Shown here piece by piece: positions 1 to 64,000 of a stretch of 64,000 bases of DNA. The notes below the pieces were generated by a model. That model searched no databases. It had not been told where the DNA came from and was given only the letters and a program-made list of their open reading frames with translations. This stretch comes from Acidimicrobiales bacterium. GTDB taxonomy: Bacteria > Actinomycetota > Acidimicrobiia > Acidimicrobiales > Bin134. Both the position numbers and the translations under genes were made by a program. Numbering within the stretch: position 1 is the stretch's first letter; every line of letters starts with the position of its first letter. The stretch covers positions 2,396,909-2,460,908 of the forward strand of contig OZ220474.1 in the NCBI GenBank assembly GCA_965115985.1, read 5' to 3'.

Positions 1-2
1 TA

Positions 3-179
3 TGGCCAGTGATTCTGGTTGCCGGTTTGGTCGTCATGGGGTTCTGTGTCCTTGAGGGGCTGGCCATCGGTGATGATCTGCACGAGGCCGGCAGTCGGGT
101 TGGCTCCGGCCTGTTCGTCGCCTATGCCGGAGGGAGCACGGCCTCGGTGGGCGGTGTGCTGCTCAGACCGAGCCGGTGA
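3..179 (+). CDS. 3' end of a hydrophobic membrane protein (5' partial, runs off window)
   Basis: Frame 3 is open from the window edge to TGA 177-179 and reads WPVILVAGLVVMGFCVLEGLAIGDD... It has no in-window start, so it is absent from the ORF track. Confidence 0.3.
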   Translation, partial: WPVILVAGLVVMGFCVLEGLAIGDDLHEAGSRVGSGLFVAYAGGSTASVGGVLLRPSR

Positions 180-316
180 GGTTCACCCGCCTAATAGCCG
201 GCAACTCCACCTCGAAGGGGCACAACCAGCATCACCGTAAGCGAGGTTCACCCGCCTAATAGCCGGCAACTCCACCTCGAAGGGGCACAACCAGCATCAA
301 CAGGTTCACCCGCCCC
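178..316. repeat. Tandem repeat, 65/58-bp unit x2.3
   Basis: gaggttcacccgcc... restarts at 178, 243 and 302. The array begins on the stop codon of the partial upstream CDS and fills the gap to the convergent kinase gene. Confidence 0.9.
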
Positions 317-334
317 ATCTTGGACGAGCGGGAA

Positions 335-2584
335 CTAGGCCGGGCGGGTCAGCGGCAGTTCCACCACCATCTCGGTGAACTCGCCCGGTTCGGTGTTGAC
401 GGTGATGGTGCCACCATGCTCCCGAATGATGTCGTTGGACAGGGCCAGGCCCAAACCGGTGCCCTCATTGGTGGGTTTGGTGGTGAAGAAGGGGTCGAAG
501 ATTTTCTCGGCCACATCCGGGGGGATGCCGTTTCCGTTGTCCCTCACGCTGAGGATGGCGCTCTCCTCGGTACGGCGGGTCCTCAAAACGATGGTGGGGG
601 AGAAGTCATCGGCATCGGAGGAGCCCGATTCGATCAGTTCCTTCTGCTTCTTGTTGGTGGCGTAGCCGGCATTGGCCACGAAGTTGAGAAACACCCGGCC
701 CAGGTCTTGGGGCACGACCTCGAGTTGCCCCATGTCCGGGTCGAACTCCTCGTCCATGGTGACCTGGAAATCGGGATCCTGGGCTCGAGCACTGTGAAAG
801 GCCAGCAGGGAGTGCTCATGGATCAGATCGTTGATGTTGGTGAGCTGGGTCTCGCCCCCGCCCCGGCCCATCAGGAGCATGTCCTGGACGATCCGGTTGG
901 CCCGGCTGCCGTGCGATTGAATGCGTTCCAGGTTGTCGTTCAGGTCCTGGTTGATCTCCTCCAGCAGGTCACGCTGCTCGTCGGTGAGGTCGTCGATGAA
1001 CTCTTCCACTATCTCGGTCATCTCTTCGAGCAATTCGGCCGATGCCGCGGAGAAGTTGTTGATGAAGTTGAGCGGATTGCGGATCTCATGCGCCACTCCG
1101 GCGGTGACCTCTCCCAGCGCGGCCAGCTTCTCCCGGGCGACGATCTGATCCTGGGCTTGGCCCAACTCCTCCAGCACGGCTTGAAGTTCGTTGTTGCGCT
1201 CGCCCAGTTCCTGGGCCAGTTCCTCCACCAGGTTCAACCGCTGAATCTCCAGGGCGTGGCGACGGAACACCTCAAGAGCCGAGGCCATCTCCGCGATCTC
1301 GTCGCGACCACTGACCTCCACCTCCTCCTCCAACTCCCCCTTGGCCAGTGTTCGCATGCGACTGGACAGGCGGCCGATTCGGCGCAGTAGGACACGGCCC
1401 ACGAAGAGCCAACTGATCAGGCCGGCACCGATGACACCGATAACGCTGATGATCACCAGCAGGATTCGGGCAGTGCTGATGGTTTGCGCGGAGTTCTCGG
1501 TGGCCTCGTCGGCCCCGGCCCGGGCGGCGTCCACGAGGGCGTTGACCTCTTCCAGAAGTTCGACCGCGATGGTTTGGTTCTGAGCCAGAAGGTTGTTCTG
1601 GCGCTCGATGATCTTCAGGCGGTCGACCGATACCTCAAAGGCGCTTTGCTCCCCGTTGCCGAGGGCCAGTAGCTGGTTCACCGCTGATTCCAGTCCCGGG
1701 ATCATTTCCGACGCGGCCACCGCGGACAGGCTGATCCGGATGCGATCCTCCACCGACTCGAAGCTCTCCTGTAGAGGTTCGACGAACTCGGCGGTGGAAG
1801 CAATCAGAGCGCTGCCCATCAATTCGGATGCTTGGGCAACGTCGGCCTGCAACGCGTTGAAGTGTCGATAGAGGAGCAGCTCGTCTCCCGATGTGCGAGT
1901 GGCGGCATCGGTGGGCTCGGAAACGAAGTCTCGATATCCGGTTACCTGGAAGAAGAGTTGGTCGTCGATGGCGGGCAGAATGATGCTGTTGGCTTGATCG
2001 CTCAGAGCCGGAATCTGGTTCTGGAGTTTTTCGATCTCTCCGGTCAAGCCGTAGTAGTGGGGCATATCGGCAGTTATGGTCGTGATGTTCGTCTCCAACG
2101 TTCTGGCGGATTCCCGGATTGCTTCAACGTGTACGTCTCCCGGGTTCTCATCGGCGAGGAGTTCAAAATTCTGCTTGAACTCCTGTTGGGCAGTGGTGAC
2201 TTCTGCGGAGATGGTCGAGAATTGATCGGGGGAAGACGTGGTTAGTCTGGGAGCGGCTGCCACCAGAGCGCTGCTCAATTCGGCCAGCCGAAATGCGCCG
2301 GCCAACTCGGGTACGCTTTCCTGGTTCACTCGATTCTGGCTTCTGCTTACGTTGGTGAACGAGATCCAACTCACGACGCTGGCTACGATGGTCAGAACAA
2401 CGGCACCGAAGATCCCGGCATACAATTGAGTGGAAATCCGTCGATGGGCGGCCGGACGTTGAGCGCCGGTGTCGGGGTTCTCGATCTCGGGGGTTTGTGG
2501 GTCGGGTGTGGCGGTCACGGGCTGGTACTCCCCGGTGTCGGGGTTCTCGATCTCGGGGGTTTCTGGGTCGGGTGTGGCGGTCAC
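335..2584 (-). CDS. Sensor histidine kinase (2 TM, ~300-aa extracytoplasmic domain, HAMP, HisKA, HATPase_c)
   Basis: H-box HEIRNPL, DNGNGI and GTGLGL ATP-lid motifs, a HAMP-like segment after the second TM. GTG start 2584 overlaps the upstream TGA (GTGA). An alternative in-frame GTG lies at 2518 in the second repeat copy. Confidence 0.9.
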   Translation of the reverse strand: MTATPDPETPEIENPDTGEYQPVTATPDPQTPEIENPDTGAQRPAAHRRISTQLYAGIFGAVVLTIVASVVSWISFTNVSRSQNRVNQESVPELAGAFRLAELSSALVAAAPRLTTSSPDQFSTISAEVTTAQQEFKQNFELLADENPGDVHVEAIRESARTLETNITTITADMPHYYGLTGEIEKLQNQIPALSDQANSIILPAIDDQLFFQVTGYRDFVSEPTDAATRTSGDELLLYRHFNALQADVAQASELMGSALIASTAEFVEPLQESFESVEDRIRISLSAVAASEMIPGLESAVNQLLALGNGEQSAFEVSVDRLKIIERQNNLLAQNQTIAVELLEEVNALVDAARAGADEATENSAQTISTARILLVIISVIGVIGAGLISWLFVGRVLLRRIGRLSSRMRTLAKGELEEEVEVSGRDEIAEMASALEVFRRHALEIQRLNLVEELAQELGERNNELQAVLEELGQAQDQIVAREKLAALGEVTAGVAHEIRNPLNFINNFSAASAELLEEMTEIVEEFIDDLTDEQRDLLEEINQDLNDNLERIQSHGSRANRIVQDMLLMGRGGGETQLTNINDLIHEHSLLAFHSARAQDPDFQVTMDEEFDPDMGQLEVVPQDLGRVFLNFVANAGYATNKKQKELIESGSSDADDFSPTIVLRTRRTEESAILSVRDNGNGIPPDVAEKIFDPFFTTKPTNEGTGLGLALSNDIIREHGGTITVNTEPGEFTEMVVELPLTRPA

Positions 2585-2599
2585 GGGCTGGTACTCCCC
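2468..2599. repeat. 66-bp tandem duplication x2 spanning the SBP-stop/kinase-start GTGA junction
   Basis: ggtgtcggggttctcgatctcggggg... begins at 2468 and 2534 with 1 mismatch. It encodes the duplicated TATPDP(E/Q)TPEIENPDTG N-terminus of the kinase. Confidence 0.95.
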
Positions 2600-4014
2600 A
2601 GAGCACTAGCGGATCGGTAGCGGCCATTGGCATCCAGGACGGTCAAAAAGACGGCATCCGAACCTTGGTTGTCCACTGCCCGGTCTGCTTCTTCGCCGAA
2701 GTCGAGCACGAATCCGTCGATGCTGATCCGACCGGCACCCAATAGGTTCTCCAGGAAGCAGTCGCGGGTCGGATCGGAACCGCACGCTTCCAGTCCGGCT
2801 ATGGCCAGCCTCCCGGCCAGGTATCCCTCGAGGGACACGAAACCGGGTTCGGCTTCGGGGTCGAACCCGGCCAGGGCTCGGGTATAGGAGGCCACGACCG
2901 GGATGGAGTTGTCGTGGGGGAACGGAACCACCTGGGTGACGTAAACACCCTCCCCGCCCGTCCCCAACTCGGTGGCCAACGCGTTACTGCCCACGAAGGA
3001 GACCGTCATGAATATGGGATCGAAGCCGATGTGGCGGGCCCAGGATATGACGGCGGCGACCGGTTGATAGGCCCCCACCAGGATCACTGCCTCGGGATCG
3101 CCCCGTCTCAGGTCGAGCAGCGCCGACTTCACTGCGGTGGTGTTGCGGGGGTAAACGCCGGTGGCCACCGGGACCATTCCTCGCCGCCCCAGTGCGGCCA
3201 ACACCCCGTTGTAACCGGCCCGCCCGAACGAGTCGTCCTGGAACATCACCGCGATACGACTGATGCCGGCATCGGTGGTGAGACGTTCGACCATCTCCTC
3301 GGTCTCCTGGGCGTAGGAGGCCCGGAGGTTGACGATGTTGTCCTGACCGTCGTTGCGCAAAAAGCCCGCTCCGGTGAACGGAGCTACGTAGGGGACCCCG
3401 GCATCGGCTGCCACCGGGGTGGCCGAACGCGAAGTCGGTGTGCCCACCGCGCCGATGAGGGCGAAAACCCGCTCTTCGTCGATGAGGGCCTGGGTGTTGG
3501 TTATGGCCGCCTCGGGTTCGTAAGCGTCGTCGCGGGTTGTCAACTCGAGGCGACGTCCGTTCACCCCGCCCCGGCGGTTCACCTCCTCGAAGGCTGCCTG
3601 GATGCCGAGCCTCATGTTGATGCCCAGTTCCTGAGCCGGCCCGCTCAGGGCTGCCGACTGCCCGAAAACCACCCGGTCGTCGAAAACCCCGAGTCTTCCC
3701 GGGTCCACCAAGGTCGGTTCGGGAGTCGGCGGGGGCGTTGAAGGAGGAACCACCGGATCGGACCCCCCCGATCGACATCCCGATGCGATGAGGGCCAGCG
3801 CGGCGATGACGAGTCCTACTGGTCGCAGGGCGCGGGGTTTGATGACGAGTCCTACTGGTCGCAGGGCGCGGGGTTTGATGACGAGTCCTACTGGTCGCAG
3901 GGCGCGGGGTTTGATGACGAGTCCTACTGGTCGCAGGGCGCGGGGTTTGATGACGAGTTGGAGTTCCCTCGGTTTGGTGGACAGGTTGTTTTGCTGGATT
4001 GTAGTGGTGTTCAT
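2581..4014 (-). CDS. Periplasmic substrate-binding lipoprotein, LivK/Peripla_BP_6-like; native 5' end severed by IS3, current start inside the IS end
   Basis: The mature part resembles branched-chain amino-acid binding proteins. Lipobox LIASGC is preceded by four KPRALRPVGLVI repeats. ATG 4014 lies in the IS terminal repeat. The long track ORF 2581..4593 is read-through into the IS. Confidence 0.75.
   Translation of the reverse strand: MNTTTIQQNNLSTKPRELQLVIKPRALRPVGLVIKPRALRPVGLVIKPRALRPVGLVIKPRALRPVGLVIAALALIASGCRSGGSDPVVPPSTPPPTPEPTLVDPGRLGVFDDRVVFGQSAALSGPAQELGINMRLGIQAAFEEVNRRGGVNGRRLELTTRDDAYEPEAAITNTQALIDEERVFALIGAVGTPTSRSATPVAADAGVPYVAPFTGAGFLRNDGQDNIVNLRASYAQETEEMVERLTTDAGISRIAVMFQDDSFGRAGYNGVLAALGRRGMVPVATGVYPRNTTAVKSALLDLRRGDPEAVILVGAYQPVAAVISWARHIGFDPIFMTVSFVGSNALATELGTGGEGVYVTQVVPFPHDNSIPVVASYTRALAGFDPEAEPGFVSLEGYLAGRLAIAGLEACGSDPTRDCFLENLLGAGRISIDGFVLDFGEEADRAVDNQGSDAVFLTVLDANGRYRSASALGSTSP
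3805..3958. repeat. 36-bp in-frame tandem repeat x4.3 (left half of an array split by IS3)
   Basis: Unit gatgacgagtcctactggtcgcagggcgcggggttt encodes VIKPRALRPVGL. The array ends at the IS3 target-site duplication. Confidence 0.95.
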
Positions 4015-4880
4015 GCGGCTTGGTGGTGGGTGTAGGTCTGGGCGGGGGTGCGGTGGCCGAGTGAGCTGTGGTGGCGTTGGCGGTTGTGGAACACTTCGAT
4101 GTAGTCGAACAGGATGGTTCGGAGTCGTGTGTGGTGGAGGTGTTCCCAGGGGCCGTGGATGTGGCGGATTTCTTTTTTGAGGGTGGCCCAGAACGATTCC
4201 ATGGCGGCGTTGTCGTAGCAATCTCCGACGCTTCCCCAGGAGCCGACGAAGTCGGCTTGGGCGAGGCGGTCGCTGAACGCCATGGAGGTGTATTGGGTTC
4301 CGTGGTCGCTGTGGTGGATCAGTCCGGGTTCGGGTCGGCGGCGGGCGATGGCCATGGTCAAGGCGTCGACGACGAGGTCCGTGGTTTGGTGCTCGGCGAT
4401 GGACCAGCCCACCAGGGTGCGGTCGCAGAGGTCCAGGATTCCCGCCAGGTGGACTTTGGTGTCGGCGCAACCGAACGAGGTTATGTCGGCCACCCATTTG
4501 CGGTCGGGAGCCTCGGCGGTGAAGTCCCGGTCCAGCAGGTCCCCGGCGGGCACTGTTTTGGCGCCGGGATCGCGGCGACGACGGTGGGAACACGCCCCCA
4601 CCAGGCGGTTCGCTCGCATCAGGCGGGCCACCCGGTTGCGGCCCACGCGGTGACCGCGGCGGCGGAGCTGCTCGTGGATCCTCGGGGAGCCGTAGGTGCG
4701 TCTCGAGGTCTGGTGGATCTCGCGGATCTCGACCAAAAGCTCGGCGTCGGAGGTCTCACGCCTGGACGGGCGTCTTTTGGCCCAGGCGTAGAACCCGGAC
4801 CGGCACACCCCGGCGACGCGGCACAAATCGGTGACCCGGTACTCGGCTCGGTGGTCGTGGACGAACCGGTAGCCGATCAC
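4011..4880 (-). CDS. IS3 transposase OrfB (DDE integrase core)
   Basis: rve-type sequence (HSDHGTQYTS, CYDNAAMESFWATLK). It overlaps orfA by 4 nt. Stop TGA 4011-4013 overlaps ATG 4012-4014 of the SBP fusion start. Confidence 0.9.
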   Translation of the reverse strand: MIGYRFVHDHRAEYRVTDLCRVAGVCRSGFYAWAKRRPSRRETSDAELLVEIREIHQTSRRTYGSPRIHEQLRRRGHRVGRNRVARLMRANRLVGACSHRRRRDPGAKTVPAGDLLDRDFTAEAPDRKWVADITSFGCADTKVHLAGILDLCDRTLVGWSIAEHQTTDLVVDALTMAIARRRPEPGLIHHSDHGTQYTSMAFSDRLAQADFVGSWGSVGDCYDNAAMESFWATLKKEIRHIHGPWEHLHHTRLRTILFDYIEVFHNRQRHHSSLGHRTPAQTYTHHQAA

Positions 4881-5173
4881 CGGTTCGTCTCCCTCGCGAA
4901 ATACGCGGCCGCCTTCCCCAGAATCTCCAAATCGATCTCCTGCTGAGCCACCCGCCTGCGCAACCTCTTCAACTCCTCACGCTCGGACACGCTCAACGCC
5001 TCGGGATCGGCCGCTCGCTCGCGTCGCTCACGATCGGCCTTGACCCAGTTCCACAGCGTTCCCTCGCTGATCCCCAACGACCGGGCCACCCCAGCAACCG
5101 AACGACCCGACGACACCGCCAACGCCACCGCCTCACGACGAAACTCAGGCGGATACTTCGACACACGACCCAT
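4877..5173 (-). CDS. IS3 transposase OrfA (HTH)
   Basis: MGRVSKYPPEFRREAV... with a leucine-zipper-like end. An AGGAGG site lies upstream of ATG 5173. The track ORF extends to 5239, but that part is the IS end. Confidence 0.85.
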   Translation of the reverse strand: MGRVSKYPPEFRREAVALAVSSGRSVAGVARSLGISEGTLWNWVKADRERRERAADPEALSVSEREELKRLRRRVAQQEIDLEILGKAAAYFARETNR

Positions 5174-5238
5174 ACGAGCCTCCTTCCCCAGGGACCGAAC
5201 CCCCATAATCAGGTGTCCACCAAACCGGGGCAACTCCA

Positions 5239-5411
5239 AGTCCTACTGGTCGCAGGGCGCGGGGTTTGATGACGAGTCCTACTGGTCGCAGGGCGCGGGG
5301 TTTGGGGACGAGTCCTACTGGTCGCAGGGCGCGGGGTTTGATGACGAGTCCTGCTGGTCGCAGGGCGCGGGGTTTGGGGACGAGTCCTACTGGTCGCAGG
5401 GCGCGGGGTTT
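5239..5411. repeat. 36-bp tandem repeat x4.8 (right half of the IS-split array; alternating gat/ggg variants)
   Basis: Same unit as 3805-3958. Joining 3958 to 5242 restores a seamless 9-copy array. Confidence 0.95.
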
Positions 5412-5432
5412 CCTCCGGCCGGCGGGTTTCAC
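5242..5432 (-). pseudogene. Detached original 5' end of the SBP gene
   Basis: GTG 5432 overlaps the TGA of the upstream kinase gene (GTGA) and reads MKPAGRRKPRALRPVGLV... through the repeats until the IS3 insertion. Confidence 0.7.
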
Positions 5433-5860
5433 GACTCGGGAAGCACGACCAGCTTGAGGTGGTTGCGGCCGTGCTCGTTGTGGTACTCCAAATCCTGGCC
5501 CAAGGTCCGCACCAGATAGAGCCCCAGACCACCGATGGGGCGCTCGGCCAGTGACAACGTCAGGTCGGGCTCGGGGGCGTCCTCGAGTGGATTGAAGAGG
5601 GCTCCGTCGTCGGTCACGCGGATGGTCAGCGCTCCGTCGTCGGATTCCAGCTCGAGGTCGATGGTCGTGAGTCCGCTGGTGTCCCCATGGGTGAGGGTGT
5701 TGAGCACCAGTTCTTCCAGTATCAGATTGGCCCGCATGGTCAACGTCACCGGCCAGTTCTCCGCCTCGGCCATTTCTTCCAGGACATTCTCGATCTCCGG
5801 CAGGACGGACGAGGGTTCACCCTGTTCCAGAGGGAGAGAGAAGCGCAGCGATCGCTGCAT
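5429..5860 (-). CDS. RsbW/SpoIIAB-like anti-sigma-type serine kinase (HATPase_c_2)
   Basis: 143 aa with NTLTHG and GGLGLYLV motifs, in an operon with STAS and PP2C genes. Confidence 0.8.
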   Translation of the reverse strand: MQRSLRFSLPLEQGEPSSVLPEIENVLEEMAEAENWPVTLTMRANLILEELVLNTLTHGDTSGLTTIDLELESDDGALTIRVTDDGALFNPLEDAPEPDLTLSLAERPIGGLGLYLVRTLGQDLEYHNEHGRNHLKLVVLPES

Positions 5861-6103
5861 GTCAGCAGCTAGCTCCCACGGTCGGCGCGAGGATCGAGTG
5901 GCTAGCTCCCACGGTCGGCGCGAGGATCGAGCGGCTACCTCCCACGGTCGGCGCGAGGATCGAGCGGCTACCTCCCACGGTCGGCGCGAGGATCGAGCGG
6001 CTACCTCCCACGGTCGGCGCGAGGATCGAGCGGCTACCTCCCACGGTCGGCGCGAGGATCGAGCGACTAGCTCCCACGGTCGGCGCGAGGATCGAGGCGG
6101 CCA
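5861..6103. repeat. 33-bp tandem repeat x7 filling the whole intergenic gap
   Basis: Unit ggctacctcccacggtcggcgcgaggatcgagc with contiguous copies and no spacers. It carries the 80-codon ORF 5862..6104. Confidence 0.95.
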
Positions 6104-7255
6104 TCAGGGGCGGCGAAGCGTCAGACAGGTGATGTCGTCGGACTGGGGGGCGTCGCCCGTGAAACTCCTCACACTCTCGAACACCGCCTGGTTGGCGGCC
6201 GACGCGCTGTCGGGGGGGTGACCGTTGAAGACCTCGGTCAAACGATGCATACCGAACTGTTCGCTGGTGGCGTTCATGGCCTCGGTGACCCCATCGGTGA
6301 ACAACACGATGGTGTCCCCCGGGGCCAACGTGATCGTCTCCTGGGAGTAGGTGATGTCGGGAGCGACCCCCAGGGCTACACCATCGGTGAGCGGCAACTC
6401 GGTGACCGTGCCGTCCCTGCCGACCAGAAGCGGGGGGTCATGGCCCGCGGTCGAATAGGTGAACGACCCGGTGTCCGGGTTGAACAGGGCATAGATCAAT
6501 GTCACGAACATGAAGGTGGGGTTGTCCTGATGGAGTTGGTTGTTGACCTCGCCCAGCACCATTTCCGGGTCTCGGACACCGATGGCCGCCCCTTTCAGTG
6601 CGGTACGGCTGGACATCATGAACATCGACGCGGGGATTCCCTTGTCGGACACGTCGGCCACCACGAGGCCGATTTTGTCCTCGAGCGTGAAATAGTCGTA
6701 GAAGTCGCCGCCGACATTGCGAGCCGGTTCCATGTTGGCGGCCACTTCGTATCCGTCGTTGGCCGGGGGGGTCTTGGGCAGGATGGATTGCTGGAGTTGG
6801 CTGGCAATGCTCAGCTCGTTCTGAAGGGCCACCAGTTGGTCTCGGGACGACAACGCCTCCCGCCACTCGGCCAAGTGTTCCAAGGTGCGGGTGATGGTGA
6901 TCTTGAGGTCGTCGAAGTCGATGGGCTTGGTTACGAAATCGAAGGCCCCCCGGTTCATGGCGGTGCGGATGTTGTCCATGTCACCGTAGGCGGAGATGAT
7001 CACCGCCCTGAGATTGGGATCAACCCCGGGAAGCTGCTGGAGCAGGGTGAGGCCATCCATCTTGGGCATGTTGATGTCCGACAGCACCATATCGATGGTC
7101 GGATCGGCGTTGAGCTTTTCCAACGCCTCCACCCCATTTTGAGCAAAAACGAACTCGTATTCGTTGGAGCGGATCTTGCGGCGCATCCTCTGAAGGATCA
7201 GAGGTTCGAGGTCCGGTTCGTCGTCGACGACCAGGATTCTGTAGGGATGATGCAA
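6104..7255 (-). CDS. Response-regulator receiver fused to PP2C/SpoIIE phosphatase (RsbU-like)
   Basis: N-terminal REC domain (VVDDEPD...DINMPKMDG) and a C-terminal PP2C-type domain (GGDFYD, DGVTEA). Confidence 0.9.
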   Translation of the reverse strand: MHHPYRILVVDDEPDLEPLILQRMRRKIRSNEYEFVFAQNGVEALEKLNADPTIDMVLSDINMPKMDGLTLLQQLPGVDPNLRAVIISAYGDMDNIRTAMNRGAFDFVTKPIDFDDLKITITRTLEHLAEWREALSSRDQLVALQNELSIASQLQQSILPKTPPANDGYEVAANMEPARNVGGDFYDYFTLEDKIGLVVADVSDKGIPASMFMMSSRTALKGAAIGVRDPEMVLGEVNNQLHQDNPTFMFVTLIYALFNPDTGSFTYSTAGHDPPLLVGRDGTVTELPLTDGVALGVAPDITYSQETITLAPGDTIVLFTDGVTEAMNATSEQFGMHRLTEVFNGHPPDSASAANQAVFESVRSFTGDAPQSDDITCLTLRRP

Positions 7256-7259
7256 GGGA

Positions 7260-7589
7260 TTACCCCTGTTTGGCGTCTTCCACCGATGGAAATACGTTGA
7301 TGATCTGGTCGAAACCGCTGATGCGGAATACGTCGCCCACGGTCTCCGACAACGAGCAGATGCTGAAGGACTTGTTCTGCTTGTCGAGGCCCTGGGCCGC
7401 CATCAGCAGTACCCGCAACCCGGCACTGCTTATGTATTCGAGGCCGCCGAGATCCAGGATGACCTTCTGGTCGCCGGGATCGAACAAGCCCTGGAGGGAC
7501 TCGAGGAGATCGGATGCGTTGGATCCGTCCACCCGGCCGGAAGCATTGACGACCAGTACATCACCATTGCGATCATGACTCAATTCCAT
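7260..7589 (-). CDS. STAS-domain anti-sigma-factor antagonist (RsbV/SpoIIAA-like)
   Basis: MELSHDRNGDVLVVNASGRVD...YISSAGLRVL. ATG 7589 is preceded by AAGAGAGG. The track start 7649 is probably too long. Confidence 0.85.
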   Translation of the reverse strand: MELSHDRNGDVLVVNASGRVDGSNASDLLESLQGLFDPGDQKVILDLGGLEYISSAGLRVLLMAAQGLDKQNKSFSICSLSETVGDVFRISGFDQIINVFPSVEDAKQG

Positions 7590-7674
7590 GGCTGGGGCCT
7601 CTCTTTTCTTATTCCGTGGCCGAATATTTTGCCAGCCAGCACTATACACAACCCACCGGGCTCAACGGGTAGCG

Positions 7675-7828
7675 GCGACCGGCAGCGCTGGTGGGGGCGA
7701 GGGGTCAGCGGGGTTGGGGCGCGCTGGTGGGGGCGAGGGGTCAGCGGCGACCGGCAGCGCTGGTGGGGGCGAGGGGTCAGCGGGGTTGGGGCGCGCTGGT
7801 GGGGGCGAGGGGTCAGCGGGGTTGGGAG
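7675..7828. repeat. 36-bp tandem repeat x4 (72-bp higher order) copying the 3' end and stop of the thiolase-like gene
   Basis: The 26-nt core gcgctggtgggggcgaggggtcagcg occurs at 7685, 7721, 7757 and 7793, with alternating 10-nt linkers. The last core contains the real stop at 7813-7815. Confidence 0.9.
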
Positions 7829-8991
7829 AGGATGAGCGCGCTGGTGGGGACGGCGGTGCCTGCGGTGGCCAGCACGTTCTGCACGTTGTCGATCTGGTTC
7901 ACCGAGGTGCCCCGGATCTGCCGCACGCCCTCGGCGATGCCGTTTAGACCGTGGATGTAGGCTTCCCCGAGCTGCCCGCCGTTGGTGTTGATGGGTAGGC
8001 GGCCGTCCCGCTCCAGATGGCCGTCGCGGATGAAGTCCTTGGCCTCGCCCCGAGCGCAGAAGCCGAACTCCTCCAGTTGGGGAAGTACCAGTGGGGTGAA
8101 GTGGTCGTAGATTATGGCGGTCCGGACGTCATCGGCCGACAGGCCGCTGGACCGGTAGAGCTGGCGGGCGCACAACCCCATCTCGGGGATGCCGGTGATG
8201 CTGTCCCGGTAGTAGCTCCTCATCATGTGCTGGTCCTCGGCCGCGCCCTGCGCGGCGGCGGCGACCACGGCCGGCTTCTGCTTCAGGTCCCGGGCCCGCT
8301 CGGCCGAGGTCACCAGCAGGGCCTGGGCCCCGTCGGTCTCCTGGCAGCAGTCCAGCAGGTGCAGCGGCTCCACGATCCAGCGGCTGTTCTGGTGGTCCTC
8401 CAGGGTGATGGGCCGCTGGTAGAAGTGGGCGTGGGGGTTGGTGGCCGCGAACGACCGGTCCACCACCGACACCCGGCCGAAGTCCTCGGAGGTGGCTCCG
8501 TACTCGTGCATGTAGCGGGTGGCGAACATCGCCACCCAGGAGGCCGGGGTGACCAGCCCGAACGGCGAGCTCCACGAGAAGCTGACCTCGGCGGCTTCGG
8601 CCCCGGCGGGCCGATCCTGCACCCCGGTACCGAACCGATGCCAGGAGCGCTCGTTGAAGGCCCGGTAGCACAGCACGTAGTCGGCTGCCCCGGAGTAGAC
8701 GGCCTGACAGGCCAGGGCGACCACCCCGCAGGCCGCCCCGCCCCCATGATGGACCATGGAGAAGTGGGTCAGCTCCTCGACGCCCAGGTTGCGGGCCAAC
8801 TCTATTTCGGGATTCTGCTCGGCCGAGTAGGTCACCATGCCGTTGACCTTCTCCGGGGGGAGGCCGGCGTCCTCGCAGGCGGCCAGGCAGGCTTCCACCG
8901 CCTGGGCCATGGGGGTGCGGCCCGATTCCTTGGTGAACCGGGTGGCTCCGATGCCGGCGATGGCGCAGTGGTAGGCGTATTTCAGGGTCAT
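7813..8991 (-). CDS. Thiolase-fold protein, SCP-x/lipid-transfer (Ltp)-type
   Basis: 392 aa. MTLKYAYHCAIAGIGATRFTKESGR... is typical of non-canonical thiolases that pair with DUF35 proteins. Confidence 0.8.
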   Translation of the reverse strand: MTLKYAYHCAIAGIGATRFTKESGRTPMAQAVEACLAACEDAGLPPEKVNGMVTYSAEQNPEIELARNLGVEELTHFSMVHHGGGAACGVVALACQAVYSGAADYVLCYRAFNERSWHRFGTGVQDRPAGAEAAEVSFSWSSPFGLVTPASWVAMFATRYMHEYGATSEDFGRVSVVDRSFAATNPHAHFYQRPITLEDHQNSRWIVEPLHLLDCCQETDGAQALLVTSAERARDLKQKPAVVAAAAQGAAEDQHMMRSYYRDSITGIPEMGLCARQLYRSSGLSADDVRTAIIYDHFTPLVLPQLEEFGFCARGEAKDFIRDGHLERDGRLPINTNGGQLGEAYIHGLNGIAEGVRQIRGTSVNQIDNVQNVLATAGTAVPTSALILSQPR

Positions 8992-10445
8992 GGCGTTCTC
9001 CTACGACCGGGGAGGACCAGTTCGGCCGTTCCGGTCACGTGCGGTCCTCGGCTGTTCAGGCCCTGGAAGGAGACCTCGGCGGTTCCCACTCCATCGACCT
9101 CCTGCTTGGCGGTTACCGACCCCGACAGGGTCATGCAGTCGTAGGGATAGTTGGGGGCACCGAGGCGGATCCTCAGGTTCTTGAGGATGGCGTCGGGACC
9201 GGCCCAGTCACCGATGTAGCGGGCCGAGAGGCCGCTGGACGTCAGGATGTTCATGAATATGTCCTCGGACCCCTTGCGGATCGCCATGTCCCGGTCGTGG
9301 TGGACGTCCTGATAATCGCGTGACGCAATGGCGGTGGACACGATCAACGTGGGGGTGAGCGGGATCGGGCACAGCGGCAGCTCGTCACCCACGTTCACCT
9401 CGTCGAGGGTGAGGGTGGTCGGATTGCGGGGGATCCGGGCGGGCCGGAACATCGGCAGGCTCACGTCCTCGTGGGTCGGCATGTGCCAGACCTCGAGGGG
9501 CATGCCCACCTTGAGCTGTTCCGATCGGCAGTCGGTAATGTTGGTGACCAGGCGGACACCCTCCTCCAGCTCGACCAGTCCGATGTTCAGCGGGTAGTCG
9601 AACGAGGGGACCCGGGGGTGGTGGGCCACCACGTAGGAATAGAGAGTGCCCCTACCGGAGACCACGCGGTACCCCATGGAGGTGGCCCCGCAGGCCGGGC
9701 AGCGGTTACCGGGCGGGTGCTGGAGATACCCGCACTCCCGGCACTGCTGGATTCGCAGCTCACCGACCCGGCTGCCCTCCCAGAAGAAGTCGGTATCCTG
9801 GTTGCGACCGGGGCGGGGGCGCGGCGGCCGCTCGCCGGTGTCGTTGCTGGTGCTACTGCTGCTGGTGCCGCTTTTTCCACTGGTGCTGCCGGCGGTGGCG
9901 CTGCTGCGTCCCGTGCCGGGGCGGAACTTGAGGATGCGGAAGAACATGGATCCGACGTGGCCGCCGTGCTGGTCGTGGTACTCGGCCTCGGTGGTCACGA
10001 AGTGGCCGATGCCCAGGGCGGTTTGCTTCTCGTCCGAGACCTCCACCAGCTTCACGGTTCCGGTGAGGTGGTCGCCGAGCCGGAGATAGCGGTGGTAGAC
10101 GTGCTCGGAGTTGGTGGCCACCACGCCGACGTATCCGGCTTGGTCCAGCATGGCGTACACCCCCGAGGCGGGATCCTGGGGGTCGTCCTCCCGGGGGACC
10201 AGCCCGATCATGGTCCAGGCGTTGAGCATGGCCGGAGGGGCGGTGATCTCCCCGTGGGGGCCCTGGCGAGCGGCGTCGGGATCGGTGTATAGGGGGTTGG
10301 CGTCGTCCATGGCGTCGCACCAGTGGTGGATCATGGGTTGGTTGACCGGATCACGAGCAGTGGTCGGGGTGCCGGTGCGGCCGACCTGTCGACGCAGCTC
10401 GGCTACGAACGCCTCCTTCTGCTCGTCGGTCATCCCATCGCTCAT
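8988..10445 (-). CDS. MaoC_N hotdog - DUF35 (Zn-ribbon/OB) - MaoC hotdog fusion protein
   Basis: CRECGYLQHPPGNRCPACG ribbon plus OB segment sits between two hotdog-like halves. ATG 10445 is preceded by GGGGGGAG. The track start 10577 lies inside the upstream repeat array. Confidence 0.7.
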   Translation of the reverse strand: MSDGMTDEQKEAFVAELRRQVGRTGTPTTARDPVNQPMIHHWCDAMDDANPLYTDPDAARQGPHGEITAPPAMLNAWTMIGLVPREDDPQDPASGVYAMLDQAGYVGVVATNSEHVYHRYLRLGDHLTGTVKLVEVSDEKQTALGIGHFVTTEAEYHDQHGGHVGSMFFRILKFRPGTGRSSATAGSTSGKSGTSSSSTSNDTGERPPRPRPGRNQDTDFFWEGSRVGELRIQQCRECGYLQHPPGNRCPACGATSMGYRVVSGRGTLYSYVVAHHPRVPSFDYPLNIGLVELEEGVRLVTNITDCRSEQLKVGMPLEVWHMPTHEDVSLPMFRPARIPRNPTTLTLDEVNVGDELPLCPIPLTPTLIVSTAIASRDYQDVHHDRDMAIRKGSEDIFMNILTSSGLSARYIGDWAGPDAILKNLRIRLGAPNYPYDCMTLSGSVTAKQEVDGVGTAEVSFQGLNSRGPHVTGTAELVLPGRRRTP

Positions 10446-10491
10446 GCTCCCCCCTTTGCTGCCGCGCACGTTAGCGCGGCCGGCACTGGGG

Positions 10492-10742
10492 GGTGGAAAG
10501 TGAGGCGCATCGGTCATCTTCTGGGGGGTTGTCTTGGTCAGCGCGACTGGCATTGCGGGGTGGAAAGTGAGGCGCATCGGTCATCTTCTGGGGGGTTGTC
10601 TCGGTCAGCGCGACTGGCATTGCGGGCAGAAGGTGAGAGTGCGGGCATCGGTCATCTTCTGGGGGGTTGTCTCGGTCAGCGCGACTGGCATTGCGGGCAG
10701 AAGGTGAGAGTGCGGGCATCGTAGGTGCGGTGTTGGAGCGGG
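10492..10742. repeat. 67/71-bp tandem repeat x3.7 copying the 3' end and stop of fpg
   Basis: ...tcagcgcgactggcattgcgg... recurs with unit starts at 10492, 10559, 10626 and 10697. The real stop is at 10676-10678. Confidence 0.9.
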
Positions 10743-11488
10743 GTGGCGCAGCGCAGGCACGGTTGGCCGGAGCGGCCGTAGCAGGCCAGGGCGTTTTGGT
10801 GGTTTCCCCGGCCGCCGTCGGCGTCGCGGTAGTCCCGAAGCGTGGTGCCACCGTTGGCCAGCCCGGCTTCCAGAACCTGGACGAGGGCGGTGTGGAGCTT
10901 CGTGGCCGCGCCCCGGCTGATCCGGCGCTCGGCCGGGTGAATCCCGGCCATCCACAGGGCCTCGGTGGCGTAGATGTTGCCGACACCGGCCACCGGCTTC
11001 TGGCTCAACAACTGGGTGGGGATGCGTCGGCGGCTCCGGCGCAGGGCCTGATGGAGGCTCTCGGTGGTGAACTCGGGGCTGAGAGCGTCCGGGCCTTGAG
11101 CAGCCAACGTGGGGATGGTGTCGTACTGGCCCTCGGGCACGCACCGGATCCGACCGAAGCGGCGGACGTCCCGGAAGACCAGTCGCTCGTCGTGATCGAG
11201 TTGCCACCATGCCCGGATGTGGGGATCCTCGGTGCTGTCGGTGCTGTCGGCGGTGCTGACCATGAGCGAGCCGGTCATGCCCAGGTGGACGATGAGTTCC
11301 CGTCCGTCGTCCAGGGGGGCGATCAGGTACTTGCCTCGGCGGTTGACGTCCTGGATCGTGGTACCGACGGCGGCCCGGGCCGGGGTGAACTTGTCCGAGG
11401 GATGGCTGTGGGCGGCCCGGATGCGCCGTCCTCGAAGTCGGGGCACCAGTTGCCGGCGGATCGTCTCCACCTCGGGTAGTTCGGGCAC
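10676..11488 (-). CDS. mutM: Formamidopyrimidine-DNA glycosylase (Fpg/MutM)
   Basis: GTG 11488 is followed by PELPEVETIRRQL. The C-terminal zinc finger is CLRC...CPQC. 270 aa. Confidence 0.9.
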   Translation of the reverse strand: MPELPEVETIRRQLVPRLRGRRIRAAHSHPSDKFTPARAAVGTTIQDVNRRGKYLIAPLDDGRELIVHLGMTGSLMVSTADSTDSTEDPHIRAWWQLDHDERLVFRDVRRFGRIRCVPEGQYDTIPTLAAQGPDALSPEFTTESLHQALRRSRRRIPTQLLSQKPVAGVGNIYATEALWMAGIHPAERRISRGAATKLHTALVQVLEAGLANGGTTLRDYRDADGGRGNHQNALACYGRSGQPCLRCATPLQHRTYDARTLTFCPQCQSR

Positions 11489-11508
11489 CGACCCGATTGT
11501 CGCACGGA

Positions 11509-11747
11509 TGCACGGGTGGGGCTTATTGGCGGGAACCGAGGAGGTCGGTGGTGACGCGGTGCAGGAGCGGGGTTTATCGGCGGGAACCGAGGAGGTCGGT
11601 GGTGACGCGGTGCAGGAGCGGGGTTTATCGGCGGGAACCGAGGAGGTCGGTGGTGACGCGGTGCAGGAGCGGGGTTTATCGGCGGGAACCGAGGAGGTCG
11701 GTGGTGACGCGGTGCAGGAGCGGGGTTTATCGGCGGGAACCGAGGAG
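11509..11747. repeat. 51-bp tandem repeat x4.6 copying the 3' end and TAA stop of the nucleotidyltransferase gene
   Basis: ttatcggcgggaaccgaggag... occurs at 11523 (variant), 11574, 11625, 11676 and 11727 (native). Confidence 0.95.
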
Positions 11748-12533
11748 GGTGCGGGCAATCTCCAGGTCCTCGGGGTTGGTGATCCCGATCCAGGATTCGT
11801 CGGTGGTGACGACCCGGACGGTGAGGGCCCCGGCCTCCATTCGGGCCGCGACGGCCCGGGGGAGGAGGTACTCGGCGGTGGGACTGTGGCGGTTCTCCTC
11901 GAGGAAGCGGGCGAAGCCGTCCCGCAGGCTGTTCATGAACCCGGGGGGGAAGGCCCACAGGTTCATGGACACCAGGGTGTCGGCGGGAAAATCGTTGCCG
12001 GCTCGAGATATCCCCTCCTGTTCGGTGATGCCGGTGAGACGATCACCGTCCACGCGGCACACGCCCCGGGTCACCGAGCCCTCGGCCGGCAGGGTGCGGT
12101 CGAGGTGGTAGCCGCACAACCAGGCCTCGTTGTCGGCCATTGTTCTCATGGCTCGGGCCAGGGCGGTGTACGCGGTGGGGCCGTAGTAATCGTCGGCGTT
12201 GCCCACCATGAACGGGCCGGTCACCGCCCCGGCGGCCGACAGCACGGCGTGGGCCGTGCCCCATGGCTTCGGGCGGGGAGGGCCGTGCTCGTCCTGGCGC
12301 ACGAAGGTCACCTCCAGATCGGCGGGTAGTCCGCCGCGAGCCTCGAAGTGTCGGTTCACGTCGGCCTCGATGTCGCTTCGCACGATGAGCACCACTCGGT
12401 CGGCCCCCGCGGCCCGGGCATCGGTAATGGCGAAGTCCAAAAAGGCCTCGCCCCGGGGTCCCACCCGGGCGAGTTGCTTGGTCCCGCCGAAACGCGACCC
12501 CAGCCCCGCGGCCATCACTATGAAAGTGAACAT
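11727..12533 (-). CDS. Nucleotidyltransferase-family protein (sugar-phosphate NTP-transferase fold)
   Basis: N-terminal MAAGLGSRFGG..K signature. 268 aa. Confidence 0.75.
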   Translation of the reverse strand: MFTFIVMAAGLGSRFGGTKQLARVGPRGEAFLDFAITDARAAGADRVVLIVRSDIEADVNRHFEARGGLPADLEVTFVRQDEHGPPRPKPWGTAHAVLSAAGAVTGPFMVGNADDYYGPTAYTALARAMRTMADNEAWLCGYHLDRTLPAEGSVTRGVCRVDGDRLTGITEQEGISRAGNDFPADTLVSMNLWAFPPGFMNSLRDGFARFLEENRHSPTAEYLLPRAVAARMEAGALTVRVVTTDESWIGITNPEDLEIARTLLGSRR

Positions 12534-12624
12534 TGTTCCAGTCTCCGGCGCAGGGTGGGCATGCAGAGGGGTTTGGCTACGGCCATCACTATGAAAGTGA
12601 ACATTGTTCCAGTCTCCGGCGCAC
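12511..12624. repeat. 71-bp-period duplication of the overlapping stop/start junction (43-nt core x2)
   Basis: gccatcactatgaaagtgaacattgttccagtctccggcgca occurs at 12511 and 12582. The upstream copy supplies the helicase TAG (12589-91) and the downstream copy supplies ATG 12533. Confidence 0.9.
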
Positions 12625-15600
12625 TTCCTGTCGGGCCGAGGCCAGGTCGTCGTCGGTGATGGCGACCTCCTCGGCCGGTTGGCCCTTGCGGGCGAACACC
12701 AGCATGCCGCGGGCCACCGGCTCGTCCACCACTTGCTCGACCATCAGGCAGTAGGCGGCCACCTGGAGCTTGTAGCGGTCGATCTTGGCTCGTCGGGCCT
12801 CGTCGTCGTGGATGTCGTCGGTCTTGAAGTCCACCACCACCAATCCGTTGTCGGAACGGTAGAGCAGATCGATGTAGCCCTCCACCACCCTCCCTTCCAC
12901 CGGGGCGGCCACGAACAGCTCCTTCCAGTGATCGGCGACGGCGGCCTCCTTGACGGTGCCCGACCTCAGAACGGATTCGGCCAGTGAGCGCACGGTCCGG
13001 ACGTCCCCGGGGATGCCCTCGGTCTCGGCTTGGGTCTCTGCCACCGGCAAAAGGCCGGCGGGGTCGACGTCCAACCCCACGGTTTGCAGCACGCCGTGGA
13101 CCGCTCGGCCCACCTTCGTACCACCCCGACCCCTGGACCCCGAGGATCGCCGATCGTCGTCGCCGGGTTCGTCCTGGTCGAGGTCGAGGTGGTCGAGTCC
13201 GACCATCGCTGTAATCACCCGCGGGGAGTCCTGGTCGACGTCGGGGTCGTCGGGGCGGTGGTCCTGGCTACCGAGCAGGTGGGCGTCCTGGTCGAGGTCG
13301 AGGTGGTCGGGATCGTCGGGGGCAGCGACAGGTACGACTCCTCCGGTCTCGGCCTCGGCTCGGGCAATTGCCGAGGGGCTGGTGGCGGATGCCTTCCTGG
13401 CACGATCCAGGGCAGCCTCTCGCTCGCTCTCCCAGTCGGGCTTGAACTTGGCGGAGGATTGCTGGGAATGCAGGCGGCCGAACCACAGCTCTGCTGGGGG
13501 AAGCTCGGCTGCGTGGTCCGCCACCATGTCGGCCATGGAGGGGCCGCCGCGTCCGCTCTCGCTTCTCTCCAGACGATGGGTGGATACCACCAGGTGGTCC
13601 CGAGCCCGGGTGAGGGCCACGTACAGCAGGCGTATCTGCTCGGCGCTCCCCATGGTCTTCTCATGCTCCTCGCACTGGTTGAATCCTTTGGTTCGCAATT
13701 TTTTGTTGAAACCGACCTCGAACCCGCCCTCGGGGGGCCACAGCACCGTGGGTGGGGTGGATCGTCCCTGGGCGTAGGTTCCCGACACTATGGCGATGGG
13801 AAACTCCCGGCCCTTGGCCGCATGGATGGTGGTTATGCGAACCGCGTCGTCATCGGTCTCCGACAGGATGGCATCGGGTTCCCGGGCTCGTTCGTCGATC
13901 TTGCGGTTGGCCCAGGCGACGAACTCCCTCAGCCCCCGTCCGCCGGATTCCTCGAACCGGCGGGCCTGGTCGATCAACAGGCCGAGGCTGTGCCACACGT
14001 CTCGGGATCTGCGGGGGCCGAAGCAGCTTGATTCCAGCAGTCGCCGTTCCCGCACGATTCGCTCGAGCAACTCGCTGGGATCCAGCCAACGCACCCGGGA
14101 GTGCAGGTCGGCCAGCCACGCCATGGCCTCGCCCACCGGGTGATCCTCGGGCAGTAGCGCGGGTCGTGGTGCCATGTAGCTCCATCGGCCCTCGTGGGTC
14201 ACCTTGAAGTCGAACAGGTCGTCGTCGCCGCAACCGAAGACCGGGGAGCGCAGGGCATTGACCAGGGACACCTCGTCGGTGGGGTCGGCCAAGGCTCGGA
14301 CCGTGGCCATCACCTCCCGGATGATCCTGCCGGTCCAGACGAGCGAACCGGCCTCGATGCGGTAGGGGATGTCGTGCTGCTCCAGCGCTTCCTCGAGTTG
14401 GGGCAGCGAGGTGCGGGTCGGCACCAGGATGCAGACGTCCTCCAGCTTGGCCGGTCGCCAGTGGTCCCGACCGTTCTCGTCCCGGCCGCTGCTCACCGAC
14501 CAGTGCCGGCCGATGGCGGTCAGCACGACCTGGGCCACCTCCCGAGCCTCGATCTCTCGTAGGGAACGAATGTTGGTTTTCGGGGGATGCTCGTGGCCGA
14601 GAACCGTCACCGGTGGTCCCATCGGTGGCCGTCCCCGAACCGAATCCAGGGCTTGGTAATCGGGTTGGACGTACAGCAGTTTCGGATTGCTGGGTGCGGT
14701 CATGAAACCGTCGAAGAGCGCGTTTATCCAGCCAATTATCGGTTCCACCGTGCGGAAATTGCGGGTGAGCGATTTGCGAACCGCGGTTCGGGATTGTCCC
14801 GCCCGGGCGAACAGAGCGATGTCCGCCCGACGGAATCGGTAGATGGACTGCTTGGGGTCGCCCACGTAGAACAGGTGACCGGGCTCGTCCTGCAATTCGG
14901 GCCAGTCCCGGGTGTCGTCGGGGGGCGCGGCGATCAGCTTGGCCAGCTCTATCTGGATGGGGTCGGTGTCCTGGAACTCGTCCAGCAGCAGTCGTTGGTA
15001 GCGCTGGGCCAGGGTCCGTCTCACTTCCTGGCCGTGCTCGGGGTGTCGCAGCAGGTTTCGGGTGAGAACCAGCAGGTCGTGGTATTCCAGCACCCCCTTG
15101 TGGGTGCGGTCCTCGGCTGCTTCGAGGGTGAACGCTCCCAGTACCAGGGTCAGCCGCCGGATCAGCCCATCGGCCACGCGGTTCCTCAGATCCTCGATGG
15201 CTCCACCCAGTTGGGCCAGACGGTCGGTCACCTCGCTCAAGGACGGCAACCCGCTGTCCTCGTCGGGCCAGTTGTTCTTCCTGCCCGCTCTGGTGAAGCT
15301 CAGCCCGGGCAAGAGCAGTATGCGGAGCATCTGTTCTCGGTCTGACCCTGCTTCGTGCAACAACTCGGCCCGCTCGCCGATCGTTCTCAGCTTGGGCAGC
15401 ATCTTGTCGGAGGGATCCCGACAGTAGGACTCCAGGGCGGCTATTTCGGTGAACCTCTCGGGCAGGGAAAGGCCGCGAATATCGGGAAGCTCGATCGGGC
15501 CGGTGGGAGGCGGGACTTCCCCCATTCGCTGGGCCACCAGGTCCCAATTGTTGTCCAGGAATTGGGACAAATCCCGAAGATGGCTCGACTTTATTTCCAG

Positions 15601-16065
15601 GGTTCGAGCCATGACCAGGGCATGCTCCTGATCGGGATCGCTCAGCAGTTTGCTCAGGTACTCCTCCCAACGGTCCTCGAACGTTTCGTTCGGGCTCACC
15701 TCGAGGTGGGGGGGTAGTCCGGCCTCGATGGCGTGCTGGGAAAGGATGCGGAGTGCGAACCCGTGGAGGGTGGTGATGGCTGCGCCGTCCAGATGGTCGA
15801 GGGCCTCGGAGTGTTCCCCCGAGGCGGAGAGCTGCCGGCGCAGGCGGTTCCTCAGTTCGGCGGCGGCCTTCTCGGTGAAGGTGATGGCCGCGATGTTCTC
15901 CATGGCCACCCCGGAGTCGAGCAGGGCCAGCACCCGGTTGATCAGCTCGGTGGTCTTGCCCGACCCGGCCCCGGCCTCCACGAACAAGGTGGAGTCCAGC
16001 TCGGTGGCGATGGCTTCCCGGTCGGCCTGGTCGCGGGCGGTGTCGTCGGGGGGTGGCGAGGTCAT
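12589..16065 (-). CDS. UvrD-type helicase with C-terminal RecB-type nuclease (AdnB/AddA-like subunit)
   Basis: Walker A GAGSGKT, UvrD motifs, and a C-terminal GYIDLLYR...VVVDFKTD nuclease motif. It overlaps the upstream partner gene by 4 nt. Confidence 0.85.
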   Translation of the reverse strand: MTSPPPDDTARDQADREAIATELDSTLFVEAGAGSGKTTELINRVLALLDSGVAMENIAAITFTEKAAAELRNRLRRQLSASGEHSEALDHLDGAAITTLHGFALRILSQHAIEAGLPPHLEVSPNETFEDRWEEYLSKLLSDPDQEHALVMARTLEIKSSHLRDLSQFLDNNWDLVAQRMGEVPPPTGPIELPDIRGLSLPERFTEIAALESYCRDPSDKMLPKLRTIGERAELLHEAGSDREQMLRILLLPGLSFTRAGRKNNWPDEDSGLPSLSEVTDRLAQLGGAIEDLRNRVADGLIRRLTLVLGAFTLEAAEDRTHKGVLEYHDLLVLTRNLLRHPEHGQEVRRTLAQRYQRLLLDEFQDTDPIQIELAKLIAAPPDDTRDWPELQDEPGHLFYVGDPKQSIYRFRRADIALFARAGQSRTAVRKSLTRNFRTVEPIIGWINALFDGFMTAPSNPKLLYVQPDYQALDSVRGRPPMGPPVTVLGHEHPPKTNIRSLREIEAREVAQVVLTAIGRHWSVSSGRDENGRDHWRPAKLEDVCILVPTRTSLPQLEEALEQHDIPYRIEAGSLVWTGRIIREVMATVRALADPTDEVSLVNALRSPVFGCGDDDLFDFKVTHEGRWSYMAPRPALLPEDHPVGEAMAWLADLHSRVRWLDPSELLERIVRERRLLESSCFGPRRSRDVWHSLGLLIDQARRFEESGGRGLREFVAWANRKIDERAREPDAILSETDDDAVRITTIHAAKGREFPIAIVSGTYAQGRSTPPTVLWPPEGGFEVGFNKKLRTKGFNQCEEHEKTMGSAEQIRLLYVALTRARDHLVVSTHRLERSESGRGGPSMADMVADHAAELPPAELWFGRLHSQQSSAKFKPDWESEREAALDRARKASATSPSAIARAEAETGGVVPVAAPDDPDHLDLDQDAHLLGSQDHRPDDPDVDQDSPRVITAMVGLDHLDLDQDEPGDDDRRSSGSRGRGGTKVGRAVHGVLQTVGLDVDPAGLLPVAETQAETEGIPGDVRTVRSLAESVLRSGTVKEAAVADHWKELFVAAPVEGRVVEGYIDLLYRSDNGLVVVDFKTDDIHDDEARRAKIDRYKLQVAAYCLMVEQVVDEPVARGMLVFARKGQPAEEVAITDDDLASARQEVRRRLEQCSLS

Positions 16066-19000
16066 TGTTTGTCCGGTTCCTCTTCCGGTTCTTCTTCCGA
16101 GTCATCGGGTGGTTCGGCCAGATGGCGGTAGCCGGCCAGCTCGTCTCGTTCCTGCATGGTCTCCCACTCCCGGCGGCGGTCCTGGGTGCCGAGCCGGTCG
16201 GCGTTGCAGTAGTCGCAACGCTGGCTGTACTGCCCTTCCGTACGATCGGGTTGGGGTCGGTCGCAGAACACCCCGGCCTCGATGCCCTCGGTGATGGCGT
16301 CCACCACCGTGCGGAAACGATCCATCGCTCCGTCGTCCAGCGGGTAGCCGAAGGTATGGAACCCCCCGTCCTCGGTGACGAACCAATACTGGGTGGTGAC
16401 CGGGGCATCGGGGTTCTCGGTGAGTGCCCGGGCGGCCAACCCGTAAACCGGAAGCTGGAGCCGGGTTCCCCGTTGGACGGGGTCCCCGTTCTGGCTGCGG
16501 GCATCCAGGTCCCGGTAGCCATCGGCCTTGCCGGTCTTGTAGTCGGTGACCAGCAGTTTGTCGCCCCGGCCCTGATCGACCCGATCGGCCCGGCCCCTGA
16601 ACCGAACCTGCCGACCGCGGGGAAGCTCCACGGTTACCGCCTCCAAATCGTCGTCGGGCGCTCCGAACCCCAACTCGCCGGCGATGGTGGTGACGCCCGT
16701 CCGGCGACGCTGCTCGTAGTCCTCCATCAAAAAGCGGCGCAGATCGAACAGAATCCGGCTTCGGTCGTAGCCCCAGAACACCGGCGAGCCGGTCAGCCCC
16801 CGGGCCTCGGCCTCCTCGCACTGCTGCGTCCCGATGGCGACGAGCCGGTCCTGCTGCTCCCCGCTCCAGCGTTGGCCCGGTGGCGGAACCCGGCTGGCTT
16901 CCAGTTGCTCGCACAGGAACAGTTCGAGGATCCGATGAATCAGCGAGCCCTTCTCCGAGGCCGAGATCTCCGACAGTTCCTCGGGTTGATCCGCGGCCTG
17001 CACCCGCAGGACGTGCCGGAACAGGTAGCGCATCGGACAATCGGCCCACATCTCCAGGCTGGTGGGCGATACTGCGTCCCCGATCAGTCCGGCGGTGTCG
17101 AGGCCGGCCAGGTTGCCGTCGAAGCGGGTGAACCGATCCGAGGCCCGGGCGGCCATCATCTCGGCTCCCCGGGCCAGGATCGGATCATCGTCCGGCACCT
17201 GGTATCCCCTCTGGTTCGTGCGGGCGACGGGGTCGGGGCTTAGGGGTGGCTGCTCGGCCTGATTCGTATGGGCGACAAGGTCGGGGTCTTCGTGTGGCTG
17301 TCCGGCCTGGTTCGTGCGGGCGACGGGGTCGGGGCTCAAGGGTTGTTGGCGTGGGGGCCGTCCGGCCTGGTTCGCATGGGCAATGGCCTGCAACCGGAAC
17401 TCCTGGGCGGTGGCGGGGAAATCGGCGTGAAGCACCCTCCCCGAGAACGAAGGGACGTGCTCGAACCATTCGGGGGTCCGGTCGCCGGCCAGGCTCTCCA
17501 GGTTGGTGCTGTCCACCGGTTGTCCGGCCAGGGCGGTGGCGGTGTCCAGGAGCCAGCGGGACGGGTACTGTTCACAGGCCTCTCGCGAATTGCTTCGGGC
17601 GTAGATCAGGGTGCTGATCTCGGTTGAAGCCAGCACGACCAGAAAGTGGCGGTGCTGTTCGTCCAATCGGTCGGAGATCAGGGTCAGGTCGCCGCCGGTG
17701 GCCCGGCGTTCCCGGTCGGGAAGCAGGGGGTTGTCGGCGGGACTGTGGGGGAACGTTCCCTCGGCCATGCCGATGAGGATCGCCCGGCGCAGCTCCATTC
17801 CCGTGGAGGCACCGATCAGCTCGGTCAGCACCCCGTGACCTACCCGGCCGGTGCGCTTGGTGGGGGTGGCCAGCTCCGAGGTCAAGGCGTGGCGGAAGGC
17901 AGTCGGCCGGGGAGATGCCTCGATCCGGTCCAGGTTGGCCAGGCCATCGAGGACGTTTTGGATCTGATCGGCCGCATGCTGCTCGGACTCGGGCCAGGCG
18001 GCCACGGCGCTGTCGTCGGCCAGGTACTTGCCGATCAGGTCCTTGATCCACTGGCACCACGCTTCCCAGGTGGTCGGTTCGGGATCGGGGGACAGGTCGT
18101 CGATGAGTTCGGCCATGAACCGGGCGAGGGAGTCGGTGTGGTCGGCTTCTCGCCGGTGCCACTCGGCCCATCTCTCGGTCTGGTCGGGATCGTCTTGCTC
18201 TCGTTCCCCGGCTTCCCGCAGCTCCTGGGCATAGCCCCCGAGCCGGGCCCTCCACTGCTCGGTGCCCCGAACCACTCCTGCTCGGCGGGCCACTCGCTCC
18301 CAGGCCACCACCGGGATGCCCACAGGTCGGGTCTGTCCGGTGGTCTCGGTCGAAGCCATCGGGGAGGGGGCCGCCACCGACAGCAGGTCGAACACCTCGT
18401 CGCGACGGAAGTCGCGGTTGTGCAGATTGAGCAGGGCCAGCACTCCCCGTCCCACCAGCGATTCGGCCAGTGTGCGTCCGCTGGGGCCGTTGAACGGGAT
18501 GCCGGCTGCGGTTAGGTGATCCTGCAAATGGCGGATGGTGGACATGCCGCTGCCACTGAGGACGGCGATTCGATCCAAGGGAATGCCTTCTTGGGTTGCG
18601 TTGACCACCTCACGAACCGCCACCCGTACTTCCTCGTCGGCACCGGCGGTGCTGATGATTCGTTGTCCGTGGGCAGGGCTGATGCCCGCGTCGACTTCCT
18701 CGTCGGCACCGGCGGTGCTGATGATTCGTTGTCCGTGGGCAGGGCTGATGCCCGCGTCGGCTTCCTCGTCGGCACCGGCGGTGCTGATGATTCGTTGTCC
18801 GTGGGCAGGGCTGATGCCCGCGTCGGCTTGAGGTTCTTCCCCCATGCGGCCGATCGACTCCCGCACGGCGGCGTCGGCCTTGTGGTTTCCGGTGAGTCCG
18901 GCAACCACCGCGACCGTTGTTCTGCGGGCCAGGGCACCGATCATGCGCCCCTGGGACCGGGTGACCCGTTGGGGGAGGTGGATTATCACCGGGCCGAGTT

Positions 19001-19577
19001 CTTCGAGGACGTCGTCGATCGGTTCTGATTCGATCGGTTCTGATTCCAGCGCGGCGATGGCCAGGTGGTTGAGATCCTGGCCGTCGCACCAGCGACCCTT
19101 CAGTCTGTCCCTCACCTGGCGGTGGACGCGGACCACCTCGGCGGCTCGTCGGCTCTGCGAGGCCAGCATGTCCAGTTCCTGGTCGGTCAGGTCGCGAAGG
19201 TCGCGGTAGGCCTGCACCAGGGCCTGCTCGGTGGCGGGATGGCGGGCCGAGGCCCCGAACAGGCCGGGGTCGGTCTCCAGCACGTTTCTCACGGTCGCGC
19301 CGATCACCGGTCCGGGGAGCGGCCTGCGCCCATCCTCTCCACCCACCCGAGAACCGGCCAGCCGCTCGGCCAGGTCGAACAGCTTGAGGAAGTTCACCGC
19401 GGCAATTCCCCGCTTCTTGGCCCCGATGACTCGCCGGATGGCCACACCGGCCATGTTGGTGGGCACAACCACGGTGACTGCTCGAAAGGGGTCGTCGTTC
19501 TTGTATTCGCGTACCAGCGTTTCGAGTTGCTCGCAAGCAGGTCTACCGTACGATGTGTATTCGATTCGTAAGGCCAT
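16062..19577 (-). CDS. AdnA/AddB-like helicase-nuclease subunit (degenerate motor, PD-(D/E)XK nuclease with Cys cluster)
   Basis: No GxxGK[ST] was seen by eye. The C-terminal part has LLVTDYKTGK plus WADCP...C-x16-CDYC cysteines. 1171 aa. Confidence 0.75.
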   Translation of the reverse strand: MALRIEYTSYGRPACEQLETLVREYKNDDPFRAVTVVVPTNMAGVAIRRVIGAKKRGIAAVNFLKLFDLAERLAGSRVGGEDGRRPLPGPVIGATVRNVLETDPGLFGASARHPATEQALVQAYRDLRDLTDQELDMLASQSRRAAEVVRVHRQVRDRLKGRWCDGQDLNHLAIAALESEPIESEPIDDVLEELGPVIIHLPQRVTRSQGRMIGALARRTTVAVVAGLTGNHKADAAVRESIGRMGEEPQADAGISPAHGQRIISTAGADEEADAGISPAHGQRIISTAGADEEVDAGISPAHGQRIISTAGADEEVRVAVREVVNATQEGIPLDRIAVLSGSGMSTIRHLQDHLTAAGIPFNGPSGRTLAESLVGRGVLALLNLHNRDFRRDEVFDLLSVAAPSPMASTETTGQTRPVGIPVVAWERVARRAGVVRGTEQWRARLGGYAQELREAGEREQDDPDQTERWAEWHRREADHTDSLARFMAELIDDLSPDPEPTTWEAWCQWIKDLIGKYLADDSAVAAWPESEQHAADQIQNVLDGLANLDRIEASPRPTAFRHALTSELATPTKRTGRVGHGVLTELIGASTGMELRRAILIGMAEGTFPHSPADNPLLPDRERRATGGDLTLISDRLDEQHRHFLVVLASTEISTLIYARSNSREACEQYPSRWLLDTATALAGQPVDSTNLESLAGDRTPEWFEHVPSFSGRVLHADFPATAQEFRLQAIAHANQAGRPPRQQPLSPDPVARTNQAGQPHEDPDLVAHTNQAEQPPLSPDPVARTNQRGYQVPDDDPILARGAEMMAARASDRFTRFDGNLAGLDTAGLIGDAVSPTSLEMWADCPMRYLFRHVLRVQAADQPEELSEISASEKGSLIHRILELFLCEQLEASRVPPPGQRWSGEQQDRLVAIGTQQCEEAEARGLTGSPVFWGYDRSRILFDLRRFLMEDYEQRRRTGVTTIAGELGFGAPDDDLEAVTVELPRGRQVRFRGRADRVDQGRGDKLLVTDYKTGKADGYRDLDARSQNGDPVQRGTRLQLPVYGLAARALTENPDAPVTTQYWFVTEDGGFHTFGYPLDDGAMDRFRTVVDAITEGIEAGVFCDRPQPDRTEGQYSQRCDYCNADRLGTQDRRREWETMQERDELAGYRHLAEPPDDSEEEPEEEPDKQ
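17211..17375. repeat. Degenerate in-frame 48-60-bp repeats inside the AdnA-like gene
   Basis: ctggttcgtgcgggcgacggggtcgggg... recurs three to four times. The protein has repeated NQAG.PP...SPDPVARTNQ. Confidence 0.7.
18629..18826. repeat. 66-bp in-frame tandem repeat x3 inside the AdnA-like gene
   Basis: Copies at 18629, 18695 and 18761 are nearly identical and encode DAGISPAHGQRIISTAGADEE(A/V) x3. Confidence 0.95.
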
Positions 19578-19663
19578 ACCCCCAAGTGTAGGTAAGGCAG
19601 TGACAGTTCCTATATGGCATCCGTATGGCTCCTGTGCGGCCTCAACAAGTGGGCAGGGGTGGG

Positions 19664-20863
19664 TCAGAAGTGGGTGAGTTGGGTGTGGGCCAGGCGGCCC
19701 ATGGCGGGGGCCATGAGGGCTTGTTCTCGGAGTGCGTTTCGGGCCAGGTAGTGGGCGAGTTGGGCGTCGTCGGTGAGGTCGAGGTGATGTCGGTCGGCCT
19801 GGTCCTGTTCGGCCAGTGTCGGGCCGATGCGGTCGACCATGTCGAGGTAGCGAACCAGGCGGGCGATTGATTTGGCCCGGACTGCGGCGTACCCGTCCAG
19901 GGCGGGGGTGATGACCGTGCGCAGGTCGTCCAGAACGGCGGCGTAGATGTCGCTCACCTCGGTGTCGGGGGGTTCGGGCAGCTCCGGGGGTTCCACCACC
20001 ACCCCCAGGGCCCGGCAGACCAGCTCGGCGGTCACTCGCCGATGGAGAACGGCGAACAGCTTGCCCATGCCCGGGTCGCCACCGGCGGTACCCGGAACCC
20101 CCAACCCGACCAGGTTGCGCACCTGGCAGGCCAGTTGCCAGTACCGCACCCGCTCGACGTCCACCGGGCCGTCGTACCAGCCGAACGCGGTATCGACGTC
20201 CACGAACGGGGTGAGCATGGCCCGTACCGTTATCCAGGCCAGATCCTCCATGGGGTCACCGACGTGGGCCAGTTCCCAGTCGCACAGTCCGGTCACCCGC
20301 CGGCCGTCGTGCATCACGTTGCCCGGCCCCAGATCACCATGAACCAGCACCGCCCGCTCGGGCGGCCCGGGCGCAGCCTCGGCCAGGTGGCGCAGACCGA
20401 GGTCGATCAGTGGATCGGCCTCGGGGCAGTGTTCGTCGTAGATGCGAGTCCACCGGGCCAGGTCGTCGACCTCCAGGTGATCGGGCGGTTCCAGAGCATG
20501 GAGGGCGTTCACCTGACCCATGAAGTCCTGGGCCACCTCCGCCTCGTCCAGCGGCCCCGGAGCGCCCTCGAGGAACTCCAGCAGCAGGACTCGTCCATCG
20601 GGGTCGGCACCGTAGGATGCGGCCGCCCTCACGGGGGTGTCGGCCAGCCAGTCGTACACCCGGGCCTCGCGGGCCAGGTCGTATCCCACGATGGTCAGCG
20701 GAGACGTTCCGTTGTCCATTCTCAAAAAACGGCGCTGGCCGTCCAGCAAGCCCACCACCCACGCCTGGCGGGACGCCCCTCCCGGTATCCGCACCGCCTC
20801 GACGACCGACTGCCCGCAGCGATGCTCGATCCAGTCGATCAGCTCCCGGTCGAGGTTGTTCAT
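19664..20863 (-). CDS. Phosphotransferase-family kinase (APH/choline-kinase fold)
   Basis: LVHGDLGPGNVM catalytic loop and DWE motif. ATG 20863 (MNNLDRELIDWIEHRCG) is the only repeat-borne start followed by the gene body. Confidence 0.8.
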   Translation of the reverse strand: MNNLDRELIDWIEHRCGQSVVEAVRIPGGASRQAWVVGLLDGQRRFLRMDNGTSPLTIVGYDLAREARVYDWLADTPVRAAASYGADPDGRVLLLEFLEGAPGPLDEAEVAQDFMGQVNALHALEPPDHLEVDDLARWTRIYDEHCPEADPLIDLGLRHLAEAAPGPPERAVLVHGDLGPGNVMHDGRRVTGLCDWELAHVGDPMEDLAWITVRAMLTPFVDVDTAFGWYDGPVDVERVRYWQLACQVRNLVGLGVPGTAGGDPGMGKLFAVLHRRVTAELVCRALGVVVEPPELPEPPDTEVSDIYAAVLDDLRTVITPALDGYAAVRAKSIARLVRYLDMVDRIGPTLAEQDQADRHHLDLTDDAQLAHYLARNALREQALMAPAMGRLAHTQLTHF

Positions 20864-21117
20864 CGGGTGGATCCCGCCTGGCGTCCCCCACCGATCCAGT
20901 CGATCAGCTCCCGGTCGAGGTTGTTCATCGGGTGGATCCCGCCTGGCGTCCCCCACCGATCCAGTCGATCAGCTCCCGGTCGAGGTTGTTCATCGGGTGG
21001 ATCCCGCCTGGCGTCCCCCACCGATCCAGTCGATCAGCTCCCGGTCGAGGTTGTTCATCGGGTGGATCCCGCCTGGCGTCCCCCACCGATCCAGTCGATC
21101 AGCTCCCGGTCGAGCAT
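20827..21117. repeat. 65-bp tandem repeat x4.4 containing the kinase start codon and first 12 codons
   Basis: cgatccagtcgatcagctcccggtcgaggttgttcatcgggtgg... occurs at 20827, 20892, 20957, 21022 and 21087 (partial variant). Confidence 0.95.
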
Positions 21118-21501
21118 TGGGTCAGTCCGGCTCTTCGCGTTTATGCGGGGAGGGGGGTGTTTTAGGGGTATCCATGTTTTGGGTGGGGGCCTCGCCGATT
21201 CTTGTGCTCGCCGGTTCTTGTGACTGTCACGTAGTCGAGGAGTCGGGAGGCCCTTGGTGGTCGAGGATAGTTGTTTGTCGGGTTCGCCGGGGATGCCTCG
21301 TTGGCCGTCGATCCGTTCCACATCGTGCGCCTCGGGGTTCGAGCCCTCGACGAGGGCCGCCGACACACCCCCAACGAGATCACCGGTTGTAGGGGCAGAA
21401 AACCGGACCCGGCTCCACCGAGCAAGGAAACTGCTGGTAACAGCAGCCAATCGCTACCGGCCAACAACCATGCCAAACCAATATTCCGGCCCCCAAACGA
21501 C

Positions 21502-21533
21502 CGGTGCCCCGGACCGGAAGGTCCGGGGCACCG
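21502..21533 (-). terminator. Strong hairpin downstream of the LPXTG gene
   Basis: cggtgccccggacc-ggaa-ggtccggggcaccg forms a perfect 14-bp stem. On the minus strand it is followed by gtcgttt. Confidence 0.5.
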
Positions 21534-21557
21534 AGTATTCAGTTCAGGAAAATAACG

Positions 21558-22082
21558 CTACAGGGTGCGTAGTCTTCGGCTGAGGCCGAGCACCATCAGG
21601 CCGGCAAGCAACACCGACACAGCGATGACGGCGATCAGCGGAGCGTTGGAACCGGTATTGGGCAACATGTCCATGTCATCCATGTCACCGCCGATCATTA
21701 CCGAAGCACTGGCGCTTTCCCCATCCGGCACCAATTGGAACAGCAAGAAGGTCACGCCGTCTTCGCCGACCTCCACGTCTTCGATTGTGTCGGAGTAGGT
21801 GCCGCCTTCCAAGCTCACAGGCACCCCAAGACCTCCGCAATACTGCGTCAATCCCGCCATGTCGGTAATGAGAGACGTATCGCCGGTGTTGCACACCGCA
21901 AGGTTCACACTGGAAACGGTGAAACCCGATGCGCTTATCGTGAAGTCGTAGGTGCCGGCTTCCGGTACCGAAGCGGGATCGACCGTCATGGTTTGGCCGT
22001 CCTGGGCCGAGGCGGAGCCGGCGAACAAGAAGCCGGCCAACGCCACCGCCAAGGCAACGAAAATCAATTTGTGTTTGGTCAT
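21558..22082 (-). CDS. Sortase-anchored surface protein (signal peptide + LPNTG + TM + basic tail)
   Basis: MTKHKLIFVALAVALAGFLFAGSASA signal. The C-terminus is LPNTGSNAPLIAVIAVSVLLAGLMVLGLSRRLRTL. An AAGGAG site lies 8 nt upstream of ATG 22082. Confidence 0.85.
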   Translation of the reverse strand: MTKHKLIFVALAVALAGFLFAGSASAQDGQTMTVDPASVPEAGTYDFTISASGFTVSSVNLAVCNTGDTSLITDMAGLTQYCGGLGVPVSLEGGTYSDTIEDVEVGEDGVTFLLFQLVPDGESASASVMIGGDMDDMDMLPNTGSNAPLIAVIAVSVLLAGLMVLGLSRRLRTL

Positions 22083-22248
22083 GATTGTATCTCCTTCGAG
22101 CAAGCCTCCGGTCGGCTCGCTCCTTGCCTACCTTGCCATACCGCCGGGCGTTTTTCCACCCCGACCACAAGAATCAGAACCCACGAACCCTCGCCCAAAC
22201 GCGAAGAGCCATCAGTCCCGCCCGATGTCCCCAGCGTTCAGGCCGGGC

Positions 22249-23187
22249 TCAGCCTGCTGGTTCGGAACGGGTCCCGGAAATCAGTTCCCTCGCCGGAGCG
22301 TCGGCCCGCAGCTTGCCCGCCGCATCTCGCTCGAGCACGTGGTCGGTGCCCTCGGGGCAATGGGCGACGAAGGGGCACCAACCGCACAGGGGGCCCACGG
22401 TGGCCGAGAACTCCTGCGAGATGCAGCTATCCAGGATCGCCAACCATGTGGCTCGCAGCTCCGTGGTGGCCTCGTCCAGGTTCTCGTCGGTGATCTCGAC
22501 CTCGACCACCTTCTGCCCCAGGTAGAGCAATTGGGCCTTCACCGGCTTGCTGCCCTCCGCCTCGGTCAATGCCGCCGCGTAAAGCAGCATCTGGGTGACG
22601 TAGTTGGACGAAAACCGCTCGGAGGGGGCTTTGCCCGATTTGTAGTCGGTAACCACCAGGCCCTCGTCGGTTTCGTCGACCCGGTCGATGATGCCCCGGA
22701 ACGGCACCTTGTTTACCTCCACCCGAACGTCCTGCTCGGTGGCTGCGACCCTCACCTCGCGGGGATCCTCCAATTCCCAGAGGCCTTCGATGGCCTTCCA
22801 ACCGTTGATGCGGAAGTCCAGTCCGCCCCGCTCGTCCAACTCCAGTCCCTGGTAATCGGAGCTGGCCTCCATGGTGGGCCAGAGCTCACGAGCCAGCTTC
22901 TTGGCCCGTTCCACCGTGCGGTTCTCCACCGGTTCCTGCATCAACCTCTCCAGCACCATGTGGGCGAAGGTGCCGGTGACCGCGGCCTCGCCGGGAGGAT
23001 CGGGCAGGCGATCCACGTAGCGGAACTTCCACCGTCGGGCACACTCCCGGAACGAGGATGCGCTGGACGGCGAAAGATATTTGGGCGTGTAGCGCTCGGG
23101 AATCTCCAACAGGACCTCCGATGGGGTTTCCCGCGATTCTTCGTCGGTGGCCTCGGCGGCTGGTGCTGCTGGTTTGGTGATGGTCAT
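22249..23187 (-). CDS. PD-(D/E)XK nuclease, RecB/Cas4-like with 4-Cys cluster
   Basis: IIDRVDE...VVTDYKSGK, QMLLYA, N-terminal C (FRECARRW) and C-terminal CGWCPFVAHC. Confidence 0.8.
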   Translation of the reverse strand: MTITKPAAPAAEATDEESRETPSEVLLEIPERYTPKYLSPSSASSFRECARRWKFRYVDRLPDPPGEAAVTGTFAHMVLERLMQEPVENRTVERAKKLARELWPTMEASSDYQGLELDERGGLDFRINGWKAIEGLWELEDPREVRVAATEQDVRVEVNKVPFRGIIDRVDETDEGLVVTDYKSGKAPSERFSSNYVTQMLLYAAALTEAEGSKPVKAQLLYLGQKVVEVEITDENLDEATTELRATWLAILDSCISQEFSATVGPLCGWCPFVAHCPEGTDHVLERDAAGKLRADAPARELISGTRSEPAG

Positions 23188-23209
23188 GTGGATTATCCCC
23201 TTGTGAAGG

Positions 23210-25441
23210 TCAGAAATCGAGGGCGTCGCGGTCGACCAGGTTGCTGTGGGCCACCAGGAAGTCCTTGCGGCGGCCCACGTCGGACCCCATCAGGGTCTCG
23301 AACATCTCGTCGGCGGCGGTGCCGTCGTCCAGGGTGAGCCGGCGCAGGGTGCGGGTGGTCGGGTCGAGGGCGCACTCGGCCAACTCGTCGGTGTCCATCT
23401 CTCCCAGCCCCTTGAACCGGGACCAACGAATGTTCTCGGCCTTGCGGTTGCCCCGGGCCAGCTCGGCGGTTTTTTGGTCCCGCTCGGCATCGGACCACGC
23501 CCGATGGGTTCGGTCGCCCACTTTGGCGGTGTACAGCGGGGGCTGGGCGGCGAACACCCGGCCCGCCTCCAGCATCGGACGCATGAACCGGTGGATGAGG
23601 GTGAGCAGCAGGCAGCGGATGTGACTGCCGTCCACATCGGCGTCGCACAGGATGATGATGCGCCCGTACCGGGCCTTGGCCAAGTCGAAGCCGTCGCCCG
23701 AACCGGCCCCCATGGCGGTGAACAGGGCCTGGGCCTCGGCATTGTCCAGCACCTGCTTCACCGACGACTTGGCTGCGTTCACCACCTTGCCCCGCAGCGG
23801 GAGGATGGCCATGTTCTCGGCGTTGCGCCCGGCCTTGGCCGGCCCGGCGGCCGAGTCGCCCTCCACCAGGATCAACTCGGAATCCGGGCCGTGGACCCGG
23901 CAGTCGGCCAGCTTGTCGGGCATCCCGGTGGAGCCCAACGACGCGGCCCGTCGTCGGTTCTCCAGGGTCTGACGGGCCGACACCCGGGTCACCACCGCGT
24001 CGACGATCTTGGACTGCAAGGCGGTCACATGGCTCTTGGGACCGGTTTGGAACCAGCTCTCCAACCCGTCCTTGAGCACGTTGTAGACGATGGACTGCAC
24101 CGGTGGGGTGCCCAGCTCCTGTTTGGTCTGGCCCCGGAATTGCGGTTCGGGCAGGGTGACCTTGATCGCGGCCACCAGGCCCTCCTGCACGTCCTCCCGC
24201 TGGGCCCGGTCGTGGCCCTGCTTGGCCAGGCGGGCCAGCTTCTTGGAGTCGGCCAGCAGGCTGTCGTTGATGGCCCGGGTCAGGGCCCTCTCGAAGCCGG
24301 TCAGGTGGGTGCCGCCGTGGGGGGTGGGGATGGTGTTGACGAACGTGGCCACCCGGGTGTCGTAGTCCTTCACCCAGCGCATGGCGATGTCCACCTGGCA
24401 CCGGCGCTCCACCATGGTCATGGCTCCGTCCACCGGGACCTTCTCCTCGAAGGCCCCCTCCCCGGGAATGGAGACGATCTCGGTCACGGTCTCCGACGTC
24501 GACAGGTGGCCCACCAGGTCGGCCAGCCCGCCGTGGGAGATCAGATCGACCGGCTCGTTGTCGTGGCCCCGTCGCTTGTCCTCCAGCGTGATCCGCAATC
24601 CGGGTACCAAAAAGCAGGCCTGTTGGGCTCGCTCCCTGATGGATTCGTAGTCCACCGTTGCATCGGGGTCGAACATGTCCAGGTCGGGCCAGAAGCGGAT
24701 ACGGGTGCCGGTTCTGCGGGTGGTGCGGGCCTTGCGGAGCTTGTGGCCCCCGACGAAGCGGTCCCCGACGAACTGGCCCGCCTTCTGGCCGGAGAACCAG
24801 AGTTGCCAGGTGGCCCCGTCCCGGTCCACCTCGGCCCTGAGCCGGGTGGACAGGGCATTGACCACCGAGGCCCCCACACCGTGCAGCCCGCCGGAGGCAC
24901 TGTAGACCCCGCCCCCGAACTTGCCGCCGGAGTGCAGCTCGGTGAGCACCACCTCCAGGGCCGACACCTTCTTGGTGGGGTGCGGATCGATCGGGATGCC
25001 CCGACCGTTGTCGCCCACCTCGATCGAACCGTCGGCATGGAGGGTCACGTCGATACGGGTGGCGAATCCGGCCCCGGCCTCGTCCACCCCGTTGTCGATC
25101 AGCTCCCACACCAGATGCATGAGGCCGTCACCGCCGGTGCTCCCGATGTACATCCCCGGGCGTTTGCGAACCGCTTCCAGCCCCTCCAGGGTGACGATGT
25201 CGGCGGCGTCGTAGCGGACGCGGCCTTTGGCTTTGCCTTTGCCGCGGCCGTTGCCCTTGCTATTGCCGCGGCCGTTGCTCTTGTCGTTGCCGCCGCCGTT
25301 GCTCTTGTCGTTGCCGCGGCCGTTGCTCTTGCCTTTGTCGTTGCCGTTGCCATTGCCATTGCCATTGTCGGCCTGCGCCGCGGTGAGGAGGTTGACGTCT
25401 CGGCTCGGGGCGGGGGAAGCGGAGTCGGTTCGGGTCACCAT
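23210..25441 (-). CDS. Type IIA topoisomerase ATPase subunit (GyrB/ParE/TopoM-like) with G/N/K-rich N-terminal extension
   Basis: GHKL ATPase, TOPRIM (EGDSAAG) and PLRGK motifs. ATG 25441 overlaps the stop of the A subunit (ATGgTGA). Confidence 0.9.
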   Translation of the reverse strand: MVTRTDSASPAPSRDVNLLTAAQADNGNGNGNGNDKGKSNGRGNDKSNGGGNDKSNGRGNSKGNGRGKGKAKGRVRYDAADIVTLEGLEAVRKRPGMYIGSTGGDGLMHLVWELIDNGVDEAGAGFATRIDVTLHADGSIEVGDNGRGIPIDPHPTKKVSALEVVLTELHSGGKFGGGVYSASGGLHGVGASVVNALSTRLRAEVDRDGATWQLWFSGQKAGQFVGDRFVGGHKLRKARTTRRTGTRIRFWPDLDMFDPDATVDYESIRERAQQACFLVPGLRITLEDKRRGHDNEPVDLISHGGLADLVGHLSTSETVTEIVSIPGEGAFEEKVPVDGAMTMVERRCQVDIAMRWVKDYDTRVATFVNTIPTPHGGTHLTGFERALTRAINDSLLADSKKLARLAKQGHDRAQREDVQEGLVAAIKVTLPEPQFRGQTKQELGTPPVQSIVYNVLKDGLESWFQTGPKSHVTALQSKIVDAVVTRVSARQTLENRRRAASLGSTGMPDKLADCRVHGPDSELILVEGDSAAGPAKAGRNAENMAILPLRGKVVNAAKSSVKQVLDNAEAQALFTAMGAGSGDGFDLAKARYGRIIILCDADVDGSHIRCLLLTLIHRFMRPMLEAGRVFAAQPPLYTAKVGDRTHRAWSDAERDQKTAELARGNRKAENIRWSRFKGLGEMDTDELAECALDPTTRTLRRLTLDDGTAADEMFETLMGSDVGRRKDFLVAHSNLVDRDALDF
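25215..25372. repeat. In-frame low-complexity 24-27-bp repeats (GNDKSNGRG-type)
   Basis: gccgcggccgttgctcttgtcgtt variants are repeated about six times in the 5' end of the B-subunit gene. Confidence 0.8.
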
Positions 25442-27861
25442 CGGGGCCTCCCCACGCTCAGGACCGCAGCGTGATCGACGTCCTCGCTGGGCCGGGGGAG
25501 CGGCACCGGGGTCTTGGCCGGTTTCCCGTTCTCGTCCACCTCGGCCAGCAGGTCGGCCGGTGGGGCCACCACCGCCATGGCCGGCTCTTCCTCCCCGGAC
25601 CCGGCCAATGCCGTGCCCAGCCCCCCCCGAGCGGTGGCCGGAATGTCGGTCACCGGGGTTATGGCCACCGACCCCCCGGTACCCACTGCGATGACCGCCT
25701 CGTTCCCGCTCGCCCCTCCGGCGGCGATGATCCGGTCGTCGTTTCGCAGCTTCATGCCCACGACCCCGGTTGCGCCCCGCCCCTGCACCGGAACCGATGC
25801 GACGGGAGCTCGCAGTGCCCGCCCTTGGGCGCTGACCAGCACCATCTCCGCGGCCTCCGGGGCGTAGAACGCGGCGACGACCCGGTCGCCGGGCTTCAGC
25901 TTGATGATCTGCTTGGTCATCCGGCCCCGGTCGGCCTCGGACAGATCGACCCGCTTCACCGTGCCCGAGGTGGTGACCATCACCAGAGGATCGTCGCCCG
26001 GCGTGACCAGGGTCAGCACCGCCTCGCTGCGCATGGTGCCGAACACCTCCGACGCCGGTGCCCCCCGGCTGCGACCGGCAACCTCGGGGAGCGACGAGAC
26101 CGACGAGGCGACGACCCGCCCCCCCGAGGTCACCGCCAGAATCGTGTCCGTGGCATCGGCCTCCACCGATGCGGCCAGCACGTCGTGTCGTCCGAACCGG
26201 GATCGACGACGTCCCCCCACCGGGGCCCGCCCCACGACTCCGGTGGTGGACAACGTGATCACGTACGGCCCATCGGTCGATGCGGTCAGCTCGGCCGTCG
26301 GAGTGGCCTCGTACACCGGGGCGTCCTGGTGGGCCACGATCTCGGTGCGGCGATCCTGTCCGAACCGCTCCACCAGATCGTCCAGTTCCCTCAGAACCAC
26401 CGTGCGCCGGCGCGGCTCCGAGCCCAGCAGCTTCTCCAACTCCTCGACCAGGGCGATCAGCTCGTTGCGCTCGTCGATGATCCTCTGCTTCTCCAGTGCG
26501 GTGAGTCGCCGAAGCTGCATGTCAAGGATGTGAGCGGCCTGGGTCTCGGTCAGCTCCAGGGCGTCCTGCAACCGCCGGCGGGCCACCCCGGCGTCGTCGG
26601 ACCCCCGGATGATGGCCACCACCTCGTCGATGTTGTCCAGGGCGATGATGAGCCCCTCCAGAATGTGGAGGCGGTCCCGGGCCCGTCCCAGGCGGTACCG
26701 GGTGCGGCGCACCACCACGTCGAGGCGGTGGTCGATGTAGTGTTGGCACAGATCGGCCAGGCCGACGGTGGTGGGCACCCCGTGTACCAGCACCACGTTG
26801 TTGACCGCGAAGGTCTCCTCCAGGGGGGTGAGACGGCACAGGTCGTGGTACAGCTTCTCGGGAGCCACGTGGGGCTCGCATTCGATGAGGATGCGAAGAC
26901 CGTGGTGGCGGTCGGACAGGTTGCGGGCGTCGTGGACTCCGGGCAGCTTGCCGTCCACGATCAAATCGTTGATGCGCTTCACCACCTTCTCGGGCCCCAC
27001 CATGTAGGGCAGCTCGGTGACCTCGATGCCCCAGCGGCTGCGGGTGAGCCGCACCGGGTTCATCCTGGCCTGGATGCGGAACGAGCCCCGGCCGGTGGCC
27101 ATGGCCTGGCGCAACCCTCCGTCCTCGAGGTCGATGATCCTTCCCCCGGTGGGGAAGTCGGGGCCGGGCAGCACCTCCAGCAACTCGTCGATGGTCGGCT
27201 TGGGGCGGCGCTTGTTCATCACCAGCCTGATGGCCTCGGCCACCTCCCGCAGGTTGTGGGGAGCCATGTTGGTGGCCATGCCCACCGCGATCCCGGTGGT
27301 GCCGTTCACCAGCAGGTTGGGCAATCGCCCCGGCAGGCACTCGGGCTCGACGCTCTCCCCGTCGTAGGTGGACCGGTGATCCACGGTGTCCTCGTCGATC
27401 TCGGCCAGCATCTCCATGGCCGCCTCGGCCAGGCGGCACTCGGTGTAGCGGGGGGCGGCCGGAGGGTCGTCGGGGGTGCCGAAGTTGCCGTGGGGATCGA
27501 TCAACGGGACGGGCCGGGAGAACTCCTGGGCCAGTCGCACGAGGGCGTCGTAGATGGCGGCGTCCCCGTGGGGGTGGTACTTGCCCATGGTGTCGCCCAC
27601 CACCCGGGCGCTCTTGCGGTGGGGTCCGTCGGGGCGGATCCCCATGTTCAGCATCGAGTAGAGGATGCGGCGCTGAACCGGCTTCAGACCGTCGCGAGCA
27701 TCGGGGATGGCCCGGGAGGTGATGACCGACAGGGAGTAGGCCAGGAAAGACTCCGACATCTCGTCGGCCACCGGGACGTTCACCAGATCGCGGGCGAAAT
27801 CGACCCCGCTCCCGGGGTCGTCGGACCCGGTGGGGAGTGATAACTGTGTTGGTTGGGCCAT
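25435..27861 (-). CDS. Type IIA topoisomerase DNA-cleavage subunit (GyrA/ParC/TopoN-like)
   Basis: The catalytic [10 protein letters not shown] tyrosine region and a beta-pinwheel C-terminal domain are present. No canonical GyrA-box QxRGGxG was seen by eye. 808 aa. Confidence 0.9.
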
Positions 27862-27912
27862 GATTGCCTTGGCAGTTTCTCGGGGGCGAAACAGGGTTGT
27901 TGCGCCCGATTA

Positions 27913-28025
27913 GACGGTACCCGGTGGCGGTGACGGTTATGGGGCAATCCGGCACCGCCTGGATACCGACAAGGTGGTGACGGTACCCGGTGGCGGTGAC
28001 GGTTATGGGGCAATCCGGCACCGCC
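27913..28025. repeat. 66-bp-period duplication (47-nt core x2) between the GT2 stop and the topoisomerase start
   Basis: gacggtacccggtggcggtgacggttatggggcaatccggcaccgcc occurs at 27913 and 27979. Confidence 0.9.
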
Positions 28026-28047
28026 GCGGGCAATCAGTGCGGGCGGG

Positions 28048-28968
28048 TCATAGTTGTTGTGTTGGGGCGGCGGGGATGCGGGTGCGGCTGAGGCGCACGG
28101 TCTGGCCGAAGGAACGAACGGCGGCTCGAAGCGCTCTCAGGCCGAGCATGGACACCTGTCCGGTGGTGCGATCCCGGTGGGGCACGGGCACTTCGGCCAG
28201 GTGGCCCCCGGATCGGGCCAGCATCCCCGAGAGCACCACGTTGGGGGCGAAGGTGTCGTCGGGGATTAGCGCCACCAACCGGGCCAGCACGGTCGAGCGC
28301 ATGAGTCGGTAGGGGCAGTTCACGTCGGCCAGCTTGCAGCCGAAGGCGGCTCGGGCGGTGAACCGGGCCACCCGGGAGATGGCCCGCCGCCCCGGTGACT
28401 GGTTCCGATTGGTGCGGATGCCGATGACCGCGTCCACCTCGCGGCGCAGGTTCCACAGCTCGCCGAATGCGTCGGCGGGCATCTCGTCGTCGGAGTCGGT
28501 CTGGAACACCCAGTCGGCGGTGATCACCCCCCGTCGGTAGCCCCGCAGCACGGTGGGCCCGTGTCCGCTATTGGCCTTGACGTCCACCACCAGGCAAGGG
28601 TGGTGCTCGGCCACCTCCCGCAGGATCTCCTCGCTGGCATCGGTGGCCCCGTCCACGATGGTCACCAGCTCGTAGCGGATTCCCAGGCGGTCGAGAACCC
28701 CGAGCCAGTCATCGACCACCTTGGCGATGATCCCCTCCTCGTTGTGTACCGGCATGACCACGCTCAGATCCAGCCGTTCGTCCGGTGGGGTGGTGGTCAT
28801 TGCCGCCGGTTCCAGGCGTTCGTCCGGTGGGGTGGTGGTCATTGCCGCCGGTTCCAGCCGTTCGTCCGGTGGGGTGGTGGATGTCACTTCGGGCTCGGTA
28901 CCGGCCGATGATTGCCGGTGGGGGTTGCCAGTGGTTGATGCCGCAGTCGCCTCGGGTTCGGCGGTCAC
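28048..28968 (-). CDS. Family-2 glycosyltransferase (Dpm1/polyprenol-phosphate type)
   Basis: VVMPVHNEEG...DGATD...DSDDE motifs. GTG 28968 overlaps the SDR stop (GTGA). Alternative ATGs lie inside the repeat (for example 28800). Confidence 0.8.
   Translation of the reverse strand: MTAEPEATAASTTGNPHRQSSAGTEPEVTSTTPPDERLEPAAMTTTPPDERLEPAAMTTTPPDERLDLSVVMPVHNEEGIIAKVVDDWLGVLDRLGIRYELVTIVDGATDASEEILREVAEHHPCLVVDVKANSGHGPTVLRGYRRGVITADWVFQTDSDDEMPADAFGELWNLRREVDAVIGIRTNRNQSPGRRAISRVARFTARAAFGCKLADVNCPYRLMRSTVLARLVALIPDDTFAPNVVLSGMLARSGGHLAEVPVPHRDRTTGQVSMLGLRALRAAVRSFGQTVRLSRTRIPAAPTQQL
28770..28890. repeat. 42-bp in-frame tandem repeat x2.9 in the GT2 N-terminus
   Basis: It encodes TTPPDERLEPAAM x3. 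Each copy carries an ATG. Confidence 0.9.
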
Positions 28969-29900
28969 CCCTCGGGGGTGCTTTCAGCCAGAAGCCGGGC
29001 CTCCTTGTCGGCCAGGACGGCACCGCTCAGGTCGTAGCGGATGGCGGCGGTGTTGGGCTCCGGCCCGTCCCAGCCGGGCAGCAGACCCCGCTCGTGGCAG
29101 AAGAACTGGGCCTCCACATTGGTGCCGTTCAGTTCCCGGGCCTCGGGGTCGGTGGCCAGCCAGGCCACCACCGCGCCGATCACGTCGGGAGGTTGACCGG
29201 TGTCGTCGAAGCCGAACTGGGCCATGTCCTGGGCGATGCGTTCGGTGGAGATGTAGCCGGGCTGCACGTTGAAGGCGTTGATGCCGTCGTCGCCGTGCTC
29301 CACGGCCAAGAACCCGGCCACCCGATGGAAGGCCCCCTTGCTGATGCCGTAGCCCATGCCCCATCCCCCGCCCCCGGCCGCTGCGGTGGGATCGGCATAG
29401 CCCGAGGCCGAGGTGATGTTCACGATGGTGCCGTGTCCCCGCTCGATCATTCGGGGCAGGAACGCCTTGGTCAGCACCAGCGGGGCCAGGCAGTTGGCCC
29501 GCAGGTGGCGGTCCAGCAGCTCGATGGGGGTATCCAGCAGGCGGTCCATGTGGCCCGGTCCGATATAGCGTCCGTTGTTCACCAGCACGTCCACCCGACC
29601 CCAACGTTCCAGTACCGTGGCGGCCGCGGCCCCCAGGGAGGCGTCGTCGAGCAGGTCGGCGGCCACGATCAGCGCCTCGCCCCCGGCCTCGGCCACCAGG
29701 GCCGCGGTGGACGACAGGCTGCCCGGCAGCGGCGAGGTGTCCGACCGCTTGACGGTGGACGAATGCTCCCGCTCCTCGCCCTCCCGGACGGTCCGGGCCG
29801 ACACCGCGACGTCGAAACCCGCCCGAGCCAGATGCACCGAACACGCCTTGCCGATCCCCCGACTGGCCCCGGTGACGAACGCCACCGGTCGGTCACCCAT
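28965..29900 (-). CDS. Short-chain dehydrogenase/reductase
   Basis: VAFVTGASRGIGKA and YGISKGA motifs. ATG 29900 is in the downstream copy of the duplicated junction. Confidence 0.85.
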   Translation of the reverse strand: MGDRPVAFVTGASRGIGKACSVHLARAGFDVAVSARTVREGEEREHSSTVKRSDTSPLPGSLSSTAALVAEAGGEALIVAADLLDDASLGAAAATVLERWGRVDVLVNNGRYIGPGHMDRLLDTPIELLDRHLRANCLAPLVLTKAFLPRMIERGHGTIVNITSASGYADPTAAAGGGGWGMGYGISKGAFHRVAGFLAVEHGDDGINAFNVQPGYISTERIAQDMAQFGFDDTGQPPDVIGAVVAWLATDPEARELNGTNVEAQFFCHERGLLPGWDGPEPNTAAIRYDLSGAVLADKEARLLAESTPEG

Positions 29901-29968
29901 GGCGGAACCCTGGGCGGGGCCGAACCGTTCCCGACGGTGGGACCACCGCCCGGTCACCCATGGCGGAA
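29885..29968. repeat. 61-bp-period duplication of the ATGGGTGA stop/start junction
   Basis: ggtcacccatggcggaa occurs at 29891 and 29952. Confidence 0.85.
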
Positions 29969-30442
29969 GCTCTTTCCGTGCCAGTCGCTTCGCAGCTCGT
30001 CGGGGGCTTCGGGCACCGGGCCGCGCACCCACTGGGGTACGGCGGTTCGGGCGGTGATGAGCCAGCGGTCGCCGAATCGGGCCACGTCGTCGCAGTAGCG
30101 CAGCCCCAGGACGAGATCATCGATGCCCGACTCCTCCGGTTGCATGTGGTAGGCCACCGCGTAGGTCTCCACATGGCCCTCGTCGGCTCCCTCGACCAGA
30201 TCCACGTACTGGTTGCCCATCACGTGCAGGGTGGCCTCGAACTTGGCCAGCTCCTTTTCCGTCCAGTCCAGGTAGGGGTCCAGCGGCCCCGACACCACTG
30301 TCCCGTGGACGACGCAGTCGGGGTGGAAGTTGGATCGCACCAGGTCGAAATCGATGCGATCGATTCCCCGGGCGTACCGCTGGGGGAGATCCTTGATCAA
30401 CTCCCGATCCTTCAACCATTGCACCGTGGACTCGATGCTCAT
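29954..30442 (-). CDS. SnoaL/NTF2-like fold protein
   Basis: 162 aa. LIKDLPQRYARGIDRIDFDLVRSNFHPDCV is typical of SnoaL_4 proteins. Confidence 0.7.
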   Translation of the reverse strand: MSIESTVQWLKDRELIKDLPQRYARGIDRIDFDLVRSNFHPDCVVHGTVVSGPLDPYLDWTEKELAKFEATLHVMGNQYVDLVEGADEGHVETYAVAYHMQPEESGIDDLVLGLRYCDDVARFGDRWLITARTAVPQWVRGPVPEAPDELRSDWHGKSFRHG

Positions 30443-30495
30443 TGTTGCCTCCCTTGTCCCTGTTCGATCAGTTCTTGTCGCGCTACGGTTGCCCC

Positions 30496-32064
30496 ATGAA
30501 AGAGCTGATATATCACCGGCTGTTCTACCCGGCAGTGGAACGGTACGCCAACAAGGAGGCCATTGTCGACGGCGGCCACCGGGCGAGCTTCGAGGCCCAC
30601 GGGGAGCGGGTCACCCGACTGGCCAACGCCATGGGAAGCGAACTGGGGGTCAAAAAGGGCGACCGGGTGGCCATCATGGCCCTCAACAGTGCGGCCTACC
30701 TGGAGCTCTACCATGCCTGCTACCTGGGCGCGGGCGTCATCAATCCCTTGAACCTGCGGTTGGCCGGCCCCGAGCTGGACTACATCGTGCGGGACTCGGG
30801 CACCGAGGTGGCGTTCGTGGATCCCTTCTTCGCCGAACCGTTCGCAAAAGCCATGGAGGCGGCCGGCGGCAGCAGTCCCATCCGCACCGTGGTGCTCATC
30901 GGTTCGGGCGACGGGCCCCACGACGTGGCCTACGAGGACTTGATCGCCGCGGGCGACAACATCGTCCCCCCGGAGCCCGAGGAGGACGATCCGGTGGTGC
31001 TCATGTACACCGGGGGCACCACCGGCCTGCCCAAGGGAGTGCTGATCCAGCAGCGGGCCGAGATGCTCAACGTGTACCACGTGGTCATCGGATTGGGTGG
31101 TCTGGTGGACAGCGAGGTGTTCTTGAGCCAGACCCCGCTGTTCCACGCCGCCTCCATGGCCAGCTTGTTGTCCATTCCCGCCGCCGGGTCCAAGATGGTG
31201 ACCATTCCCGCGTTCGATCCGGCCGGGGTGATGAACCTCATCGAGGCCGAGGGGGTCACCCAGACGGTGATGGTGCCCACCATGATCGGGATGTGCATCC
31301 AGCACCCCGAGTACCGACCCGACCGGCTGGGTTCTCTGCGCGAGCTGGTCTACGGGGCCTCGCCCATGCCCGAGGCCATCCTCGACCACCTTCTGGAGCA
31401 CCTGCCGGATGTGAGCCTGCTTCAGGGCTACGGAATGACCGAGTGCTCGTCGGTGCTCACCTTTTTGCCCCCCGAGGACCACGTGGTCGGCAGCCCCCGG
31501 TTGCGGTCGGTGGGTCGCCCGCTGTTCGGGGTCACCCTGTCCATTCGGGACGAGGACGGCAACGTTCTGCCCGATGGGGAGGTCGGCGAGGTGTGCGCCC
31601 GGGCCGGCAACTTCATGAAGGAGTACTGGAACAAGCCCGAGGCCACCGCCGAGGCGTTCCGGGACGGCTGGTACCGCACCGGCGACGCCGGTTACCTGGA
31701 CGACGAGGGGTATTTGTTCCTGGTCGACCGGGTGAAGGACATGATCGTCTCCGGCGGCGAGAACGTGTACTCCTCCGAGGTGGAGAGCGCCATCTCCACC
31801 CATCCGGGCATCGCCCAGGTGGCGGTGATCGGCATTCCCGACCCGGTATGGGGAGAGGCGGTCCATGCCGTGGTGGTTCCCGTACCGGGCCAGGAGTTGA
31901 CCGAAGACGAGGTCTGCGAACACGCCCGCCGATCCATTGCCGGCTACAAAGTGCCCAAATCCGTGGAGTTCCGCTCGGAACCCCTCCCCCTGTCCGGGGC
32001 CATGAAGGTGCTCAAACGAGAACTGCGGGCCCCCTACTGGGAGAGTGGGGACAACAACATCTGA
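30496..32064 (+). CDS. AMP-dependent acyl-CoA synthetase/ligase (FadD-like)
   Basis: LMYTGGTTGLPKGV AMP-binding motif, YRTGD, GENVYS and a C-terminal K. ATG 30496 (MKELIYHRL). Confidence 0.9.
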   Translation: MKELIYHRLFYPAVERYANKEAIVDGGHRASFEAHGERVTRLANAMGSELGVKKGDRVAIMALNSAAYLELYHACYLGAGVINPLNLRLAGPELDYIVRDSGTEVAFVDPFFAEPFAKAMEAAGGSSPIRTVVLIGSGDGPHDVAYEDLIAAGDNIVPPEPEEDDPVVLMYTGGTTGLPKGVLIQQRAEMLNVYHVVIGLGGLVDSEVFLSQTPLFHAASMASLLSIPAAGSKMVTIPAFDPAGVMNLIEAEGVTQTVMVPTMIGMCIQHPEYRPDRLGSLRELVYGASPMPEAILDHLLEHLPDVSLLQGYGMTECSSVLTFLPPEDHVVGSPRLRSVGRPLFGVTLSIRDEDGNVLPDGEVGEVCARAGNFMKEYWNKPEATAEAFRDGWYRTGDAGYLDDEGYLFLVDRVKDMIVSGGENVYSSEVESAISTHPGIAQVAVIGIPDPVWGEAVHAVVVPVPGQELTEDEVCEHARRSIAGYKVPKSVEFRSEPLPLSGAMKVLKRELRAPYWESGDNNI

Positions 32065-32126
32065 CTTTTGTTTGATTCCGCCGGTGATCTTTCAAATGGT
32101 CCGGTTGGGGTCCGGTTCAGGGTCTC

Positions 32127-32259
32127 GGGGTTGGTGTTGGGAGGTTGTGGCGAATCGGTCGCAGCGGGGGGCTGGGAGGCTGGTTGTTCAGCGTCTTGGG
32201 GTTGGTGTTGGGGGGTTGTGACGGGTCGGTCGCAGCGGGGGGCTGGGAGGCTGGTTGTT
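32127..32259. repeat. 71-bp-period duplication (62-nt core x2) of the 3' end and stop region of the DUF222-HNH gene
   Basis: ggggttggtgttggg.ggttgtg.....tcggtcgcagcggggggctgggaggctggttgtt occurs at 32127 and 32198. Confidence 0.9.
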
Positions 32260-33534
32260 GTCGGTGGGTTTGGGTGTATGAGGAGATCTCATGACGGACC
32301 GATCGTCCCGGTGGTTGGGGGGTTGACTGTCGCCTGCGGGTTTGGGCGGTTTCTGCCAGGGTGGTCGTAGGTGGTGGCGGCGGGTGTCGGGGTGTTTTTC
32401 GACTTTCCAGTTTTGGTGGTGAATGTTGTGGTGGCAGTCGTGGCAGACCAACACCAAGTTGTTGGCCTGGGTGGGTCCGCCTTTGTGCCAGTGTTCGATG
32501 TGGTGGCTGACGCACCATTCGGGTTGTTTGCCGCAGCCTACGCATCCTTGGTCGCGGGCTACGAGCGTGGCTCGGAGTTGGGGGCTGGGGTGTCGTTGGC
32601 GGCCCAGCGACAGGCATTCGAGGTCGCCGTTGAAGATGCCGGGCAGTATCTCGGCATCGCAGGCGAGTTCGTGGAACTTCTCGGCCGGTAGTGGGGTGCC
32701 GTCGGAGAGGCGGGGCCGACCGAGTTGTTGGTCGATGGTGTCGTAGTCGGCGATGATGACCAGGCTGGTGGGCTGGGGCCGCTCCCGGCTGGTTCCACCA
32801 TCGGCGTGCTCGGTGGTGCGGGTCAACAACTCCGCAATGGCATCGGCCCGACGATGACGAGCATCGAGGCGCTCACGGCCGGTGGTCGCGTACCAGGCCA
32901 TGTCCGTTTTCTGGTTGAGAGCCGCTCGGATGCGCTGCCCGGTCACAGGATCGAACAAGGCGTACAGGCACCACATGCCGTCCTCTTGCTCGCCGAAGGT
33001 GGCCATGCGGGCGTTCCTCTGCCGTTCCAGTCGTTTGGTGCCGTCGTCGCCGACCAACTCGTCTTGATGATCGCGTATCGTGCGGCGGAACTGATCGGGA
33101 GACTCGGTTTCGGCGGCGGCCACCATCTTTTTTTCGTCCAAAGGTCCGGCCTTGGCTGCTCGGCCCAGGATGCGGGCGTGCTCGGAGGTGATACGACTGT
33201 CCACCAACGCGTCACGCGTGGTCGGTAGTTCCTCCAGTTGTTCGGCGTCCTCCAGGATGCGTCGAGCCTTGCGACCCGACTGGCGCAACCCGGCCCTCAG
33301 AGCCTCCTTGGTGTCGTACGCACCGGTGCGGCGGTTCTTCTCGGCCACCGCCTCGGCCAAGAACCCATCCAAACGATTACGGGCACTGCCCAACAGCCGC
33401 AGCCGTGAGTCCAAACCGGCATCGTCCAACCCGGCCACATCCACTGTGTCTATATGCACCCCCGAACCGGCCCCGCCCGTGGGAGCGGGCTGCACCGCTG
33501 CGAGTTTGTCCCTGGTCAGAGGCTTCAAATCCAT
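32188..33534 (-). CDS. DUF222 + HNH endonuclease protein (REP13E12-type family of Actinobacteria)
   Basis: HNH region CVGCGK...HHIEHWHKGGPTQANNLVLVCHDCHHNIH. ATG 33534 lies 7 nt after a TAGACT box. GTG 33540 is also possible. Confidence 0.85.
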   Translation of the reverse strand: MDLKPLTRDKLAAVQPAPTGGAGSGVHIDTVDVAGLDDAGLDSRLRLLGSARNRLDGFLAEAVAEKNRRTGAYDTKEALRAGLRQSGRKARRILEDAEQLEELPTTRDALVDSRITSEHARILGRAAKAGPLDEKKMVAAAETESPDQFRRTIRDHQDELVGDDGTKRLERQRNARMATFGEQEDGMWCLYALFDPVTGQRIRAALNQKTDMAWYATTGRERLDARHRRADAIAELLTRTTEHADGGTSRERPQPTSLVIIADYDTIDQQLGRPRLSDGTPLPAEKFHELACDAEILPGIFNGDLECLSLGRQRHPSPQLRATLVARDQGCVGCGKQPEWCVSHHIEHWHKGGPTQANNLVLVCHDCHHNIHHQNWKVEKHPDTRRHHLRPPWQKPPKPAGDSQPPNHRDDRSVMRSPHTPKPTDNNQPPSPPLRPTRHNPPTPTPRR

Positions 33535-33541
33535 GCCCACC

Positions 33542-33547
33542 AGTCTA
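33542..33547 (-). promoter_or_regulatory. -10-like TAGACT box placed for a leaderless transcript
   Basis: TGTCACAGGTGTCGGTAGACT-N7-ATG. The same arrangement is found upstream of the second DUF222-HNH gene at 49028-49033. Confidence 0.45.
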
Positions 33548-34175
33548 CCGACACCTGTGACAACATCTACTGTGAGCCCTGGTCACCACGAAAAATTGTT
33601 TATAGATAATTGAAAATAGCTGATACTTGCTAATACCGACTCGGAACTTGAAACCCAACCCGTCGCGACCTCCGTTGAAGTTCATCTTTCCTCACCACCA
33701 CCGAGGTCGAGGATGCACATTGAGTTAAGTGGCCCCTGCCCCCCCTGTCTCACCAAACCGCTCACAGGGAGCCGCAGCGGTTCCCGCTCCGATCACCACC
33801 GACAGCCCGAAACCCTGGAGAAGCCGTCCCTTGCCCCCGCAGGTCACCGCCCCGACCACCACCGCCCTACCAAACCCCCCGCTGACTCACTTCTTGCTTC
33901 CTCGCCAAGCCTGGAACTGCATGTGAGTGTGGGCGATCACGGTGCTCCAGCTAAACTCCGCTTCTTGCGCTCCCCCGACAAACCATGTACCTTCCCCGAT
34001 ATCAGCGACAAAACCCGCGAGACTCGTTCCCTCTGCGGCCAGACCTAGATATGACCGGGCTTCGTTTCTGGTTCTCTCTAAATCTGGCTGCGGGTTGTCG
34101 CTGATACGAAAAGTCCGGCTTATTTGTAGGGAACCACCCTTGATGACTACCACCGACCCCTGCTAAAATGTTCTG

Positions 34176-34481
34176 ATGGTCACCCCACCACCAACGGACG
34201 ATACCACCGAGGCCGACAATAACCCGGCCCCGAACACACCACCACCAATCCAACCACCTACAACCACCAAACAAAAGAGACCTTTCTACCATTTTTGGCG
34301 TATAAACTTGCGCAAAGTTTATAGTACTGTTTTTACTGTTATTATGTTTTTAATACCAGTGACAGCAATTAGAACATTGCATTGGCTTGGCCTTTATTAT
34401 TGGATTAGTTTTATAGTTGGTGTAATTGTTGCAGCATTGGTAGCAATTACGCTTACTAGAATAGAAAATATAAAGAGATAA
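34176..34481 (+). CDS. Small membrane protein, paralog 1 (Pro/Thr-rich N-terminus, 2 TM)
   Basis: PPIQPPTTTKQKRPFYHFW is followed by two hydrophobic segments and a basic tail. Confidence 0.55.
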   Translation: MVTPPPTDDTTEADNNPAPNTPPPIQPPTTTKQKRPFYHFWRINLRKVYSTVFTVIMFLIPVTAIRTLHWLGLYYWISFIVGVIVAALVAITLTRIENIKR

Positions 34482-34571
34482 AATCTTAGAATAAAACTTC
34501 CATGACCATGCAGGGGTCGGTGGTGGTCATCAAGGGTGGTTCCATTAGAGATAATCGAGGGGAATACGAAA

Positions 34572-34724
34572 ATGTTTCGCAAGTGTTTGGTGATTACGGT
34601 TTGCCTTACCGTGTTTGCTACGGTGACTCCGGCGGTGCAGGCTCACGACCTGGAGACTGTGACTAGGACGATCCCGGCGGTCACGCGACATGAACCCATT
34701 TACAAGGATGTCGAAGAAACCTAA
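34572..34724 (+). CDS. Small secreted peptide (50 aa)
   Basis: MFRKCLVITVCLTVFATVTPAVQA signal-like N-terminus. A GAGGGG site lies 8 nt upstream. Confidence 0.4.
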   Translation: MFRKCLVITVCLTVFATVTPAVQAHDLETVTRTIPAVTRHEPIYKDVEET

Positions 34725-34770
34725 AAATTGAGGGTTCCCTATATGGAGACTTACAATTTGAGGGTTGGCC

Positions 34771-34779
34771 GTGGTATAA
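34771..34779 (+). promoter_or_regulatory. Extended -10 element TGgTATAAT
   Basis: tggtataat lies about 26 nt upstream of ATG 34805, with GAGAGGAA between them. Confidence 0.35.
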
Positions 34780-34804
34780 TCCGGCTACTTGAGAGGAACT
34801 GCCT

Positions 34805-35113
34805 ATGACAACCACCAACACTCCAACAATGAACAGCACCCCGGACATACCCCCACCACCAACCTAACCACCCACAACTACCGGACAAAATAAGATATGG
34901 TACAAACCCTCCTGGAGTTCCATTAAATATTATTTTTGGAATTTTATTGCGCTGATTATATCAAATACAGTGTCTAATTTTTTGCCCGAACCTTTTTATA
35001 GTCATCGCTATCTTCTTCTTATAATAGTAGGTTCAGGTACCTTAATTATATTTGGTGCAATTGTACCTGGCGCATTGGTTTGGGCATGGTTGCGGTCAAG
35101 ATACGGTCGATGA
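34805..35113 (+). pseudogene. Small membrane protein, paralog 2, with in-frame TAA at 34865-34867
   Basis: MTTTNTPTMNSTPDIPPPPT*PPTTTGQNKIWYKP...LPEPFYSH... is homologous to the neighbours but interrupted. No in-frame ATG follows the stop. Confidence 0.5.
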
Positions 35114-35412
35114 GGAGCCTAAAAGTAATAATCGAGTAACTATCAAGGGGACTGTTAGTTATGAGAAAGCCTTTTGAATTGGTAGTCCCCTAATCGTGGG
35201 TGAGCAAATGGCGGGGTTCCTATAGCAAGCACGACAATAAACACTACAACTACTAAGCTCTTACGAAGCCTCTTTGTGTTCCTCTCGATTATCTTGAGGG
35301 TAACCACCCTTGACGACCACCACTGACCCCTGCTACATGGCCCCGAAAGCTTTAACGTAACATTTTATCTCATAACTAACAACCCCCTCGATAGTTACTC
35401 GATTACTATTAC

Positions 35413-35862
35413 TTAGACTTTCCGTTGTCTATTCCTAAGCAACATAAATACACTAATGAGTATTATAGCAATACCAAACACTCCAGCAAGTAGAGTAAAA
35501 TCACTAGCAAAAGGTTCAGGTAAATAGCGGGATATCAAAAACGCCAAAAAAATCACTAACCAATGAACTAACGTCCCAATAGGTATTATAATCCAAGAAG
35601 TGCTGCGCTTTCTCTTTAGTTTGGTAGTTGTGGGTGGTGGGGGAATGGTTGGGGCCATGTCGGCATCGGTAGCAACCGGTGGTGCGGCGGTGTTGGCCGA
35701 GGTGTGGTAGGCACCGGTGGCAGTGTCGGCTGGGGTGGCTGGTGATCCGATGTTGGCCATCATAACTCGGTGGCGGGGCTGGGGGTGGCTGTTGAGCCTG
35801 GTTGGCGGCGGGGCCGGGGGTGGTGCAGATTCCCGGCCCTCGTCGGTGGGGGTCTGTTCCAT
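35413..35862 (-). CDS. Small membrane protein, paralog 3 (start uncertain)
   Basis: PPPPTTTKLKRKRSTSW..., LPEPF between two TM segments, and a basic tail RNRQRKV. Confidence 0.55.
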   Translation of the reverse strand: MEQTPTDEGRESAPPPAPPPTRLNSHPQPRHRVMMANIGSPATPADTATGAYHTSANTAAPPVATDADMAPTIPPPPTTTKLKRKRSTSWIIIPIGTLVHWLVIFLAFLISRYLPEPFASDFTLLAGVFGIAIILISVFMLLRNRQRKV

Positions 35863-35891
35863 TTCGAGGGGGTGGCGGGTAGGGTGGGGGT

Positions 35892-36575
35892 ATGCAGGTA
35901 GATATTCGTCATGCTCCCAGTTTTGCGGTTGCCCGGTGCGTTCTGAGCGGTGGGGAACAGGTCAAGGTCGAGGCGGGGGCCATGTCGGCCCATTCCATGG
36001 GGATGTCGCTGGAGGCCAAGATCGATGGCGGGGTGTTCAAGGGGCTCAAGCGCAGCATCCTGGGTGGCGAGTCGCTGTTCTTGTCCACCTTCACCGCCCC
36101 GGCCGAGGGTGGTTGGGTGGATGTGGCCGCCAAGCTGCCCGGCGACCTGCGGGTACTCGAGTTGGACGGCTCGCAGGCGTGGGTGATCGAGCGGGGCAAC
36201 TGGCTGGCCTCCGATGCCTCGGTGGGGGTGGACACCAAGTGGAGCGGGTTCAAGTCGATGGTCGGCGGCGAGGGCGGTTTCATGGTTCACGCCGAGGGCA
36301 CCGGCAAGGTGGTGGTGGCCTCCTACGGGGCCATCGATGTGATCTCGCTGGCGGCCGGCGAGTCGGTGGTGGTGGATACCAGTCACATGCTGGCCTTCCC
36401 CGACACGGTTAGCTACGAGCTGCGTCGGGCGGTGGAGGGTCGCTCGATCCAGTCGATGAAGTCGGGCGAGGGCTTCGTATTCCACTTCACCGGCCCCGGC
36501 GACATCTTGACCCAGACCCGCAACCAGCAACAGCTCATCGCCTGGATCAACACCGAGATCGGTTCCCGGGAGTAG
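35892..36575 (+). CDS. AIM24/DUF124 (TIGR00266) family protein
   Basis: MQVDIRHAPSFAVARCVL..GEQVKVEAGAM...GESLF is characteristic of the family. Confidence 0.85.
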   Translation: MQVDIRHAPSFAVARCVLSGGEQVKVEAGAMSAHSMGMSLEAKIDGGVFKGLKRSILGGESLFLSTFTAPAEGGWVDVAAKLPGDLRVLELDGSQAWVIERGNWLASDASVGVDTKWSGFKSMVGGEGGFMVHAEGTGKVVVASYGAIDVISLAAGESVVVDTSHMLAFPDTVSYELRRAVEGRSIQSMKSGEGFVFHFTGPGDILTQTRNQQQLIAWINTEIGSRE

Positions 36576-36730
36576 GAGCCTGGATCAACACCGAGATCGG
36601 TTCCCGGGAGTAGGAGCCTGGATCAACACCGAGATCGGTTCCCGGGAGTAGGAGCCTGGATCAACACCGAGATCGGCTCCCGCGAGTAGGAACCTGGATC
36701 AACACCGAGATCGGCTCCCGCGACGCGAGG
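36541..36730. repeat. 38-bp tandem repeat x5 copying the last 11 codons and TAG of the AIM24 gene
   Basis: cctggatcaacaccgagatcggttcccgggagtaggag occurs at 36541, 36579, 36617, 36655 and 36693. Confidence 0.95.
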
Positions 36731-36762
36731 CTCCCGGGAGTAGCCCTGGGAGGCTCTCCCGT

Positions 36763-37731
36763 CTAGCGGTGACAGCAGTCGGTGGGGCAGGGGGGTGGTG
36801 GGGGAGCGAGGGCGAGGTCGGCGATCATGGCCACGAATGCGGGGTGGGTGCCGACGGTGGGGACTCGGGAGAACCGGAGTCCCAAGGAGTCGGCTCGCCC
36901 CCGGGCCTCGGTGTCGAGGTCGTAGATGACCTCCATGTGGTCGGCCACGAAACCGATGGGCACCACGATCACCGCGTCCGCCCCGTCTCGGGCCAACCGG
37001 TCGAGTTCGTCGCCGATGTCGGGTTCCAACCACGGCACCCGGGGCGGGCCGCTGCGGCTCTGGTAGGCCAGCGACCACCGGTCGGTTCCGGTGCGGGTCG
37101 CCACCTGGAGACAGGCCCGGTCGAGCTGGGACTGATAAGGAGCGGTGGCCGCCATTGAATGGGGAATGCTGTGGGCGGTGAACACCACGGGGGCGCTTGG
37201 CTCCGCCTCCCGGGCGACGGCCAGATTGGCGGCCATGGCCGACAAAAAGCCCTCGTGCTCCCAGAACGGAGGCAGCTTGTCGATTACCGGTGCATCGGGT
37301 CCGACCGCCGCCCGGGCCCGGTCGATGTCCTCGGCGTACTGCCGACAGCCCGAGTAGGAGCCGAAGGCCGAGGTGACGAACCCTGTCGACCGGGTAATGC
37401 CGTCGTCGCGCATCTCGGCCACGGCGTCGGTCAGCATGGGTGTCCAGTTCCGGTTGCCCCAGTAAACCGGAATATCGGCTCCCCGCCCGGCCAACTCGTC
37501 AACCAGGGCGGCCATCAGGTCACGGTTGCACTGGTTGATGGGACTGATGCCGTCGAACAAGTAGTAATGCTCGGCCACCGCGGCCAGGCGGTCGTCACCG
37601 ATACCCCGTCCCCGGGTCACGTTGCGCAAGAACGGCATGACGTCATCGGGCTCCTCGGGTCCGCCGAACGACACGATCAGGATCGCGTCGGGACGGGAGC
37701 CAGGCATTGCGGTTGAGGATACCGTGGGCAT
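36763..37731 (-). CDS. hemH: Ferrochelatase (actinobacterial type with C-terminal Cys cluster)
   Basis: ILIVSFGGPE, PFWEHEGF and HSIPHSM motifs. The C-terminus is PPPCPTDCCHR. Confidence 0.9.
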   Translation of the reverse strand: MPTVSSTAMPGSRPDAILIVSFGGPEEPDDVMPFLRNVTRGRGIGDDRLAAVAEHYYLFDGISPINQCNRDLMAALVDELAGRGADIPVYWGNRNWTPMLTDAVAEMRDDGITRSTGFVTSAFGSYSGCRQYAEDIDRARAAVGPDAPVIDKLPPFWEHEGFLSAMAANLAVAREAEPSAPVVFTAHSIPHSMAATAPYQSQLDRACLQVATRTGTDRWSLAYQSRSGPPRVPWLEPDIGDELDRLARDGADAVIVVPIGFVADHMEVIYDLDTEARGRADSLGLRFSRVPTVGTHPAFVAMIADLALAPPPPPCPTDCCHR

Positions 37732-37866
37732 GGTCGGTTGCCGACTGCGGTCAGCCCGGAGCCAGGCATTGCGGTTGAGGATACCGTGGGCATGGTCGGT
37801 TGCCGACTGCGGTCAGCCCGGAGCCGGAGGCATTGCGGTTGAGGATACCGTGGGCATGGTCGGTAG
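37697..37866. repeat. 62/64-bp tandem repeat x2.7 containing the hemH start codon
   Basis: gagccaggcattgcggttgaggataccgtgggcatggtcggttgccgactgcggtcagcccg occurs at 37697, 37759 and 37821. ATG copies lie at 37731, 37793 and 37857. Confidence 0.95.
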
Positions 37867-37952
37867 GGTCTGGTGACGGAACAGGGGTCTCGCCGCCCAG
37901 GAAGTAGTGAGCGGCGGAACCATCCTTAGGGTAGCCGAACCAGGGAGAGAGT

Positions 37953-38861
37953 TTGCGGGTTAGAGAACGCAGTCGTCTGACGGTTCTTATCAGTGCCGTG
38001 GCCGCCACCTTGGCGACTGCCGGCGGGGTCGCTCTTGGGCAGATGGATGGACAGAGCGATGGAGACGACGATCCGATCTCGCCGGTAGCGGTCGAGTCGG
38101 CCGACCCGGCGTGGCGCGATCTGAACCGAGCTCTCCAGGATCTCGAGACCGCCGAAGCGGCCCGCGACGCCGTTCAGTCCTCCATTGACCGCACGACCGA
38201 CGAACTGAACCTGGAACTGGGTCGGCTGGATCAACTCAACCGCACCGATGCCGGCAAGCGGTTGCTGGAGGGGGAGGCCCGACAGTTGGTCGTGCAGGAG
38301 TACATGCTGGGGGGCCATCTTGAGGATCTGGTGTTCGTCCTGGGGGTGTCCGAGGCCACCGACGCCATTTGGCGCAATGCCCTGCTTTCGGAGGTGTCCG
38401 AGGTGATGGACGATGCCTTGAGGTCGACCGATGACGTGCCCGGGGAGCGGGAGCGAACCGAGGCTCGCATTCGGCGGCTCAACAACGCCCTGCCGTATCT
38501 GAACGACCGCGTGGCCGATGCCAAGCAATCGGTGGCGGCGGCCGAGTGGGTGGTGTACATCGCCGAGATCAACGATCTGGCCGACCGCGAGCTGGCGGCC
38601 AACGGATGGATAGAGCCCACCGAGAGTCATTGGCACAACCTCCGGTGGTGCGAATCCCGCAACAACTATCGCATCGAGAGTGCCAACGGCCTGTTCTACG
38701 GTGCCTACCAGTTCGAGCCCCGGACATGGAGAACGGTGGGCGGCACCGGCAACCCGGCCCACGCCCCGCCCGAGGAGCAGGATGCCCGAGCCCGTCTGCT
38801 GTACGCCCGCAGGGGGGCCCAGCCCTGGCCCCGGGACTACTGCGGTCGGTGGCTGCCGTAG
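37953..38861 (+). CDS. Secreted Rpf-like transglycosylase-domain protein with coiled-coil N-terminal region
   Basis: Signal-like N-terminus after a TTG start with GGGAGAGAG upstream. The C-terminal WHNLRWCESRNNYRIESANGLFYGAYQFEPRTW resembles the Rpf/transglycosylase-like domain. Confidence 0.75.
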   Translation: MRVRERSRLTVLISAVAATLATAGGVALGQMDGQSDGDDDPISPVAVESADPAWRDLNRALQDLETAEAARDAVQSSIDRTTDELNLELGRLDQLNRTDAGKRLLEGEARQLVVQEYMLGGHLEDLVFVLGVSEATDAIWRNALLSEVSEVMDDALRSTDDVPGERERTEARIRRLNNALPYLNDRVADAKQSVAAAEWVVYIAEINDLADRELAANGWIEPTESHWHNLRWCESRNNYRIESANGLFYGAYQFEPRTWRTVGGTGNPAHAPPEEQDARARLLYARRGAQPWPRDYCGRWLP

Positions 38862-38977
38862 TTCCAACCCAAGTCCCCCCAGTACCGGGCGGCCCCAGTA
38901 GTTCCAACCCAAGTCCCCCCAGTGTCGGGCGGCCCCAGTAGTTCCAACCCAAGTCCCCCCGGTGCCGGGCGGCCCAG
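38858..38977. repeat. 40-bp tandem repeat x3 starting on the rpf-like TAG stop
   Basis: gtagttccaacccaagtcccccc.gt..cgggcggcccca occurs at 38858, 38898 and 38938. Confidence 0.95.
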
Positions 38978-38996
38978 GTACTAGGTTTGTGGCCGG

Positions 38997-40997
38997 ATGA
39001 TGTTCTGGGTCGCTCTGTTTCTGGCCAACTGCGTGCTCGTCGGCATAGGCCTCACCTATCTGACCGGGCTGAAGCTGCTCATCGAGGAGAGGGTGGCTTA
39101 TGGAGCGGTGGTCGGGTTCATGGCGGTCACCCTGGTCGGCTACGTCGCGGGGTGGGTGTCGGGAGGGCTGAACGGCTGGGTGGTGGCCGTGTCCGCTCTG
39201 GTGGCCGCCGCGATATCGGTGACGGGATGGCGAACCGGTGGGCACCAGATCGGCCGGGAATGTCGCGATTTTCGACACCGCCTGGCCCGGCCCGTCTATC
39301 ACCCGGAGAACCCCGCCCCCCTTCTCATCCTGACCGCCCCGGCCTGGGTGGTCACCGTGATCATCCTGAACCGGGCCTATGTGCCCGACGGCTCCGGTGG
39401 CGTGATGGCCGGCCACCTCTCGTCGTGGACCGACTGGCAGGCTCATCTGACCTACGCATCGTCGTTCGCCCATGCCGAGAACTTCCCCCCCGAGCTGCCG
39501 ACTGCCTTCGGGGTGGACAAGCTGCCCTACCACTTCGGCATCGACTTCTTCGCGGCCATGCTCGACCGGGCCGGGTTGAGCGCCTTCGGCGGACTGGAGG
39601 TGTCGTCGGGCTACCTGGCGTTCGCCTTCGTGCCCGTCATGTACCTGGTGGGAGTGCGGCTGTTCGACAGTCGGGCGGTGGGGGCGACCGCGGTAATGCT
39701 GTTCACCCTGTTCGGCGGGTTGGGATGGCTGCGTTTCCTCGACGATCTGGCCGATGGCGGGTGGAGCATCATGTGGAACCTGCCCACCGACTACACCCGC
39801 CACCACGCCGGGAACATCCTCATGGAGAACGCGGTCACCGGCAACCTCTTTCCCCAGCGTCCGACCCTGGCGGGATTCTCCCTTCTGTTGATCGCGGTGG
39901 TGCTCCTGCGGGAGGCCCACCTGTCGGGATCGCGCCGGGTGTTCGTCGCGACCGGAGTGATGGTGGGCCTGATGCCACTGTTCCACGTGTATTCGTTCGG
40001 GGTGGCGGTGGGACTGGGGGTGATCTGGGCGTTGTTGAATCATCGCCGGCAATGGTTGTGGTTCGTCGTGCCCGCGGTGGTGCTCTCGGTGCCGGTGGCC
40101 TTGTGGATCCGACCGCTGAACACCGAGATCGTGGTGGAGACCTGGGTGGGGGGCGACTGGATGCAACCCAAGGACTACTCGGTGGACCAGGACAACTTCT
40201 TCACCTTCTGGTGGCGCAACGCCGGGGTGTTCTTGATCCTGATGCTGGTGGCCCAGCTCTGGAGGGGCACGCTGCCCCGAATCCTGTTGTGGGGGTCCAT
40301 TCCGGTGTGGCTCTGGCTGATCGTCCCCAACTTCGTGCGGGTGGACCCGTCCCATCCCTGGAACAACACCCACTGGTTCGTGCCGGTGATCCTGCTGGGG
40401 TCGTTCCTGGTGGCCGCGGTGGTGGTCAGGCTGGTCTCGGTGGGGACGTTCGGGGCGGCGGGCGGGGATCAAGGCTCATCGTCACCGGTTGCATCCCTGC
40501 CCCTGGTCTCGGTGGGGACGTTGGGGGCGGCGGCCGCGGTGATTCTGGTCGGGATCATGACGTTCTCGGGGGCACTGGACGTCTGGAAAGCGATGGATCC
40601 CAAGGTGAACGCATGGCCCGTTCCGATCACCTCGGCCGACGGGATCGCCGCCGGGGAGTGGGCCCGCGACCAAACCCCGCCCGACAGCGTGTTCCTGATC
40701 GGTTTCGAGCACACCCACCCGGTGCCGGCGCTCAGCGGCCGACAGGCTGTGGTGGGATATGCGGGCTGGATCAACGACCTCGGGGTTACCGACTGGGGGG
40801 AACGCCAGGACCATGCCCGGACAATGCTGAGAGGCTCGGAGGGCACCGAGGAACTGTTGGACGACTACGAAGTGGACTACGTGGTGGTCGGGCCGATCGA
40901 GCGCGGGGTCAAAGTCAACGTCAACCAGCCGTTCTGGGCCGACCGGGGAACGCTGGTCTTCAACCAGGGCGAATACGCCATCTACCAGGTGGATTGA
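38997..40997 (+). CDS. Polytopic membrane protein, possible GT-C-fold glycosyltransferase
   Basis: More than 12 hydrophobic segments and a soluble C-terminal domain. It sits adjacent to a PMT_2/TIGR03663-like gene. Function is inferred only from context. Confidence 0.6.
   Translation: MMFWVALFLANCVLVGIGLTYLTGLKLLIEERVAYGAVVGFMAVTLVGYVAGWVSGGLNGWVVAVSALVAAAISVTGWRTGGHQIGRECRDFRHRLARPVYHPENPAPLLILTAPAWVVTVIILNRAYVPDGSGGVMAGHLSSWTDWQAHLTYASSFAHAENFPPELPTAFGVDKLPYHFGIDFFAAMLDRAGLSAFGGLEVSSGYLAFAFVPVMYLVGVRLFDSRAVGATAVMLFTLFGGLGWLRFLDDLADGGWSIMWNLPTDYTRHHAGNILMENAVTGNLFPQRPTLAGFSLLLIAVVLLREAHLSGSRRVFVATGVMVGLMPLFHVYSFGVAVGLGVIWALLNHRRQWLWFVVPAVVLSVPVALWIRPLNTEIVVETWVGGDWMQPKDYSVDQDNFFTFWWRNAGVFLILMLVAQLWRGTLPRILLWGSIPVWLWLIVPNFVRVDPSHPWNNTHWFVPVILLGSFLVAAVVVRLVSVGTFGAAGGDQGSSSPVASLPLVSVGTLGAAAAVILVGIMTFSGALDVWKAMDPKVNAWPVPITSADGIAAGEWARDQTPPDSVFLIGFEHTHPVPALSGRQAVVGYAGWINDLGVTDWGERQDHARTMLRGSEGTEELLDDYEVDYVVVGPIERGVKVNVNQPFWADRGTLVFNQGEYAIYQVD
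40431..40532. repeat. 72-bp-period in-frame duplication inside the membrane-protein gene
   Basis: ctggtctcggtggggacgtt.ggggcggcgg occurs at 40431 and 40503 (LVSVGT.GAA twice). Confidence 0.85.
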
Positions 40998-41010
40998 TCT
41001 GCCGGGTGGG

Positions 41011-41076
41011 TTGGCTATGAGTTGGATCGACTATCGGGGGGATTGGCTACGAGTTGGATCGACTATCAGGGGGATT
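41011..41076. repeat. 33-bp tandem repeat x2 resembling the 3' end and TGA of the upstream gene
   Basis: ttggcta.gagttggatcgactatc.gggggat occurs at 41011 and 41044. The unit end ctatcagggggattga resembles the native ctaccaggtggattga. Confidence 0.85.
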
Positions 41077-41084
41077 GAGGGGCA

Positions 41085-42968
41085 GTGCGAGCAATAGTCC
41101 GTGAGCGAAAGGTACCTCTGGAGGGTCGGAGCCCGCGTGAGTTCTGGCACCGCCGACCCGAGACGGCGCTGGCCATCACCGTGGGGGCGATGGCGCTGGC
41201 CGGGTTGGTGCTACGGCTCGTGGAGTTGGGCGAGCGGCCGTTGCATCACGACGAGAGCCTGGACGCCTGGTACTCCTGGAAGTTCATCGAGGGCACCTAC
41301 GAGGGCTACGACCCGACCTACCACGGGCCGTTGCGGTTCTACCTGACCGGCGGGATCTTCTGGCTATTGGGAGAGTCGCACACCACCGCCCGGCTTATGT
41401 CGGTCCTGGCCGGTGTGGGCTTGATCGTTCTGCCCTGGTTCCTGCGCCGATCCCTGGGCCCGATCGTCACCCTGGTTACGGCCGCGGTGCTGGCGTTCAG
41501 CCCGATCTCGCTGTATGTGACCCGACTGGGCCGAGAGGATGCGCTCATCGCTCTCATCACGCTGGCGATGATGGTGGTGATCGTCAGGTTCATGGACCGC
41601 CCCCGGCTGTTGCTGCCCTCCCTGCTCGGGTTCCTTCTGGCCGCGGGGTTCGCGGTCAAGGAGACCACGTTCATCGTCCTGTTCATCTTCGGATCGTTCT
41701 TCCTGGCCCTTCTGGCCGAGCAGGCCGTCCGGGTGACCCTGGGCACCGAGGACGAGCCCACCGGGTGGTCGTGGATGTTGCCCGCCGGGTTGGTGCCCAT
41801 GGGGATCGCCTTCGTGGTCAGCACCCGATTCGACCTGAACGTCTTCATCACCCTGGGCGTATACGGGATACTGCTGGTGGTGGCCGTTTGGGTACCGGCC
41901 GGGTTCCGGGCCATCGGGGAACTGCCCGCGGTGCGGATCGTCCGCAGCGTGCCCACCTGGGGGTGGGTGCTGGCGGCGGCGGTGTTCCTGTTCTTCTTCG
42001 CCCTGTGGTTCACGGTCTTCTTCACCCATCCCGAGGGCTTTCGGGACGGCTTCACCGACGGCATCACCTACTGGCGGGGGGAGCAGGACACCAACCGGGG
42101 CGGCGAGCCGTGGTACTACTACCTGTACGCCGTCCCGCTGTACGAGTATCTGGTGGGCGCGCTGGCGGCGGTAGGAGCCGTCCACGTGTTCCGCAACCCC
42201 ACGTTCGTGGGCAAGTTCATGGTGTGGACCGCCGGGGCCAGTTGGTTGTCGTACTCCTGGGCCGCCGAGCGATTCCCGTGGCTGGCGCTTCACCTCCTGG
42301 TGCCGATGAGCTTCGTGGCCGGCTACGGCGTGCTGGCGCTGTGGCAGGCCCGTGCCCGGGTGTGGGCGGTACACCAGTCGCGGGTGTGGGCGGTCCCCGT
42401 CGTCGCGGTGATGTTGATGGGGCTTGTGGCCACCACCCTCTACGGCTCCTACATCTCCAACTACGTGAACCAGCGCGACCCCCGGGAACTGCTCACCCAG
42501 GTTCACACCACCGATGAGTACGTGAACACGGTGAACCGCATCGAAGCGCTCGACGAGTACAGCAGGTCGGTGGGCGAGGGCCCGATCACGGTGGCCATGG
42601 ACACCACCCTCTCGGTGCCCAACCTGTGGTACATGCGGGACTACGAGAACCTTACGTGGATCGACAGCGCCTCGGCGTCGTCGGCGTCCGCCGATTTCGT
42701 CCTCGTCTCGTCGCCGGGCGACCCGGAGTCGGTCCCCGATCCCGACAATTACCAGACCACCCGTTTGCCCCTGCGGGATTGGTGGGCTCCCCAGTTCCAG
42801 TCCTACCACGACGGCTGGTTCTCCGGTTGGGCCAAGTGGTTGGTGAACCGGGAGATCTGGGACGACTCCAGCCTGGGCAGCACCGACTTCGATCTCTCGG
42901 TCAGCCTCCGGGCTCGCCACCTCGAGACCCGGATGGCCGAGTCCCGGGAGGGCCGAGTCCCGGAGTGA
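41085..42968 (+). CDS. TIGR03663/PMT_2-like membrane glycosyltransferase-family protein
   Basis: N-terminal LVELGERPLHHDESLDAWYSW...YDPTYHGPLRFY and a WYYYLY motif. Polytopic. Confidence 0.7.
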   Translation: MRAIVRERKVPLEGRSPREFWHRRPETALAITVGAMALAGLVLRLVELGERPLHHDESLDAWYSWKFIEGTYEGYDPTYHGPLRFYLTGGIFWLLGESHTTARLMSVLAGVGLIVLPWFLRRSLGPIVTLVTAAVLAFSPISLYVTRLGREDALIALITLAMMVVIVRFMDRPRLLLPSLLGFLLAAGFAVKETTFIVLFIFGSFFLALLAEQAVRVTLGTEDEPTGWSWMLPAGLVPMGIAFVVSTRFDLNVFITLGVYGILLVVAVWVPAGFRAIGELPAVRIVRSVPTWGWVLAAAVFLFFFALWFTVFFTHPEGFRDGFTDGITYWRGEQDTNRGGEPWYYYLYAVPLYEYLVGALAAVGAVHVFRNPTFVGKFMVWTAGASWLSYSWAAERFPWLALHLLVPMSFVAGYGVLALWQARARVWAVHQSRVWAVPVVAVMLMGLVATTLYGSYISNYVNQRDPRELLTQVHTTDEYVNTVNRIEALDEYSRSVGEGPITVAMDTTLSVPNLWYMRDYENLTWIDSASASSASADFVLVSSPGDPESVPDPDNYQTTRLPLRDWWAPQFQSYHDGWFSGWAKWLVNREIWDDSSLGSTDFDLSVSLRARHLETRMAESREGRVPE

Positions 42969-42976
42969 TCGGGCTG

Positions 42977-43318
42977 TCAGCCGTCGCCGAGCAGTCGGTT
43001 GACCATTCGGGCCATCGGGCCGGGTCGGGGAGGTTCGTAGTCGTCGGGCACCAGGTGGGGGGCGTAGTGGGCCAGGGTGGTCATTACCCGGTCGGGTGTG
43101 GGGTTCACCATGGCGGTGTCACCCACCACCACGGTGGGCACCGTTTCGTTGCCGGCGGCCACCGATCGGACAAAGGCGGCCGCCGAGGGATCCTCCCAGA
43201 TGTTGTGCATGTCCATGTGTACGCCGAGTTCGTCCAGCTTGCGGTGCAGGTGAGCGCAGAACCCGCATCCCGGTCGCCAGTAGAACGTGATGCCGCCCAC
43301 CGGGGAGTTCGAGCTCAC
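42977..43318 (-). CDS. Glutaredoxin-like protein (mycoredoxin type, CGFC)
   Basis: ITFYWRPGCGFCAHL...TVPTVVVG. The GTG start at 43318 lies within a GTGA. Confidence 0.8.
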   Translation of the reverse strand: MSSNSPVGGITFYWRPGCGFCAHLHRKLDELGVHMDMHNIWEDPSAAAFVRSVAAGNETVPTVVVGDTAMVNPTPDRVMTTLAHYAPHLVPDDYEPPRPGPMARMVNRLLGDG

Positions 43319-43432
43319 GGCACGTAGGGCAGGGCCAGCACCACCCGCTCGGCCAGGTCGCGGTCGCCGCTCACGGCACGTAGGGCAGGGCCAGCACCAC
43401 CCGCTCGGCCAGGTCGCGGTCGCCGCTCACGG
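43314..43432. repeat. 56-bp tandem repeat x2.1 of the GTGA junction and last 19 codons of the DinB-like gene
   Basis: ctcacggcacgtagggcagggccagcaccacccgctcggccaggtcgcggtcgccg occurs at 43314 and 43370, with a partial copy at 43426. Confidence 0.95.
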
Positions 43433-44168
43433 TAACCAGCCCGGTGGCCAGTGCCCCGGCCGGATCGGTGCGGCCGCAGCACAGCGCGTTGTAGGTGTCC
43501 ACGTCGGTATGCACGGTAGCGGTGGGCTCGGAGGCCGGGGCCGAGGGCTTGGCCCGACCATCGATCACCGCCACCCCTCGGGGGCCGCCGGTGTCGCCCT
43601 CGACGTCGAATACCACGGTGCTTCCCTCGGGAGCGCCCGCCTTCTTGCCCACCACGAAGCCCATGTTGTTGGCGTGCCAGTCCAGGCAGTGTCTAACCAC
43701 CGGACCACTCAGATGACCGGGGATACCGAGCGCCCGGCGCATGTCCTGCTCGTGGGCCCAGCAGTCGAACACCCGGATGTGCATGAACGTCCGGTAAGGG
43801 GCCTTGCCGATCGGGGTGAAACCCACCTCGTCCCACTTCTCCTCGGGCATGGTTCGCAGCATCTCCAGCCGCCGGGCGCAGAGATCGATCATCTCGGCCA
43901 GCACCTCCGCGCCGGGGCGGGATCGTCGGGGGGCGATCTGACCCTCGTTGAACGCGGCGATGTCGTCCAGCCCATCCCCAGTGGCGGGGGGTTCGGTGTC
44001 CACCCCGGCCAGCATCCGCTCGGTGCCGATGATGTGGCTGACCTGGTCACGCACCGACCAACCGGGGCACTCGGTGGGCAGGTCCCACTGCTCGTCGCTC
44101 AGTCCCGCGCCGAGGTCGGCAATGGAGTCCCAAACCGATTCCAACAACTCGATGACCGGATCGCTCAT
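43371..44168 (-). CDS. Mycothiol-dependent maleylpyruvate-isomerase-like DinB-fold protein (TIGR03083 type)
   Basis: MSDPVIELLESVWDSIADLGAGLSDEQWDLPTECPGWSVRDQVSHI. Confidence 0.8.
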   Translation of the reverse strand: MSDPVIELLESVWDSIADLGAGLSDEQWDLPTECPGWSVRDQVSHIIGTERMLAGVDTEPPATGDGLDDIAAFNEGQIAPRRSRPGAEVLAEMIDLCARRLEMLRTMPEEKWDEVGFTPIGKAPYRTFMHIRVFDCWAHEQDMRRALGIPGHLSGPVVRHCLDWHANNMGFVVGKKAGAPEGSTVVFDVEGDTGGPRGVAVIDGRAKPSAPASEPTATVHTDVDTYNALCCGRTDPAGALATGLVTVSGDRDLAERVVLALPYVP

Positions 44169-44314
44169 CCTGGTGTCCTTTTCATCAATGGATCGTCCGT
44201 CATGTCTGCCGGCCGCCTGGTGTCCTTTTTATCAATGGATCGTCCGTCATGTCTGCCGGCTCTTCATCCGGGGGCCGCTTCCGACGTGTAGCCCTTCATC
44301 CGGGGGCCGCTCAT
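44165..44314. repeat. Composite repeat (47-bp x2 and 33-bp x2) carrying five ATGA overlaps
   Basis: cctggtgtcctttt.atcaatggatcgtccgtcatgtctgccgg occurs at 44169 and 44216. cttcatccgggggccgct occurs at 44263 and 44295. Confidence 0.9.
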
Positions 44315-45042
44315 GTCTCCAACCCCACGGTGAACGACCGGGTGTCGTCGTCGAGCATCTGGCGTATGGCCTCGGCCACCGGACCCCGGATGATGCGTCG
44401 AGTGGCCGCGAACGCCGTGATCGACAGCCCCTCGGCCAGCGCCGCGGCCTCGGCCATGGCGGCCTCCTCCAGCTCCTCGGCCGGCACCACTCGATCGAGG
44501 TAGCCGGCATCGACCGCGGTGTCGGGCGAGTAGAGCCGGGCCAGCAGAACCGAGGAGTGAACGTGGCGGGGGGACAGCCGGTCGCGGGCCAGCGTTATCA
44601 CCGACGCGGGCAGCACCATGCCTATGGCGGTCTCGTTGAGTCCGATCTTGGCCGGGACGGCCGCACCGATGCGCACGTCGCAGCTCATCAGCCAGATGGC
44701 CCCGGCGGCCAGGGCGTGGCCGGTGCAGGCGGCCACCACCGGGATGGGGAACTCGTACAGCCTCAGGAACAGATCCATGCCCGCTCGGAACAGGTTGCGG
44801 GCCGCTTCGGGGCCGGACTCCATCACCTTCAGATCGAATCCGGCGGTGAACCGGCCCGGGCGACCCATCATCACCACGGCCCTGGCCTCCTCGGCCGCTT
44901 GATCGAGCACCGTCTCCAGGCCGGTGATGACCTCGTGGGACAAGACGTTGACCTTGCCGTCGTCCAGCCTGATGATGGCGACGTCGCCGTTCGGTTCGTA
45001 GCCGACCGAGGCGCTGGTTGTCCCTGTCATGGCCGATGACAC
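44311..45042 (-). CDS. Enoyl-CoA hydratase/isomerase (crotonase) family
   Basis: VAIIRLDDGKVNVLS...GRFTAGFDL oxyanion-hole region. 243 aa. Confidence 0.85.
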   Translation of the reverse strand: MSSAMTGTTSASVGYEPNGDVAIIRLDDGKVNVLSHEVITGLETVLDQAAEEARAVVMMGRPGRFTAGFDLKVMESGPEAARNLFRAGMDLFLRLYEFPIPVVAACTGHALAAGAIWLMSCDVRIGAAVPAKIGLNETAIGMVLPASVITLARDRLSPRHVHSSVLLARLYSPDTAVDAGYLDRVVPAEELEEAAMAEAAALAEGLSITAFAATRRIIRGPVAEAIRQMLDDDTRSFTVGLET

Positions 45043-45083
45043 TATCCCACCCGTCCGCCAGGATCATCAGCATCGGGATCGTC

Positions 45084-45246
45084 CCCGCTCGGATCGTCGG
45101 AACCGGGACCGCCGGCACCCGGATCGTCCCTATTCGGATCGCCGGCGCTCGGATCGTCCCGTCCCTATTCGGACCGCCAGAACCGGGATCGCCAGCGCTC
45201 GGATCGTCCCGTCCCTATTCGGACCGCCAGAACCGGGATCGCCACC
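45084..45246. repeat. 48-bp tandem repeat x~3.4 in a divergent promoter region
   Basis: gcgctcggatcgtcccgtccctattcggaccgccagaaccgggatcgcca occurs at 45146 and 45194, with degenerate copies upstream. Confidence 0.85.
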
Positions 45247-45262
45247 ATTAGAATTGCTCGTC

Positions 45263-46204
45263 GTGGTGGCTGCCATTTCTGTTCGCGGTATGCGCCGAAC
45301 CTACGGAGAGGTGGTGGCGGTCGACTCGCTCGACCTCGAGGTGGCCGAGGGGGAGGTCTACGGATTTCTGGGCCCCAACGGCGCCGGTAAGTCCACTGCG
45401 GTGAGGATGCTGTGTACGTTGGTGTCGATGACCTCGGGGACGGCCTCGGTCGCCGGTTACGACGTGGCCACCCAGGGCGATCGGGTGCGGCTCAGCATCG
45501 GGGTGGCCCTTCAGGACGCGGCCCTCGACGGCAAGCTCACCGGGCGGGAGACGCTGACCCTTCAGGGCCGGTACTACGGTCTGGAGCGGGCATCCATCAC
45601 CGCTCGCATGGAGCAGTTGGCCCCCCTGCTGGAGATGGATGCCATCGACCGGCGAGTGTCCACCTACTCGGGGGGTATGAAGCGCCGACTGGATCTGGCC
45701 GCCGCGCTGATGCACAACCCCAAGGTTCTGTTCCTGGACGAGCCCACCACCGGACTCGACCCCATCAGCCGAGCCACGGTCTGGGAACAGATCCGGCGGT
45801 TGAATCGTGAGCTGGGCATGACCATCTTCCTCACCACCCAGTACCTGGAGGAGGCCGACATGCTGACCCACCGGGTGGGGATTTTGAACGAGGGTCGCCT
45901 CGTGGCCGAGGGAACGCCCGATGAGCTCAAGCGCACGGTGGGCTCCGACGTGGTGGTGGCCCGGGTGGTCGGCAACCCCGAGGTGGCGGCCGCGGCCATC
46001 GGCGAGGTGCCGGGCATAAGCAACGTGGAGGTCTACGAGAACGAAGTGAGCGCGGCCACCGGCGACGGGGCCTCGGTGATAAGCCCGGTGGCGGTGGCGT
46101 TGTCGGCGGCCGGAGTGGAGGTATCCGACCTGTCGATCCACCCCACCACGCTCGACGACGTGTTCCTCGAGCTCACCGGAGCCCGGATAGAGGTGGAGGA
46201 ATGA
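45263..46204 (+). CDS. ABC transporter ATP-binding protein (DrrA/ABC-2 type); start approximate
   Basis: GPNGAGKST, LSGGMKRRL and LFLDEPT motifs. The start is probably GTG 45263/45266 just before ISVRGMRRTYG. Confidence 0.85.
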   Translation: MVAAISVRGMRRTYGEVVAVDSLDLEVAEGEVYGFLGPNGAGKSTAVRMLCTLVSMTSGTASVAGYDVATQGDRVRLSIGVALQDAALDGKLTGRETLTLQGRYYGLERASITARMEQLAPLLEMDAIDRRVSTYSGGMKRRLDLAAALMHNPKVLFLDEPTTGLDPISRATVWEQIRRLNRELGMTIFLTTQYLEEADMLTHRVGILNEGRLVAEGTPDELKRTVGSDVVVARVVGNPEVAAAAIGEVPGISNVEVYENEVSAATGDGASVISPVAVALSAAGVEVSDLSIHPTTLDDVFLELTGARIEVEE

Positions 46205-46285
46205 GCGACCCGGCCTGCGACTCGTGCCAGGAGGCGGTGCGCTGCACCGGAGCCCGGATAGAGGTGGAGGAATGAGCGACCCGGC
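46174..46285. repeat. 71-bp-period duplication (41-nt core x2) of the ATGA ATPase-stop/permease-start junction
   Basis: caccggagcccggatagaggtggaggaatgagcgacccggc occurs at 46174 and 46245. Confidence 0.95.
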
Positions 46286-47090
46286 TCGGACGGCCCGGCC
46301 GGTCGCCTCGGTGATCGAGGCTCGCCCGTCGGGGTTCTTCACCGACATGGCCTCGGTGGCCAACCGGGCGCTGCGACTGCTGCCCCGGGACCTGGAGGCG
46401 ATCATTCCGGCCATGCTGGTGCCCCTGTTCTTTTTGGTGGTCACCATCGGGGCCATCCAGAACCTGGCCTCCGAGGCGGTTTCGGGGATCGACTACAAGG
46501 CGTTCCAGCTTCCGGTGGCGATAATGACCGCAGTCACCGGCATGTCCCGGGCCAATTCGCTCGTGATCGACATCTCCGACGGTTACTTCGACCGCCTGCT
46601 GATGACGCCGGTGAACCGCCATGCCCTGTTGCTGGGGCTGATGGTGGCCGACTTCACGCTGTTCGTGGTCATGTCGGTGCCGGTGATCGTGCTGGGTTTC
46701 ATCATCGGTGTGGGCTTCGGGGCCACCGGGTTTCCGGGCCTGGTGGTGTTCGTGTTGTTCGGTGCATTGTGGGGGCTGGCCTACACCGGCTTTCCCTACG
46801 CCATCGCGCTTCGCACCGGGAACCCCGCCGCGGTGAACTCCAGCTTCCTGCTGTTCTTCCCCTTCATGTTTTTGACCACCGCCTGGGTGAGCCGAGAGGT
46901 GATGACCGACTGGCTGGCCGCCATCACCTGGTTCAACCCCATGACCTACGCCCTGGAGGGCATGCGCTCGCTGTTCTCCGGCTGGAACGGCTGGGCCCTG
47001 GCCCGGGCCCTGCTGGCCATAAGCTCGGTAGGCCTCCTGGCCCAAACCCTCGCCTTCCGATCCCTACGAGGCCGCATCCGCCGAGGCTGA
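46272..47090 (+). CDS. ABC-2 type transporter permease
   Basis: Six hydrophobic segments. ATG 46272 (MSDPARTARP) is in the second junction copy. Confidence 0.8.
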   Translation: MSDPARTARPVASVIEARPSGFFTDMASVANRALRLLPRDLEAIIPAMLVPLFFLVVTIGAIQNLASEAVSGIDYKAFQLPVAIMTAVTGMSRANSLVIDISDGYFDRLLMTPVNRHALLLGLMVADFTLFVVMSVPVIVLGFIIGVGFGATGFPGLVVFVLFGALWGLAYTGFPYAIALRTGNPAAVNSSFLLFFPFMFLTTAWVSREVMTDWLAAITWFNPMTYALEGMRSLFSGWNGWALARALLAISSVGLLAQTLAFRSLRGRIRRG

Positions 47091-47091
47091 G

Positions 47092-47198
47092 GCGGATTGC
47101 GGACCGCCGGCGGGTACCTGCACACACGGCCCGTACAGGCCAGTTTCTCCCAAGGTTGCTCCCCCCAGAATCAGGTGTCCACCGAACCGGGGCAACTC
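47092..47198 (-). mobile_element. Remnant of an IS3-family end (terminal repeat plus first orfA codons)
   Basis: cccc.a.aatcaggtgtccacc.aaccggggcaactccaa matches 5196-5238. The similarity continues over the orfA start region (cacacg.ccc.tac). Confidence 0.7.
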
Positions 47199-47202
47199 CA
47201 AC

Positions 47203-47231
47203 TTGACACGGGGGGGGGGGGGGGGTAGTTA
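47203..47231 (+). promoter_or_regulatory. TTGACA-c-G16-TAGTTA element (candidate promoter with homopolymer spacer)
   Basis: A -35-like TTGACA (47203-08), a 17-nt spacer made of c plus 16 G (47210-25), then TAGTTA, 11 nt before ATG 47243. An identical 28-nt core lies inverted at 61200-61227. Confidence 0.4.
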
Positions 47232-47242
47232 TACAGACCGCT

Positions 47243-47509
47243 ATGACAAGTCCCTACGACAGTCCGGTTGCCAAGCCCCCCAATGGATTGGCGACGGCAG
47301 GATTCATACTTTCCTTCTTTACGCTTCTCCCGTTCTTCGGGTTCTTCGTCTTCATCCTTAGCGTGATCTTTTGTAGTATCGGGTTGCGTCGGGCCAACGC
47401 TGAGGGCCGTCAGGGCAAAGGTCTGGCGATAGCCGGCCTCGTAATCAACATAGCCACGCTGCTTCTCACAATCATTTTCGTCATAGCGATACTAGGGGCA
47501 GCCTCGTAA
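47243..47509 (+). CDS. Small membrane protein, DUF4190-like (2 TM)
   Basis: NGLATAGFILSFF... and GLAIAGLVINIATLLLTIIFVI. Lower G+C than the flanks. Confidence 0.7.
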   Translation: MTSPYDSPVAKPPNGLATAGFILSFFTLLPFFGFFVFILSVIFCSIGLRRANAEGRQGKGLAIAGLVINIATLLLTIIFVIAILGAAS

Positions 47510-47605
47510 TAGCGATTTTTGCTGATTGCGCGGCTATTACACAGCTTGGGTGGCAGGAGGTTGTGCGGCCCGGGTTGATGGGATAGGTGTCGTCAAGCTG
47601 GCTGG

Positions 47606-47714
47606 GGAACATCCGGCTTATTGCTCATGGTTCGGTTGGCTCTCTCGCATGATGGTTCCCGCCCGGCTCAGGCTGCGCAGGGAACATCCGGCTTATTGCT
47701 CATGGTTCGGTTGG
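47606..47714. repeat. 74-bp-period duplication (35-nt core x2) of the 3' end of the second DUF222-HNH gene
   Basis: ggaacatccggcttattgctcatggttcggttggc occurs at 47606 and 47680. Confidence 0.9.
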
Positions 47715-49020
47715 CCCGGTTGGTGTAACGCTTTTTGGCCGGGGGTTTGAGTTTGTGCTGCCCTTCGGGTTCGGTGGTCACGGTGTAGCCGTGTTTGTGG
47801 ACCTTGGTGTGGCAGGTGGGGCATAGCAGTACCAGGTTGGTGATGTCGGTGGGTCCGCCGTGTTCCCACCACAAGATGTGGTGGGCCTCACAAGCAGTGG
47901 CCCGCAGCCCGCAGCCGATGCAGTGCTTGTCCCGGGCGTAAAGAGCCAGCCTCTGTGCTTGTGTGGCTGATCGTTGTTTTCTGCCCAGGTACAACGGCAC
48001 CCCGTCGCCACCAAAGATGGCCGGTATCACCCCGGCATCGCAAGCGATCCTCCGTAGATCGTCGATGCCGATAGGGGTTCCGTCGATCAGCCCGGCGTTC
48101 TTCAGTCGCCCGGTCAACTCGTCGTAGTCAACCGTGACCAGCAATGTCGTGGCCTGCACGGCGACATCCTCGGTGGCAGCGTCCCCGCCGGTGGCAGTAT
48201 TCCCGCTGGAAGCAGCGTCCCCGCCGGTGGCAGCAGCACCCCCGTCGGAAACAGCATTGCCGCCGCCGGTGCTGGCGGGGGTTTGGGTGATGAGCGCGAC
48301 CAGAGCGTCGGCGTTGCGTTGTTCGTGGGTGCGGTCGTTGCCTGCTTTGAAGTCGTCTCGGAACATGCGGTCGTGGAGGTCGTCCAGCGCGGTTCTCACT
48401 CGCTCTCCGGAGAGGCGGTCGAGTTCGGCGTGGATGATGATCATGTCGTCGTCGCCGTCGAACACGCCGGCTCTCCGGCGTTTGCGTTGTTGTTCCAATC
48501 GGCTGGTTCCGTCGTCGCCGCATCGTTGGTTTTCGTGGCGGTCCACGGTTTTTTTGAACTGGTCGAAGTCCTGGGTTATGGCCAGGGCGATGAGCTCGAA
48601 CTCCTGGTCGTCGCCCAGGGGCACTCGTTGGTGGGATTCGCCCATCAGTCGGGCGTGGTCCATGGGTATCCATCCGTCCTGCACTGCGTCCAGTGTGGTG
48701 GGCAGTGCTTTGAGCACTTCCGCGGTCTTGGCCTGTTTGCGGGCCCGATAACGACCCAGGCCGAACTGGCGGCACACATCGGCCACCGCGTCATCGCCCT
48801 CCAGGTCACCCAGGCGACCCAGCAAGGCGGTCAGGTAGCCGTCGAGCCCGCGGCGGGCCGCGTCGGCTTGGAAGATCAGCTTGAGCAGATCCTCGGTGCC
48901 CAGCTTGGTGGGGGCGACCTGGTTCGCCTTCGAGCAAACACACGAGCAAGCACACCCGGCCTCCCGGCCTCCCGGTCCGGCCTGCTCGGCGTCGTCCCTG
49001 GTCACAGCGTCGATTTCCAT
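47668..49020 (-). CDS. DUF222 + HNH endonuclease protein, second paralog
   Basis: Same architecture as 32188..33534, with CIGCG...HHILWWEHGGPTDITNLVLLCPTCHTKVH. Confidence 0.85.
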   Translation of the reverse strand: MEIDAVTRDDAEQAGPGGREAGCACSCVCSKANQVAPTKLGTEDLLKLIFQADAARRGLDGYLTALLGRLGDLEGDDAVADVCRQFGLGRYRARKQAKTAEVLKALPTTLDAVQDGWIPMDHARLMGESHQRVPLGDDQEFELIALAITQDFDQFKKTVDRHENQRCGDDGTSRLEQQRKRRRAGVFDGDDDMIIIHAELDRLSGERVRTALDDLHDRMFRDDFKAGNDRTHEQRNADALVALITQTPASTGGGNAVSDGGAAATGGDAASSGNTATGGDAATEDVAVQATTLLVTVDYDELTGRLKNAGLIDGTPIGIDDLRRIACDAGVIPAIFGGDGVPLYLGRKQRSATQAQRLALYARDKHCIGCGLRATACEAHHILWWEHGGPTDITNLVLLCPTCHTKVHKHGYTVTTEPEGQHKLKPPAKKRYTNRANRTMSNKPDVPCAA

Positions 49021-49027
49021 ACCCCAC

Positions 49028-49033
49028 AGTCTA
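49028..49033 (-). promoter_or_regulatory. -10-like TAGACT box, leaderless arrangement
   Basis: TGTCACAGGTGTCGATAGACT-N7-ATG(49020). Confidence 0.45.
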
Positions 49034-49149
49034 TCGACACCTGTGACAGTATCCCCCCTGAATCATCTTCAGCCATAAGAATCAACGTAAAAAATATAGA
49101 AATATCCAGAATTTAATCGGTTTGAATGACAAAAACCTCCTACCTCTCC

Positions 49150-49186
49150 AGCAAGGCCCCGGAACCAGGAGCCCACCAAACCGGGG
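49150..49186 (-). mobile_element. Degenerate IS3-end-like fragment
   Basis: caggagcccaccaaaccggggcaacccc compared with caggtgtccaccaaaccggggcaactcc at 5212-5238. Confidence 0.4.
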
Positions 49187-49216
49187 CAACCCCATGGCAA
49201 CCCAAATATCGGCTTC

Positions 49217-49356
49217 GCGATGTTCGGGTCGTGGGGCCACGGCCAGCGTCCGGGTGGCGCACTGCCGGCCTGCACCGCGATGTTCGGGTCGTGGGGCCAC
49301 GGCCAGCGTCCGGGTGGCGCACTGCCGGCCTGCACCGCGATGTTCGGGTCGGGCAG
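49217..49356. repeat. 60-bp perfect tandem repeat x2.3 upstream of the NfuA-like gene
   Basis: cgcgatgttcgggtcgtggggccacggccagcgtccgggtggcgcactgccggcctgcac occurs at 49217 and 49277, with a partial copy at 49337. Confidence 0.95.
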
Positions 49357-49400
49357 GTCGGGGTCGAGTTCGGGCGGGTGGCTCGGGTAGGCTGGTCGGC

Positions 49401-50024
49401 GTGAGCGAGACGGTTCAAGCCCAACTGTTCGAGGTGACCGAGGCGGCCATTGCCAAGGTACTCGAGATCCGATCCAACGAGGATGATTCCGAAGCCCTCG
49501 GCCTGCGTATCGAGGTGACCGGGGTCAGCGGTGCCGACTACACCTACGATCTGGCGTTCGAGGAGATTGCCCAGTGCGTGGAGGGCCATCGCAGCATCAT
49601 CGCCGGGGGCCTTACGGTGATGATCCCCGAGGAGTCGGTCGAGGCGCTGACCGGAGCCACACTGGATCTGCCCAACAACCCCATGCAGGGTGGGCTGGTC
49701 ATCCGCAACCCCAACAAGCCCGACCTCTTGGCCGGTGCCGATCTGGAGCTCGCCGGCACGGTCCCCGAAAAGCTCCAGCAGCTTCTCGATCAGCACATCA
49801 ATCCCTCGCTGGCCTCCCACGGTGGTTTCGCCACCCTGCTGGGGGTGGAGGGGCCCACCGCCTACATCACCATGGGCGGCGGATGCCAGGGCTGTGCCAT
49901 GAGCGCGGCCACGCTGCGGGAGGGCATAACCGTGATGATCACCGAGGCGATCCCCGAGATCACCGATGTGGTGGACGCCACCGACCACGAGGCCGGCGAC
50001 AACCCCTACTTCGCCCGCACCTGA
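49401..50024 (+). CDS. Fe-S cluster carrier, IscA/HesB-like N-domain + NifU C-terminal domain (NfuA-like)
   Basis: GTG 49401. The protein has FEVTEAAIAKVLEIR... and HGGFATLLGVEG...GGGCQGCAMS. Confidence 0.8.
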   Translation: MSETVQAQLFEVTEAAIAKVLEIRSNEDDSEALGLRIEVTGVSGADYTYDLAFEEIAQCVEGHRSIIAGGLTVMIPEESVEALTGATLDLPNNPMQGGLVIRNPNKPDLLAGADLELAGTVPEKLQQLLDQHINPSLASHGGFATLLGVEGPTAYITMGGGCQGCAMSAATLREGITVMITEAIPEITDVVDATDHEAGDNPYFART

Positions 50025-50046
50025 ACCTCCCCCGACCCACCTGCTC

Positions 50047-50275
50047 CCCCGCCCGTCCGGGACGTGACCCGGATATGAGTCGTTCGGTCCGAGGCCGCCC
50101 GTCCGGGACATGACCCGGATGTGAACTGCCCGGTTCGGGCCCCGCCCGTCCGGGACATGACCCGGATGTGAACTGCCCGCTTTGGCCCCGCCCGTCCGGG
50201 ACGTGACCCGGATGTGAGTTGCCCGCTTCGGGCCCGTCCGTCCGGGACGTGACCCGGATGTGAGTTGTCGGCGCG
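50047..50275. repeat. 46/47-bp tandem repeat x5
   Basis: cgtccgggac(a/g)tgacccggat(g/a)tga... occurs at 50054, 50100, 50147, 50193 and 50239. Confidence 0.9.
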
Positions 50276-50294
50276 GCCTGGCAGAATGGCGGGC

Positions 50295-51992
50295 ATGTTC
50301 GATCTTTTGATTCGTGGGGGCACGGTTGTGGACGGGACGGGATCCGTTCCCAGGGTTGCCGATGTGGCGGTGGCCGATGGGGTGGTGGCCGCGATCCAAG
50401 CCGGTCTCGTCGCCGAGGCCACCGAGGTGATCGATGCCACCGGACGCTACGTGACCCCGGGGTTCGTGGACGTGCATACCCACTACGACGGCCAGGCCAC
50501 CTGGGATCCGATCATGGCCCCCTCGGCCTGGCACGGGGTGACCACGGTGGTGATGGGCAACTGCGGGGTGGGTTTCGCCCCCGCCGATCCCGATGCCCAC
50601 GACTGGCTGATCGAGCTGATGGAGGGGGTGGAGGACATCCCCGGGGCGGCCCTCCACGAGGGGATCACCTGGCGATGGGAGACCTTCCCCGAGTACATGG
50701 ACGAGCTCGAACGGCTCGACCGCACCATCGACGTGGCCGCCCAGGTGCCCCACGGGGCGGTGCGGGCCTACGTCATGGGCCAGCGGGGGGCCACCACCGA
50801 GGCGGCCACCGCGCCCGAGCTGGCCGAGATGGCCCGCATCGTGGGCGAGGGAACCGGTGCCGGTGCGGTGGCGTTCTCCACCAACCGATTGCCGCTGCAC
50901 ACCTCGCTGTCGGGGGTGCCGGTGCCGGGTACCTTCGCCGACCATCAGGAGCTGGCCGCCCTCGTGGGGGCGCTTTCGGGCCGGTCGCTGGTGGAGGTGG
51001 TGCCGGCCGGCTCCATGGGCGAGGATCCCGACGCCCCCATCCGGGAGGTGGAGCTGTACCGGCGGTTGAGCCTCGAGACCGGTCGAGCCATCACCTTCAC
51101 CATGGTGCAGATCCACGCCAACCCCGGCCAGTGGCGACGGCAGATGGACATCGTGGAGCGAGCCAACGCCGAGGGGGCCAGGCTGGTGCCCCAGGTGCAG
51201 GGCCGCCCCGGCGGGCTGCTCGCCGGATGGGATCAGTTCAACCCGTTCGCCAAGCGCCCGTCCTACCAGGCACTGGGCCACCTGCCGCTGGAGGAACGAT
51301 TGACCGAGCTGCGCCGCCCGAAGTTGCGTGCGGCGATCCTGGCCGAGGATATTCCCGGCGATCCGGCCATGGGCATCCTGCGCCATTCCCTGCACGCCAC
51401 GTTCCCGTTCGACGACGGCCCGGTGTTCGAGCCCGACCCCGCCGATTCGGTGGCGGTTATGGCCGACCGCACCGGCACCGATGTGCTCGAGCTTTTGTAC
51501 GACCTGATGTGCGACCGGGGGATGCTCCAGGTGTTCTTCACCGGCTACCACCACGGCGACCTCGAGGACCTGCGGGAGATGATGGTTCATCCCATGACCG
51601 TGGTCGGGTTGGCCGACGGCGGGGCCCACTGCCGGGTGATCTCCGACGCCAGCCTGCCCACCTACGTGCTCCAGCACTGGGTGCGCGACCGCCGGCGAGG
51701 ACCGAAGCTGTCCATGGCCGAGGCGGTGAGGCTGTTGACCTCCGAACCGGCCGAGCTCTACGGCTTCGACGACCGGGGCGTGCTGGCCACCGGCAAGCGG
51801 GCCGACCTCAACGTCGTCGACCTCGAGGCCATGCGCCTCCACCTGCCCGAAGTGGTGGCCGACCTTCCCACCGGGGCCCGCCGCCTGCTCCAGAGCGCCG
51901 ATGGTTACGACGCCACCGTCTGCGCCGGCGAGGTCACCTTCCGCCACGGCCACCCCACCGGTGCTCGTCCCGGAACCCTCATCCGGGGCTAG
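50295..51992 (+). CDS. N-acyl-D-amino-acid deacylase (D-aminoacylase) family amidohydrolase
   Basis: [16 protein letters not shown]...[13 protein letters not shown]. Confidence 0.85.
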
Positions 51993-52042
51993 CCCCATCC
52001 CCCGAGCAGTCGCGCCCGGCATCGACCCTCTTGTTTTGACCG

Positions 52043-52133
52043 CCCCTTGTCGCCATGAAGTGCCCATGATGACCATTCGTCGGAGTCGGCGACCGATGCC
52101 GAGCCCGGCATTGATCCCCTTGTCGCCATGAAG
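52043..52133. repeat. 73-bp-period duplication of the helicase start region
   Basis: ccccttgtcgccatgaag occurs at 52043 and 52116. The decoy ATG 52055 opens only MKCP*. Confidence 0.85.
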
Positions 52134-54941
52134 GGCCCCGAACCCCTGGGCCGCAGTGCTCTTGTCGCGGTGGGGCAGTCGGCACCGCAAGCCTGGCAGG
52201 GTTGCCCACGCCTGAGGGTGCGAACCGACCGCTTCGATCCGGCGGTGGGGCGGGAGCTGAGACGAGCGTGGGTGGAACGCACCCCGGTGGTGATCGAACT
52301 GCAAGGCAACCTGCCGGAGGCCGAGCCGGTCATTCATACCCATTGGTGGGAGCTCAATGCCGGTTTGACCATGCCCGCCGAGGTGTTCGGTCATCTCCTC
52401 ACCGCCAACACCGTGGATTGGCGTGATCCCCACCACCCCCGATTCGAGCCCCGGGAGCGAGCGCTGGTGCTGGGAGCCCGCCCGACCGCGGAGGGCGAGC
52501 CCGGTGATGTGGTGACCGCCACCGGACCGATCTGGTGCGACGGCGGGCCGTTCGCGGTGTTCGACCCCGAAGCGCTGGGGGCCGGATCGGTTCCCGCCGT
52601 TCCCGCCGTCAACCTGGCGGCCGGGAGCCTGGTCGCCCCGACCCCGACCCGACCCCGGGCCGACCTGGCCGACGACCAGATGGCCGCGGTGGCCCATCTG
52701 GGCGGCGGTGCCTGCATCGTGGCCCCGGCCGGTTCGGGCAAGACCCGGGTGCTCACCGAACGAGCCCGCTACCTGGTGCGCGACCTCGGCGTCGATCCCC
52801 GAGCCGTCTGCCTGGTGGCGTTCAACGTGCGGGCTCGGGCCGAGATGGCCGAACGCACCGCCGATCTCCCCGGTCTGGAGGTGCGCACGCTCAACAGCCT
52901 GGCCCTGGCGGTAACCAACGGCACCGGCCCGTTCGCCCGCCCCCGCGACCACGGCCGGGTGGAGGTGATCGACGAGCGCAGGGTGCGGGACCTGCTCGAC
53001 GGGATGGTGCCCCGCAAGCGGCGGGCCATGACCGACCAGCTCGCTCCCTGGATCGAGGCTCTGGGCGCGTCCCGGCTGGGTCTGCGGGATCCCGCCGAGG
53101 TGGAGCGCGACTTCCATCCCGATGTGCCCGACTTCTCGGTGATCGCCCCCCGATACGTCGATCTGCTCGACGAACGGGGCCTGGTGGACTTCGACCAGCA
53201 GATCGTTCGGGCCATCGACGTCCTGCTCGGCGACCCCGCGGCTCGGGCCGCGGCCCGGCGGGTGTGCGGCATCCTCTTGGTGGACGAGTTCCAGGATCTC
53301 ACCCCCGCACACCTGCTTTTGGTGCGGCTGCTGGCCGGACCCCGAGCCGATGTGTTCGGGGTGGGCGACGACGACCAGACCATCTACGGCTACTCCGGGG
53401 CGTCCCCGCAGTGGCTGATCGACTACGACAAGTTCTTCCCCGGATCCCGCCGCCACGAACTGCACGTCAACTACCGCTGCCCTCCCGAGGTGGTGGATGC
53501 CGCCTCCAACCTCCTGTCCCACAACCGCCGACGCATCGACAAGCAGATCACCGCGGCTGGGGGCCAAGCCGACCCCGACAATCCCGGCCAGGACCGCCCC
53601 GCCCGTTCCGGCCCGGACCGCCCCACCCCCGACCGCCCCGCCCCCGCCCGCCCCGGCCCGGTTGCACCCATCACCGTCCGGACGGCAGCCTACGGAGCAC
53701 CGGTACTGCGTCGGACCGTCGAATCCCTGCTGAACGCCGGTGTCCATCCCCACCACATCGCCGTTTTGGCTCGGGTGAACAGCACCCTGTTGGTTCCCCA
53801 GATCGTTCTTGGCGAGATGGAGGTGCCGTCCACCCGACCGGTGGGTCACTGGTTCCTGGAGCGCACCGGGGTGGCCGCCGCCCTGGCCTGGCTGGACATC
53901 GCCACCGCCCCGGAGCGGGGCCTGCCCGCCCAGGCCCTGGCCGATGCCGCCCGCCGTCCCCCCCGAGGCATCTCCCCTCGGGTCATCGAATGGATCGCCG
54001 AACAACAAAGCGTCTCGGAGATCAAGGCCCTGGCCCGCCGCATCAAGGACGAACGCTCCTCCCGGAAGGTGAGCGAGTTGGCCGACGATGTCAAGATGCT
54101 GCGGTCGAGGGCTCGCAAGGCCGGTGGTCGGGTCACCACCCGGGCCCTGCTGGAGACGGTGCGCGACGAGATGGGCCTGGGCGGAAGCCTGGACACTCGC
54201 CTGGACGCCTCCCGCCGCTCGGTGGATCGATCGGCCCACGGCGACGATCTACGAGCGCTCATCTCGGTGGCTCATCTGCACCCCGACCCGACCGATTTCA
54301 GGGAGTGGCTGGCCGACAGGCTGCCGGACGCAGGTGGGGGCGACCGGGGTGTCCGGCTGGCCACCGTGCATCGGGTGAAGGGGCTCGAGTGGCCCCACGT
54401 GATTGTCTACGAGGCGTCCAAGGGGCTGATGCCCCATCGCTTGTCGGGAGACCTGGAGGAGGAACGGCGGGTGTTCCACGTGGCCCTCACCCGCTGCTCG
54501 GAATCGGTCACCCTCATCTGCGGCGACCCACCCACCACCTTTCACCAGGAACTACTGACCCGCCACCAACCCCCTCCCGACCCCGACCCGACCACCACCG
54601 CCGACCTGCTCACGCCCCCCATCGTCACCGCCCCCACCCCACTACCCGACTCGCCCCCCAGCAAAACACCCACCAACAAGCCACCCTCACGCTCCAATCC
54701 CCATCCCCCCTCCGACCCCGTCGGCAGCGCCGCATTCGAGGCCCTGAAAGCCTGGAGACGCGAACGCAGCCGAGCCGACGGCGTTCCCGCCTACATCGTG
54801 TTCACCAACGCCACCCTGATGGAACTAGCCACCCACCGCCCCACCACCGACACCGAACTCCTATCCATCCCCGGCATCGGCCCCACCAAACTCACCACCT
54901 ACGGCGAAGACATCAAAAAAGTCCTCACCCAGTTCCACTAA
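52128..54941 (+). CDS. UvrD/Rep-family helicase with ~180-aa N-terminal extension and C-terminal HRDC domain (UvrD2-like)
   Basis: APAGSGKT Walker A, DEFQD, VHRVKGLEW, and a C-terminal AFEALKAWRRERS...IPGIGPTKL HRDC domain after a Pro/Thr-rich linker. Confidence 0.9.
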   Translation: MKGPEPLGRSALVAVGQSAPQAWQGCPRLRVRTDRFDPAVGRELRRAWVERTPVVIELQGNLPEAEPVIHTHWWELNAGLTMPAEVFGHLLTANTVDWRDPHHPRFEPRERALVLGARPTAEGEPGDVVTATGPIWCDGGPFAVFDPEALGAGSVPAVPAVNLAAGSLVAPTPTRPRADLADDQMAAVAHLGGGACIVAPAGSGKTRVLTERARYLVRDLGVDPRAVCLVAFNVRARAEMAERTADLPGLEVRTLNSLALAVTNGTGPFARPRDHGRVEVIDERRVRDLLDGMVPRKRRAMTDQLAPWIEALGASRLGLRDPAEVERDFHPDVPDFSVIAPRYVDLLDERGLVDFDQQIVRAIDVLLGDPAARAAARRVCGILLVDEFQDLTPAHLLLVRLLAGPRADVFGVGDDDQTIYGYSGASPQWLIDYDKFFPGSRRHELHVNYRCPPEVVDAASNLLSHNRRRIDKQITAAGGQADPDNPGQDRPARSGPDRPTPDRPAPARPGPVAPITVRTAAYGAPVLRRTVESLLNAGVHPHHIAVLARVNSTLLVPQIVLGEMEVPSTRPVGHWFLERTGVAAALAWLDIATAPERGLPAQALADAARRPPRGISPRVIEWIAEQQSVSEIKALARRIKDERSSRKVSELADDVKMLRSRARKAGGRVTTRALLETVRDEMGLGGSLDTRLDASRRSVDRSAHGDDLRALISVAHLHPDPTDFREWLADRLPDAGGGDRGVRLATVHRVKGLEWPHVIVYEASKGLMPHRLSGDLEEERRVFHVALTRCSESVTLICGDPPTTFHQELLTRHQPPPDPDPTTTADLLTPPIVTAPTPLPDSPPSKTPTNKPPSRSNPHPPSDPVGSAAFEALKAWRRERSRADGVPAYIVFTNATLMELATHRPTTDTELLSIPGIGPTKLTTYGEDIKKVLTQFH

Positions 54942-54975
54942 CCCTCGGCAAAAATAACTCCCACCGCTCATCGGA
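54654..54975. repeat. Segmental duplication copy 1 (HRDC-coding 3' end plus ~30 nt downstream)
   Basis: About 93% identical by eye to 61868-62172. Confidence 0.85.
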
Positions 54976-55315
54976 TATCGAATGTTGGCAATACCAACAG
55001 GGGAGAGACAGGTGAGGAGTTTATAAGAAGGTGTCTGAGGAGAGCAGGCTTTTCAGATAATGTTCAACATCTGGAGGAAGAACGAAGCCAACGAAGGACT
55101 AGCTGGCCACTTAGTGATGATGGCACAGGATCAGGATATTACCTATAAACTAACTAAACAATTAGCAGATATGAAACCTATAGATGAAATGGCTGAAATC
55201 CTACTTGAAAAAATGGTTGATGAATAAGTACTCCTGATAATTAACTTTGGCTACGCAAATAGATTGTGTTATAGCTCTCAATCCACCCGCTACTATTCAA
55301 AGTAGTAGGCTGATT

Positions 55316-57469
55316 TCAATTACTGGAATTCCACCGTCCATCCAAGCGCATTGAAGTCAAGCCCCAACATTCTGCTTTCCCAGTTTCCCGGAGGCCACAA
55401 GCATGGTAACCGTGGACTGATACCGATGTGAACCGACCACTGGGTACGTTCGTTATCAAATCTAGGCTCCTCCCGTACACATCTAGGTCACTCCCCCAGC
55501 ACACAATGGTGCCGTTTTCTCTTAGTCCACACGAGAACATAGCCTCTTTGGATGAGGCGATCGCGCTGAATCGACCATCCGGGGGATCTAGCACCCCGGT
55601 AGGGTTTCCATCTGGGTAGTAAACTTTATCATCCCCCCAACAAACCAGGGTACTATCCTCGCGTATACCACATGCATAGAAGAGCCCTGTGGACACTGCA
55701 GTAAACCGTCCTTCTGGTGCGTTCAGTTCCTTGAAAAAGTATTCATAAGTCCTATCATCATCCCGGATAAATGTTGTTGAAATCGCATCTTTTTTCCAGC
55801 ACTCGACTGTCCCATCTTCTCGCAGGCCACAGGTATGAAGGTCGCTCGTAGAAACTTCCATAAACTCGCCGCCAGAGTAATTATATAAAGGCCATAGTGT
55901 ATAGCCATTGGAATTCCAGCATACAATAGTATTGTCGATAGAGACACCACAATACAACCCCAATAAATTACTACTACTACCACTTATAGAGGTGAACTGG
56001 CCCTCAGGCTCATAGAAAGAAGTCTTATTCAAAGCCATACTATAACCATAGTCCCAGCAGCGGATATTTCCATCTATTAGAAGACCGCAACTATCACGAC
56101 GAGTATGAGCAATATCAATAAACTTGCCTTTAGGCATATTTAGTGTTTCCCCCATTCCCCATCCCCAGCACTGGATCGTACCATCGTTACGAATACCGCA
56201 TGTGGAGTTGCCATATCCTGCATGGACACTTTTGAACTGGGAGTCAGGTGCACCAGTCTTCTCAATACTGCACCGGTCACCCTCGGGCCAACCAAGTAGT
56301 TTGAGGTGCCCACAGCCGATGTAAGAAGTTATATTACCACCATAGTTGAAAGTATACGGGCTGCACCCTATACCGTACATGATCGAACAATCTTGTGGGT
56401 GGTCAAGATAAAACACCGAATGTCCAATCTCATGTGCAACTAAAGGAAGATTCCAATATCTATGGCAATCAGCCTTATCCATGCTCAAACGCGAGTTACC
56501 AGACTCACCTCCGTCAGGACAATTAGGTGCAAATACATGACGGTACCAAGGTTCTTCATACCATGGATGGGCACTAATATACCATTCATAAAATGATTCA
56601 GGAGTATAAACCACTGCATACTTTCCATAACTCGCGTAGCCTGCCGCACCACCCCCTGGGGCTGCATCAACTAATATTAACAAATTGTTGTAGTCTCCTA
56701 AATCTTGGATTGCAGTAAGACATGGCTTACCTTCTAACTTACTAAGGCCGCCTATAGTCAAACCTTTCCATTCTATATTTGGTGAAACAATTCCTCCATA
56801 AATGAATTCAAGGCTTACTAGGTTAGATGATTGCTTAGCGTAGAAAGTAGACACTACATCATTCAATCTAGCTATATCATGATTGATATATATATCTGTG
56901 TATCGCTGACTATCAGGCACACAGTAGAACACTGTAATATCTACCTTACCTGTGAAAGGCACTGGTGAGAGTGGGAGGGTCAATGGTGAGCTGTATAGCC
57001 ACCGGCCGGTGGGAGCATCAAGGGGGAAATAGCGGACCTGGGGCAAGAGGTGACCACCCCATGTGTTATCAACTCGACCCAACTGAAGGGCGAACTCAGT
57101 CCTGCCACTGATCAGCCTGCGAGCTGCAATACGGACGGTTCCAGTTTCAATAGTAAGCGGTGAACTGGATAGCCACCAGTCGATGGAGGTGGAAGTAGGG
57201 AAGTAACGAGTGCTGGGCAAGAGGCGGTCACCCCAAGTGTTATCGAGCTGACGTAACTGAGCGGCAAACTCAATTCTACCGTCACTCAATTTGCGGGCCG
57301 CGATACGTACCTCCAACTCATCGTCATCACCAATCAGTTCCTGTGCAGTGGCTTCGGAAGAAACAACCACCAAGCCCACCGCTATCGACACCACCACCAA
57401 ACCGACACCCACCAGACTCCTCCACCATTGTCGAATTGGAGAGGAAGGGGAGAGGAGGGGAGGGTTCAT
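55316..57469 (-). CDS. Secreted multidomain protein: 2 N-terminal ~55-aa modules + HExxH metalloprotease-like domain + degenerate RCC1-like repeats
   Basis: Signal/TM region WWRSLVGVGLVVVSIAVGLVVVSS, VAHEIGHSVFYLDHP, and seven C(G/W)-type blades (CGIRNDGTIQCWG ... ACGLRETGKAECWG). The gene is A+T-rich. Confidence 0.75.
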   Translation of the reverse strand: MNPPLLSPSSPIRQWWRSLVGVGLVVVSIAVGLVVVSSEATAQELIGDDDELEVRIAARKLSDGRIEFAAQLRQLDNTWGDRLLPSTRYFPTSTSIDWWLSSSPLTIETGTVRIAARRLISGRTEFALQLGRVDNTWGGHLLPQVRYFPLDAPTGRWLYSSPLTLPLSPVPFTGKVDITVFYCVPDSQRYTDIYINHDIARLNDVVSTFYAKQSSNLVSLEFIYGGIVSPNIEWKGLTIGGLSKLEGKPCLTAIQDLGDYNNLLILVDAAPGGGAAGYASYGKYAVVYTPESFYEWYISAHPWYEEPWYRHVFAPNCPDGGESGNSRLSMDKADCHRYWNLPLVAHEIGHSVFYLDHPQDCSIMYGIGCSPYTFNYGGNITSYIGCGHLKLLGWPEGDRCSIEKTGAPDSQFKSVHAGYGNSTCGIRNDGTIQCWGWGMGETLNMPKGKFIDIAHTRRDSCGLLIDGNIRCWDYGYSMALNKTSFYEPEGQFTSISGSSSNLLGLYCGVSIDNTIVCWNSNGYTLWPLYNYSGGEFMEVSTSDLHTCGLREDGTVECWKKDAISTTFIRDDDRTYEYFFKELNAPEGRFTAVSTGLFYACGIREDSTLVCWGDDKVYYPDGNPTGVLDPPDGRFSAIASSKEAMFSCGLRENGTIVCWGSDLDVYGRSLDLITNVPSGRFTSVSVHGYHACGLRETGKAECWGLTSMRLDGRWNSSN

Positions 57470-57519
57470 CTTTAAAGATTATACTTAGGACATCGGGATT
57501 GCAACTGTAACACGGCGTT

Positions 57520-58400
57520 TGTGTGCAGATAAGTGTTTTCGGATCGAGGCGATAGTCAAGTTGGAGTGCTTGATGTCCGAGATCGTTCGGCGGTCGGGTC
57601 GGAACCGCTCCGCGGTGTGACGGGAGTTAGCCCGCAAAGGTCGACGACCGTGCCGAACCCGATCACTGGGAGAGCAATCTATTGGCAAGCTCTATTGGTG
57701 GTCGCGACAGAGTTCATTGTAGATGGTTTGGGCTGTTCGCCAGTTGCGGGGGTTTGCGGGGCATGGTGTCGGGCTGGTCCTCGATGATGGCGAGGCGTAC
57801 CGGGTTGATATCCAGGTCGGTCGATTTGAGCACCCAGCGTCTTATCTGTTCGTTGGTGGCTCGCTGCCAGGGCGAGCGCGCCTCGCAGAAATAGACCTCG
57901 ATACCCAGGGCGTTTTCGATGTCGGCCCATTGGGCCATCTCGGTGCCCTGGTCCCAGGTCAAAGTCTTGACCATGGCCGACGGTTGGCGACCCAGCACCG
58001 CGGTGGCGGCTCGTGCGGTGCTGTTGGTGTCGTAGCCGTCGGGCAACGCCACCAACAGGGTATGGCGGCTGGTTCTTTCCACCAGGGAGATAATGGCCGT
58101 CCGGTTGTTCCGGCCGATGATCAGATCGCCCTCCCAGTGGCCCGCCTCGCAGCGGTCGTCGACCTCGACGGGTCGCTCGGTCAAGCACCGGTAGTCGCCC
58201 AGCACGGAGCGTTCGTTGCGGGCGACCTCCCGCCACACCGCCGAGCGGCTCCGACCCAACCGCCGCGTAACCTCGGCCACAGAGAGCCCCAACCCGACCA
58301 TCGCCTCGATCCGAAACCGCTCACCCGCACCCAAACGCCGTGCCATAATAGAAACCTCCACCGGTTGATTGCCGACACTTCTAACCGGCCATTATGGCCG
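57520..58400. mobile_element. IS30-family debris (two fragments in opposite orientation)
   Basis: ORF 57714..58361 (-) has an HTH (LSVAEVTRRLGRSRSAVWREVARN) joined directly to a partial DDE core (HWEGDLI, TWDQGTEM), too short for an intact IS30 transposase. 57590-57660 (+) reads SEIVRRSGRNRSAV*RELARKG, a second broken HTH fragment. Confidence 0.7.
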
Positions 58401-58692
58401 ACCCGTCGCAACCACCAGTGGAGTTCAACGACTGTTGCTTTGAAGCTCACGCTGGCAAGTTGCCACCCACCACAGGATAAAGGTCGGCTGGGTCTCTACA
58501 GGTGTCAACCACAACGACTAAACTCCTTTGCCCTGACCAGCACAGCCACCCTAGGTTTGCTCCAACACATCAGTACCCTTCACCTTTATCGCGGCTACAG
58601 GAGCGAACCCTAGCACCTAATCTGCCTGGACCACAGCATCAATGATGTCGTCCGAACTCCCAACGACCGTCCAGCAAAAACGCCTCCTACGC

Positions 58693-60588
58693 TCAGCCAA
58701 GTCGTAGGTTGAGGTTGCCGTTGCCCCAGCAGGTGATGGTGCCGTCGATGCGCAGCTTGCACGAATGCGACCCGCCGGCGGATACCGCGGCGAATCGGAT
58801 GTCGGGTGCCTCCGCCCGCCCGTGGTCGTTGTCGCCCCAGCAGGTGATCGTGCCATCGGTGCGCAGCCCGCACGAATGCGATCCGCCGGCGGATACTGCG
58901 GTGAATTGCCCGCCGGGTGCTACTACCTGCCCGTGGTCGTTGTCGCCCCAGCAGGTGATCGTGCCGTTGGTGCGCAAACCACAAGAATGCGATCCGCCGG
59001 CGGATACCGCGGTGAATTGCCCGCCGGGTGCCTCCGCCCGCCTGGAGTCGTTGTCGCCCCAGCAGGTGATCGTGCCGTTGGTGCGCAAACCACAAGAATG
59101 CGATCCGCCGGCGGATACCGCGGTGAATTGCCCGCCGGGTGCCTCCGCCCGCCCGGAGCCGTTGTAGCCCCAGCAGGTGATCGTGCCGTTGGTGCGCAAA
59201 CCACAAGAGTGCGATCCGCCGGCGGATACCGCGGTGAACTGTCCGTCCGGTGCCTCCGCCTGCCCGTAGCCGTTGTTGCCCCAGCAGGTGATCGTGCCAT
59301 CGGTGCGCAAACCGCACGAATGCTCGCCGCCGGCGGATACCGCGGTGAATTGCCCGCCGGGTGCCTCCGCCCGCCCGTTGTTGCGCCAGCAGGTGATCGT
59401 GCCATCGGTGCGCAAACCGCACGAATGCGATCCGCCGGCGGATACCGCGGCGAACTGTCCATCCGGTGCCTCCGCCCGCCCGTAGCCGTTGTCGCCCCAG
59501 CAGGTGATCGTGCCGTTGATGCGCGCACCGCACGAATGCGATCCGCCGGCGGATACCGCGGCGAATCGGATGTCGGGTGCCTCCGCCCGTCCGTGGTCGT
59601 TGTCGCCCCAGCAGGTGATCGTGCCATCGGTGCGCAGCCCGCACGAATGCGATCCGCCGGCGGATACTGCGGTGAATTGCCCGCCGGGTGCTACTACCTG
59701 CCCGTGGTCGTTGTCGCCCCAGCAGGTGATCGTGCCGTTGGTGCGCAAACCACAAGAATGCGATCCGCCGGCGGATACCGCGGTGAATTGCCCGCCGGGT
59801 GCCTCCGCCCGCCTGGAGTCGTTGTAGCCCCAGCAGGTGATCGTGCCGTTGGTGCGCAAACCACAAGAATGCGATCCGCCGGCGGATACCGCGGCGAACT
59901 GCCCGTCCGGTGCCTCCGCCCGCCCGTAGCCGTTGTCGCCCCAGCAGGTGATCGTGCCATCGGTGCGCAAACCACAAGAATGCGGTCCGCCGGCGGATAC
60001 CGCGGCGAACTGCCCGTCCGGTGCCTCCGCCCGCCCGTAGCCGTTGTCGCCCCAGCAGGTGATCGTGCCATCGGTGCGCAAACCGCACGAATGCTCGCCG
60101 CCGGCGGATACCGCGGCGAACTGCCCGTCCGGTGCCTCCGCCTGCCCGTAGCCGTTGTTGCCCCAGCAGGTGATCGTGCCATCGGTGCGCAAACCGCACG
60201 AATGCTCGCCGCCGGCGGATACCGCGGTGAACTGTTCTGCCGTGACTCGTTCTGGGTTGGGGGTAGGTGTGGGTTGGAGGGTGAGGGGGGAGCTGTTGAG
60301 CCATTGGCCGGTGGAGGCGGTGGTGGGGAAGTAGCGCTTGTCGGGTAGGAGGCGGTCGCTCCATGTGTTGTCGGGCTGGCGGGTTTGGAGGGCGAACTCG
60401 ATCCTGCCGCTGTTCAATTTGCGGGCGGTGATTCGTACTTCCCGCGTACCATCATCAGCAGTCTGGGTTTGGGTGGCTACAGTGGGAGCAACGGCTGTGA
60501 CCCCTACTGAGATTGCCAGTATCACCGCGCTGGCCCACACCAACGATTTTACTTTTTTCTTGCCCATTTTTACTTTTCCCCTGTCCAT
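58693..60588 (-). CDS. Secreted RCC1-like repeat protein (one N-terminal module + 14 x 37-aa blades)
   Basis: Signal/TM region KSLVWASAVILAISVGVTAVA. The unit GQFTAVSAGGSHSCGLRTDGTITCWGDNGYGRAEAPD is 111 bp. Alternative start at 60567. Confidence 0.85.
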   Translation of the reverse strand: MDRGKVKMGKKKVKSLVWASAVILAISVGVTAVAPTVATQTQTADDGTREVRITARKLNSGRIEFALQTRQPDNTWSDRLLPDKRYFPTTASTGQWLNSSPLTLQPTPTPNPERVTAEQFTAVSAGGEHSCGLRTDGTITCWGNNGYGQAEAPDGQFAAVSAGGEHSCGLRTDGTITCWGDNGYGRAEAPDGQFAAVSAGGPHSCGLRTDGTITCWGDNGYGRAEAPDGQFAAVSAGGSHSCGLRTNGTITCWGYNDSRRAEAPGGQFTAVSAGGSHSCGLRTNGTITCWGDNDHGQVVAPGGQFTAVSAGGSHSCGLRTDGTITCWGDNDHGRAEAPDIRFAAVSAGGSHSCGARINGTITCWGDNGYGRAEAPDGQFAAVSAGGSHSCGLRTDGTITCWRNNGRAEAPGGQFTAVSAGGEHSCGLRTDGTITCWGNNGYGQAEAPDGQFTAVSAGGSHSCGLRTNGTITCWGYNGSGRAEAPGGQFTAVSAGGSHSCGLRTNGTITCWGDNDSRRAEAPGGQFTAVSAGGSHSCGLRTNGTITCWGDNDHGQVVAPGGQFTAVSAGGSHSCGLRTDGTITCWGDNDHGRAEAPDIRFAAVSAGGSHSCKLRIDGTITCWGNGNLNLRLG

Positions 60589-60590
60589 TT

Positions 60591-61118
60591 CTAGCCCTTG
60601 TAGCTTTCACCGAAACTTTTGCCTGGGAAGCCTCCGGATTCGGTATCGTCCTTGTTGCCGTCGGAAAACCCGTCCTCGTATCCATCCTCGAATGCGTTCT
60701 TCATATCCTCCAACGTGTTAATGCTGATCCCGTTTAGGCACGCTATGTAACCCAGCCTGTAACCGTAATCATTGTTTCTGGCTGGATCTTCATCCTTGCA
60801 ATCTTTGTGGCCATCTTCGATGTCATCCATACCGCCCAAATCATACATAAAGCTGTCTGCACTGTCGTGATCGAAGTTGTTTGAGTACCAGCCATCGTCG
60901 TAGCCTTCGTTGTAGCCATATCCGTAGCCGATCTCTTTGGCCAAACCCCCGGCTCCTCCCCCTCCGCAAGCAGTGGCCAGAGCCACTACAAAAAGAACGA
61001 TGATCGCCAGCGGCTTGTATGCCGTGGTGGCATGGTTGCCCGCGACCCCGGTGTCCGGCTCCGAGGCTGGAGCGTCCCATTCTCTCGTGTCCACCGATTC
61101 GCGTCCCTGCTCTGACAT
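60591..61118 (-). CDS. Acidic Gly/Tyr/Asp-rich lipoprotein
   Basis: TM and lipobox IIVLFVVALATAC. Its stop is 2 nt from the start of the RCC1 gene. Confidence 0.65.
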   Translation of the reverse strand: MSEQGRESVDTREWDAPASEPDTGVAGNHATTAYKPLAIIVLFVVALATACGGGGAGGLAKEIGYGYGYNEGYDDGWYSNNFDHDSADSFMYDLGGMDDIEDGHKDCKDEDPARNNDYGYRLGYIACLNGISINTLEDMKNAFEDGYEDGFSDGNKDDTESGGFPGKSFGESYKG

Positions 61119-61197
61119 GATCTTGTACCTGTCCTTCCCCCCTGGAAAGTCAGCAAACTTCCCAAGTCCCGGTTGAATGCAGTGCTATCAGATTGCA

Positions 61198-61226
61198 GTT
61201 CTACCCCCCCCCCCCCCCCGTGTCAA
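61198..61226 (-). promoter_or_regulatory. Inverted twin of the TTGACA-c-G16-TAG element
   Basis: Plus strand ctaC16gtgtcaag (C run 61204-61219). On the minus strand this reads TTGACA-c-G16-TAGAAC, about 80 nt upstream of ATG 61118. Confidence 0.35.
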
Positions 61227-61345
61227 GCCTTAGGGCAGAGAAATCCAAAAAATCCAGGAACGATCCGGACTGCCTGGCCAGCGGGGGTGAACCCGCCGGC
61301 GGGCTACTGCCCCGGGCACCCTCGTCGGCACCCCGGTGCCGGAGG

Positions 61346-61852
61346 CTAGACCCGAGCCAGCGTCTCCCGGGCGGCGGTGGCGATGCCGGCGGGGTCGAGG
61401 CCGCAGTGGGCGAGGATTTGGTCGGGTTTGCCGTGGGCGATGTACTGGTTGGGCACGCCGAGCACTCGGATGGGGGGTACGGGGCCGTGGTGGCCGCGGT
61501 GGGCCAGGTGGTCGGCGATGGAGCTGCCGGCTCCGCCGTCGCGCCAGCCGTCCTCGATGGTCACCACCGCGCGGTGGGCGGCGGCGTCGGCCAGCATGTC
61601 GGGGTCTAGCGGCTTGACGCAGCGGACGTCCCACACGGTGGCCGATACGTCGTCGGCGGCCAGCAGATCGGCGGCTTCTGTGGCGGCGGCCAGCATCTTG
61701 CCCACGGCCAGCAGGCACACGTCGGTGCCCGACCGGGCCTTGCGTCCCCGCAGGCCGTAGCCCACCTGGTCGTCGGGCACCGAGGGGGCCGCGGTCTTGG
61801 CCCAACGCAGGGCCACCGGGCCGGTGGTGACCTCCAGGGCGTCGTGGAGCAT
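61346..61852 (-). pseudogene. dxs: 3' fragment (last ~168 codons) of 1-deoxy-D-xylulose-5-phosphate synthase
   Basis: It matches only the transketolase C-terminal domain of DXS (LLAVGKM..., VWDVRCVKPLD, TIEDG). An in-frame stop lies 13 codons upstream of the first Met, and homology ends at ~61853. Confidence 0.75.
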
Positions 61853-61867
61853 CTGCCCCCACCACCC

Positions 61868-62172
61868 GCGCCCCCCAAAAAGCCACCCTCACGCTCCAAC
61901 CCTCGTTCCCCCACCGATCCCGTCGGCAGCGCCGCGTTCGAGGCCCTGAAAGCCTGGAGGCGCGAACGCAGCCGAGCCGACGGCGTTCCCGCCTACATCG
62001 TGTTCACCAACGCCACCCTGATGGAGCTGGCCACCCACCGTCCCACCACCGACACCGAACTCCTGTCCATTCCCGGCATCGGCCCCACCAAACTCACCAC
62101 CTACGGCGAAGACATCAAAAAAATCCTCACCCAGTTCCACTAACCCCCGGCAAAAATGCCTTCCACGCTTAC
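61868..62172. repeat. Segmental duplication copy 2: orphan HRDC-coding fragment (track ORF 61844..62143)
   Basis: It encodes ...DPVGSAAFEALKAWRRERSRADGVPAYIVFTNATLMELATHRPTTDTELLSIPGIGPTKLTTYGEDIKKILTQFH, differing at about 3 residues from the helicase C-terminus. No helicase core precedes it. Confidence 0.85.
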
Positions 62173-64000
62173 CCAGAACCTCTGCCAAGGTACCAGCAGG
62201 TGATGGTGCCATCCGTGCGCACACCACACGAACGCACGCCCGAAAGATGTTGTTCATGGCCGCCAACGGACACTGCGGTGAACTGTCCATCCGGTGTCGC
62301 CTGTCCGTACTCGTCACTGTAGCCCCAGCAAGTTACCGTGCCATTGGTGCGCAGACCACATGAATTCGATCCGCTGGCGGATACTGCGGTGAACTGTCCA
62401 TCTGGAGCATCCGCCTGACCGTAGGCGTTGTCACCCCAGCAGGTGATGGTGCCGTCGGTGCGCAGACCACACGGGGACTCGCCGCCGGTGGATACTGCGG
62501 TGAATTGTCCGTCGGGAGCATCCGCCTGACCGTAGGCGTTGTCACCCCAGCAGGTGATGGTGCCGTCGGTGCGCAGACCACACGGGGACTCGCCGCCGGT
62601 GGATACTGCGGTGAATTGTCCGTCGGGTGCCTCTGTTTGACCAGATAAGTTCTTGCCCCAGCAGGTGATGGTGCTGTTGGTGCGCAGGCCGCATGAATGC
62701 CAGCGGCCAGTGGATACTGCGGTGAACTGTCCATCTGGAGCATCCGCCTGACCGTAGGCGTTGCCGCCCCAGCAGGTGATGGTGCCGTCGGTGCGCAGGC
62801 CGCACGAATGACCCCAGCCAACGGTTATTGCGGTGAATTGTCCGTCGGGTGCCTCTGCCTGCCCGCTCTCGTTGTTGCCCCAGCAGGTGATGGTGCCGTC
62901 GGTGCGCAGACCGCACAAATGATCGGGACTGGCGGTTATTGCGGTGAATTGTCCGTCGGGTGCCTCTGCCTGCCCGCTCTCGTTGCCGCCCCAGCAGGTG
63001 ATGGTGTCGTTGGTGCGCAGGCCGCATGAATGCCCGTTGCCGGTGGATACTGCGGTGAATTGTCCGTCGGGAGCATCCGCCTGACCGAGATAATCTCCTT
63101 GCCAGTCGTTGTTGTTGCCCCAGCAGGTGATGGTGCCGTTGGTGCGCAGCCCGCACGAATGGTTGCCGCCGGCGGATACTGCGGTGAATTGCCCGTCGGG
63201 TGCCTCTGTTTGACCAGATAAGTTCTTGCCCCAGCAGGTGATGGTGCCGTTGGTGCGCAGCCCGCACGAATGGTTGCCGCCGGCGGATACTGCGGTGAAT
63301 TGTCCATCTGGAGCATCCGCCTGCCCTTGGTAGTTGTTGCCCCAGCAGGTGATGGTGCTGTTGGTGCGCAGACCACACGGGGACTCGCCGCCGGCGGATA
63401 CTGCGGTGAATTGTCCGTCGGGAGCATCCACCTGGCCGCTCCCGTAGCCGCCCCAGCAGGTGATGGTGTCGTTGGTGCGCAGACCACATGAATGCCCGTT
63501 GCCGGCGGATACTGCGGTGAATTGTCCGTCGGGAGCATCCGTCTGCCCTTGGTAGTTGTTGCCCCAGCAGGTGATGGTGTCGTTGGTGCGCAGGCCGCAT
63601 GAATGCCCGTTGCCGGCGGATACTGCGGTGAATTGTCCATCTGGAGCATCCGCCTGCCAGCTGCTGCCCCAGCAGGTGATGGTGCCGTTGGTGCGCAGGC
63701 CGCACGAATGGCTACCGCCGGCGGATACTGCGGTGAATTGGTTTTGGTTGGGGGCCGGTGTGGGTTGGAGGGTGAGTGGTGAGCTTGTGAGCCACCGGCC
63801 TGTAGGAGCGGTGGTGGGGAAGTAGCGCTTGTCGGGCAGCAAACGGCTACCCCATGCGTTATCGGCCTCGCGAGGTTGAAGGGCGAACTCAACCCTGCCG
63901 CTGTTCAGTTTGCGAGCCATGATGCGTGCTGTGCTGGTTTTTAGGGTGAGTGGGGAGCTGGTGAGCCAGCGGCCGGTGGGTGCGGTGGTGGGGAAGTAGC
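62169..64000 (-). CDS. RCC1-like repeat surface protein, 5' partial (continues beyond window)
   Basis: About 14 blades (34-41 aa) are preceded by at least two N-terminal modules. The frame stays open through 63921-64000 (YFPTTAPTGRWLTSSPLTLKTSTARI before the track Met). Confidence 0.85.
   Translation of the reverse strand, partial: YFPTTAPTGRWLTSSPLTLKTSTARIMARKLNSGRVEFALQPREADNAWGSRLLPDKRYFPTTAPTGRWLTSSPLTLQPTPAPNQNQFTAVSAGGSHSCGLRTNGTITCWGSSWQADAPDGQFTAVSAGNGHSCGLRTNDTITCWGNNYQGQTDAPDGQFTAVSAGNGHSCGLRTNDTITCWGGYGSGQVDAPDGQFTAVSAGGESPCGLRTNSTITCWGNNYQGQADAPDGQFTAVSAGGNHSCGLRTNGTITCWGKNLSGQTEAPDGQFTAVSAGGNHSCGLRTNGTITCWGNNNDWQGDYLGQADAPDGQFTAVSTGNGHSCGLRTNDTITCWGGNESGQAEAPDGQFTAITASPDHLCGLRTDGTITCWGNNESGQAEAPDGQFTAITVGWGHSCGLRTDGTITCWGGNAYGQADAPDGQFTAVSTGRWHSCGLRTNSTITCWGKNLSGQTEAPDGQFTAVSTGGESPCGLRTDGTITCWGDNAYGQADAPDGQFTAVSTGGESPCGLRTDGTITCWGDNAYGQADAPDGQFTAVSASGSNSCGLRTNGTVTCWGYSDEYGQATPDGQFTAVSVGGHEQHLSGVRSCGVRTDGTITCWYLGRGSG

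Follow-up and report, generated by a model that had tools for sequence, protein, structure and literature searches.

The question raised by this locus is why short tandem duplications, different at each site, lie so often on the stops and starts of genes. The window, a stretch of 64 kb, belongs to a sponge-associated Acidimicrobiia bacterium. Between positions 1 and 56000, TRF and an offset scan revealed 33 local tandem arrays, with periods of 24-75 nt and 1.25-7 copies. This corresponds to 5.9 arrays per 10 kb, or about one per 1.7 kb, and around two thirds of all junctions in the window carry short tandem self-copies. Five dinucleotide shuffles contained no array, and the background in 1.28 Mb of unrelated bacterial loci is 0.125 per 10 kb. 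A sequence-only reading had listed about 28 arrays. All 28 were recovered within a few bases by TRF, a repeat finder and the offset scan, and their details held except at 47605, where the period is 75 and not 74 nt, and at 45084, which belongs to a 15-nt sub-repeat with a 50-nt higher-order unit (45058..45244). The offset scan added the loci at 13170, 25263, 44262 and 48176. The sequence covered amounts to 64 kb for this genome and 44 kb for its sister; any genome-wide statement is an extrapolation from these.

In agreement with the sequence-only reading, the arrays do not form a dispersed repeat family. An all-against-all comparison gave no match between units of different loci, except for 3805 versus 5239, and Rfam gave no match. 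The exception is one array of ~9 copies, encoding KPRALRPVGLVI repeats in a lipoprotein signal peptide, whose left half (3805..3958, minus strand; period 36, 4.3 copies, 100% identity) and right half (5239..5411, minus; period 36, 4.8 copies, 94%) are separated by an IS3-family element (3959-5238) with the 3-bp target duplication AGT. The arrays are of different ages, from perfect to heavily decayed, and this one was split by the IS later on. Copy identity spans 100% to 75%, and decayed copies were found at 28769, 11528, 41011 and 10490. The complete identity between copies in several arrays could point to an assembly or polishing artefact of the long-read metagenome assembly; however, the copies in many arrays have diverged and show higher-order structure, one array contains an IS with its own target duplication, and the multiple-of-3 and relay frame rules described below are beyond any assembler. 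The same phenomenon, with other sequences, is seen in the sister genome, which was recorded separately as a circular contig labelled 194x. An artefact is very improbable.

No conspecific sequence was found among the searched collections. In four relatives (~80% nucleotide identity), the junctions are compact and free of these arrays; ancestrally, neighbouring genes overlapped (-8 to -1 nt) or lay only a few bases apart. The array sequence is single-copy in relatives at 18628, 27913, 36540, 43313 and 46174, which bears out the proposal that each unit is a copy of its own locus, and several other array loci have no counterpart there at all. The nearest sister genome (Ca. Poriferisocius sp.) has array densities of 3.9 and 3.2 per 10 kb; its arrays largely share their junctions with those of the window but have other units. 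Elsewhere, the density per 10 kb is 1.7 in L086, 0.9 in L082 (coding repeats), ~0.45 in L085, L001 and L081, and 0 in L084. Hand summation of the spacer DNA at 14 shared junctions gives ~361 nt for L085, 943 nt for the sister and 1598 nt for the window. We consider it probable, at roughly 60%, that short local tandem duplication, with units of at most 75 nt, is unusually active in this particular lineage and gave rise to the arrays, and that selection retains those copies which leave reading frames and translational coupling unharmed.

Their internal form gives an indication of how they may arise. Around half of the arrays contain an exact partial copy of 18-57 nt. Eight loci (12509, 27913, 29890, 40431, 44262, 46174, 47605 and 52043) are A-B-A structures rather than full two-copy arrays, in which an exact arm (A) of 18-47 nt recurs 32-75 nt away; over all arrays, the arms range from 18 to 57 nt and the middles (B) from 8 to 55 nt. 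Clean two-copy duplications are flanked by short direct repeats, like the 8-nt CCGTGAGC (minus strand) at 43313. The duplications may originate when replication slips or switches template between short direct repeats (ABA to ABABA), after which the arrays would expand, contract and erode. The rad27 mutant signature has this same form, A being 1-21 nt and B 1-91 bp long; it is biased to insertions and recurs at hotspots (PMC5677150). Together with microhomology-mediated tandem duplications, it resembles the present arrays in the copying of adjacent sequence with units up to ~100 bp, in short flanking direct repeats, in the bias to insertion and in the recurrence of sites (PMC5677150). The leading guess for the high rate in this lineage is a defect in flap processing or in the suppression of slippage. 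However, the known cases of the rad27/FEN1 type are sub-clonal or laboratory mutants, whereas the arrays are fixed in a wild genome, many at 3-7 copies, with arms up to 57 nt and a sharp limit on unit size at 75 nt. Arms of 18-57 nt far exceed the expected microhomology, and simple slippage does not predict that the periods pile up at 60-75 nt and stop sharply at 75 nt.

An A-B-A architecture with an unrelated middle could also be read as the footprint of a mobile element, with A as target-site duplication and B as excision remnant; the DUF222-HNH genes or the IS3-family element might then be involved. The window contains two DUF222-HNH insertions as well as IS ends, and in L001 a 1.7-kb insertion has copies of a junction on both sides. 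But both arm and middle are variable in length, the middles match neither one another nor IS ends nor any fetched sequence, the IS3-family element here produces a target duplication of only 3 bp, and many arrays are plain multi-copy tandem repeats. Such an origin is very improbable.

Of the 33 arrays, 19 lie on a start or stop codon, eight are intergenic and six are internal to genes. When single units are placed at random on the collapsed sequence (5000 permutations), 2.4, 2.5 and 28.1 are expected, respectively. Arrays are enriched ~8-fold at stops, starts and junctions, and none of the 5000 permutations matched the observed boundary placement. The concentration claimed by the sequence-only reading is therefore real in the window, although its "almost all" was somewhat overstated (19/33). 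Its remark that arrays inside genes have units in multiples of 3 held, and it is exact to say that almost none lie there out of frame: the period is divisible by 3 in all six internal arrays, and in 13/13 after addition of seven internal arrays of the sister and L086.

In-frame arrays lie deep inside genes at 17211..17390 (minus; period 48, ~3.7 diverged copies) and 18628..18829 (minus; period 66, 3.1 copies, 99%), both in the AdnA-like gene, and at 40431..40533 (plus; period 72, A-B-A 31/41) in gene 38997-40997. In the alignment with L001 and L002, nothing corresponds to the first, and the unit of the second is single-copy. Other in-frame repeats are a weak one in the AdnB-like gene (13170..13309, minus; 26-nt arm, 114 nt apart), a low-complexity one near the N-terminus of the GyrB-like protein (25219..25370, minus; period 24) and one in a DUF222-HNH gene (48171..48244, minus; period 18/36). 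The array at 28769..28880 (minus; period 42, 2.7 copies) is in frame in the start region of a glycosyltransferase gene, with older decayed copies upstream.

The boundary enrichment is most simply a survivorship effect. Duplications would strike everywhere, and selection would purge those that break a frame. A duplication across a stop or start codon would spare both genes, while within genes the only survivors would be in-frame copies at tolerant spots. According to a hand count on printed coordinates, the stop codon lies anywhere from 0 to 97% along the unit, which fits the prediction of such a filter and not a targeted cut. The units mostly consist of coding sequence from both neighbours.

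Alternatively, duplications might form preferentially at gene boundaries, the position bias then being mutational and not selective; replication stalling or R-loops on ribosome-free transcripts, or stalling at termination or initiation sites, are possible causes. This would be in agreement with the large share of occupied junctions and with the sister locus L083, in which 6/6 junction arrays lie on junctions also occupied in the window despite their different units (hypergeometric ~0.009, hand estimate). The gene end holding the 36540 array also carries its own separate partial copy in L001. The junctions shared with L083 could indicate hotspots instead of uniform input. However, the compact ancestral junctions leave almost no untranslated DNA to be targeted, and the largely coding units, with the boundary at any point, speak against targeting, as do the arrays deep in genes. 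Both the multiple-of-3 rule and the bias in frame seen at junctions bear the mark of selection. Boundary targeting is unlikely, though the least so of the alternatives.

Among the arrays at gene ends, the one at 178..299 (plus; period 65) is situated in a convergent spacer, begins on the stop codon 177-179 and consists of an exact 57-nt arm, an 8-nt middle and a second arm. The array at 7671..7826 (minus; period 36/72) repeats the thiolase 3' end, with the stop codon in every copy. At 10490..10721 (minus; periods 71 and 67, 3.3 copies), the fpg 3' end with its stop is accompanied by a decayed copy of the spacer and ChsH2-like start. The nucleotidyltransferase 3' end with its stop is repeated at 11528..11748 (minus; period 51, 4.3 copies, 100%), older copies reaching 11811. 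The arrays at 32115..32259 (minus; period 71, 2.0 copies, 92%) and 47605..47715 (minus; period 75, A-B-A 36/39) hold the 3' end and stop of a DUF222-HNH gene and the stop of the second such gene, respectively. At 36540..36723 (plus; period 38, 4.8 copies), the repeated sequence is the end of the AIM24-like gene, from its eleventh-last codon to the stop. Every unit at 38858..38975 (plus; period 40, 2.95 copies) opens on TAG, the first of which is now the stop of the transglycosylase-like gene, and diverged copies at 40980..41078 (plus; period 16/32) contain the last 17 nt and stop of gene 38997-40997.

Upstream of genes, arrays are found in the leader of the GyrA-like gene (27913..28025, minus; period 66, A-B-A 47/19), with one A in L001 and L002, and over the ferrochelatase start and leader (37696..37864, minus; period 62/64, 2.7 copies), with no clean relay ORF. 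The intergenic array at 49216..49351 (plus; period 60, 2.27 copies, 100%) precedes the NifU-like gene, and that at 50047..50267 (plus; period 46/47, 4.8 copies, 87%) lies between the NifU-like stop and the amidohydrolase start. The latter has no counterpart in L081 or L082, nor has the 45058 array, located between divergent genes.

At co-directional junctions, the survivors would be mostly those whose period places the duplicated start in frame with the duplicated stop. Relay mini-ORFs, which end on a stop overlapping the following start (mostly ATGA), occur in 12 of ~20 start-containing duplications, more often than expected by chance (P = 0.0008-0.013; ~20 events, hand-classified). Three of them are in the sister (7286, 23062 and 12894). 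In the window, the 71-nt unit at 10490 contains one, and the duplicated AdnB-like stop and nucleotidyltransferase start at 12509..12623 (minus; period 71, A-B-A 44/27) produce a 28-aa relay ORF. Four ATGA-chained ORFs of 20-22 aa are present at 20827..21114 (minus; period 65, 4.4 copies, 100%), over the phosphotransferase leader and first 12 codons. At 29890..29968 (minus; period 61, A-B-A 18/43), the SnoaL-like stop and the SDR start overlap by 8 nt, ATGGGTGA, and this overlap is copied, with a 22-aa relay ORF hand-read from the sequence. A GTGA junction is copied at 43313..43432 (minus; period 56, 2.14 copies, 100%), giving a 19-aa relay ORF, and the ATGA junction between ABC ATPase and permease at 46174..46285 (plus; period 71, A-B-A 41/30), giving one of 24 aa; both arrays are single-copy in L081 and L082. 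Two adjoining arrays at 44169..44311 (minus; period 47, two copies, and period 32, A-B-A), the second being the 44262 locus, contain four ATGA-linked mini-ORFs that bridge the upstream stop and the downstream start. At 52043..52133 (plus; period 73, A-B-A 18/55), the helicase start is copied, and MKCP* and a 21-aa ORF are joined by ATGA to the true ATG (52128). Ribosomes could traverse such a chain of relay ORFs to the true downstream start. Two further arrays keep the frame at a junction: at 2466..2599 (minus; period 66, 2.0 copies, 98%), the GTGA junction of a binding-protein stop and histidine-kinase start is copied in frame, and at 5868..6096 (minus; period 33, 6.9 copies) the array lies in frame inside an 80-aa bridging ORF from the RR-SpoIIE stop (6104) to the HATPase_c_2 start (5860).

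Relay geometry kept more often than chance might suggest that the arrays are adaptive, as variable-number junction repeats tuning or switching downstream expression, with the relay ORFs as functional parts of contingency loci or operon uncoupling devices. A bridging mini-ORF between RR-SpoIIE and HATPase_c_2 is also present in the relatives L085 and L086, free of the array there. However, mere tolerance also predicts kept coupling, units are not conserved between the sister genomes, and four related genomes manage without arrays. Arrays lie equally in convergent spacers and at 3' ends (178, 32115, 36540 and 47605), where they serve no downstream gene. An adaptive role is unlikely, somewhat more so than boundary targeting.

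Among known repeats, bacterial minisatellites (VNTR) also consist of head-to-tail units of 10-100 bp and stay in frame inside genes. Typical genomes have tens of such loci; the density here is far above the measured background (5.9 vs. 0.125 per 10 kb). Copy-number polymorphism is the defining property of a VNTR. Mycobacterial MIRUs occupy a few dozen loci per 4.4 Mb, and the arrays in this member of the Acidimicrobiia are far denser. Their units come each from their own locus, without homology between loci, a contrast drawn by the sequence-only reading and confirmed by the unit comparison, and many lie at 3' ends, in leaders or inside genes. MIRUs are described in a 2025 review as repetitive and apparently mobile sequences, with a small ORF coupled to the downstream start at a -4 spacing (ATGA/GTGA) and little effect of insertion on expression (PMC12548453). 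In both systems, units of tens of bases stand in tandem where co-directional genes meet. The analogy, already drawn from the sequence, fits better than could then be seen: many arrays create small ORFs with a stop that overlaps the following start, and the same ORF-start geometry is present at 43313, 44169, 44262, 46174, 20827 and 52043.

Every tandem array listed in the sequence-only reading was recovered by TRF, a repeat finder and our own offset scan, and four more were added. Together, the three methods give 33 array clusters in positions 1-56000 of the window, or 5.9 per 10 kb. No array appeared in any of five dinucleotide shuffles, and the background in 1.28 Mb of unrelated fetched loci is 0.125 arrays per 10 kb. 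The units are specific to their locus, as had been proposed from the sequence: an all-against-all blastn-short comparison of the 33 units returned a single pair at E<=0.01 (3805 and 5239, loci being named by array start), and this pair is one 36-bp array of ~9 copies, divided by an IS3-family element. A dispersed-repeat family is ruled out by the same comparison.

The arrays are missing from four relatives, and the array sequence is present there as a single copy where the alignment allows the comparison. Five fetched loci of relatives (L001, L081, L082, L084 and L085) align in synteny with the window, their nucleotide identity to it being roughly 75-88%, and BLAST alignments to the relatives are interrupted exactly at the array positions. 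When the same scan is run on all of them, the density in the window compares with 3.9 and 3.2 arrays per 10 kb in L083 and L087, two loci of a sister genome (Candidatus Poriferisocius sp., ERZ25068685), 1.7 in L086, 0.9 in L082 (coding repeats), about 0.45 in L085, L001 and L081, and 0 in L084. The claim that each unit is a copy of its own locus is borne out at 18628, 27913, 36540, 43313 and 46174, where the relatives carry the array sequence once; elsewhere in the alignments, their junction is simply short. Based on the called genes, the junctions of the relatives measure -8, -7, -4 or -1 nt or a few bases, against 50-240 nt in the window. Over 14 shared junctions, L085 has ~361 nt of spacer DNA in total, the sister 943 nt and the window 1598 nt, as summed by hand.

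The sister genome shares 65% and 75% protein identity with the window for the two proteins searched. Array-bearing junctions of the window match 6 of the 6 junction arrays of L083 and 5 of the 7 arrays of L087, with different units: the period at the nucleotidyltransferase-fpg junction is 51 nt in the window and 34 nt in the sister, and at the RR-HATPase junction, it is 33 vs. 71 nt. Since the sister arrays occupy shared junctions with different units and periods, the events are recurrent and were not inherited as such. Two protein searches against 5.8 billion sequences returned nothing above 75% identity besides the proteins of the window itself, and a metagenome scan for conspecific sequence retrieved relatives only, at 72% identity.

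The unit sizes have a sharp upper limit. Periods run from 24 to 75 nt and end abruptly at 75 nt, half of them falling in 60-75; the range of 76-200 nt is empty, except for a period of 96 nt (2 x 48) and a weak one of 114 nt. As for the 60-75-nt units being dimers of ~35-nt units, only the array at 7671 (36/72) fits, and the others agree at chance level. In about half of the arrays, the extra partial copy is 2-17 nt long (for example 2, 3, 4, 5, 6, 8, 9, 10, 16 and 17); in the rest, it is exact and spans 18-57 nt. At eight loci, two full copies are replaced by an A-B-A structure, in which an exact arm (18-47 nt) is followed by an unrelated middle and by the arm again. Across the ten A-B-A loci, arm and middle vary reciprocally, their sum being 61-75 nt (32 nt in one case). 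A source of these middles was sought by local alignment to both flanks against shuffles, by searching both strands of the window for the longest exact matches and by blastn-short against all fetched loci, each with a negative result. On one reading, the A-B-A structure is an old 61-75-nt duplication, eroded save for a block held identical by continued slippage or conversion, and graded cases such as the sister locus 23062 support it. Alternatively, it may be a fixed-length insertion, partly templated and partly not. Ectopic spacer integration of a CRISPR-like type was dropped because the arm and middle lengths are not fixed. A footprint of transposon target-site duplication is also very unlikely, the arms (18-57 nt) and middles (8-55 nt) having no fixed length and the middles matching nothing.

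The arrays are strongly biased toward gene boundaries. Genes were mapped by codon usage, Pfam hits and the gene calls of syntenic relatives, and the expected counts were obtained by random placement of single units on the array-collapsed sequence. A start or stop codon is overlapped by 19 arrays (2.4 expected), 8 are purely intergenic (2.5 expected) and 6 lie within a gene (28.1 expected); so few internal arrays were found in 0 of 5000 permutations. The observation that arrays inside reading frames have periods that are multiples of 3 holds for all six, and for 13 of 13 with seven more from the sister genome and L086. By hand count, about 24 of the 38 junctions carry an array, and the stop codon lies between 0 and 97% along the unit, with no fixed offset. 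Co-directional junctions hold the arrays at 2466, 5868, 10490, 11528, 12509, 28769, 29890, 43313, 44169, 44262 and 46174; many others occupy leaders, 3' ends or gene interiors.

Some proteins of the window are longer than their counterparts. The AdnA-like protein (16062-19577), of a DNA-end-processing enzyme, has 1171 aa vs. the usual 1054-1075 aa in relatives, an excess that apparently comes from in-frame arrays, and the AdnB-like protein (12589-16065) has 1158 aa, compared to 1105-1106 in three relatives and 1169 in the sister. The GyrB-like protein (743 aa vs. 694-697 aa in relatives) is ~46 aa longer, apparently because of an in-frame 24-bp low-complexity repeat near the N-terminus (25219-25370).

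Duplicated starts frequently open a small ORF whose stop overlaps the next start, mostly as ATGA, here called a relay ORF. Such a relay is formed by 12 of about 20 start-containing duplications, classified by hand, a tally in which the 71-nt unit at 10490 is counted despite having no overlap of stop and start. The relay ORFs at 43313 (19 aa) and 46174 (24 aa) have spacings of -4/-4, the one at 12509 (28 aa) of -16/-16 and the one at 29890 (22 aa, placed by hand with its start at 29900) of -8/-8. Longer chains are visible from 44311 to 44168 (four ORFs, each at -4, in arrays 44169 and 44262) and at 20827 (four ORFs of 20-22 aa, all with ATGA at the end), and at 52043, MKCP* and a 21-aa ORF both end in ATGA. 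The sister has relay chains at 7286, 23062 and 12894. In five other cases (2466, 28769 and 5868, plus two sister loci), the duplication keeps the frame of the true start or lies in frame within a bridging ORF, and two are out of frame (the 67-nt variant at 10490, and 37696). A relay requires one period class in three plus an open frame; the probability of 12 or more of 20 is 0.013 under a null of 1/3 and 0.0008 under a null of 0.247. For these hand-classified events, the excess over chance is suggestive but not decisive. The array-free relatives L085 (22377-22435) and L086 (~23015-23070) already have a bridging mini-ORF of 17-18 aa between RR-SpoIIE and HATPase_c_2. Its geometry, with TGATG where the upstream gene stops and TGA-N-ATG where the downstream gene starts, is retained in the window and the sister.

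The arrays differ in age. Copy identity within arrays ranges from 100% down to about 75%, and a fresh array stands beside decayed older copies at 28769, 11528, 41011, 10490 and 44169-44311. The fpg junction still has its ancestral gene end and spacer, at the downstream edge of the array, and the middle of the unit matches the ancestral Shine-Dalgarno/start region at 10 of 13 positions by eye. This pattern is what one would expect to remain of an old duplication across stop and start that was re-amplified later. The IS3-family element (3959-5238) encodes HTH_Tnp_1 and rve domains, ends in inverted repeats of 26 nt and has duplicated 3 bp of its target, AGT; its ORFs are orfA (4877-5239) and orfB (4011-4880). 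It dates one array, the 36-bp array that it split. The decay of the copies and the insertion sequence within an array make an assembly artefact very unlikely. The element also splits a Peripla_BP_6 lipoprotein gene, with the start on one side (GTG 5432, overlapping the upstream TGA) and the lipobox and body on the other (2581 to ~3800); hence, this gene is probably inactivated or re-started.

The duplications are local, lineage-specific, recurrent and turning over. They probably arise when replication slips or switches template between short direct repeats. Such repeats are present in clean cases like 43313, where the 8-nt CCGTGAGC (minus strand) stands at each of the three unit boundaries, and the format agrees with the ABA-to-ABABA insertions of yeast rad27 (FEN1) mutants (A of 1-21 nt, B of 1-91 bp), which show an insertion bias and recurrent hotspots (PMC5677150). 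The position bias is probably survivorship for the most part: a duplication across a stop or start spares both genes, and inside genes, two thirds of the events shift the frame. Assuming uniform input, our own arithmetic puts the share of in-frame internal duplications that would be tolerated, as compared with boundary or intergenic ones, at only ~12%, a value that seems plausible.

Short tandem duplications and junction repeats of the type of the mycobacterial interspersed repetitive units (MIRU) are already known. As in direct-repeat-mediated tandem duplication, adjacent single-copy sequence is copied here in units of at most about 100 bp; origin and size match the arrays, but the arm length does not fully. 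The MIRU unit contains an ORF translationally coupled to the downstream start with a -4 spacing (PMC12548453). The arrays share with it units of tens of bases between co-directional genes and the coupled mini-ORF, with ATGA/GTGA relay ORFs at 43313, 44169, 44262, 46174, 20827 and 52043. However, homology between loci, the defining feature of MIRU as a dispersed and seemingly mobile family, is absent, as the sequence-only reading stated, and the MIRU family is mycobacterial, whereas the host here belongs to the Acidimicrobiia. Given this lack of homology and the many arrays at 3' ends, in leaders and inside genes, the arrays are not members of the MIRU family. The description given in that reading was confirmed and its interpretation supported; added to it are the absence from relatives, the independent arrays of the sister, the permutation and frame statistics, the relay chains, the IS dating and the size ruler. 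The literature search found no paper on tandem repeats in Acidimicrobiia or Poriferisocius and no description of such an array density in them. Nor did it find a genome with self-derived arrays at ~two thirds of its junctions, or a case in which the nearest sister is alike with different units and other relatives are without.

It is conceivable, although we consider it rather doubtful, that a wild bacterial lineage bears a genome-wide mutational signature like that of flap-endonuclease deficiency, in which a physical ruler sets the sizes, and that selection continuously makes locus-specific MIRU-like relay ORFs out of its products at most operon junctions. A speculative candidate for the ruler would be long 5' flaps held by one SSB tetramer, matching the 30-50 and 56-75-nt groups. 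If this signature reading were true, MIRU-type elements would be visible arising de novo, and translational coupling could be read as a measurable selective constraint.

If the pattern is genome-wide, it provides a natural experiment in which selection filters structural mutations by frame rules and stop-start coupling, a plausible route to MIRU-like coupled mini-ORFs and a signature pointing to a specific replication or repair difference between closely related symbionts. It would also be a warning for annotation, as duplicated starts and stops lead to false N-terminal extensions and false small genes, and the arrays could help to tell strains of an uncultured sponge symbiont apart.

The window comes from the chromosome of an Acidimicrobiia bacterium and has a G+C content of 63-68%; polA and further replication genes are located outside it. 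The Pfam scan identified a histidine kinase, a periplasmic-binding lipoprotein, an AdnA/AdnB-like nuclease-helicase pair, a GyrB/GyrA-like pair, Fpg, a ferrochelatase, an ABC exporter, a UvrD-HRDC helicase, two DUF222-HNH genes, the IS3-family element and three RCC1-repeat proteins; no Rfam families or tRNAs were detected in the window. Among public genomes, the closest are complete chromosomes labelled 'uncultured Acidimicrobiales' and those under the name Candidatus Poriferisocius sp. From their names (such as ctg6961_194x_c), the contigs of the relatives are read as circular long-read metagenome contigs.

Several larger insertions distinguish these genomes. A 3.8-kb insertion of lower G+C (32062-35877; 0.55 in the 32-36 kb bin), missing in L001, L081 and L082, contains a DUF222-HNH gene (32188-33540) together with a cluster of long inverted repeats (34130-35408). 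Another of 2.3 kb (47090-49380), missing in L081 and L082, also contains a DUF222-HNH gene (47668-49020) and is flanked by two same-orientation solo right-end copies of the IS3-family element (47163-47200 and 49157-49194). The three RCC1-repeat proteins are encoded on the minus strand (55316-57469, 58693-60588 and 62169-63920), with up to 14 repeats of 111 bp (37 aa) each, and at least the first two genes sit in a 6.4-kb segment (54935-61364) missing in L081 and L082. Eukaryote-like repeat proteins of this kind are typical of sponge symbionts. In L002, another fetched relative, 66-bp coding repeats form long arrays in positions 1-7300; they have no relation to the junction arrays and, on the basis of period and consensus, are taken to be putative leucine-rich repeats of another eukaryote-like repeat protein. 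In L001, a 1.7-kb insertion divides the SnoaL-like gene from the SDR gene (flanks 6530-6560 and 8225-8260). By eye, it carries a MazF-like toxin and a truncated ATPase-like ORF, and it is bordered by two ~24-nt, roughly 80% alike copies of the ancestral overlapping junction.

Follow-up and report, generated by a model that had tools for sequence, protein, structure and literature searches.

An IS3-family insertion within a tandemly repeated lipoprotein signal sequence in a signalling operon of an acidimicrobial bacterium

In autotransporter signals of the ESPR type, extra residues placed N-terminally of an otherwise normal signal are tolerated. In insertion sequences (IS) of the IS3 family, translation of orfB is usually weak, and two members of this family, IS1397 and ISKpn1, insert into palindromic units. 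The MIRUs of Mycobacterium tuberculosis form an interspersed family of related units that is thought to have spread by insertion (Supply et al. 1997, via PMC3184786), and the intergenic region of senX3-regX3 carries such units (PMC4213456).

The locus described here lies in a 64-kb stretch of DNA, hereafter the window, in which a lipoprotein signal sequence, a tandem array and an IS3-family element occur together in one operon (Table 1). A full-text literature search returned no report of a repeat-expanded lipoprotein signal, and literature searches on tandem repeats in sponge Acidimicrobiia gave nothing relevant.

The operon, the 36-bp array and the insertion element

The operon encodes, in order, a STAS protein, a receiver-PP2C protein, a mini-ORF, an RsbW-like kinase, a lipoprotein binding protein and a histidine kinase, and the related locus L001 has the same gene order. 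Since each cistron start overlaps or abuts the preceding stop, translation is probably coupled along the entire chain. The mini-ORF starts at an ATG that overlaps the TGA of the phosphatase gene and ends in a TGA 1 nt before the RsbW ATG (TGATG … TGAcATG); about 27 of the 33 related loci have a counterpart of 14-18 codons. At the other end of the chain, the initial annotation had the histidine kinase GTGA-coupled to the binding protein, and reading of the junction (GTG 2584) agreed. A 66-bp duplication there covers the last five codons of the binding protein, its stop and the kinase GTG. All arrays in the operon keep either the reading frame or the stop/start relay, and in L002 (NZ_OZ241836.1), the closest relative (85% identical), a 71-bp duplication leaves the TAATG...TGAcATG relay intact. 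The apparent chain of coupled cistrons, which includes the conserved relay ORF of 14-18 codons, is left unbroken by the duplications, and this is comparative evidence that the coupling matters.

Table 1. Coordinates of features of the operon and of the inserted element in the window.
Feature	Position	Strand	Evidence or remark
STAS anti-anti-sigma protein (RsbV-like), first cistron	7260-7589	minus	Pfam STAS, E = 4e-20
Response-regulator receiver + SpoIIE/PP2C phosphatase fusion (RsbU-like)	6104-7255	minus	Pfam
Bridging mini-ORF	5862-6104	minus	80 codons, 33-bp x7.2 in-frame array
RsbW-like anti-sigma serine kinase	5429-5860	minus	Pfam HATPase_c_2, E = 4e-20
Ancestral GTG start of binding-protein gene (proposed)	5430-5432	minus	overlaps RsbW-like TGA 5431-5429 (GTGA)
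36-bp array, upstream half	5239-5411	minus	Tandem Repeats Finder, 4.8 copies, 94% matches
Leader ORF cut short by the insertion	5145-5432	minus	95 codons, ORF list
Target-site duplication, left copy	5239-5241	minus	ACT (AGT on plus), read directly
IS3-family insertion sequence	3959-5238 (1,280 bp)	minus	intact, same orientation as operon
IS orfA, HTH transposase N-terminal part	4877-5173	minus	Pfam HTH_Tnp_1, E = 1.4e-16
IS orfB, DDE integrase core	4011-4880	minus	Pfam rve, E = 6e-21; HTH_21, E = 2e-18
IS-internal ATG	4012-4014	minus	overlaps orfB TGA 4013-4011 (ATGA)
Target-site duplication, right copy	3956-3958	minus	ACT (AGT on plus), read directly
36-bp array, downstream half	3805-3958	minus	Tandem Repeats Finder, 4.3 copies, 100% matches
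Binding-protein body: h-region, lipobox LIASGC, Peripla_BP_6	2581-3810	minus	frame intact
66-bp x2 in-frame duplication	2466-2599	minus	creates second GTGA
HAMP-HisKA-HATPase histidine kinase	335-2584	minus	Pfam; GTG 2584 overlaps binding-protein TGA (GTGA)

The binding protein matches Peripla_BP_6 over profile positions 4-342 of 343 (E = 2e-55, 189 bits vs a cut-off of 31.7), and its homologues are 75-85% identical. Between the GTG at 5432 and its lipobox lies a 36-bp array that is split by the IS. The upstream half comprises units 1-4, of which units 1-3 show I>P and V>A variants, and breaks off 29 nt into unit 5; the downstream half opens with the end of unit 5 and continues with units 6-9, which do not differ from one another. 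When 3959-5241 was deleted in silico, exactly nine in-frame 36-bp units were obtained, as the initial annotation had stated, and unit 5, once rejoined, has the same sequence as units 4 and 6-9. Nine is the present-day sum of the two half-arrays, and the number of units in either half may have changed since the element inserted. The restored product of 522 aa reads MKPAGRR(KPRALRPVGLV[P/I])x9 AALALIASGC.... Each unit copies codons 8-19 of the signal peptide, which are the n-region and the beginning of the h-region, again in agreement with the earlier reading. With one unit the signal is 29 aa long, with a KD13 maximum of 2.68 and a LIASGC lipobox, as in lipoproteins processed by signal peptidase II, whose signals total about 20-30 aa and carry a lipobox of the form [LVI..][ASTG..][GAS]C. 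With nine units it is 125 residues long up to the cysteine, contains 30 K/R and no D/E, and retains the single hydrophobic core adjoining the lipobox despite its length.

The element has the features of the IS3 family: orfA followed by orfB in the -1 frame, TG...CA inverted repeats and a target duplication in the 3-5-bp class. Its ends are TGGAG...CTCCA, and the 25-bp inverted repeats (TGGAGTTGCCCCGGTTTGGTGGACA vs TGGAGTTCCCTCGGTTTGGTGGACA; the right one at 3959-3983) are identical at 23 of 25 positions. These repeats, the Pfam matches of orfA and orfB and the 3-bp duplication confirmed that the inserted element is of the IS3 family, as had been proposed. A GGAGG precedes the orfA ATG at 5173. 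The orfB GTG overlaps the orfA TGA as GTGA (4880-4877), and three-frame translation showed that the orfB frame is already open some 35 codons before orfA terminates. No slippery heptamer of the form X XXY YYZ was spotted by eye in the overlap (4877-4985). The window holds just one full copy of the IS; 10 or more other copies lie on the same 3.37-Mb chromosome, among them near-identical ones, with four other orfB variants showing 1-4 residue differences, as well as more diverged or fused variants. The fused OrfAB variants show the junction zone of orfA and orfB. The insertion event is in itself ordinary.

As a result of the insertion, the leader ORF that begins at the GTG now crosses 4.7 units, enters the left end of the IS and terminates 26 nt beyond the orfA ATG. 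On the other side, the IS-internal ATG (4014-4012) overlaps the orfB stop and shares its frame with the four units that remain and with the binding protein (ORF 2581..4593). The initial annotation had noted both of these relations and had placed this ATG inside the terminal repeat of the IS; it is found outside that repeat, 29 nt further into the element than the right inverted repeat. A scan of the IS, not tuned to Actinobacteria, detected no minus-strand terminator-like or sigma-70-like site, and on this basis the idea that the IS carries a terminator or an outward-facing sigma-70 promoter was rejected. By eye, a TACAAT was seen at 4003-3998, downstream of the ATG, and a transcript from there would be of no help to the binding protein.

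Related loci and the array load of the lineage

The overlapping start of the binding-protein gene recurs among loci L001-L035, and the junction of L001 was read directly. About 27 of 33 loci of the Poriferisocius clade combine a start overlapping the stop of the RsbW gene with a signal peptide of exactly 29 residues, which is also its length in the window and in L002 when both are reduced to one unit. Within the same signal-peptide segment, L002 carries an in-frame 51-bp x2 duplication (17 aa x2) that is independent of the array in the window. The start overlap and the 29-residue signal conserved in the relatives, together with the in-frame duplication in L002, strongly back the start that the initial annotation had assigned to the restored gene, the GTG at 5432 that is GTGA-coupled to the RsbW-like gene. 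A signal fixed at 29 residues across dozens of relatives has been lengthened in frame twice independently (12 aa x9 and 17 aa x2), a natural series in which the tolerance of a Sec/Lsp signal for N-terminal extension could be explored.

An allele with an empty site was sought with the 33 nt common to all units, and an exact scan of metagenome contigs gave zero matches. A metagenome scan with the RsbW protein gave one locus only, at 74% identity, a scan of the genome collection gave no relative above 85%, and the protein database yielded no binding protein of 85-99% identity. Exact-protein look-ups with the RsbW-like protein, P0001, P0002, P0121 and P0243 were all without a match.

Arrays of at least 30 bp number 23 in the 64-kb window, 5 in 13 kb of L002 and 6 in 1.01 Mb of 80 related loci, so that the density in the window is about 60 times that of the 80 loci. 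Genome-wide density is an extrapolation from these 64 kb and the 13 kb of L002. The window total is about 23-32 arrays (0.36-0.5 per kb), which cover about 9% of it and lie mostly at gene junctions, a count based on GC3-based ORF selection and not on curated annotation. Three further arrays are found in the same operon, where the periods are 66, 36, 33 and 36/72 bp. The initial annotation had overlooked this load. Periods of arrays strictly inside genes are multiples of 3, while those of junction arrays elsewhere are mostly not (65, 67, 65, 71, 38, 62, 40, 32, 56, 47 and 50).

All-against-all local alignment of the units found only the 36-bp halves and two 111-bp arrays to be related, and the scores of the remaining pairs fell in the range of shuffled controls. 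An interspersed repeat family was therefore rejected, and since the units are mutually unrelated, the arrays are local duplications. Rfam gave zero matches in the window, and the array RNA folds were not unusually stable compared with shuffles (z = -1.2 for 36-bp x3 and +2.0 for 33-bp x3); on these grounds a structured RNA, a REP-like element or a known RNA family was also rejected. The 36-bp array is not special to the binding-protein gene; many duplications of this kind lie at gene junctions and are peculiar to this sponge-symbiont lineage.

Origin and consequence of the interrupted signal sequence

We consider it probable that duplication history, a recent IS insertion and a knock-down of the binding-protein gene together explain the locus. 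The window comes from the genome of a sponge-symbiont acidimicrobial similar to 'Candidatus Poriferisocius', and its lineage, represented by the window and L002, appears to build up local tandem duplications very rapidly, likely by replication slippage or unequal recombination. Such duplications would survive where they are harmless, chiefly at gene junctions and in tolerant N-termini; because the junctions of this operon are coding, only frame-preserving duplications would persist there. Duplication of codons 8-19 in a 29-codon signal would have led to about nine units and a 125-residue precursor leader. Since this leader is rich in K/R, lacks D/E and has a single core beside the lipobox, the extension would remain cytoplasmic and then be removed by signal peptidase II.

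A multicopy and recently active IS3-family element would then have entered unit 5 in the orientation of the operon, so that the coupled GTG and the body of the binding protein came to lie on opposite sides of it. That this happened recently is indicated by the target duplication, which is perfect, by the ORFs of the IS, which are intact, and by the flanking units, which are identical. Read-through transcription across the IS probably persists, because no terminator-like site was seen on its minus strand. Translation of the binding protein would be uncoupled, its only possible start being the fortuitous IS-internal ATG by re-initiation after orfB, and it would be strongly reduced or abolished; the GTGA-coupled histidine kinase might be affected too. 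The most likely outcome, judged from the sequence, is thus uncoupling and knock-down of the binding-protein gene. Some residual expression is possible, since the frames are intact and the in-frame ATG overlaps the orfB stop in the same way as the coupling motif of the operon.

The initial annotation had gone further and proposed that the binding protein is rescued from this ATG by termination-reinitiation coupled to orfB, in a chain orfA-GTGA-orfB-ATGA-binding protein-GTGA-kinase that would place the whole sensing module under transposase translation. The gene caller of the database did choose this ATG (P0001, 477 aa), the resulting 80-residue leader retains the same hydrophobic core and lipobox, orfA and orfB are likewise joined by GTGA, and the co-oriented IS would let transcripts through to intact binding-protein and kinase ORFs. 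However, a random insertion in the array would be co-oriented and in frame in about 1 in 6 cases, the sequence upstream of the ATG (caccaagccgc) holds no GGAGG-like or other Shine-Dalgarno motif, and the scheme depends on ribosomes completing the little-translated orfB. The frame is open far upstream simply from high GC, and a recent insertion accounts equally well for the intact ORFs. We therefore found the proposed rescue and rewiring, whose sole foundation is the in-frame ATG, unsupported and rate it as rather unlikely. It is much less probable still that the array is an untranslated intercistronic minisatellite and that translation of the binding protein begins within the last unit, at an internal or non-canonical codon. 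The junction arrays in other parts of the window are indeed mostly non-coding, with periods other than 3n, and in L002 an internal GTG (…RVGLVI) is the start annotated by NCBI (P0002, MGLVIAV…). But the same codon is GTA in the window, no unit has an in-frame ATG, GTG or TTG, and a start in the last unit would lack the charged n-region; moreover, the RsbW-overlapping GTG and the 29-aa length are kept in the relatives, and the duplications are in frame in both the window and L002.

Two further explanations concern the IS itself. That the element targets tandem or repetitive DNA, so that its position in the array is non-random, we regard as very unlikely: the IS does sit in an array, but with arrays making up so much of the window and probably tolerating insertions, chance is enough for the single insertion inspected. 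In addition, the array has no palindromic structure of the kind entered by IS1397 and ISKpn1, and the right flank of another copy (P0122 read-through) shows no repeat within 27 residues. Misassembly of the IS or of the repeat number is extremely improbable. Tandem arrays and multicopy IS are typical sites of such errors, but the target duplication is perfect, the inverted repeats match at 23 of 25 positions, a perfect unit is regained on excision, the contig is of chromosome scale (3.37 Mb), and L002, an independent assembly, has the same array habit.

Beyond the locus, a genome-wide burst of local duplication in a sublineage of 'Ca. Poriferisocius', in which junction copy number tunes expression and IS insertions are one more switch, seems to us decidedly doubtful. 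If true, it would amount to about one array per 2-3 kb and would have produced 125-residue signal peptides and 80-codon relay ORFs, and if junction copy number alters coupling or export, the arrays would act as genome-wide contingency loci for expression tuning. The extraordinary minisatellite load raises the question of a causal peculiarity of repair or replication. Junction minisatellites could also mislead gene callers, as in the 477-aa call from the IS-internal ATG and the internal GTG of L002.

Comparison with known systems

The operon resembles RsbV/RsbW/RsbU partner-switching modules with a two-component input in its STAS protein, HATPase_c_2 kinase and receiver-PP2C protein, combined with a histidine kinase and a periplasmic binding protein, but no sigma-factor gene was identified in it. 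The closest named homologue of the element is an IS3 family transposase of Iamia sp. SCSIO 61187 (65% identity). Like other IS3 members, the 1.28-kb element has an overlapping orfA (HTH) and orfB (DDE/rve) in the -1 frame, TG...CA ends with 25-bp inverted repeats and a 3-bp duplication; it differs in that orfA and orfB join as GTGA. No heptamer of the A AAA AAG type was seen by eye in the overlap. The leader shares the positive n-region, single h-region and lipobox (…LIASGC) of signals cleaved by signal peptidase II. Unlike in ESPR-type and ordinary lipoprotein signals, its extension consists of a part of the signal that is perfectly repeated in tandem (12 aa x9).

A close likeness in layout is to MIRU-VNTR loci. 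In both cases tandem units of tens of bp lie between cistrons of signalling operons, copy number differs among relatives, and small ORFs overlap neighbouring stop and start codons so that coupling survives a change in copy number, as in the 33-bp array and the L002 relay. The MIRU-type layout (units of 40-100 bp; here 33-71 bp) is seen in the 33-bp, 66-bp and 36-bp arrays, of which the 36-bp array begins directly after a GTGA and the 66-bp array spans one. In contrast to MIRUs, sequence-related units are not shared across loci, each array in the window having its own unit derived from local sequence. The density in the window, 0.36 per kb, is far higher than the roughly 40-50 MIRU loci per mycobacterial genome. 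The 36-bp array also differs from MIRUs in forming no separate ORF; it is fused in frame to the downstream signal peptide.

IS3-family element in a tandem array

The genes of the operon and of the insertion sequence are all on the minus strand. Tandem arrays were called with Tandem Repeats Finder. In the leader of the lipoprotein binding-protein gene, a 36-bp array is split into two blocks by an insertion sequence (see table). The element has the termini TGGAGTTGCCCCGGTTTGGTGGACA… and …TGTCCACCAAACCGAGGGAACTCCA, which form inverted repeats of 25 bp with 23 matching positions, and it is bordered on both sides by ACT (5241-5239 and 3958-3956). orfB is in the -1 frame, and its reading frame is already open some 35 codons before the orfA stop. 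With the inverted repeats, the ACT duplication, and both ORFs found, this is a canonical IS3-family element, as the initial annotation had claimed, and a new member of a known family.

Features of the operon, the insertion, and the corresponding mini-ORFs of two relatives
Feature	Position	Strand	Description
66 bp x2	2466-2599	minus	includes the final five codons and TGA of the binding protein as well as the kinase GTG; second GTGA created
36-bp array, block 1	3805-3958	minus	4.3 copies, 100% matches
IS3-family element	3959-5238	minus	1,280 bp, co-oriented with the operon, between the two blocks of the 36-bp array
orfB	4011-4880	minus	rve E = 6e-21, HTH_21 E = 2e-18
orfA	4877-5173	minus	HTH_Tnp_1, E = 1.4e-16
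36-bp array, block 2	5239-5411	minus	4.8 copies, 94% matches
36-bp array, both blocks		minus	binding-protein leader; one of the operon's four arrays
33 bp x7.2	within mini-ORF 5862-6104	minus	between phosphatase and RsbW
36/72-bp array			upstream of the STAS gene
Mini-ORF, L001	5519-5572		between receiver-PP2C and RsbW-like genes
Mini-ORF, L002	5354-5469		between receiver-PP2C and RsbW-like genes

On the same 3,371,582-bp contig, the orfB variants P0121, P0241, P0247, and P0248 are 1-4 residues from the copy in the window (P0243), while P0122, P0123, P0244-P0246, and P0249 include OrfAB fusions, truncated forms, and more divergent copies. In the source genome, this IS is present in multiple copies and has been active recently. 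Since the target duplication is perfect, the ORFs are intact, and the flanking units are identical, this insertion appears to be recent. A preference of the IS for arrays, comparable to that of IS1397 for palindromic units, is conceivable. Some copies outside the window (P0122, P0123, P0245, P0246) encode a fused OrfA-OrfB via small indels in the overlap zone, and the fusion points (…QQEID/SGDSGEGG… and …YFAR/RDEPV…) mark the place at which the natural frameshift would be expected. No canonical slippery heptamer was visible in the window's copy. Elsewhere in the window, a 92-bp remnant (47109-47200, minus strand) that is 77% identical to the IS left end (inverted repeat and leader) is an isolated terminus from a related IS. 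A poly-C tract of about 15 C residues (~47208-47225) lies directly upstream of it, and beyond the tract is a small low-GC ORF region (47280-47520).

Removal of 3959-5241 in silico rejoined the array into exactly nine 36-bp units, and the restored ORF encodes 522 aa, MKPAGRR(KPRALRPVGLV[P/I])x9 AALALIASGC…. Unit 5 after rejoining is identical to units 4 and 6-9, and units 1-3 carry ATC>CCC and GTA>GCA variants. The nine-copy repeat claimed initially was thus recovered as nine in-frame units, but nine is the current total only, since each half-array could have gained or lost units after the insertion.

The repeat unit and the signal peptide

Homologues of the binding protein are from sponge-associated Acidimicrobiia ('Candidatus Poriferisocius', 'Poriferisodalis'), and the best match outside the window is 85% identical. 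Exact-protein look-ups found no same-species DNA, the metagenome contigs scanned did not contain the exact repeat unit, a protein-guided metagenome scan gave a 74% relative only, and the genome collection contained no relative closer than 85%. The gene order STAS / receiver-PP2C / RsbW-like / Peripla_BP_6 / HAMP histidine kinase is conserved in relatives. We extracted the RsbW/binding-protein junction from every fetched locus, and the counts cover the Poriferisocius-clade loci L001-L035. In these loci the binding-protein start is a GTG overlapping the RsbW stop (GTGA or TAGTG), and about 27 of 33 have a leader of exactly 29 residues, counted from this start to the lipobox cysteine (for example MRDSALGLLHKVRPVGVAIAALALALSAC in L001, with the junction read directly). 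With one unit, the window's leader (MKPAGRR + KPRALRPVGLVI + AALALIASGC) also has 29 residues and aligns to relatives without gaps. Therefore, the unit is native coding sequence (codons 8-19) rather than inserted foreign DNA, and the proposed in-frame expansion of a lipoprotein signal peptide stands.

GTG 5432 and the TGA of the RsbW-like gene overlap, and the relatives' junctions mark this GTG as the ancestral start of the binding protein; the kinase GTG 2584 likewise overlaps the binding-protein TGA, so both coupling motifs read initially were borne out. In-frame ATG, GTG, and TTG codons are absent from every unit, and thus an internal start is unlikely. In L002 (NZ_OZ241836.1), the closest relative, the start is GTGA-coupled as in the window, and the equivalent region carries an in-frame 51-bp x2 duplication (M RRASRPKIRALWQVGLA RRASRPKIRALWRVGLVIAVLALVAPAC) that is independent of the window's array. 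With a single unit, the L002 leader is again 29 residues. NCBI places the start of this protein (P0002, 412 aa; L002 5899-6010) at an internal GTG (MGLVIAV…), without the charged n-region. The true start is more likely the GTGA-coupled GTG 111 nt upstream, from which the leader has 46 residues, including a 17-aa duplication.

A hydropathy scan (13-residue Kyte-Doolittle mean) found one hydrophobic core only, immediately before the lipobox (2.68), and the repeats never exceeded 0.79. The nine-unit leader has 125 residues with 30 K/R and zero D/E, and the leader from the IS ATG has 80 residues. Under the positive-inside rule a positively charged extension should stay cytoplasmic, and the leader extension is predicted to do so and to be removed along with the signal. 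From these comparisons, an IS3 insertion in an in-frame repeat-expanded lipoprotein signal peptide with a GTGA-coupled ancestral start is well supported. Literature searches turned up no account of a lipoprotein signal expanded by repeats, nor of the arrays in this lineage.

Consequence of the insertion

After the insertion, the ORF opened by the coupled GTG extends into the IS and has 95 codons, with its stop at 5145. As the initial annotation had read, ATG 4014-4012 shares bases with the orfB TGA, and its frame continues through the four downstream units into the binding protein. It had been placed in the IS terminal repeat, but it lies 29 nt internal to the inner edge of the right inverted repeat. 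It is the only in-frame start upstream of the lipobox for the binding-protein body, and the database gene caller placed a 477-aa product there (P0001), which is an annotation trap.

This ATG had been read as an apparent rescue of the gene, with binding-protein translation perhaps coupled to that of the transposase, and it had been suggested that the insertion could rewire expression of the sensing module. The overlap, the frame, and the co-orientation of the IS with the operon fit such coupling, and a crude scan of the IS found no terminator-like site on the operon strand and no sigma-70-like promoter, so transcripts may plausibly read through into both the binding-protein and the kinase gene. 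However, the ATG is not preceded by a Shine-Dalgarno sequence (…caccaagccgcATG), it would be reachable only by ribosomes terminating orfB, and IS3 elements normally express orfB only weakly. A random insertion in the array would be both co-oriented and in frame with a chance of about 1/2 x 1/3, and the frame through the IS end is open in another copy too (C-terminus of P0122); thus the fusion is not evidence of selection. Rescue and rewiring are unsupported, though conceivable. In our reading, the insertion would have uncoupled the binding-protein gene from GTG 5432, with a knock-down or inactivation of the gene as the most likely result. Some residual transposase-coupled expression may persist, and polar effects on the GTGA-coupled kinase are possible.

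Tandem arrays and the relay mini-ORF

The window contains 32 arrays with a period of at least 15 bp in 64 kb. At a period of at least 30 bp, identity of at least 85%, and at least 1.9 copies, there are 23 arrays in the window (0.36 per kb) and 5 in 13 kb of L002 (0.38 per kb), but only 6 in 1.01 Mb from 80 other related loci (0.006 per kb). The window is thus enriched about 60-fold, a habit common only to L002. The units of different arrays are unrelated, except for the two 36-bp halves and two 111-bp coding arrays (other scores were within shuffled controls), indicating that the arrays are local duplications and not an interspersed element family. They matched no Rfam family and folded no better than shuffles (z-scores -1.2 and +2.0).

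On our own GC3-based gene map, about 17 of the 32 arrays reach a gene edge or an intergenic junction. Arrays lying wholly within genes have periods divisible by 3, while junction arrays outside the operon mostly do not (65, 67, 65, 71, 38, 62, 40, 32, 56, 47, 50; only 51 is divisible). Purifying selection filtering frequent random duplications would produce this pattern.

A 51-bp x4.5 array (11518-11811, minus) inflates a nucleotidyl-transferase/Fpg-like gene junction that is 3 nt in L001, and the conserved (M)PELPEVE must be where the Fpg-like protein truly begins. In a glycosyltransferase-like gene (VVMPVHNEEG…), the start region (…EPAAMTTTPPDERL…) is repeated in frame as a 42-bp x2.7 array (28769-28880, minus), which creates several alternative in-frame ATG starts. 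An apparent GyrB (…RKRPGMYIGSTG…) is extended N-terminally by a low-complexity stretch rich in G/N/K (…GNGNGNDKGKSNGRGNDKSNGGGNDKSNGRGN…), encoded by a 24/48-bp repeat (25219-25370, minus). The two long, mutually related 111-bp (37-codon) arrays (58723-60231 and 62259-63740; 13.6 and ~13 copies in total) presumably encode repeat-domain proteins.

The four arrays in the operon are all multiples of 3. With the 66-bp duplication, the kinase either gains 22 residues at its N-terminus or starts at a second GTGA that is uncoupled. A mini-ORF of 14-18 codons is present in about 27 of 33 Poriferisocius-clade relatives; its start overlaps the stop of the phosphatase gene, and 1 nt separates its own stop from the RsbW ATG. 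The geometry of this mini-ORF is conserved but its peptide sequence is not. The window's mini-ORF has grown to 80 codons by the 33-bp array and retains the TGATG … TGAcATG geometry. L002 has two mini-ORFs in a chain (TAATG … TAATG … TGAcATG), the product of a 71-bp duplication, and the relay is kept. Of greatest interest are the otherwise length-invariant signal peptide expanded twice independently, the relay mini-ORF that relatives conserve, and the steep, lineage-specific rise in minisatellites at gene junctions.

In mycobacteria, small ORFs within MIRUs overlap the genes on either side in a polycistron (PMC3184786, summarising Supply et al. 1997; PMC4213456). The relay geometry in the window and L002 resembles this arrangement. 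However, MIRUs are a sequence family, whereas the window's array units are unrelated. The 36-bp array is a MIRU-like VNTR in behaviour, not in membership.

Follow-up and report, generated by a model that had tools for sequence, protein, structure and literature searches.

Duplicated start codons in an Acidimicrobiia sponge symbiont mostly keep the frame geometry of translational coupling

In the chromosome of an Acidimicrobiia sponge symbiont of the Candidatus Poriferisocius clade, local duplications that copy a start codon almost always keep the frame geometry of termination-reinitiation coupling. The enumeration covered all arrays in the window, i.e., the whole stretch of 64,000 nucleotides analyzed, plus 45 kb from a sister genome rich in repeats (L001 and L004), which gives 109 kb from two genomes, the whole host genome comprising 3.37 Mb. 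Among the start-duplicating arrays with a period that is not a multiple of 3, 10 of 11 end the short ORF of the copied start on the next start codon. For this small sample p = 0.006 was obtained against a null of 1/2 and, over the same 109 kb, p = 1.3e-4 against the null of 1/3 with which the original prediction had compared its frame arithmetic. A further 7-8 start-duplicating arrays from the window, L001 and L004 are in frame, and the disruptive class amounts to at most 1 of 19 start-duplicating arrays compared to an expected third (p = 0.0047). This geometry, its recurrence and the controls, all of which were observed directly, are probably explained by locus-specific duplications of the minisatellite type that are filtered by selection to keep termination-reinitiation coupling.

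According to this explanation, duplications, either tandem or near-tandem with a filler, would arise often in one Poriferisocius lineage and then meet selection. A duplication could survive if copied and real start share a reading frame (period a multiple of 3), which would give an N-terminal extension or a bridging ORF. It could also survive if the short ORF of the copied start stops on or beside the next start (ATGA, GTGA, ATGNNTGA or TAATGA overlaps), and a ribosome finishing the upstream gene or mini-ORF could then reinitiate at once. In this way, a relay of one to five mini-ORFs might carry translation over the enlarged gap to the real gene. A decoy ORF reading out of frame through the real start would mask this start, and the duplication would be purged. 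Translation of the mini-ORFs, and reinitiation as the trait under selection, are what we infer.

About 30 near-perfect local duplications could be identified in the window, of which approximately 80% (~24/30) touch a gene boundary (p = 4e-10 against 25%). The start-duplicating arrays lie on the strand of the gene, in its orientation. Clean head-to-tail copies are found at 20827, 43313, 5864, 2466, 36540 and 11518, among others, and events of the form block-filler-block (1.3-1.7 "copies") at 12509, 29890, 46174, 47605 and 52043, a structure unlike the product of simple slippage. The filled sites carry direct repeats of 18-57 nt, and the filler sequences show neither mutual similarity nor a local template. 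Empty, unduplicated sites were found in the relatives L005, L004 and L002, the nearest available genome having 75-87% identity at the protein level. An all-against-all comparison of the 30 units resulted in only one match between loci (3805/5239); these two belong to one array that an insertion sequence interrupts.

For six loci (20827, 46174, 43314, 29885, 12511 and 44165) it had been predicted that the offset of the stop plus the period is a multiple of 3. This was verified base by base on the gene strand, and at all six the decoy starts open ORFs of 16-28 codons ending in the stop that overlaps the next start. The phosphotransferase gene 19664..20863 (APH family, Pfam APH) carries at its 5′ end a unit of 65 nt in 4.4 copies with 100% identity (20827-21114, minus strand). 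The array (20827..21117) contains four ATGA-linked mini-ORFs, one of 20 codons (21117..21055) followed by three of 22 codons with the translation MNNLDRELIDWIGGGRQAGSTR (21058..20990, 20993..20925 and 20928..20860), each TGA being located inside the next ATGA, up to the real start at 20863. At the junction of an MDMPI_N-family gene and a glutaredoxin gene (Glutaredoxin Pfam match), a clean tandem with a period of 56 and 2.14 copies (43313..43432, minus strand) is bounded by the 8-nt microhomology CCGTGAGC; the stop of its mini-ORF 43374..43315 (VSGDRDLAERVVLALPYVP) lies in the GTGA that contains the start at 43318.

Three further loci are not clean tandems, but consist of a perfect 18-44-nt block recopied 61-71 nt away with unrelated filler in between. 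At the junction of an ABC ATPase and an ABC-2 permease gene (46174..46285, plus strand, period 71), a 41-nt block with ATGA occurs twice around a 30-nt filler, and the stop of the relay mini-ORF 46201..46275 (MSDPACDSCQEAVRCTGARIEVEE) falls within the ATGA that forms the real permease start at 46272; in the relatives L005 and L004, the same junction is a single-copy ATGA. The junction of the genes for an AdnB-like helicase-nuclease and a nucleotidyltransferase (12509..12623, minus strand, period 71) has the form ATG-N10-TAG, with a 44-nt block occurring twice, a 27-nt filler, a mini-ORF of 28 codons (12604..12518) and the real start at 12533. Between a SnoaL_4 gene and a short-chain dehydrogenase gene (SDR; 29890..29968, minus strand, period 61), the 18-nt block TTCCGCCATGGGTGACCG is present twice, the junction reads ATGGGTGA, and a mini-ORF of 22 codons (29961..29893) leads to the real start at 29900; L005 has the ancestral 8-nt overlap ATGTCTGA.

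The gap of 142 nt between an enoyl-CoA hydratase gene and the MDMPI_N gene (44165..44314, minus strand) contains a 47-nt repeat in two copies and a 32-nt repeat, and is completely filled by four ATGA-linked mini-ORFs (44314..44264, 44267..44247, 44250..44200 and 44203..44165) leading to the real start at 44168. In the 47-nt array (44169, minus strand), the mini-ORF 44250..44200 has 16 codons, and it is a relay mini-ORF whose ATGA is duplicated. The eight arrays originally described as duplicated junctions all show the geometry, with the correction that this ATGA is internal to the relay and that the array at 20827 lies at the beginning of the first gene of its unit and not at a gene-gene junction. 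All eight arrays are real, with repeats that greatly exceed chance expectation, and two further arrays had been missed. One of them fits: at the 5′ end of a UvrD-like helicase gene (52043..52138, plus strand, start at 52128), a 23-nt block with ATGA was copied 73 nt upstream, and a chain of two hops runs from a mini-ORF encoding MKCP (52055..52069) to an ORF of 21 codons (52066..52131) that terminates within the ATGA at the real start. The copied blocks at 29890, 44169 and 52043 are without a sequence resembling a ribosome-binding site; a ribosome that has just terminated would be required to initiate there. In all chain hops, stop and start are spaced by -13, -5, -1, +2 or +4 nt, counting from the first stop base.

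The other missed array, with a unit of 62 nt in 2.7 copies at the 5′ end of the ferrochelatase gene (37696..37864, minus strand, start at 37707), is the only one that breaks the rule, as the decoy ORF of its second copy overruns the real start by 28 nt out of frame. Both this array and that at 20827 are located upstream of first genes, where the upstream copies may not be transcribed, although the latter still fits. A self-contained case is the 71/67-nt array in the gap between the Fpg glycosylase gene and a ChsH2-like gene (10473..10721, minus strand), which duplicates the 3′ end of the Fpg gene; each unit holds a complete mini-ORF (MTDARTLTFCPQCQSR), and the real downstream start at 10445 is outside the array.

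The coupling geometry expected for the two arrays with a period divisible by 3 was likewise found. From a response-regulator/SpoIIE phosphatase gene to a HATPase_c_2 (anti-sigma kinase-like) gene, a unit of 33 nt in 7.2 copies (5864-6101, minus strand) is read as one bridging ORF of 80 codons (6104..5862), from TGATG on the upstream stop to TGAcATG at the downstream start. At the GTGA junction of the genes for a periplasmic binding protein and a histidine kinase (2466..2599, minus strand), the period of 66 leads to an in-frame duplication and an N-terminal repeat of 22 residues in the kinase. Arrays inside genes have periods that are multiples of 3, like the in-frame 42-nt unit with ATGA, present in 2.7 copies in the part of a family-2 glycosyltransferase gene that encodes the N-terminal region (28769..28880, minus strand).

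No frame bias was seen where a start is not duplicated. Duplications of 3′ ends whose unit has no start codon, like the 51-nt unit in 4.5 copies from the stop region of the nucleotidyltransferase gene (11518..11748, minus strand) and those at 7667-7849 (36/72), 36540-36723 (38), 38858-38975 (40), 47605-47715 (75) and 32115-32259 (71), are distributed 3:3:3 over the residue classes, and all arrays without a duplicated start 5:5:9 (chi-square p = 0.43). Furthermore, the bridging geometry was found at 7 of 8 genuine starts and at 0 of 7 spurious long ORFs (Fisher p = 0.0012).

The pattern could also be found in independent arrays of the sister genome at the same or other junctions (L001:3913, L001:19689 and L004:12894). 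At the junction of the enoyl-CoA hydratase and MDMPI_N genes, L004 has an independent array with a period of 65, a different sequence and an intact chain, while L005 has a plain 31-nt spacer with a ribosome-binding site. L004 also carries a 72-nt bridging ORF from GTGTCTAG to ATGAGTGA between the SnoaL and SDR genes. Downstream of the SpoIIE gene, the chain is kept over two hops by an array with a period of 71 in L001 and by relay ORFs of 14 codons in L002 and L003; in all four genomes, the relay ORF has conserved ends but peptides without similarity, which suggests that translation as such matters and not its product. Repeat-poor relatives have compact junctions instead. Together with the even periods at 3′ ends and the lack of the geometry at spurious ORFs, the sister-genome arrays favor the predicted survival of only those duplications that preserve coupling, a claim to be read with the one exception, the small sample and the cases outside gene-gene junctions in mind.

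As an alternative, a mutational bias toward certain duplication lengths (peaks at 65/66 and 71/72 nt), or a trigger at stop-start junctions, could produce the frame geometry as a by-product. Periods are indeed strongly clustered, 22 of about 45 arrays having periods of 60-75 nt with 65, 66, 71 and 72 recurring, and 9 of the 14 control arrays with a period not divisible by 3 are 2 mod 3; if the lineage generally prefers such periods, the 10/11 result weakens to p ~0.05. This explanation is nevertheless unlikely, because the residue class follows the local geometry, with 65 and 71 at ATGA and 66 and 72 where the copies read in frame. A period of 61 (1 mod 3) goes with the junction that has its stop 5 nt behind its start (ATGGGTGA), as demanded by the frame and not to be expected from a plain 2 mod 3 preference, and the period of 73 works only via two hops. 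The even distribution at 3′ ends also argues against a bias. The frequent contact with gene boundaries, which would also fit a duplication process tied to the junction, is expected from the purging of disruptive in-gene duplications alone, and such a process is not needed.

Quite improbable is that the arrays are hypermutable expression dials, in which the copy number would set the number of reinitiation hops and tune the ratio of downstream to upstream protein, or that the mini-ORFs act as regulatory leader peptides. Between 1.3 and 7 copies are present, with different numbers in the two sister genomes at one and the same junction, and the relay kept in four genomes belongs to a stoichiometry-sensitive partner-switching module (phosphatase to anti-sigma kinase). 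On the other hand, the peptides lack similarity to each other, neither terminator nor antiterminator structures were found, no Rfam family reached the gathering score across the whole window, and repeat-poor relatives do with compact junctions. With similar doubt, it may be considered that the junction arrays are not merely tolerated, but form an evolvable translational rheostat in which slippage shifts copy number, hops and the protein ratio of the operon; a dedicated process inserting block-plus-filler segments of 60-75 nt at stop-start junctions would be more speculative still. Chance combined with selective listing at a true rate of about one third, as might be suspected since originally 8 of about 30 arrays were listed without the exception at 37696 and a single bridging chain arises in ~14-19% of length-jittered gap shuffles, is highly improbable in view of the full enumeration, the replication in the sister genome and the spurious-ORF control.

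If selection for coupling is the correct explanation, the genome represents a natural mutagenesis experiment on translational coupling, in which dozens of independent junction insertions survived only with an unbroken chain of mini-ORFs. Reinitiation could then be relayed through several non-functional ORFs over more than 100 nt, and many genes of this uncultured lineage would depend on a ribosome coming from upstream. For annotation, it has to be considered that gene starts beside such arrays are easily miscalled.

Compared to known systems, the arrays resemble slipped-strand minisatellites (VNTRs) in the near-perfect head-to-tail copies of part of the loci, in periods of 20-110 nt, in multiples of 3 inside genes and, for one event or more, in terminal microhomology (CCGTGAGC at 43313), but differ from simple slippage by many partial copies with untemplated filler and by periods clustered at 65/66 and 71/72. 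According to published work, coupling by termination-reinitiation requires that stop and start overlap or are separated by a very short gap (Huber et al., 2019, PMC6728339; PMC10666635). The host arrays share the stop-start overlaps of coupled gene pairs (ATGA, GTGA and TGATG), and their downstream translation may depend on that upstream. Whereas known pairs consist of two real genes, the host chains contain up to five non-conserved mini-ORFs and appear to relay ribosomes over duplication-made gaps of 55-243 nt.

The closest known case is the mycobacterial MIRU (Supply et al., 1997), and the principle is not new in kind. In two sources (PMC12548453; PMC3184786), MIRUs are described as repeats of 40-100 bp, often in tandem, between co-oriented operon genes or at starts, each unit with a small ORF overlapping the flanking stop and start (-4 spacing, ATGA/GTGA), by which downstream coupling is thought to be kept. 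The same sources present them as one dispersed family of ~40-50 related copies in each genome, whose filled sites show 4-nt direct repeats suggestive of mobility. The host arrays agree in their position between co-oriented genes or at start codons, in their orientation, in the ATGA/GTGA-linked mini-ORFs at 20827, 46174, 43313, 44165-44314 and 52043, and in related overlaps at 29890, 12509 and 5862-6104. In contrast to MIRUs, which form a dispersed family, the unit of each locus is specific to it and comes from the junction there, the direct repeats are 18-57 nt long with unrelated filler between them, and the host is a sponge symbiont of the Acidimicrobiia and not a Mycobacterium. If the proposed selection holds, the MIRU principle would extend from one mobile mycobacterial family to de novo duplications in another actinobacterial class.

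About 30 near-perfect local duplications (arrays) with periods, i.e., copy spacings, of 24-75 nt were detected in the window by Tandem Repeats Finder and an offset scan, in addition to protein repeats of 111 nt. About 24 of these 30 arrays touch a gene boundary (p = 4e-10 against a generous expectation of 25%). The comparison covered 45 kb of a repeat-rich sister genome (loci L001 and L004) and, in repeat-poor relatives, the three loci L002, L003 and L005. In the window, L001 and L004, the periods bunch at 65/66 and 71/72 nt, equal to 22 and 24 codons, with a further cluster at 32-38 nt, and about half of all arrays have periods of 60-75 nt.

According to the original prediction, arrays that duplicate a start codon keep termination-reinitiation coupling through frame-fitting periods at eight junctions. 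Each of these was displayed on the gene strand in all three frames and the ORFs were computed, whereby some start choices may differ from those of the gene caller. All predicted frame sums (stop offset within the junction plus period) are correct, and every decoy start, i.e., the start codon copied upstream of the real one, opens an ORF of 16-28 codons with its stop inside or adjoining the following start. The arrays with periods divisible by three also behave as described: the one at 5864 (33 nt) is bridged by a single 80-codon ORF, which runs from a TGATG on the phosphatase gene stop to the TGAcATG at the HATPase_c_2 gene start, and at 2466 (66 nt) the GTGA junction is copied in frame.

At some junctions the frame sum stands, whereas the description of the site had to be changed. 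The array at 20827 is no gene-gene junction, since it forms the 5′ terminus of an APH-family gene, with no gene upstream; its first unit carries a separate ATG (21117) that keeps to the same frame. The ATGA repeated at 44169 belongs to relay mini-ORFs, i.e., short ORFs that span a gap, and does not mark the gene junction. Here, four ATGA-joined mini-ORFs in a row fill the whole 142-nt gap between the enoyl-CoA hydratase stop and the start at 44168, encoding MSGPRMKGYTSEAAPG, MKSRQT, MTDDPLIKRTPGGRQT and MTDDPLMKRTPG, each followed by a stop codon. The arrays at 46174, 12509 and 29890 are not clean tandem repeats but perfect blocks of 41, 44 and 18 nt copied 71, 71 and 61 nt away with unrelated filler in between.

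One positive case was missing from the prediction: at 52043 (period 73), the ORF MKCP is ATGA-linked to a 21-codon ORF ending in the ATGA of a helicase gene at 52128, a start backed by amino acid conservation with the sister genome. The exception is the array at 37696 (period 62) at the ferrochelatase 5′ end, where the decoy ORF opened in copy 2 is out of frame and continues for 28 nt beyond the real start. An intergenic array of 46 nt x 4.8 lies between a NifU and an amidohydrolase gene (50047-50267); its units hold the start-stop pair ATGTGA and a 4-codon ORF initiated by GTGA/ATGA, and no complete relay chain was found in this array. Intact in the window (42977-43318), the glutaredoxin gene that is GTGA-coupled to an MDMPI_N gene is reduced to a repeated, stop-containing remnant in the sister genome (L004 around 11930-12085), and is absent in the repeat-poor L005 (11800-11880), where a terminator-like hairpin takes its place.

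The block-filler-block signature, in which unique filler separates a perfect block of 18-57 nt from its copy at a distance of 60-89 nt, recurs at 12509, 27913, 29890, 40431, 46174, 47605 and 52043 as well as at L001:15383, L001:19689, L004:12894 and L004:13705, and would not be expected from simple slippage. These events are net insertions: the junction of the ABC ATPase and permease genes consists of one ATGA in both L005 and L004 and is 71 nt longer in the window. Apart from arrays with internal sub-repeats, no template for the filler scored above shuffled controls in a BLAST search against the whole window or in local alignments, on both strands, with the 3 kb to either side. Two DUF222 + HNH endonuclease genes on the minus strand (32188-33540 and 47668-49020) each have a near-tandemly duplicated 3′ end (periods 71 and 75), and paralogues elsewhere in the same genome are 62-88% identical. 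Furthermore, arrays of one 36-nt unit (3805-3958 and 5239-5411) are found on both sides of an IS3-family element (4011-5239), which consists of a rve/HTH_21 transposase gene (4011..4880) and a small upstream ORF (4877..5239). This element appears to be inserted within an in-frame repeat of about nine copies in the signal-peptide region of a periplasmic binding protein gene, which it probably disrupts; in relatives, the protein has 368-429 residues and its start lies at a GTGA overlap.

The sister genome carries its own arrays with other sequences and the same frame rule. The ATGA junction at L001:3913 (period 23) has a frame sum of 24. Between the phosphatase and HATPase_c_2 genes (L001:19689, period 71), TAATGA-linked ORFs of 23 and 14 codons are followed by TGAcATG; at the hydratase-MDMPI junction (L004:12894, period 65), ORFs of 22 and 12 codons are joined by ATGA at every link. 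At L004:2872 (period 72), a bridging ORF leads from GTGTCTAG to ATGAGTGA, and L001:15383, L001:20243 and L004:1863 (periods 66, 51 and 36) are in-frame extensions. In the repeat-poor genomes the junctions are compact and arrays are nearly absent (two weak ones in 20.8 kb of L002, the sole repeat-poor locus scanned), which marks the duplications as recent and lineage-specific. The gap between the AdnB and nucleotidyltransferase genes, only 13 nt in the repeat-poor relatives, holds a 71-nt duplication in the window and, in the sister genome (L001 13584-13665), a 10-nt x 8 microsatellite (AGCAAGGCTT) and a 26-nt block repeated with a spacing of 64 nt.

For the frame-class counts, all arrays in the window were classified, beyond the eight listed originally, and pooled with those in the 45 kb of the sister genome. 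Of the 11 start-duplicating arrays whose period is no multiple of three, ten end on the next start (p = 0.006 against a null of 1/2, 1.3e-4 against 1/3), and at most one of 19 start-duplicating arrays is disruptive (p = 0.0047). As a control class served arrays that copy only a gene 3′ end and no start codon (7667, 11518, 36540, 38858, 47605, 32115 and three from the sister genome); across the residue classes, the periods of this class split 3:3:3. When every array lacking a duplicated start is counted, the split is 5:5:9, no departure from uniformity (p = 0.43). An automated scan of both strands also caught spurious long ORFs, common at this G+C content, and among periods not divisible by three the stop-on-start geometry was found for none of seven spurious ORFs versus seven of eight genuine starts (Fisher p = 0.0012). 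Geometry, replication and controls are direct observations. Shuffle nulls for the relay chains were dropped in favor of these binomial and Fisher tests, as a shuffled gap keeps its length and hence its frame; even in length-jittered gap shuffles, single-hop chains still arose in 14-19% of the trials, since a G+C content of 65% makes stop codons rare.

A mutational preference for certain lengths could account for part of the surplus of 2 mod 3 periods, and if it is assumed, the main test weakens to p ~0.05; the period-61 case and the two-hop period-73 case argue for frame logic over a fixed residue class. An assembly artefact is unlikely given the shortness of the repeats and the closed long-read assemblies of the relatives; moreover, the arrays of the sister genome differ in sequence under the same rule. 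Both a dispersed repeat family and a mobile element were rejected by unit-against-unit comparison, in which units of different loci were unrelated. A phage origin, first suggested by the long same-strand gene run, was rejected because of the AdnAB-like nuclease-helicase, topoisomerase subunits, thiolase and two-component system and the synteny with complete Poriferisocius chromosomes.

The window has a G+C content of about 65% and ordinary chromosomal genes, including those for a two-component sensor kinase, a SpoIIE-type phosphatase with STAS and HATPase_c_2 partner-switching proteins, a thiolase, an AdnA/AdnB-like nuclease-helicase pair, topoisomerase subunits, ferrochelatase, an ABC transporter and RCC1-repeat proteins; no tRNAs or Rfam families were found in it. 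Among species-representative genomes, the nearest is a complete Candidatus Poriferisocius sp. MAG (Acidimicrobiia; helicase 69% identical). Protein searches placed the window on a contig of 3,371,582 bp and gave the sister genome, the 3.04-Mb Poriferisocius chromosome NZ_OZ241836.1, as closest relative (two proteins 87% and 75% identical). The three eukaryote-like RCC1-repeat proteins (58693-60588, 62169-63920 and 55316-57469, all on the minus strand) have repeats of 111 nt (37 residues), the third lying in a stretch of low G+C content (50-55%) beside an integrase-core fragment (57714..58238). Positions 34001-36000 have 47.6% G+C compared to about 65% for the rest of the genome, and homopolymer runs of 16 nt (G16 and C16) are located at 47210-47225 and 61204-61219.

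Relay ORFs occur without repeats, too. The 42-45-nt gap between the phosphatase and HATPase_c_2 genes is spanned by a 14-codon ORF in L002 (15848-15898, MLNPVRSQSAARGR, from TGATG to TGAaATG) and L003 (15854-15901, MIVTTRFQPAPRGR, from ATGA to TGAaATG). The relay from the SpoIIE-type phosphatase to the anti-sigma kinase-like HATPase_c_2 gene is thereby kept in position in four genomes, namely at 5862-6104 in the window, at 19689-19812 in L001 (two-hop), in L002 and in L003. Its ends are fixed to the neighboring stop and start; the peptides are unrelated and range from 14 to 80 codons. Free peptides with fixed ends are the pattern that selection on translation itself, not on the product, would give.

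Duplications may arise often in this lineage and then be filtered. A copied start in frame with the real one would merely lengthen the N-terminus, and one whose ORF ends on the following start would let the terminating ribosome reinitiate; an ORF reading out of frame through the real start would occlude it and break the coupling, and the duplication would be lost. Coupling requires overlaps or very short gaps (PMC6728339, PMC10666635), and an insertion at such a junction would therefore be harmful unless a relay ORF bridges it. Several copied blocks (29890, 44169, 52043) have no ribosome-binding-site-like sequence, which fits starts that would rely on a ribosome arriving from upstream. At the sequence level and by the controls, a reading as frame-preserving, coupling-compatible duplication is supported. 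We infer translation of the mini-ORFs and a selective cause, and a selective filter is considered the likeliest reading, with fair though not high probability.

The closest precedent is the mycobacterial interspersed repetitive unit (MIRU). As relayed in PMC12548453 and PMC3184786, Supply et al. (1997) described MIRUs as repeats of 40-100 bp, often in tandem, located intercistronically or at start codons, with an internal ORF that overlaps the adjacent stop and start codons (-4 spacing), and for this reason their insertion barely disturbs expression. The arrays described here work alike outside that family, but differ in that units from separate loci are unrelated to one another, every unit is derived from its own junction, and the direct repeats around the filler measure 18-57 nt instead of the 4 nt of MIRUs. 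The concept is already known; these arrays are a useful and testable case owing to how generally it applies here, to the multi-hop relays and to the conserved relay ORF.
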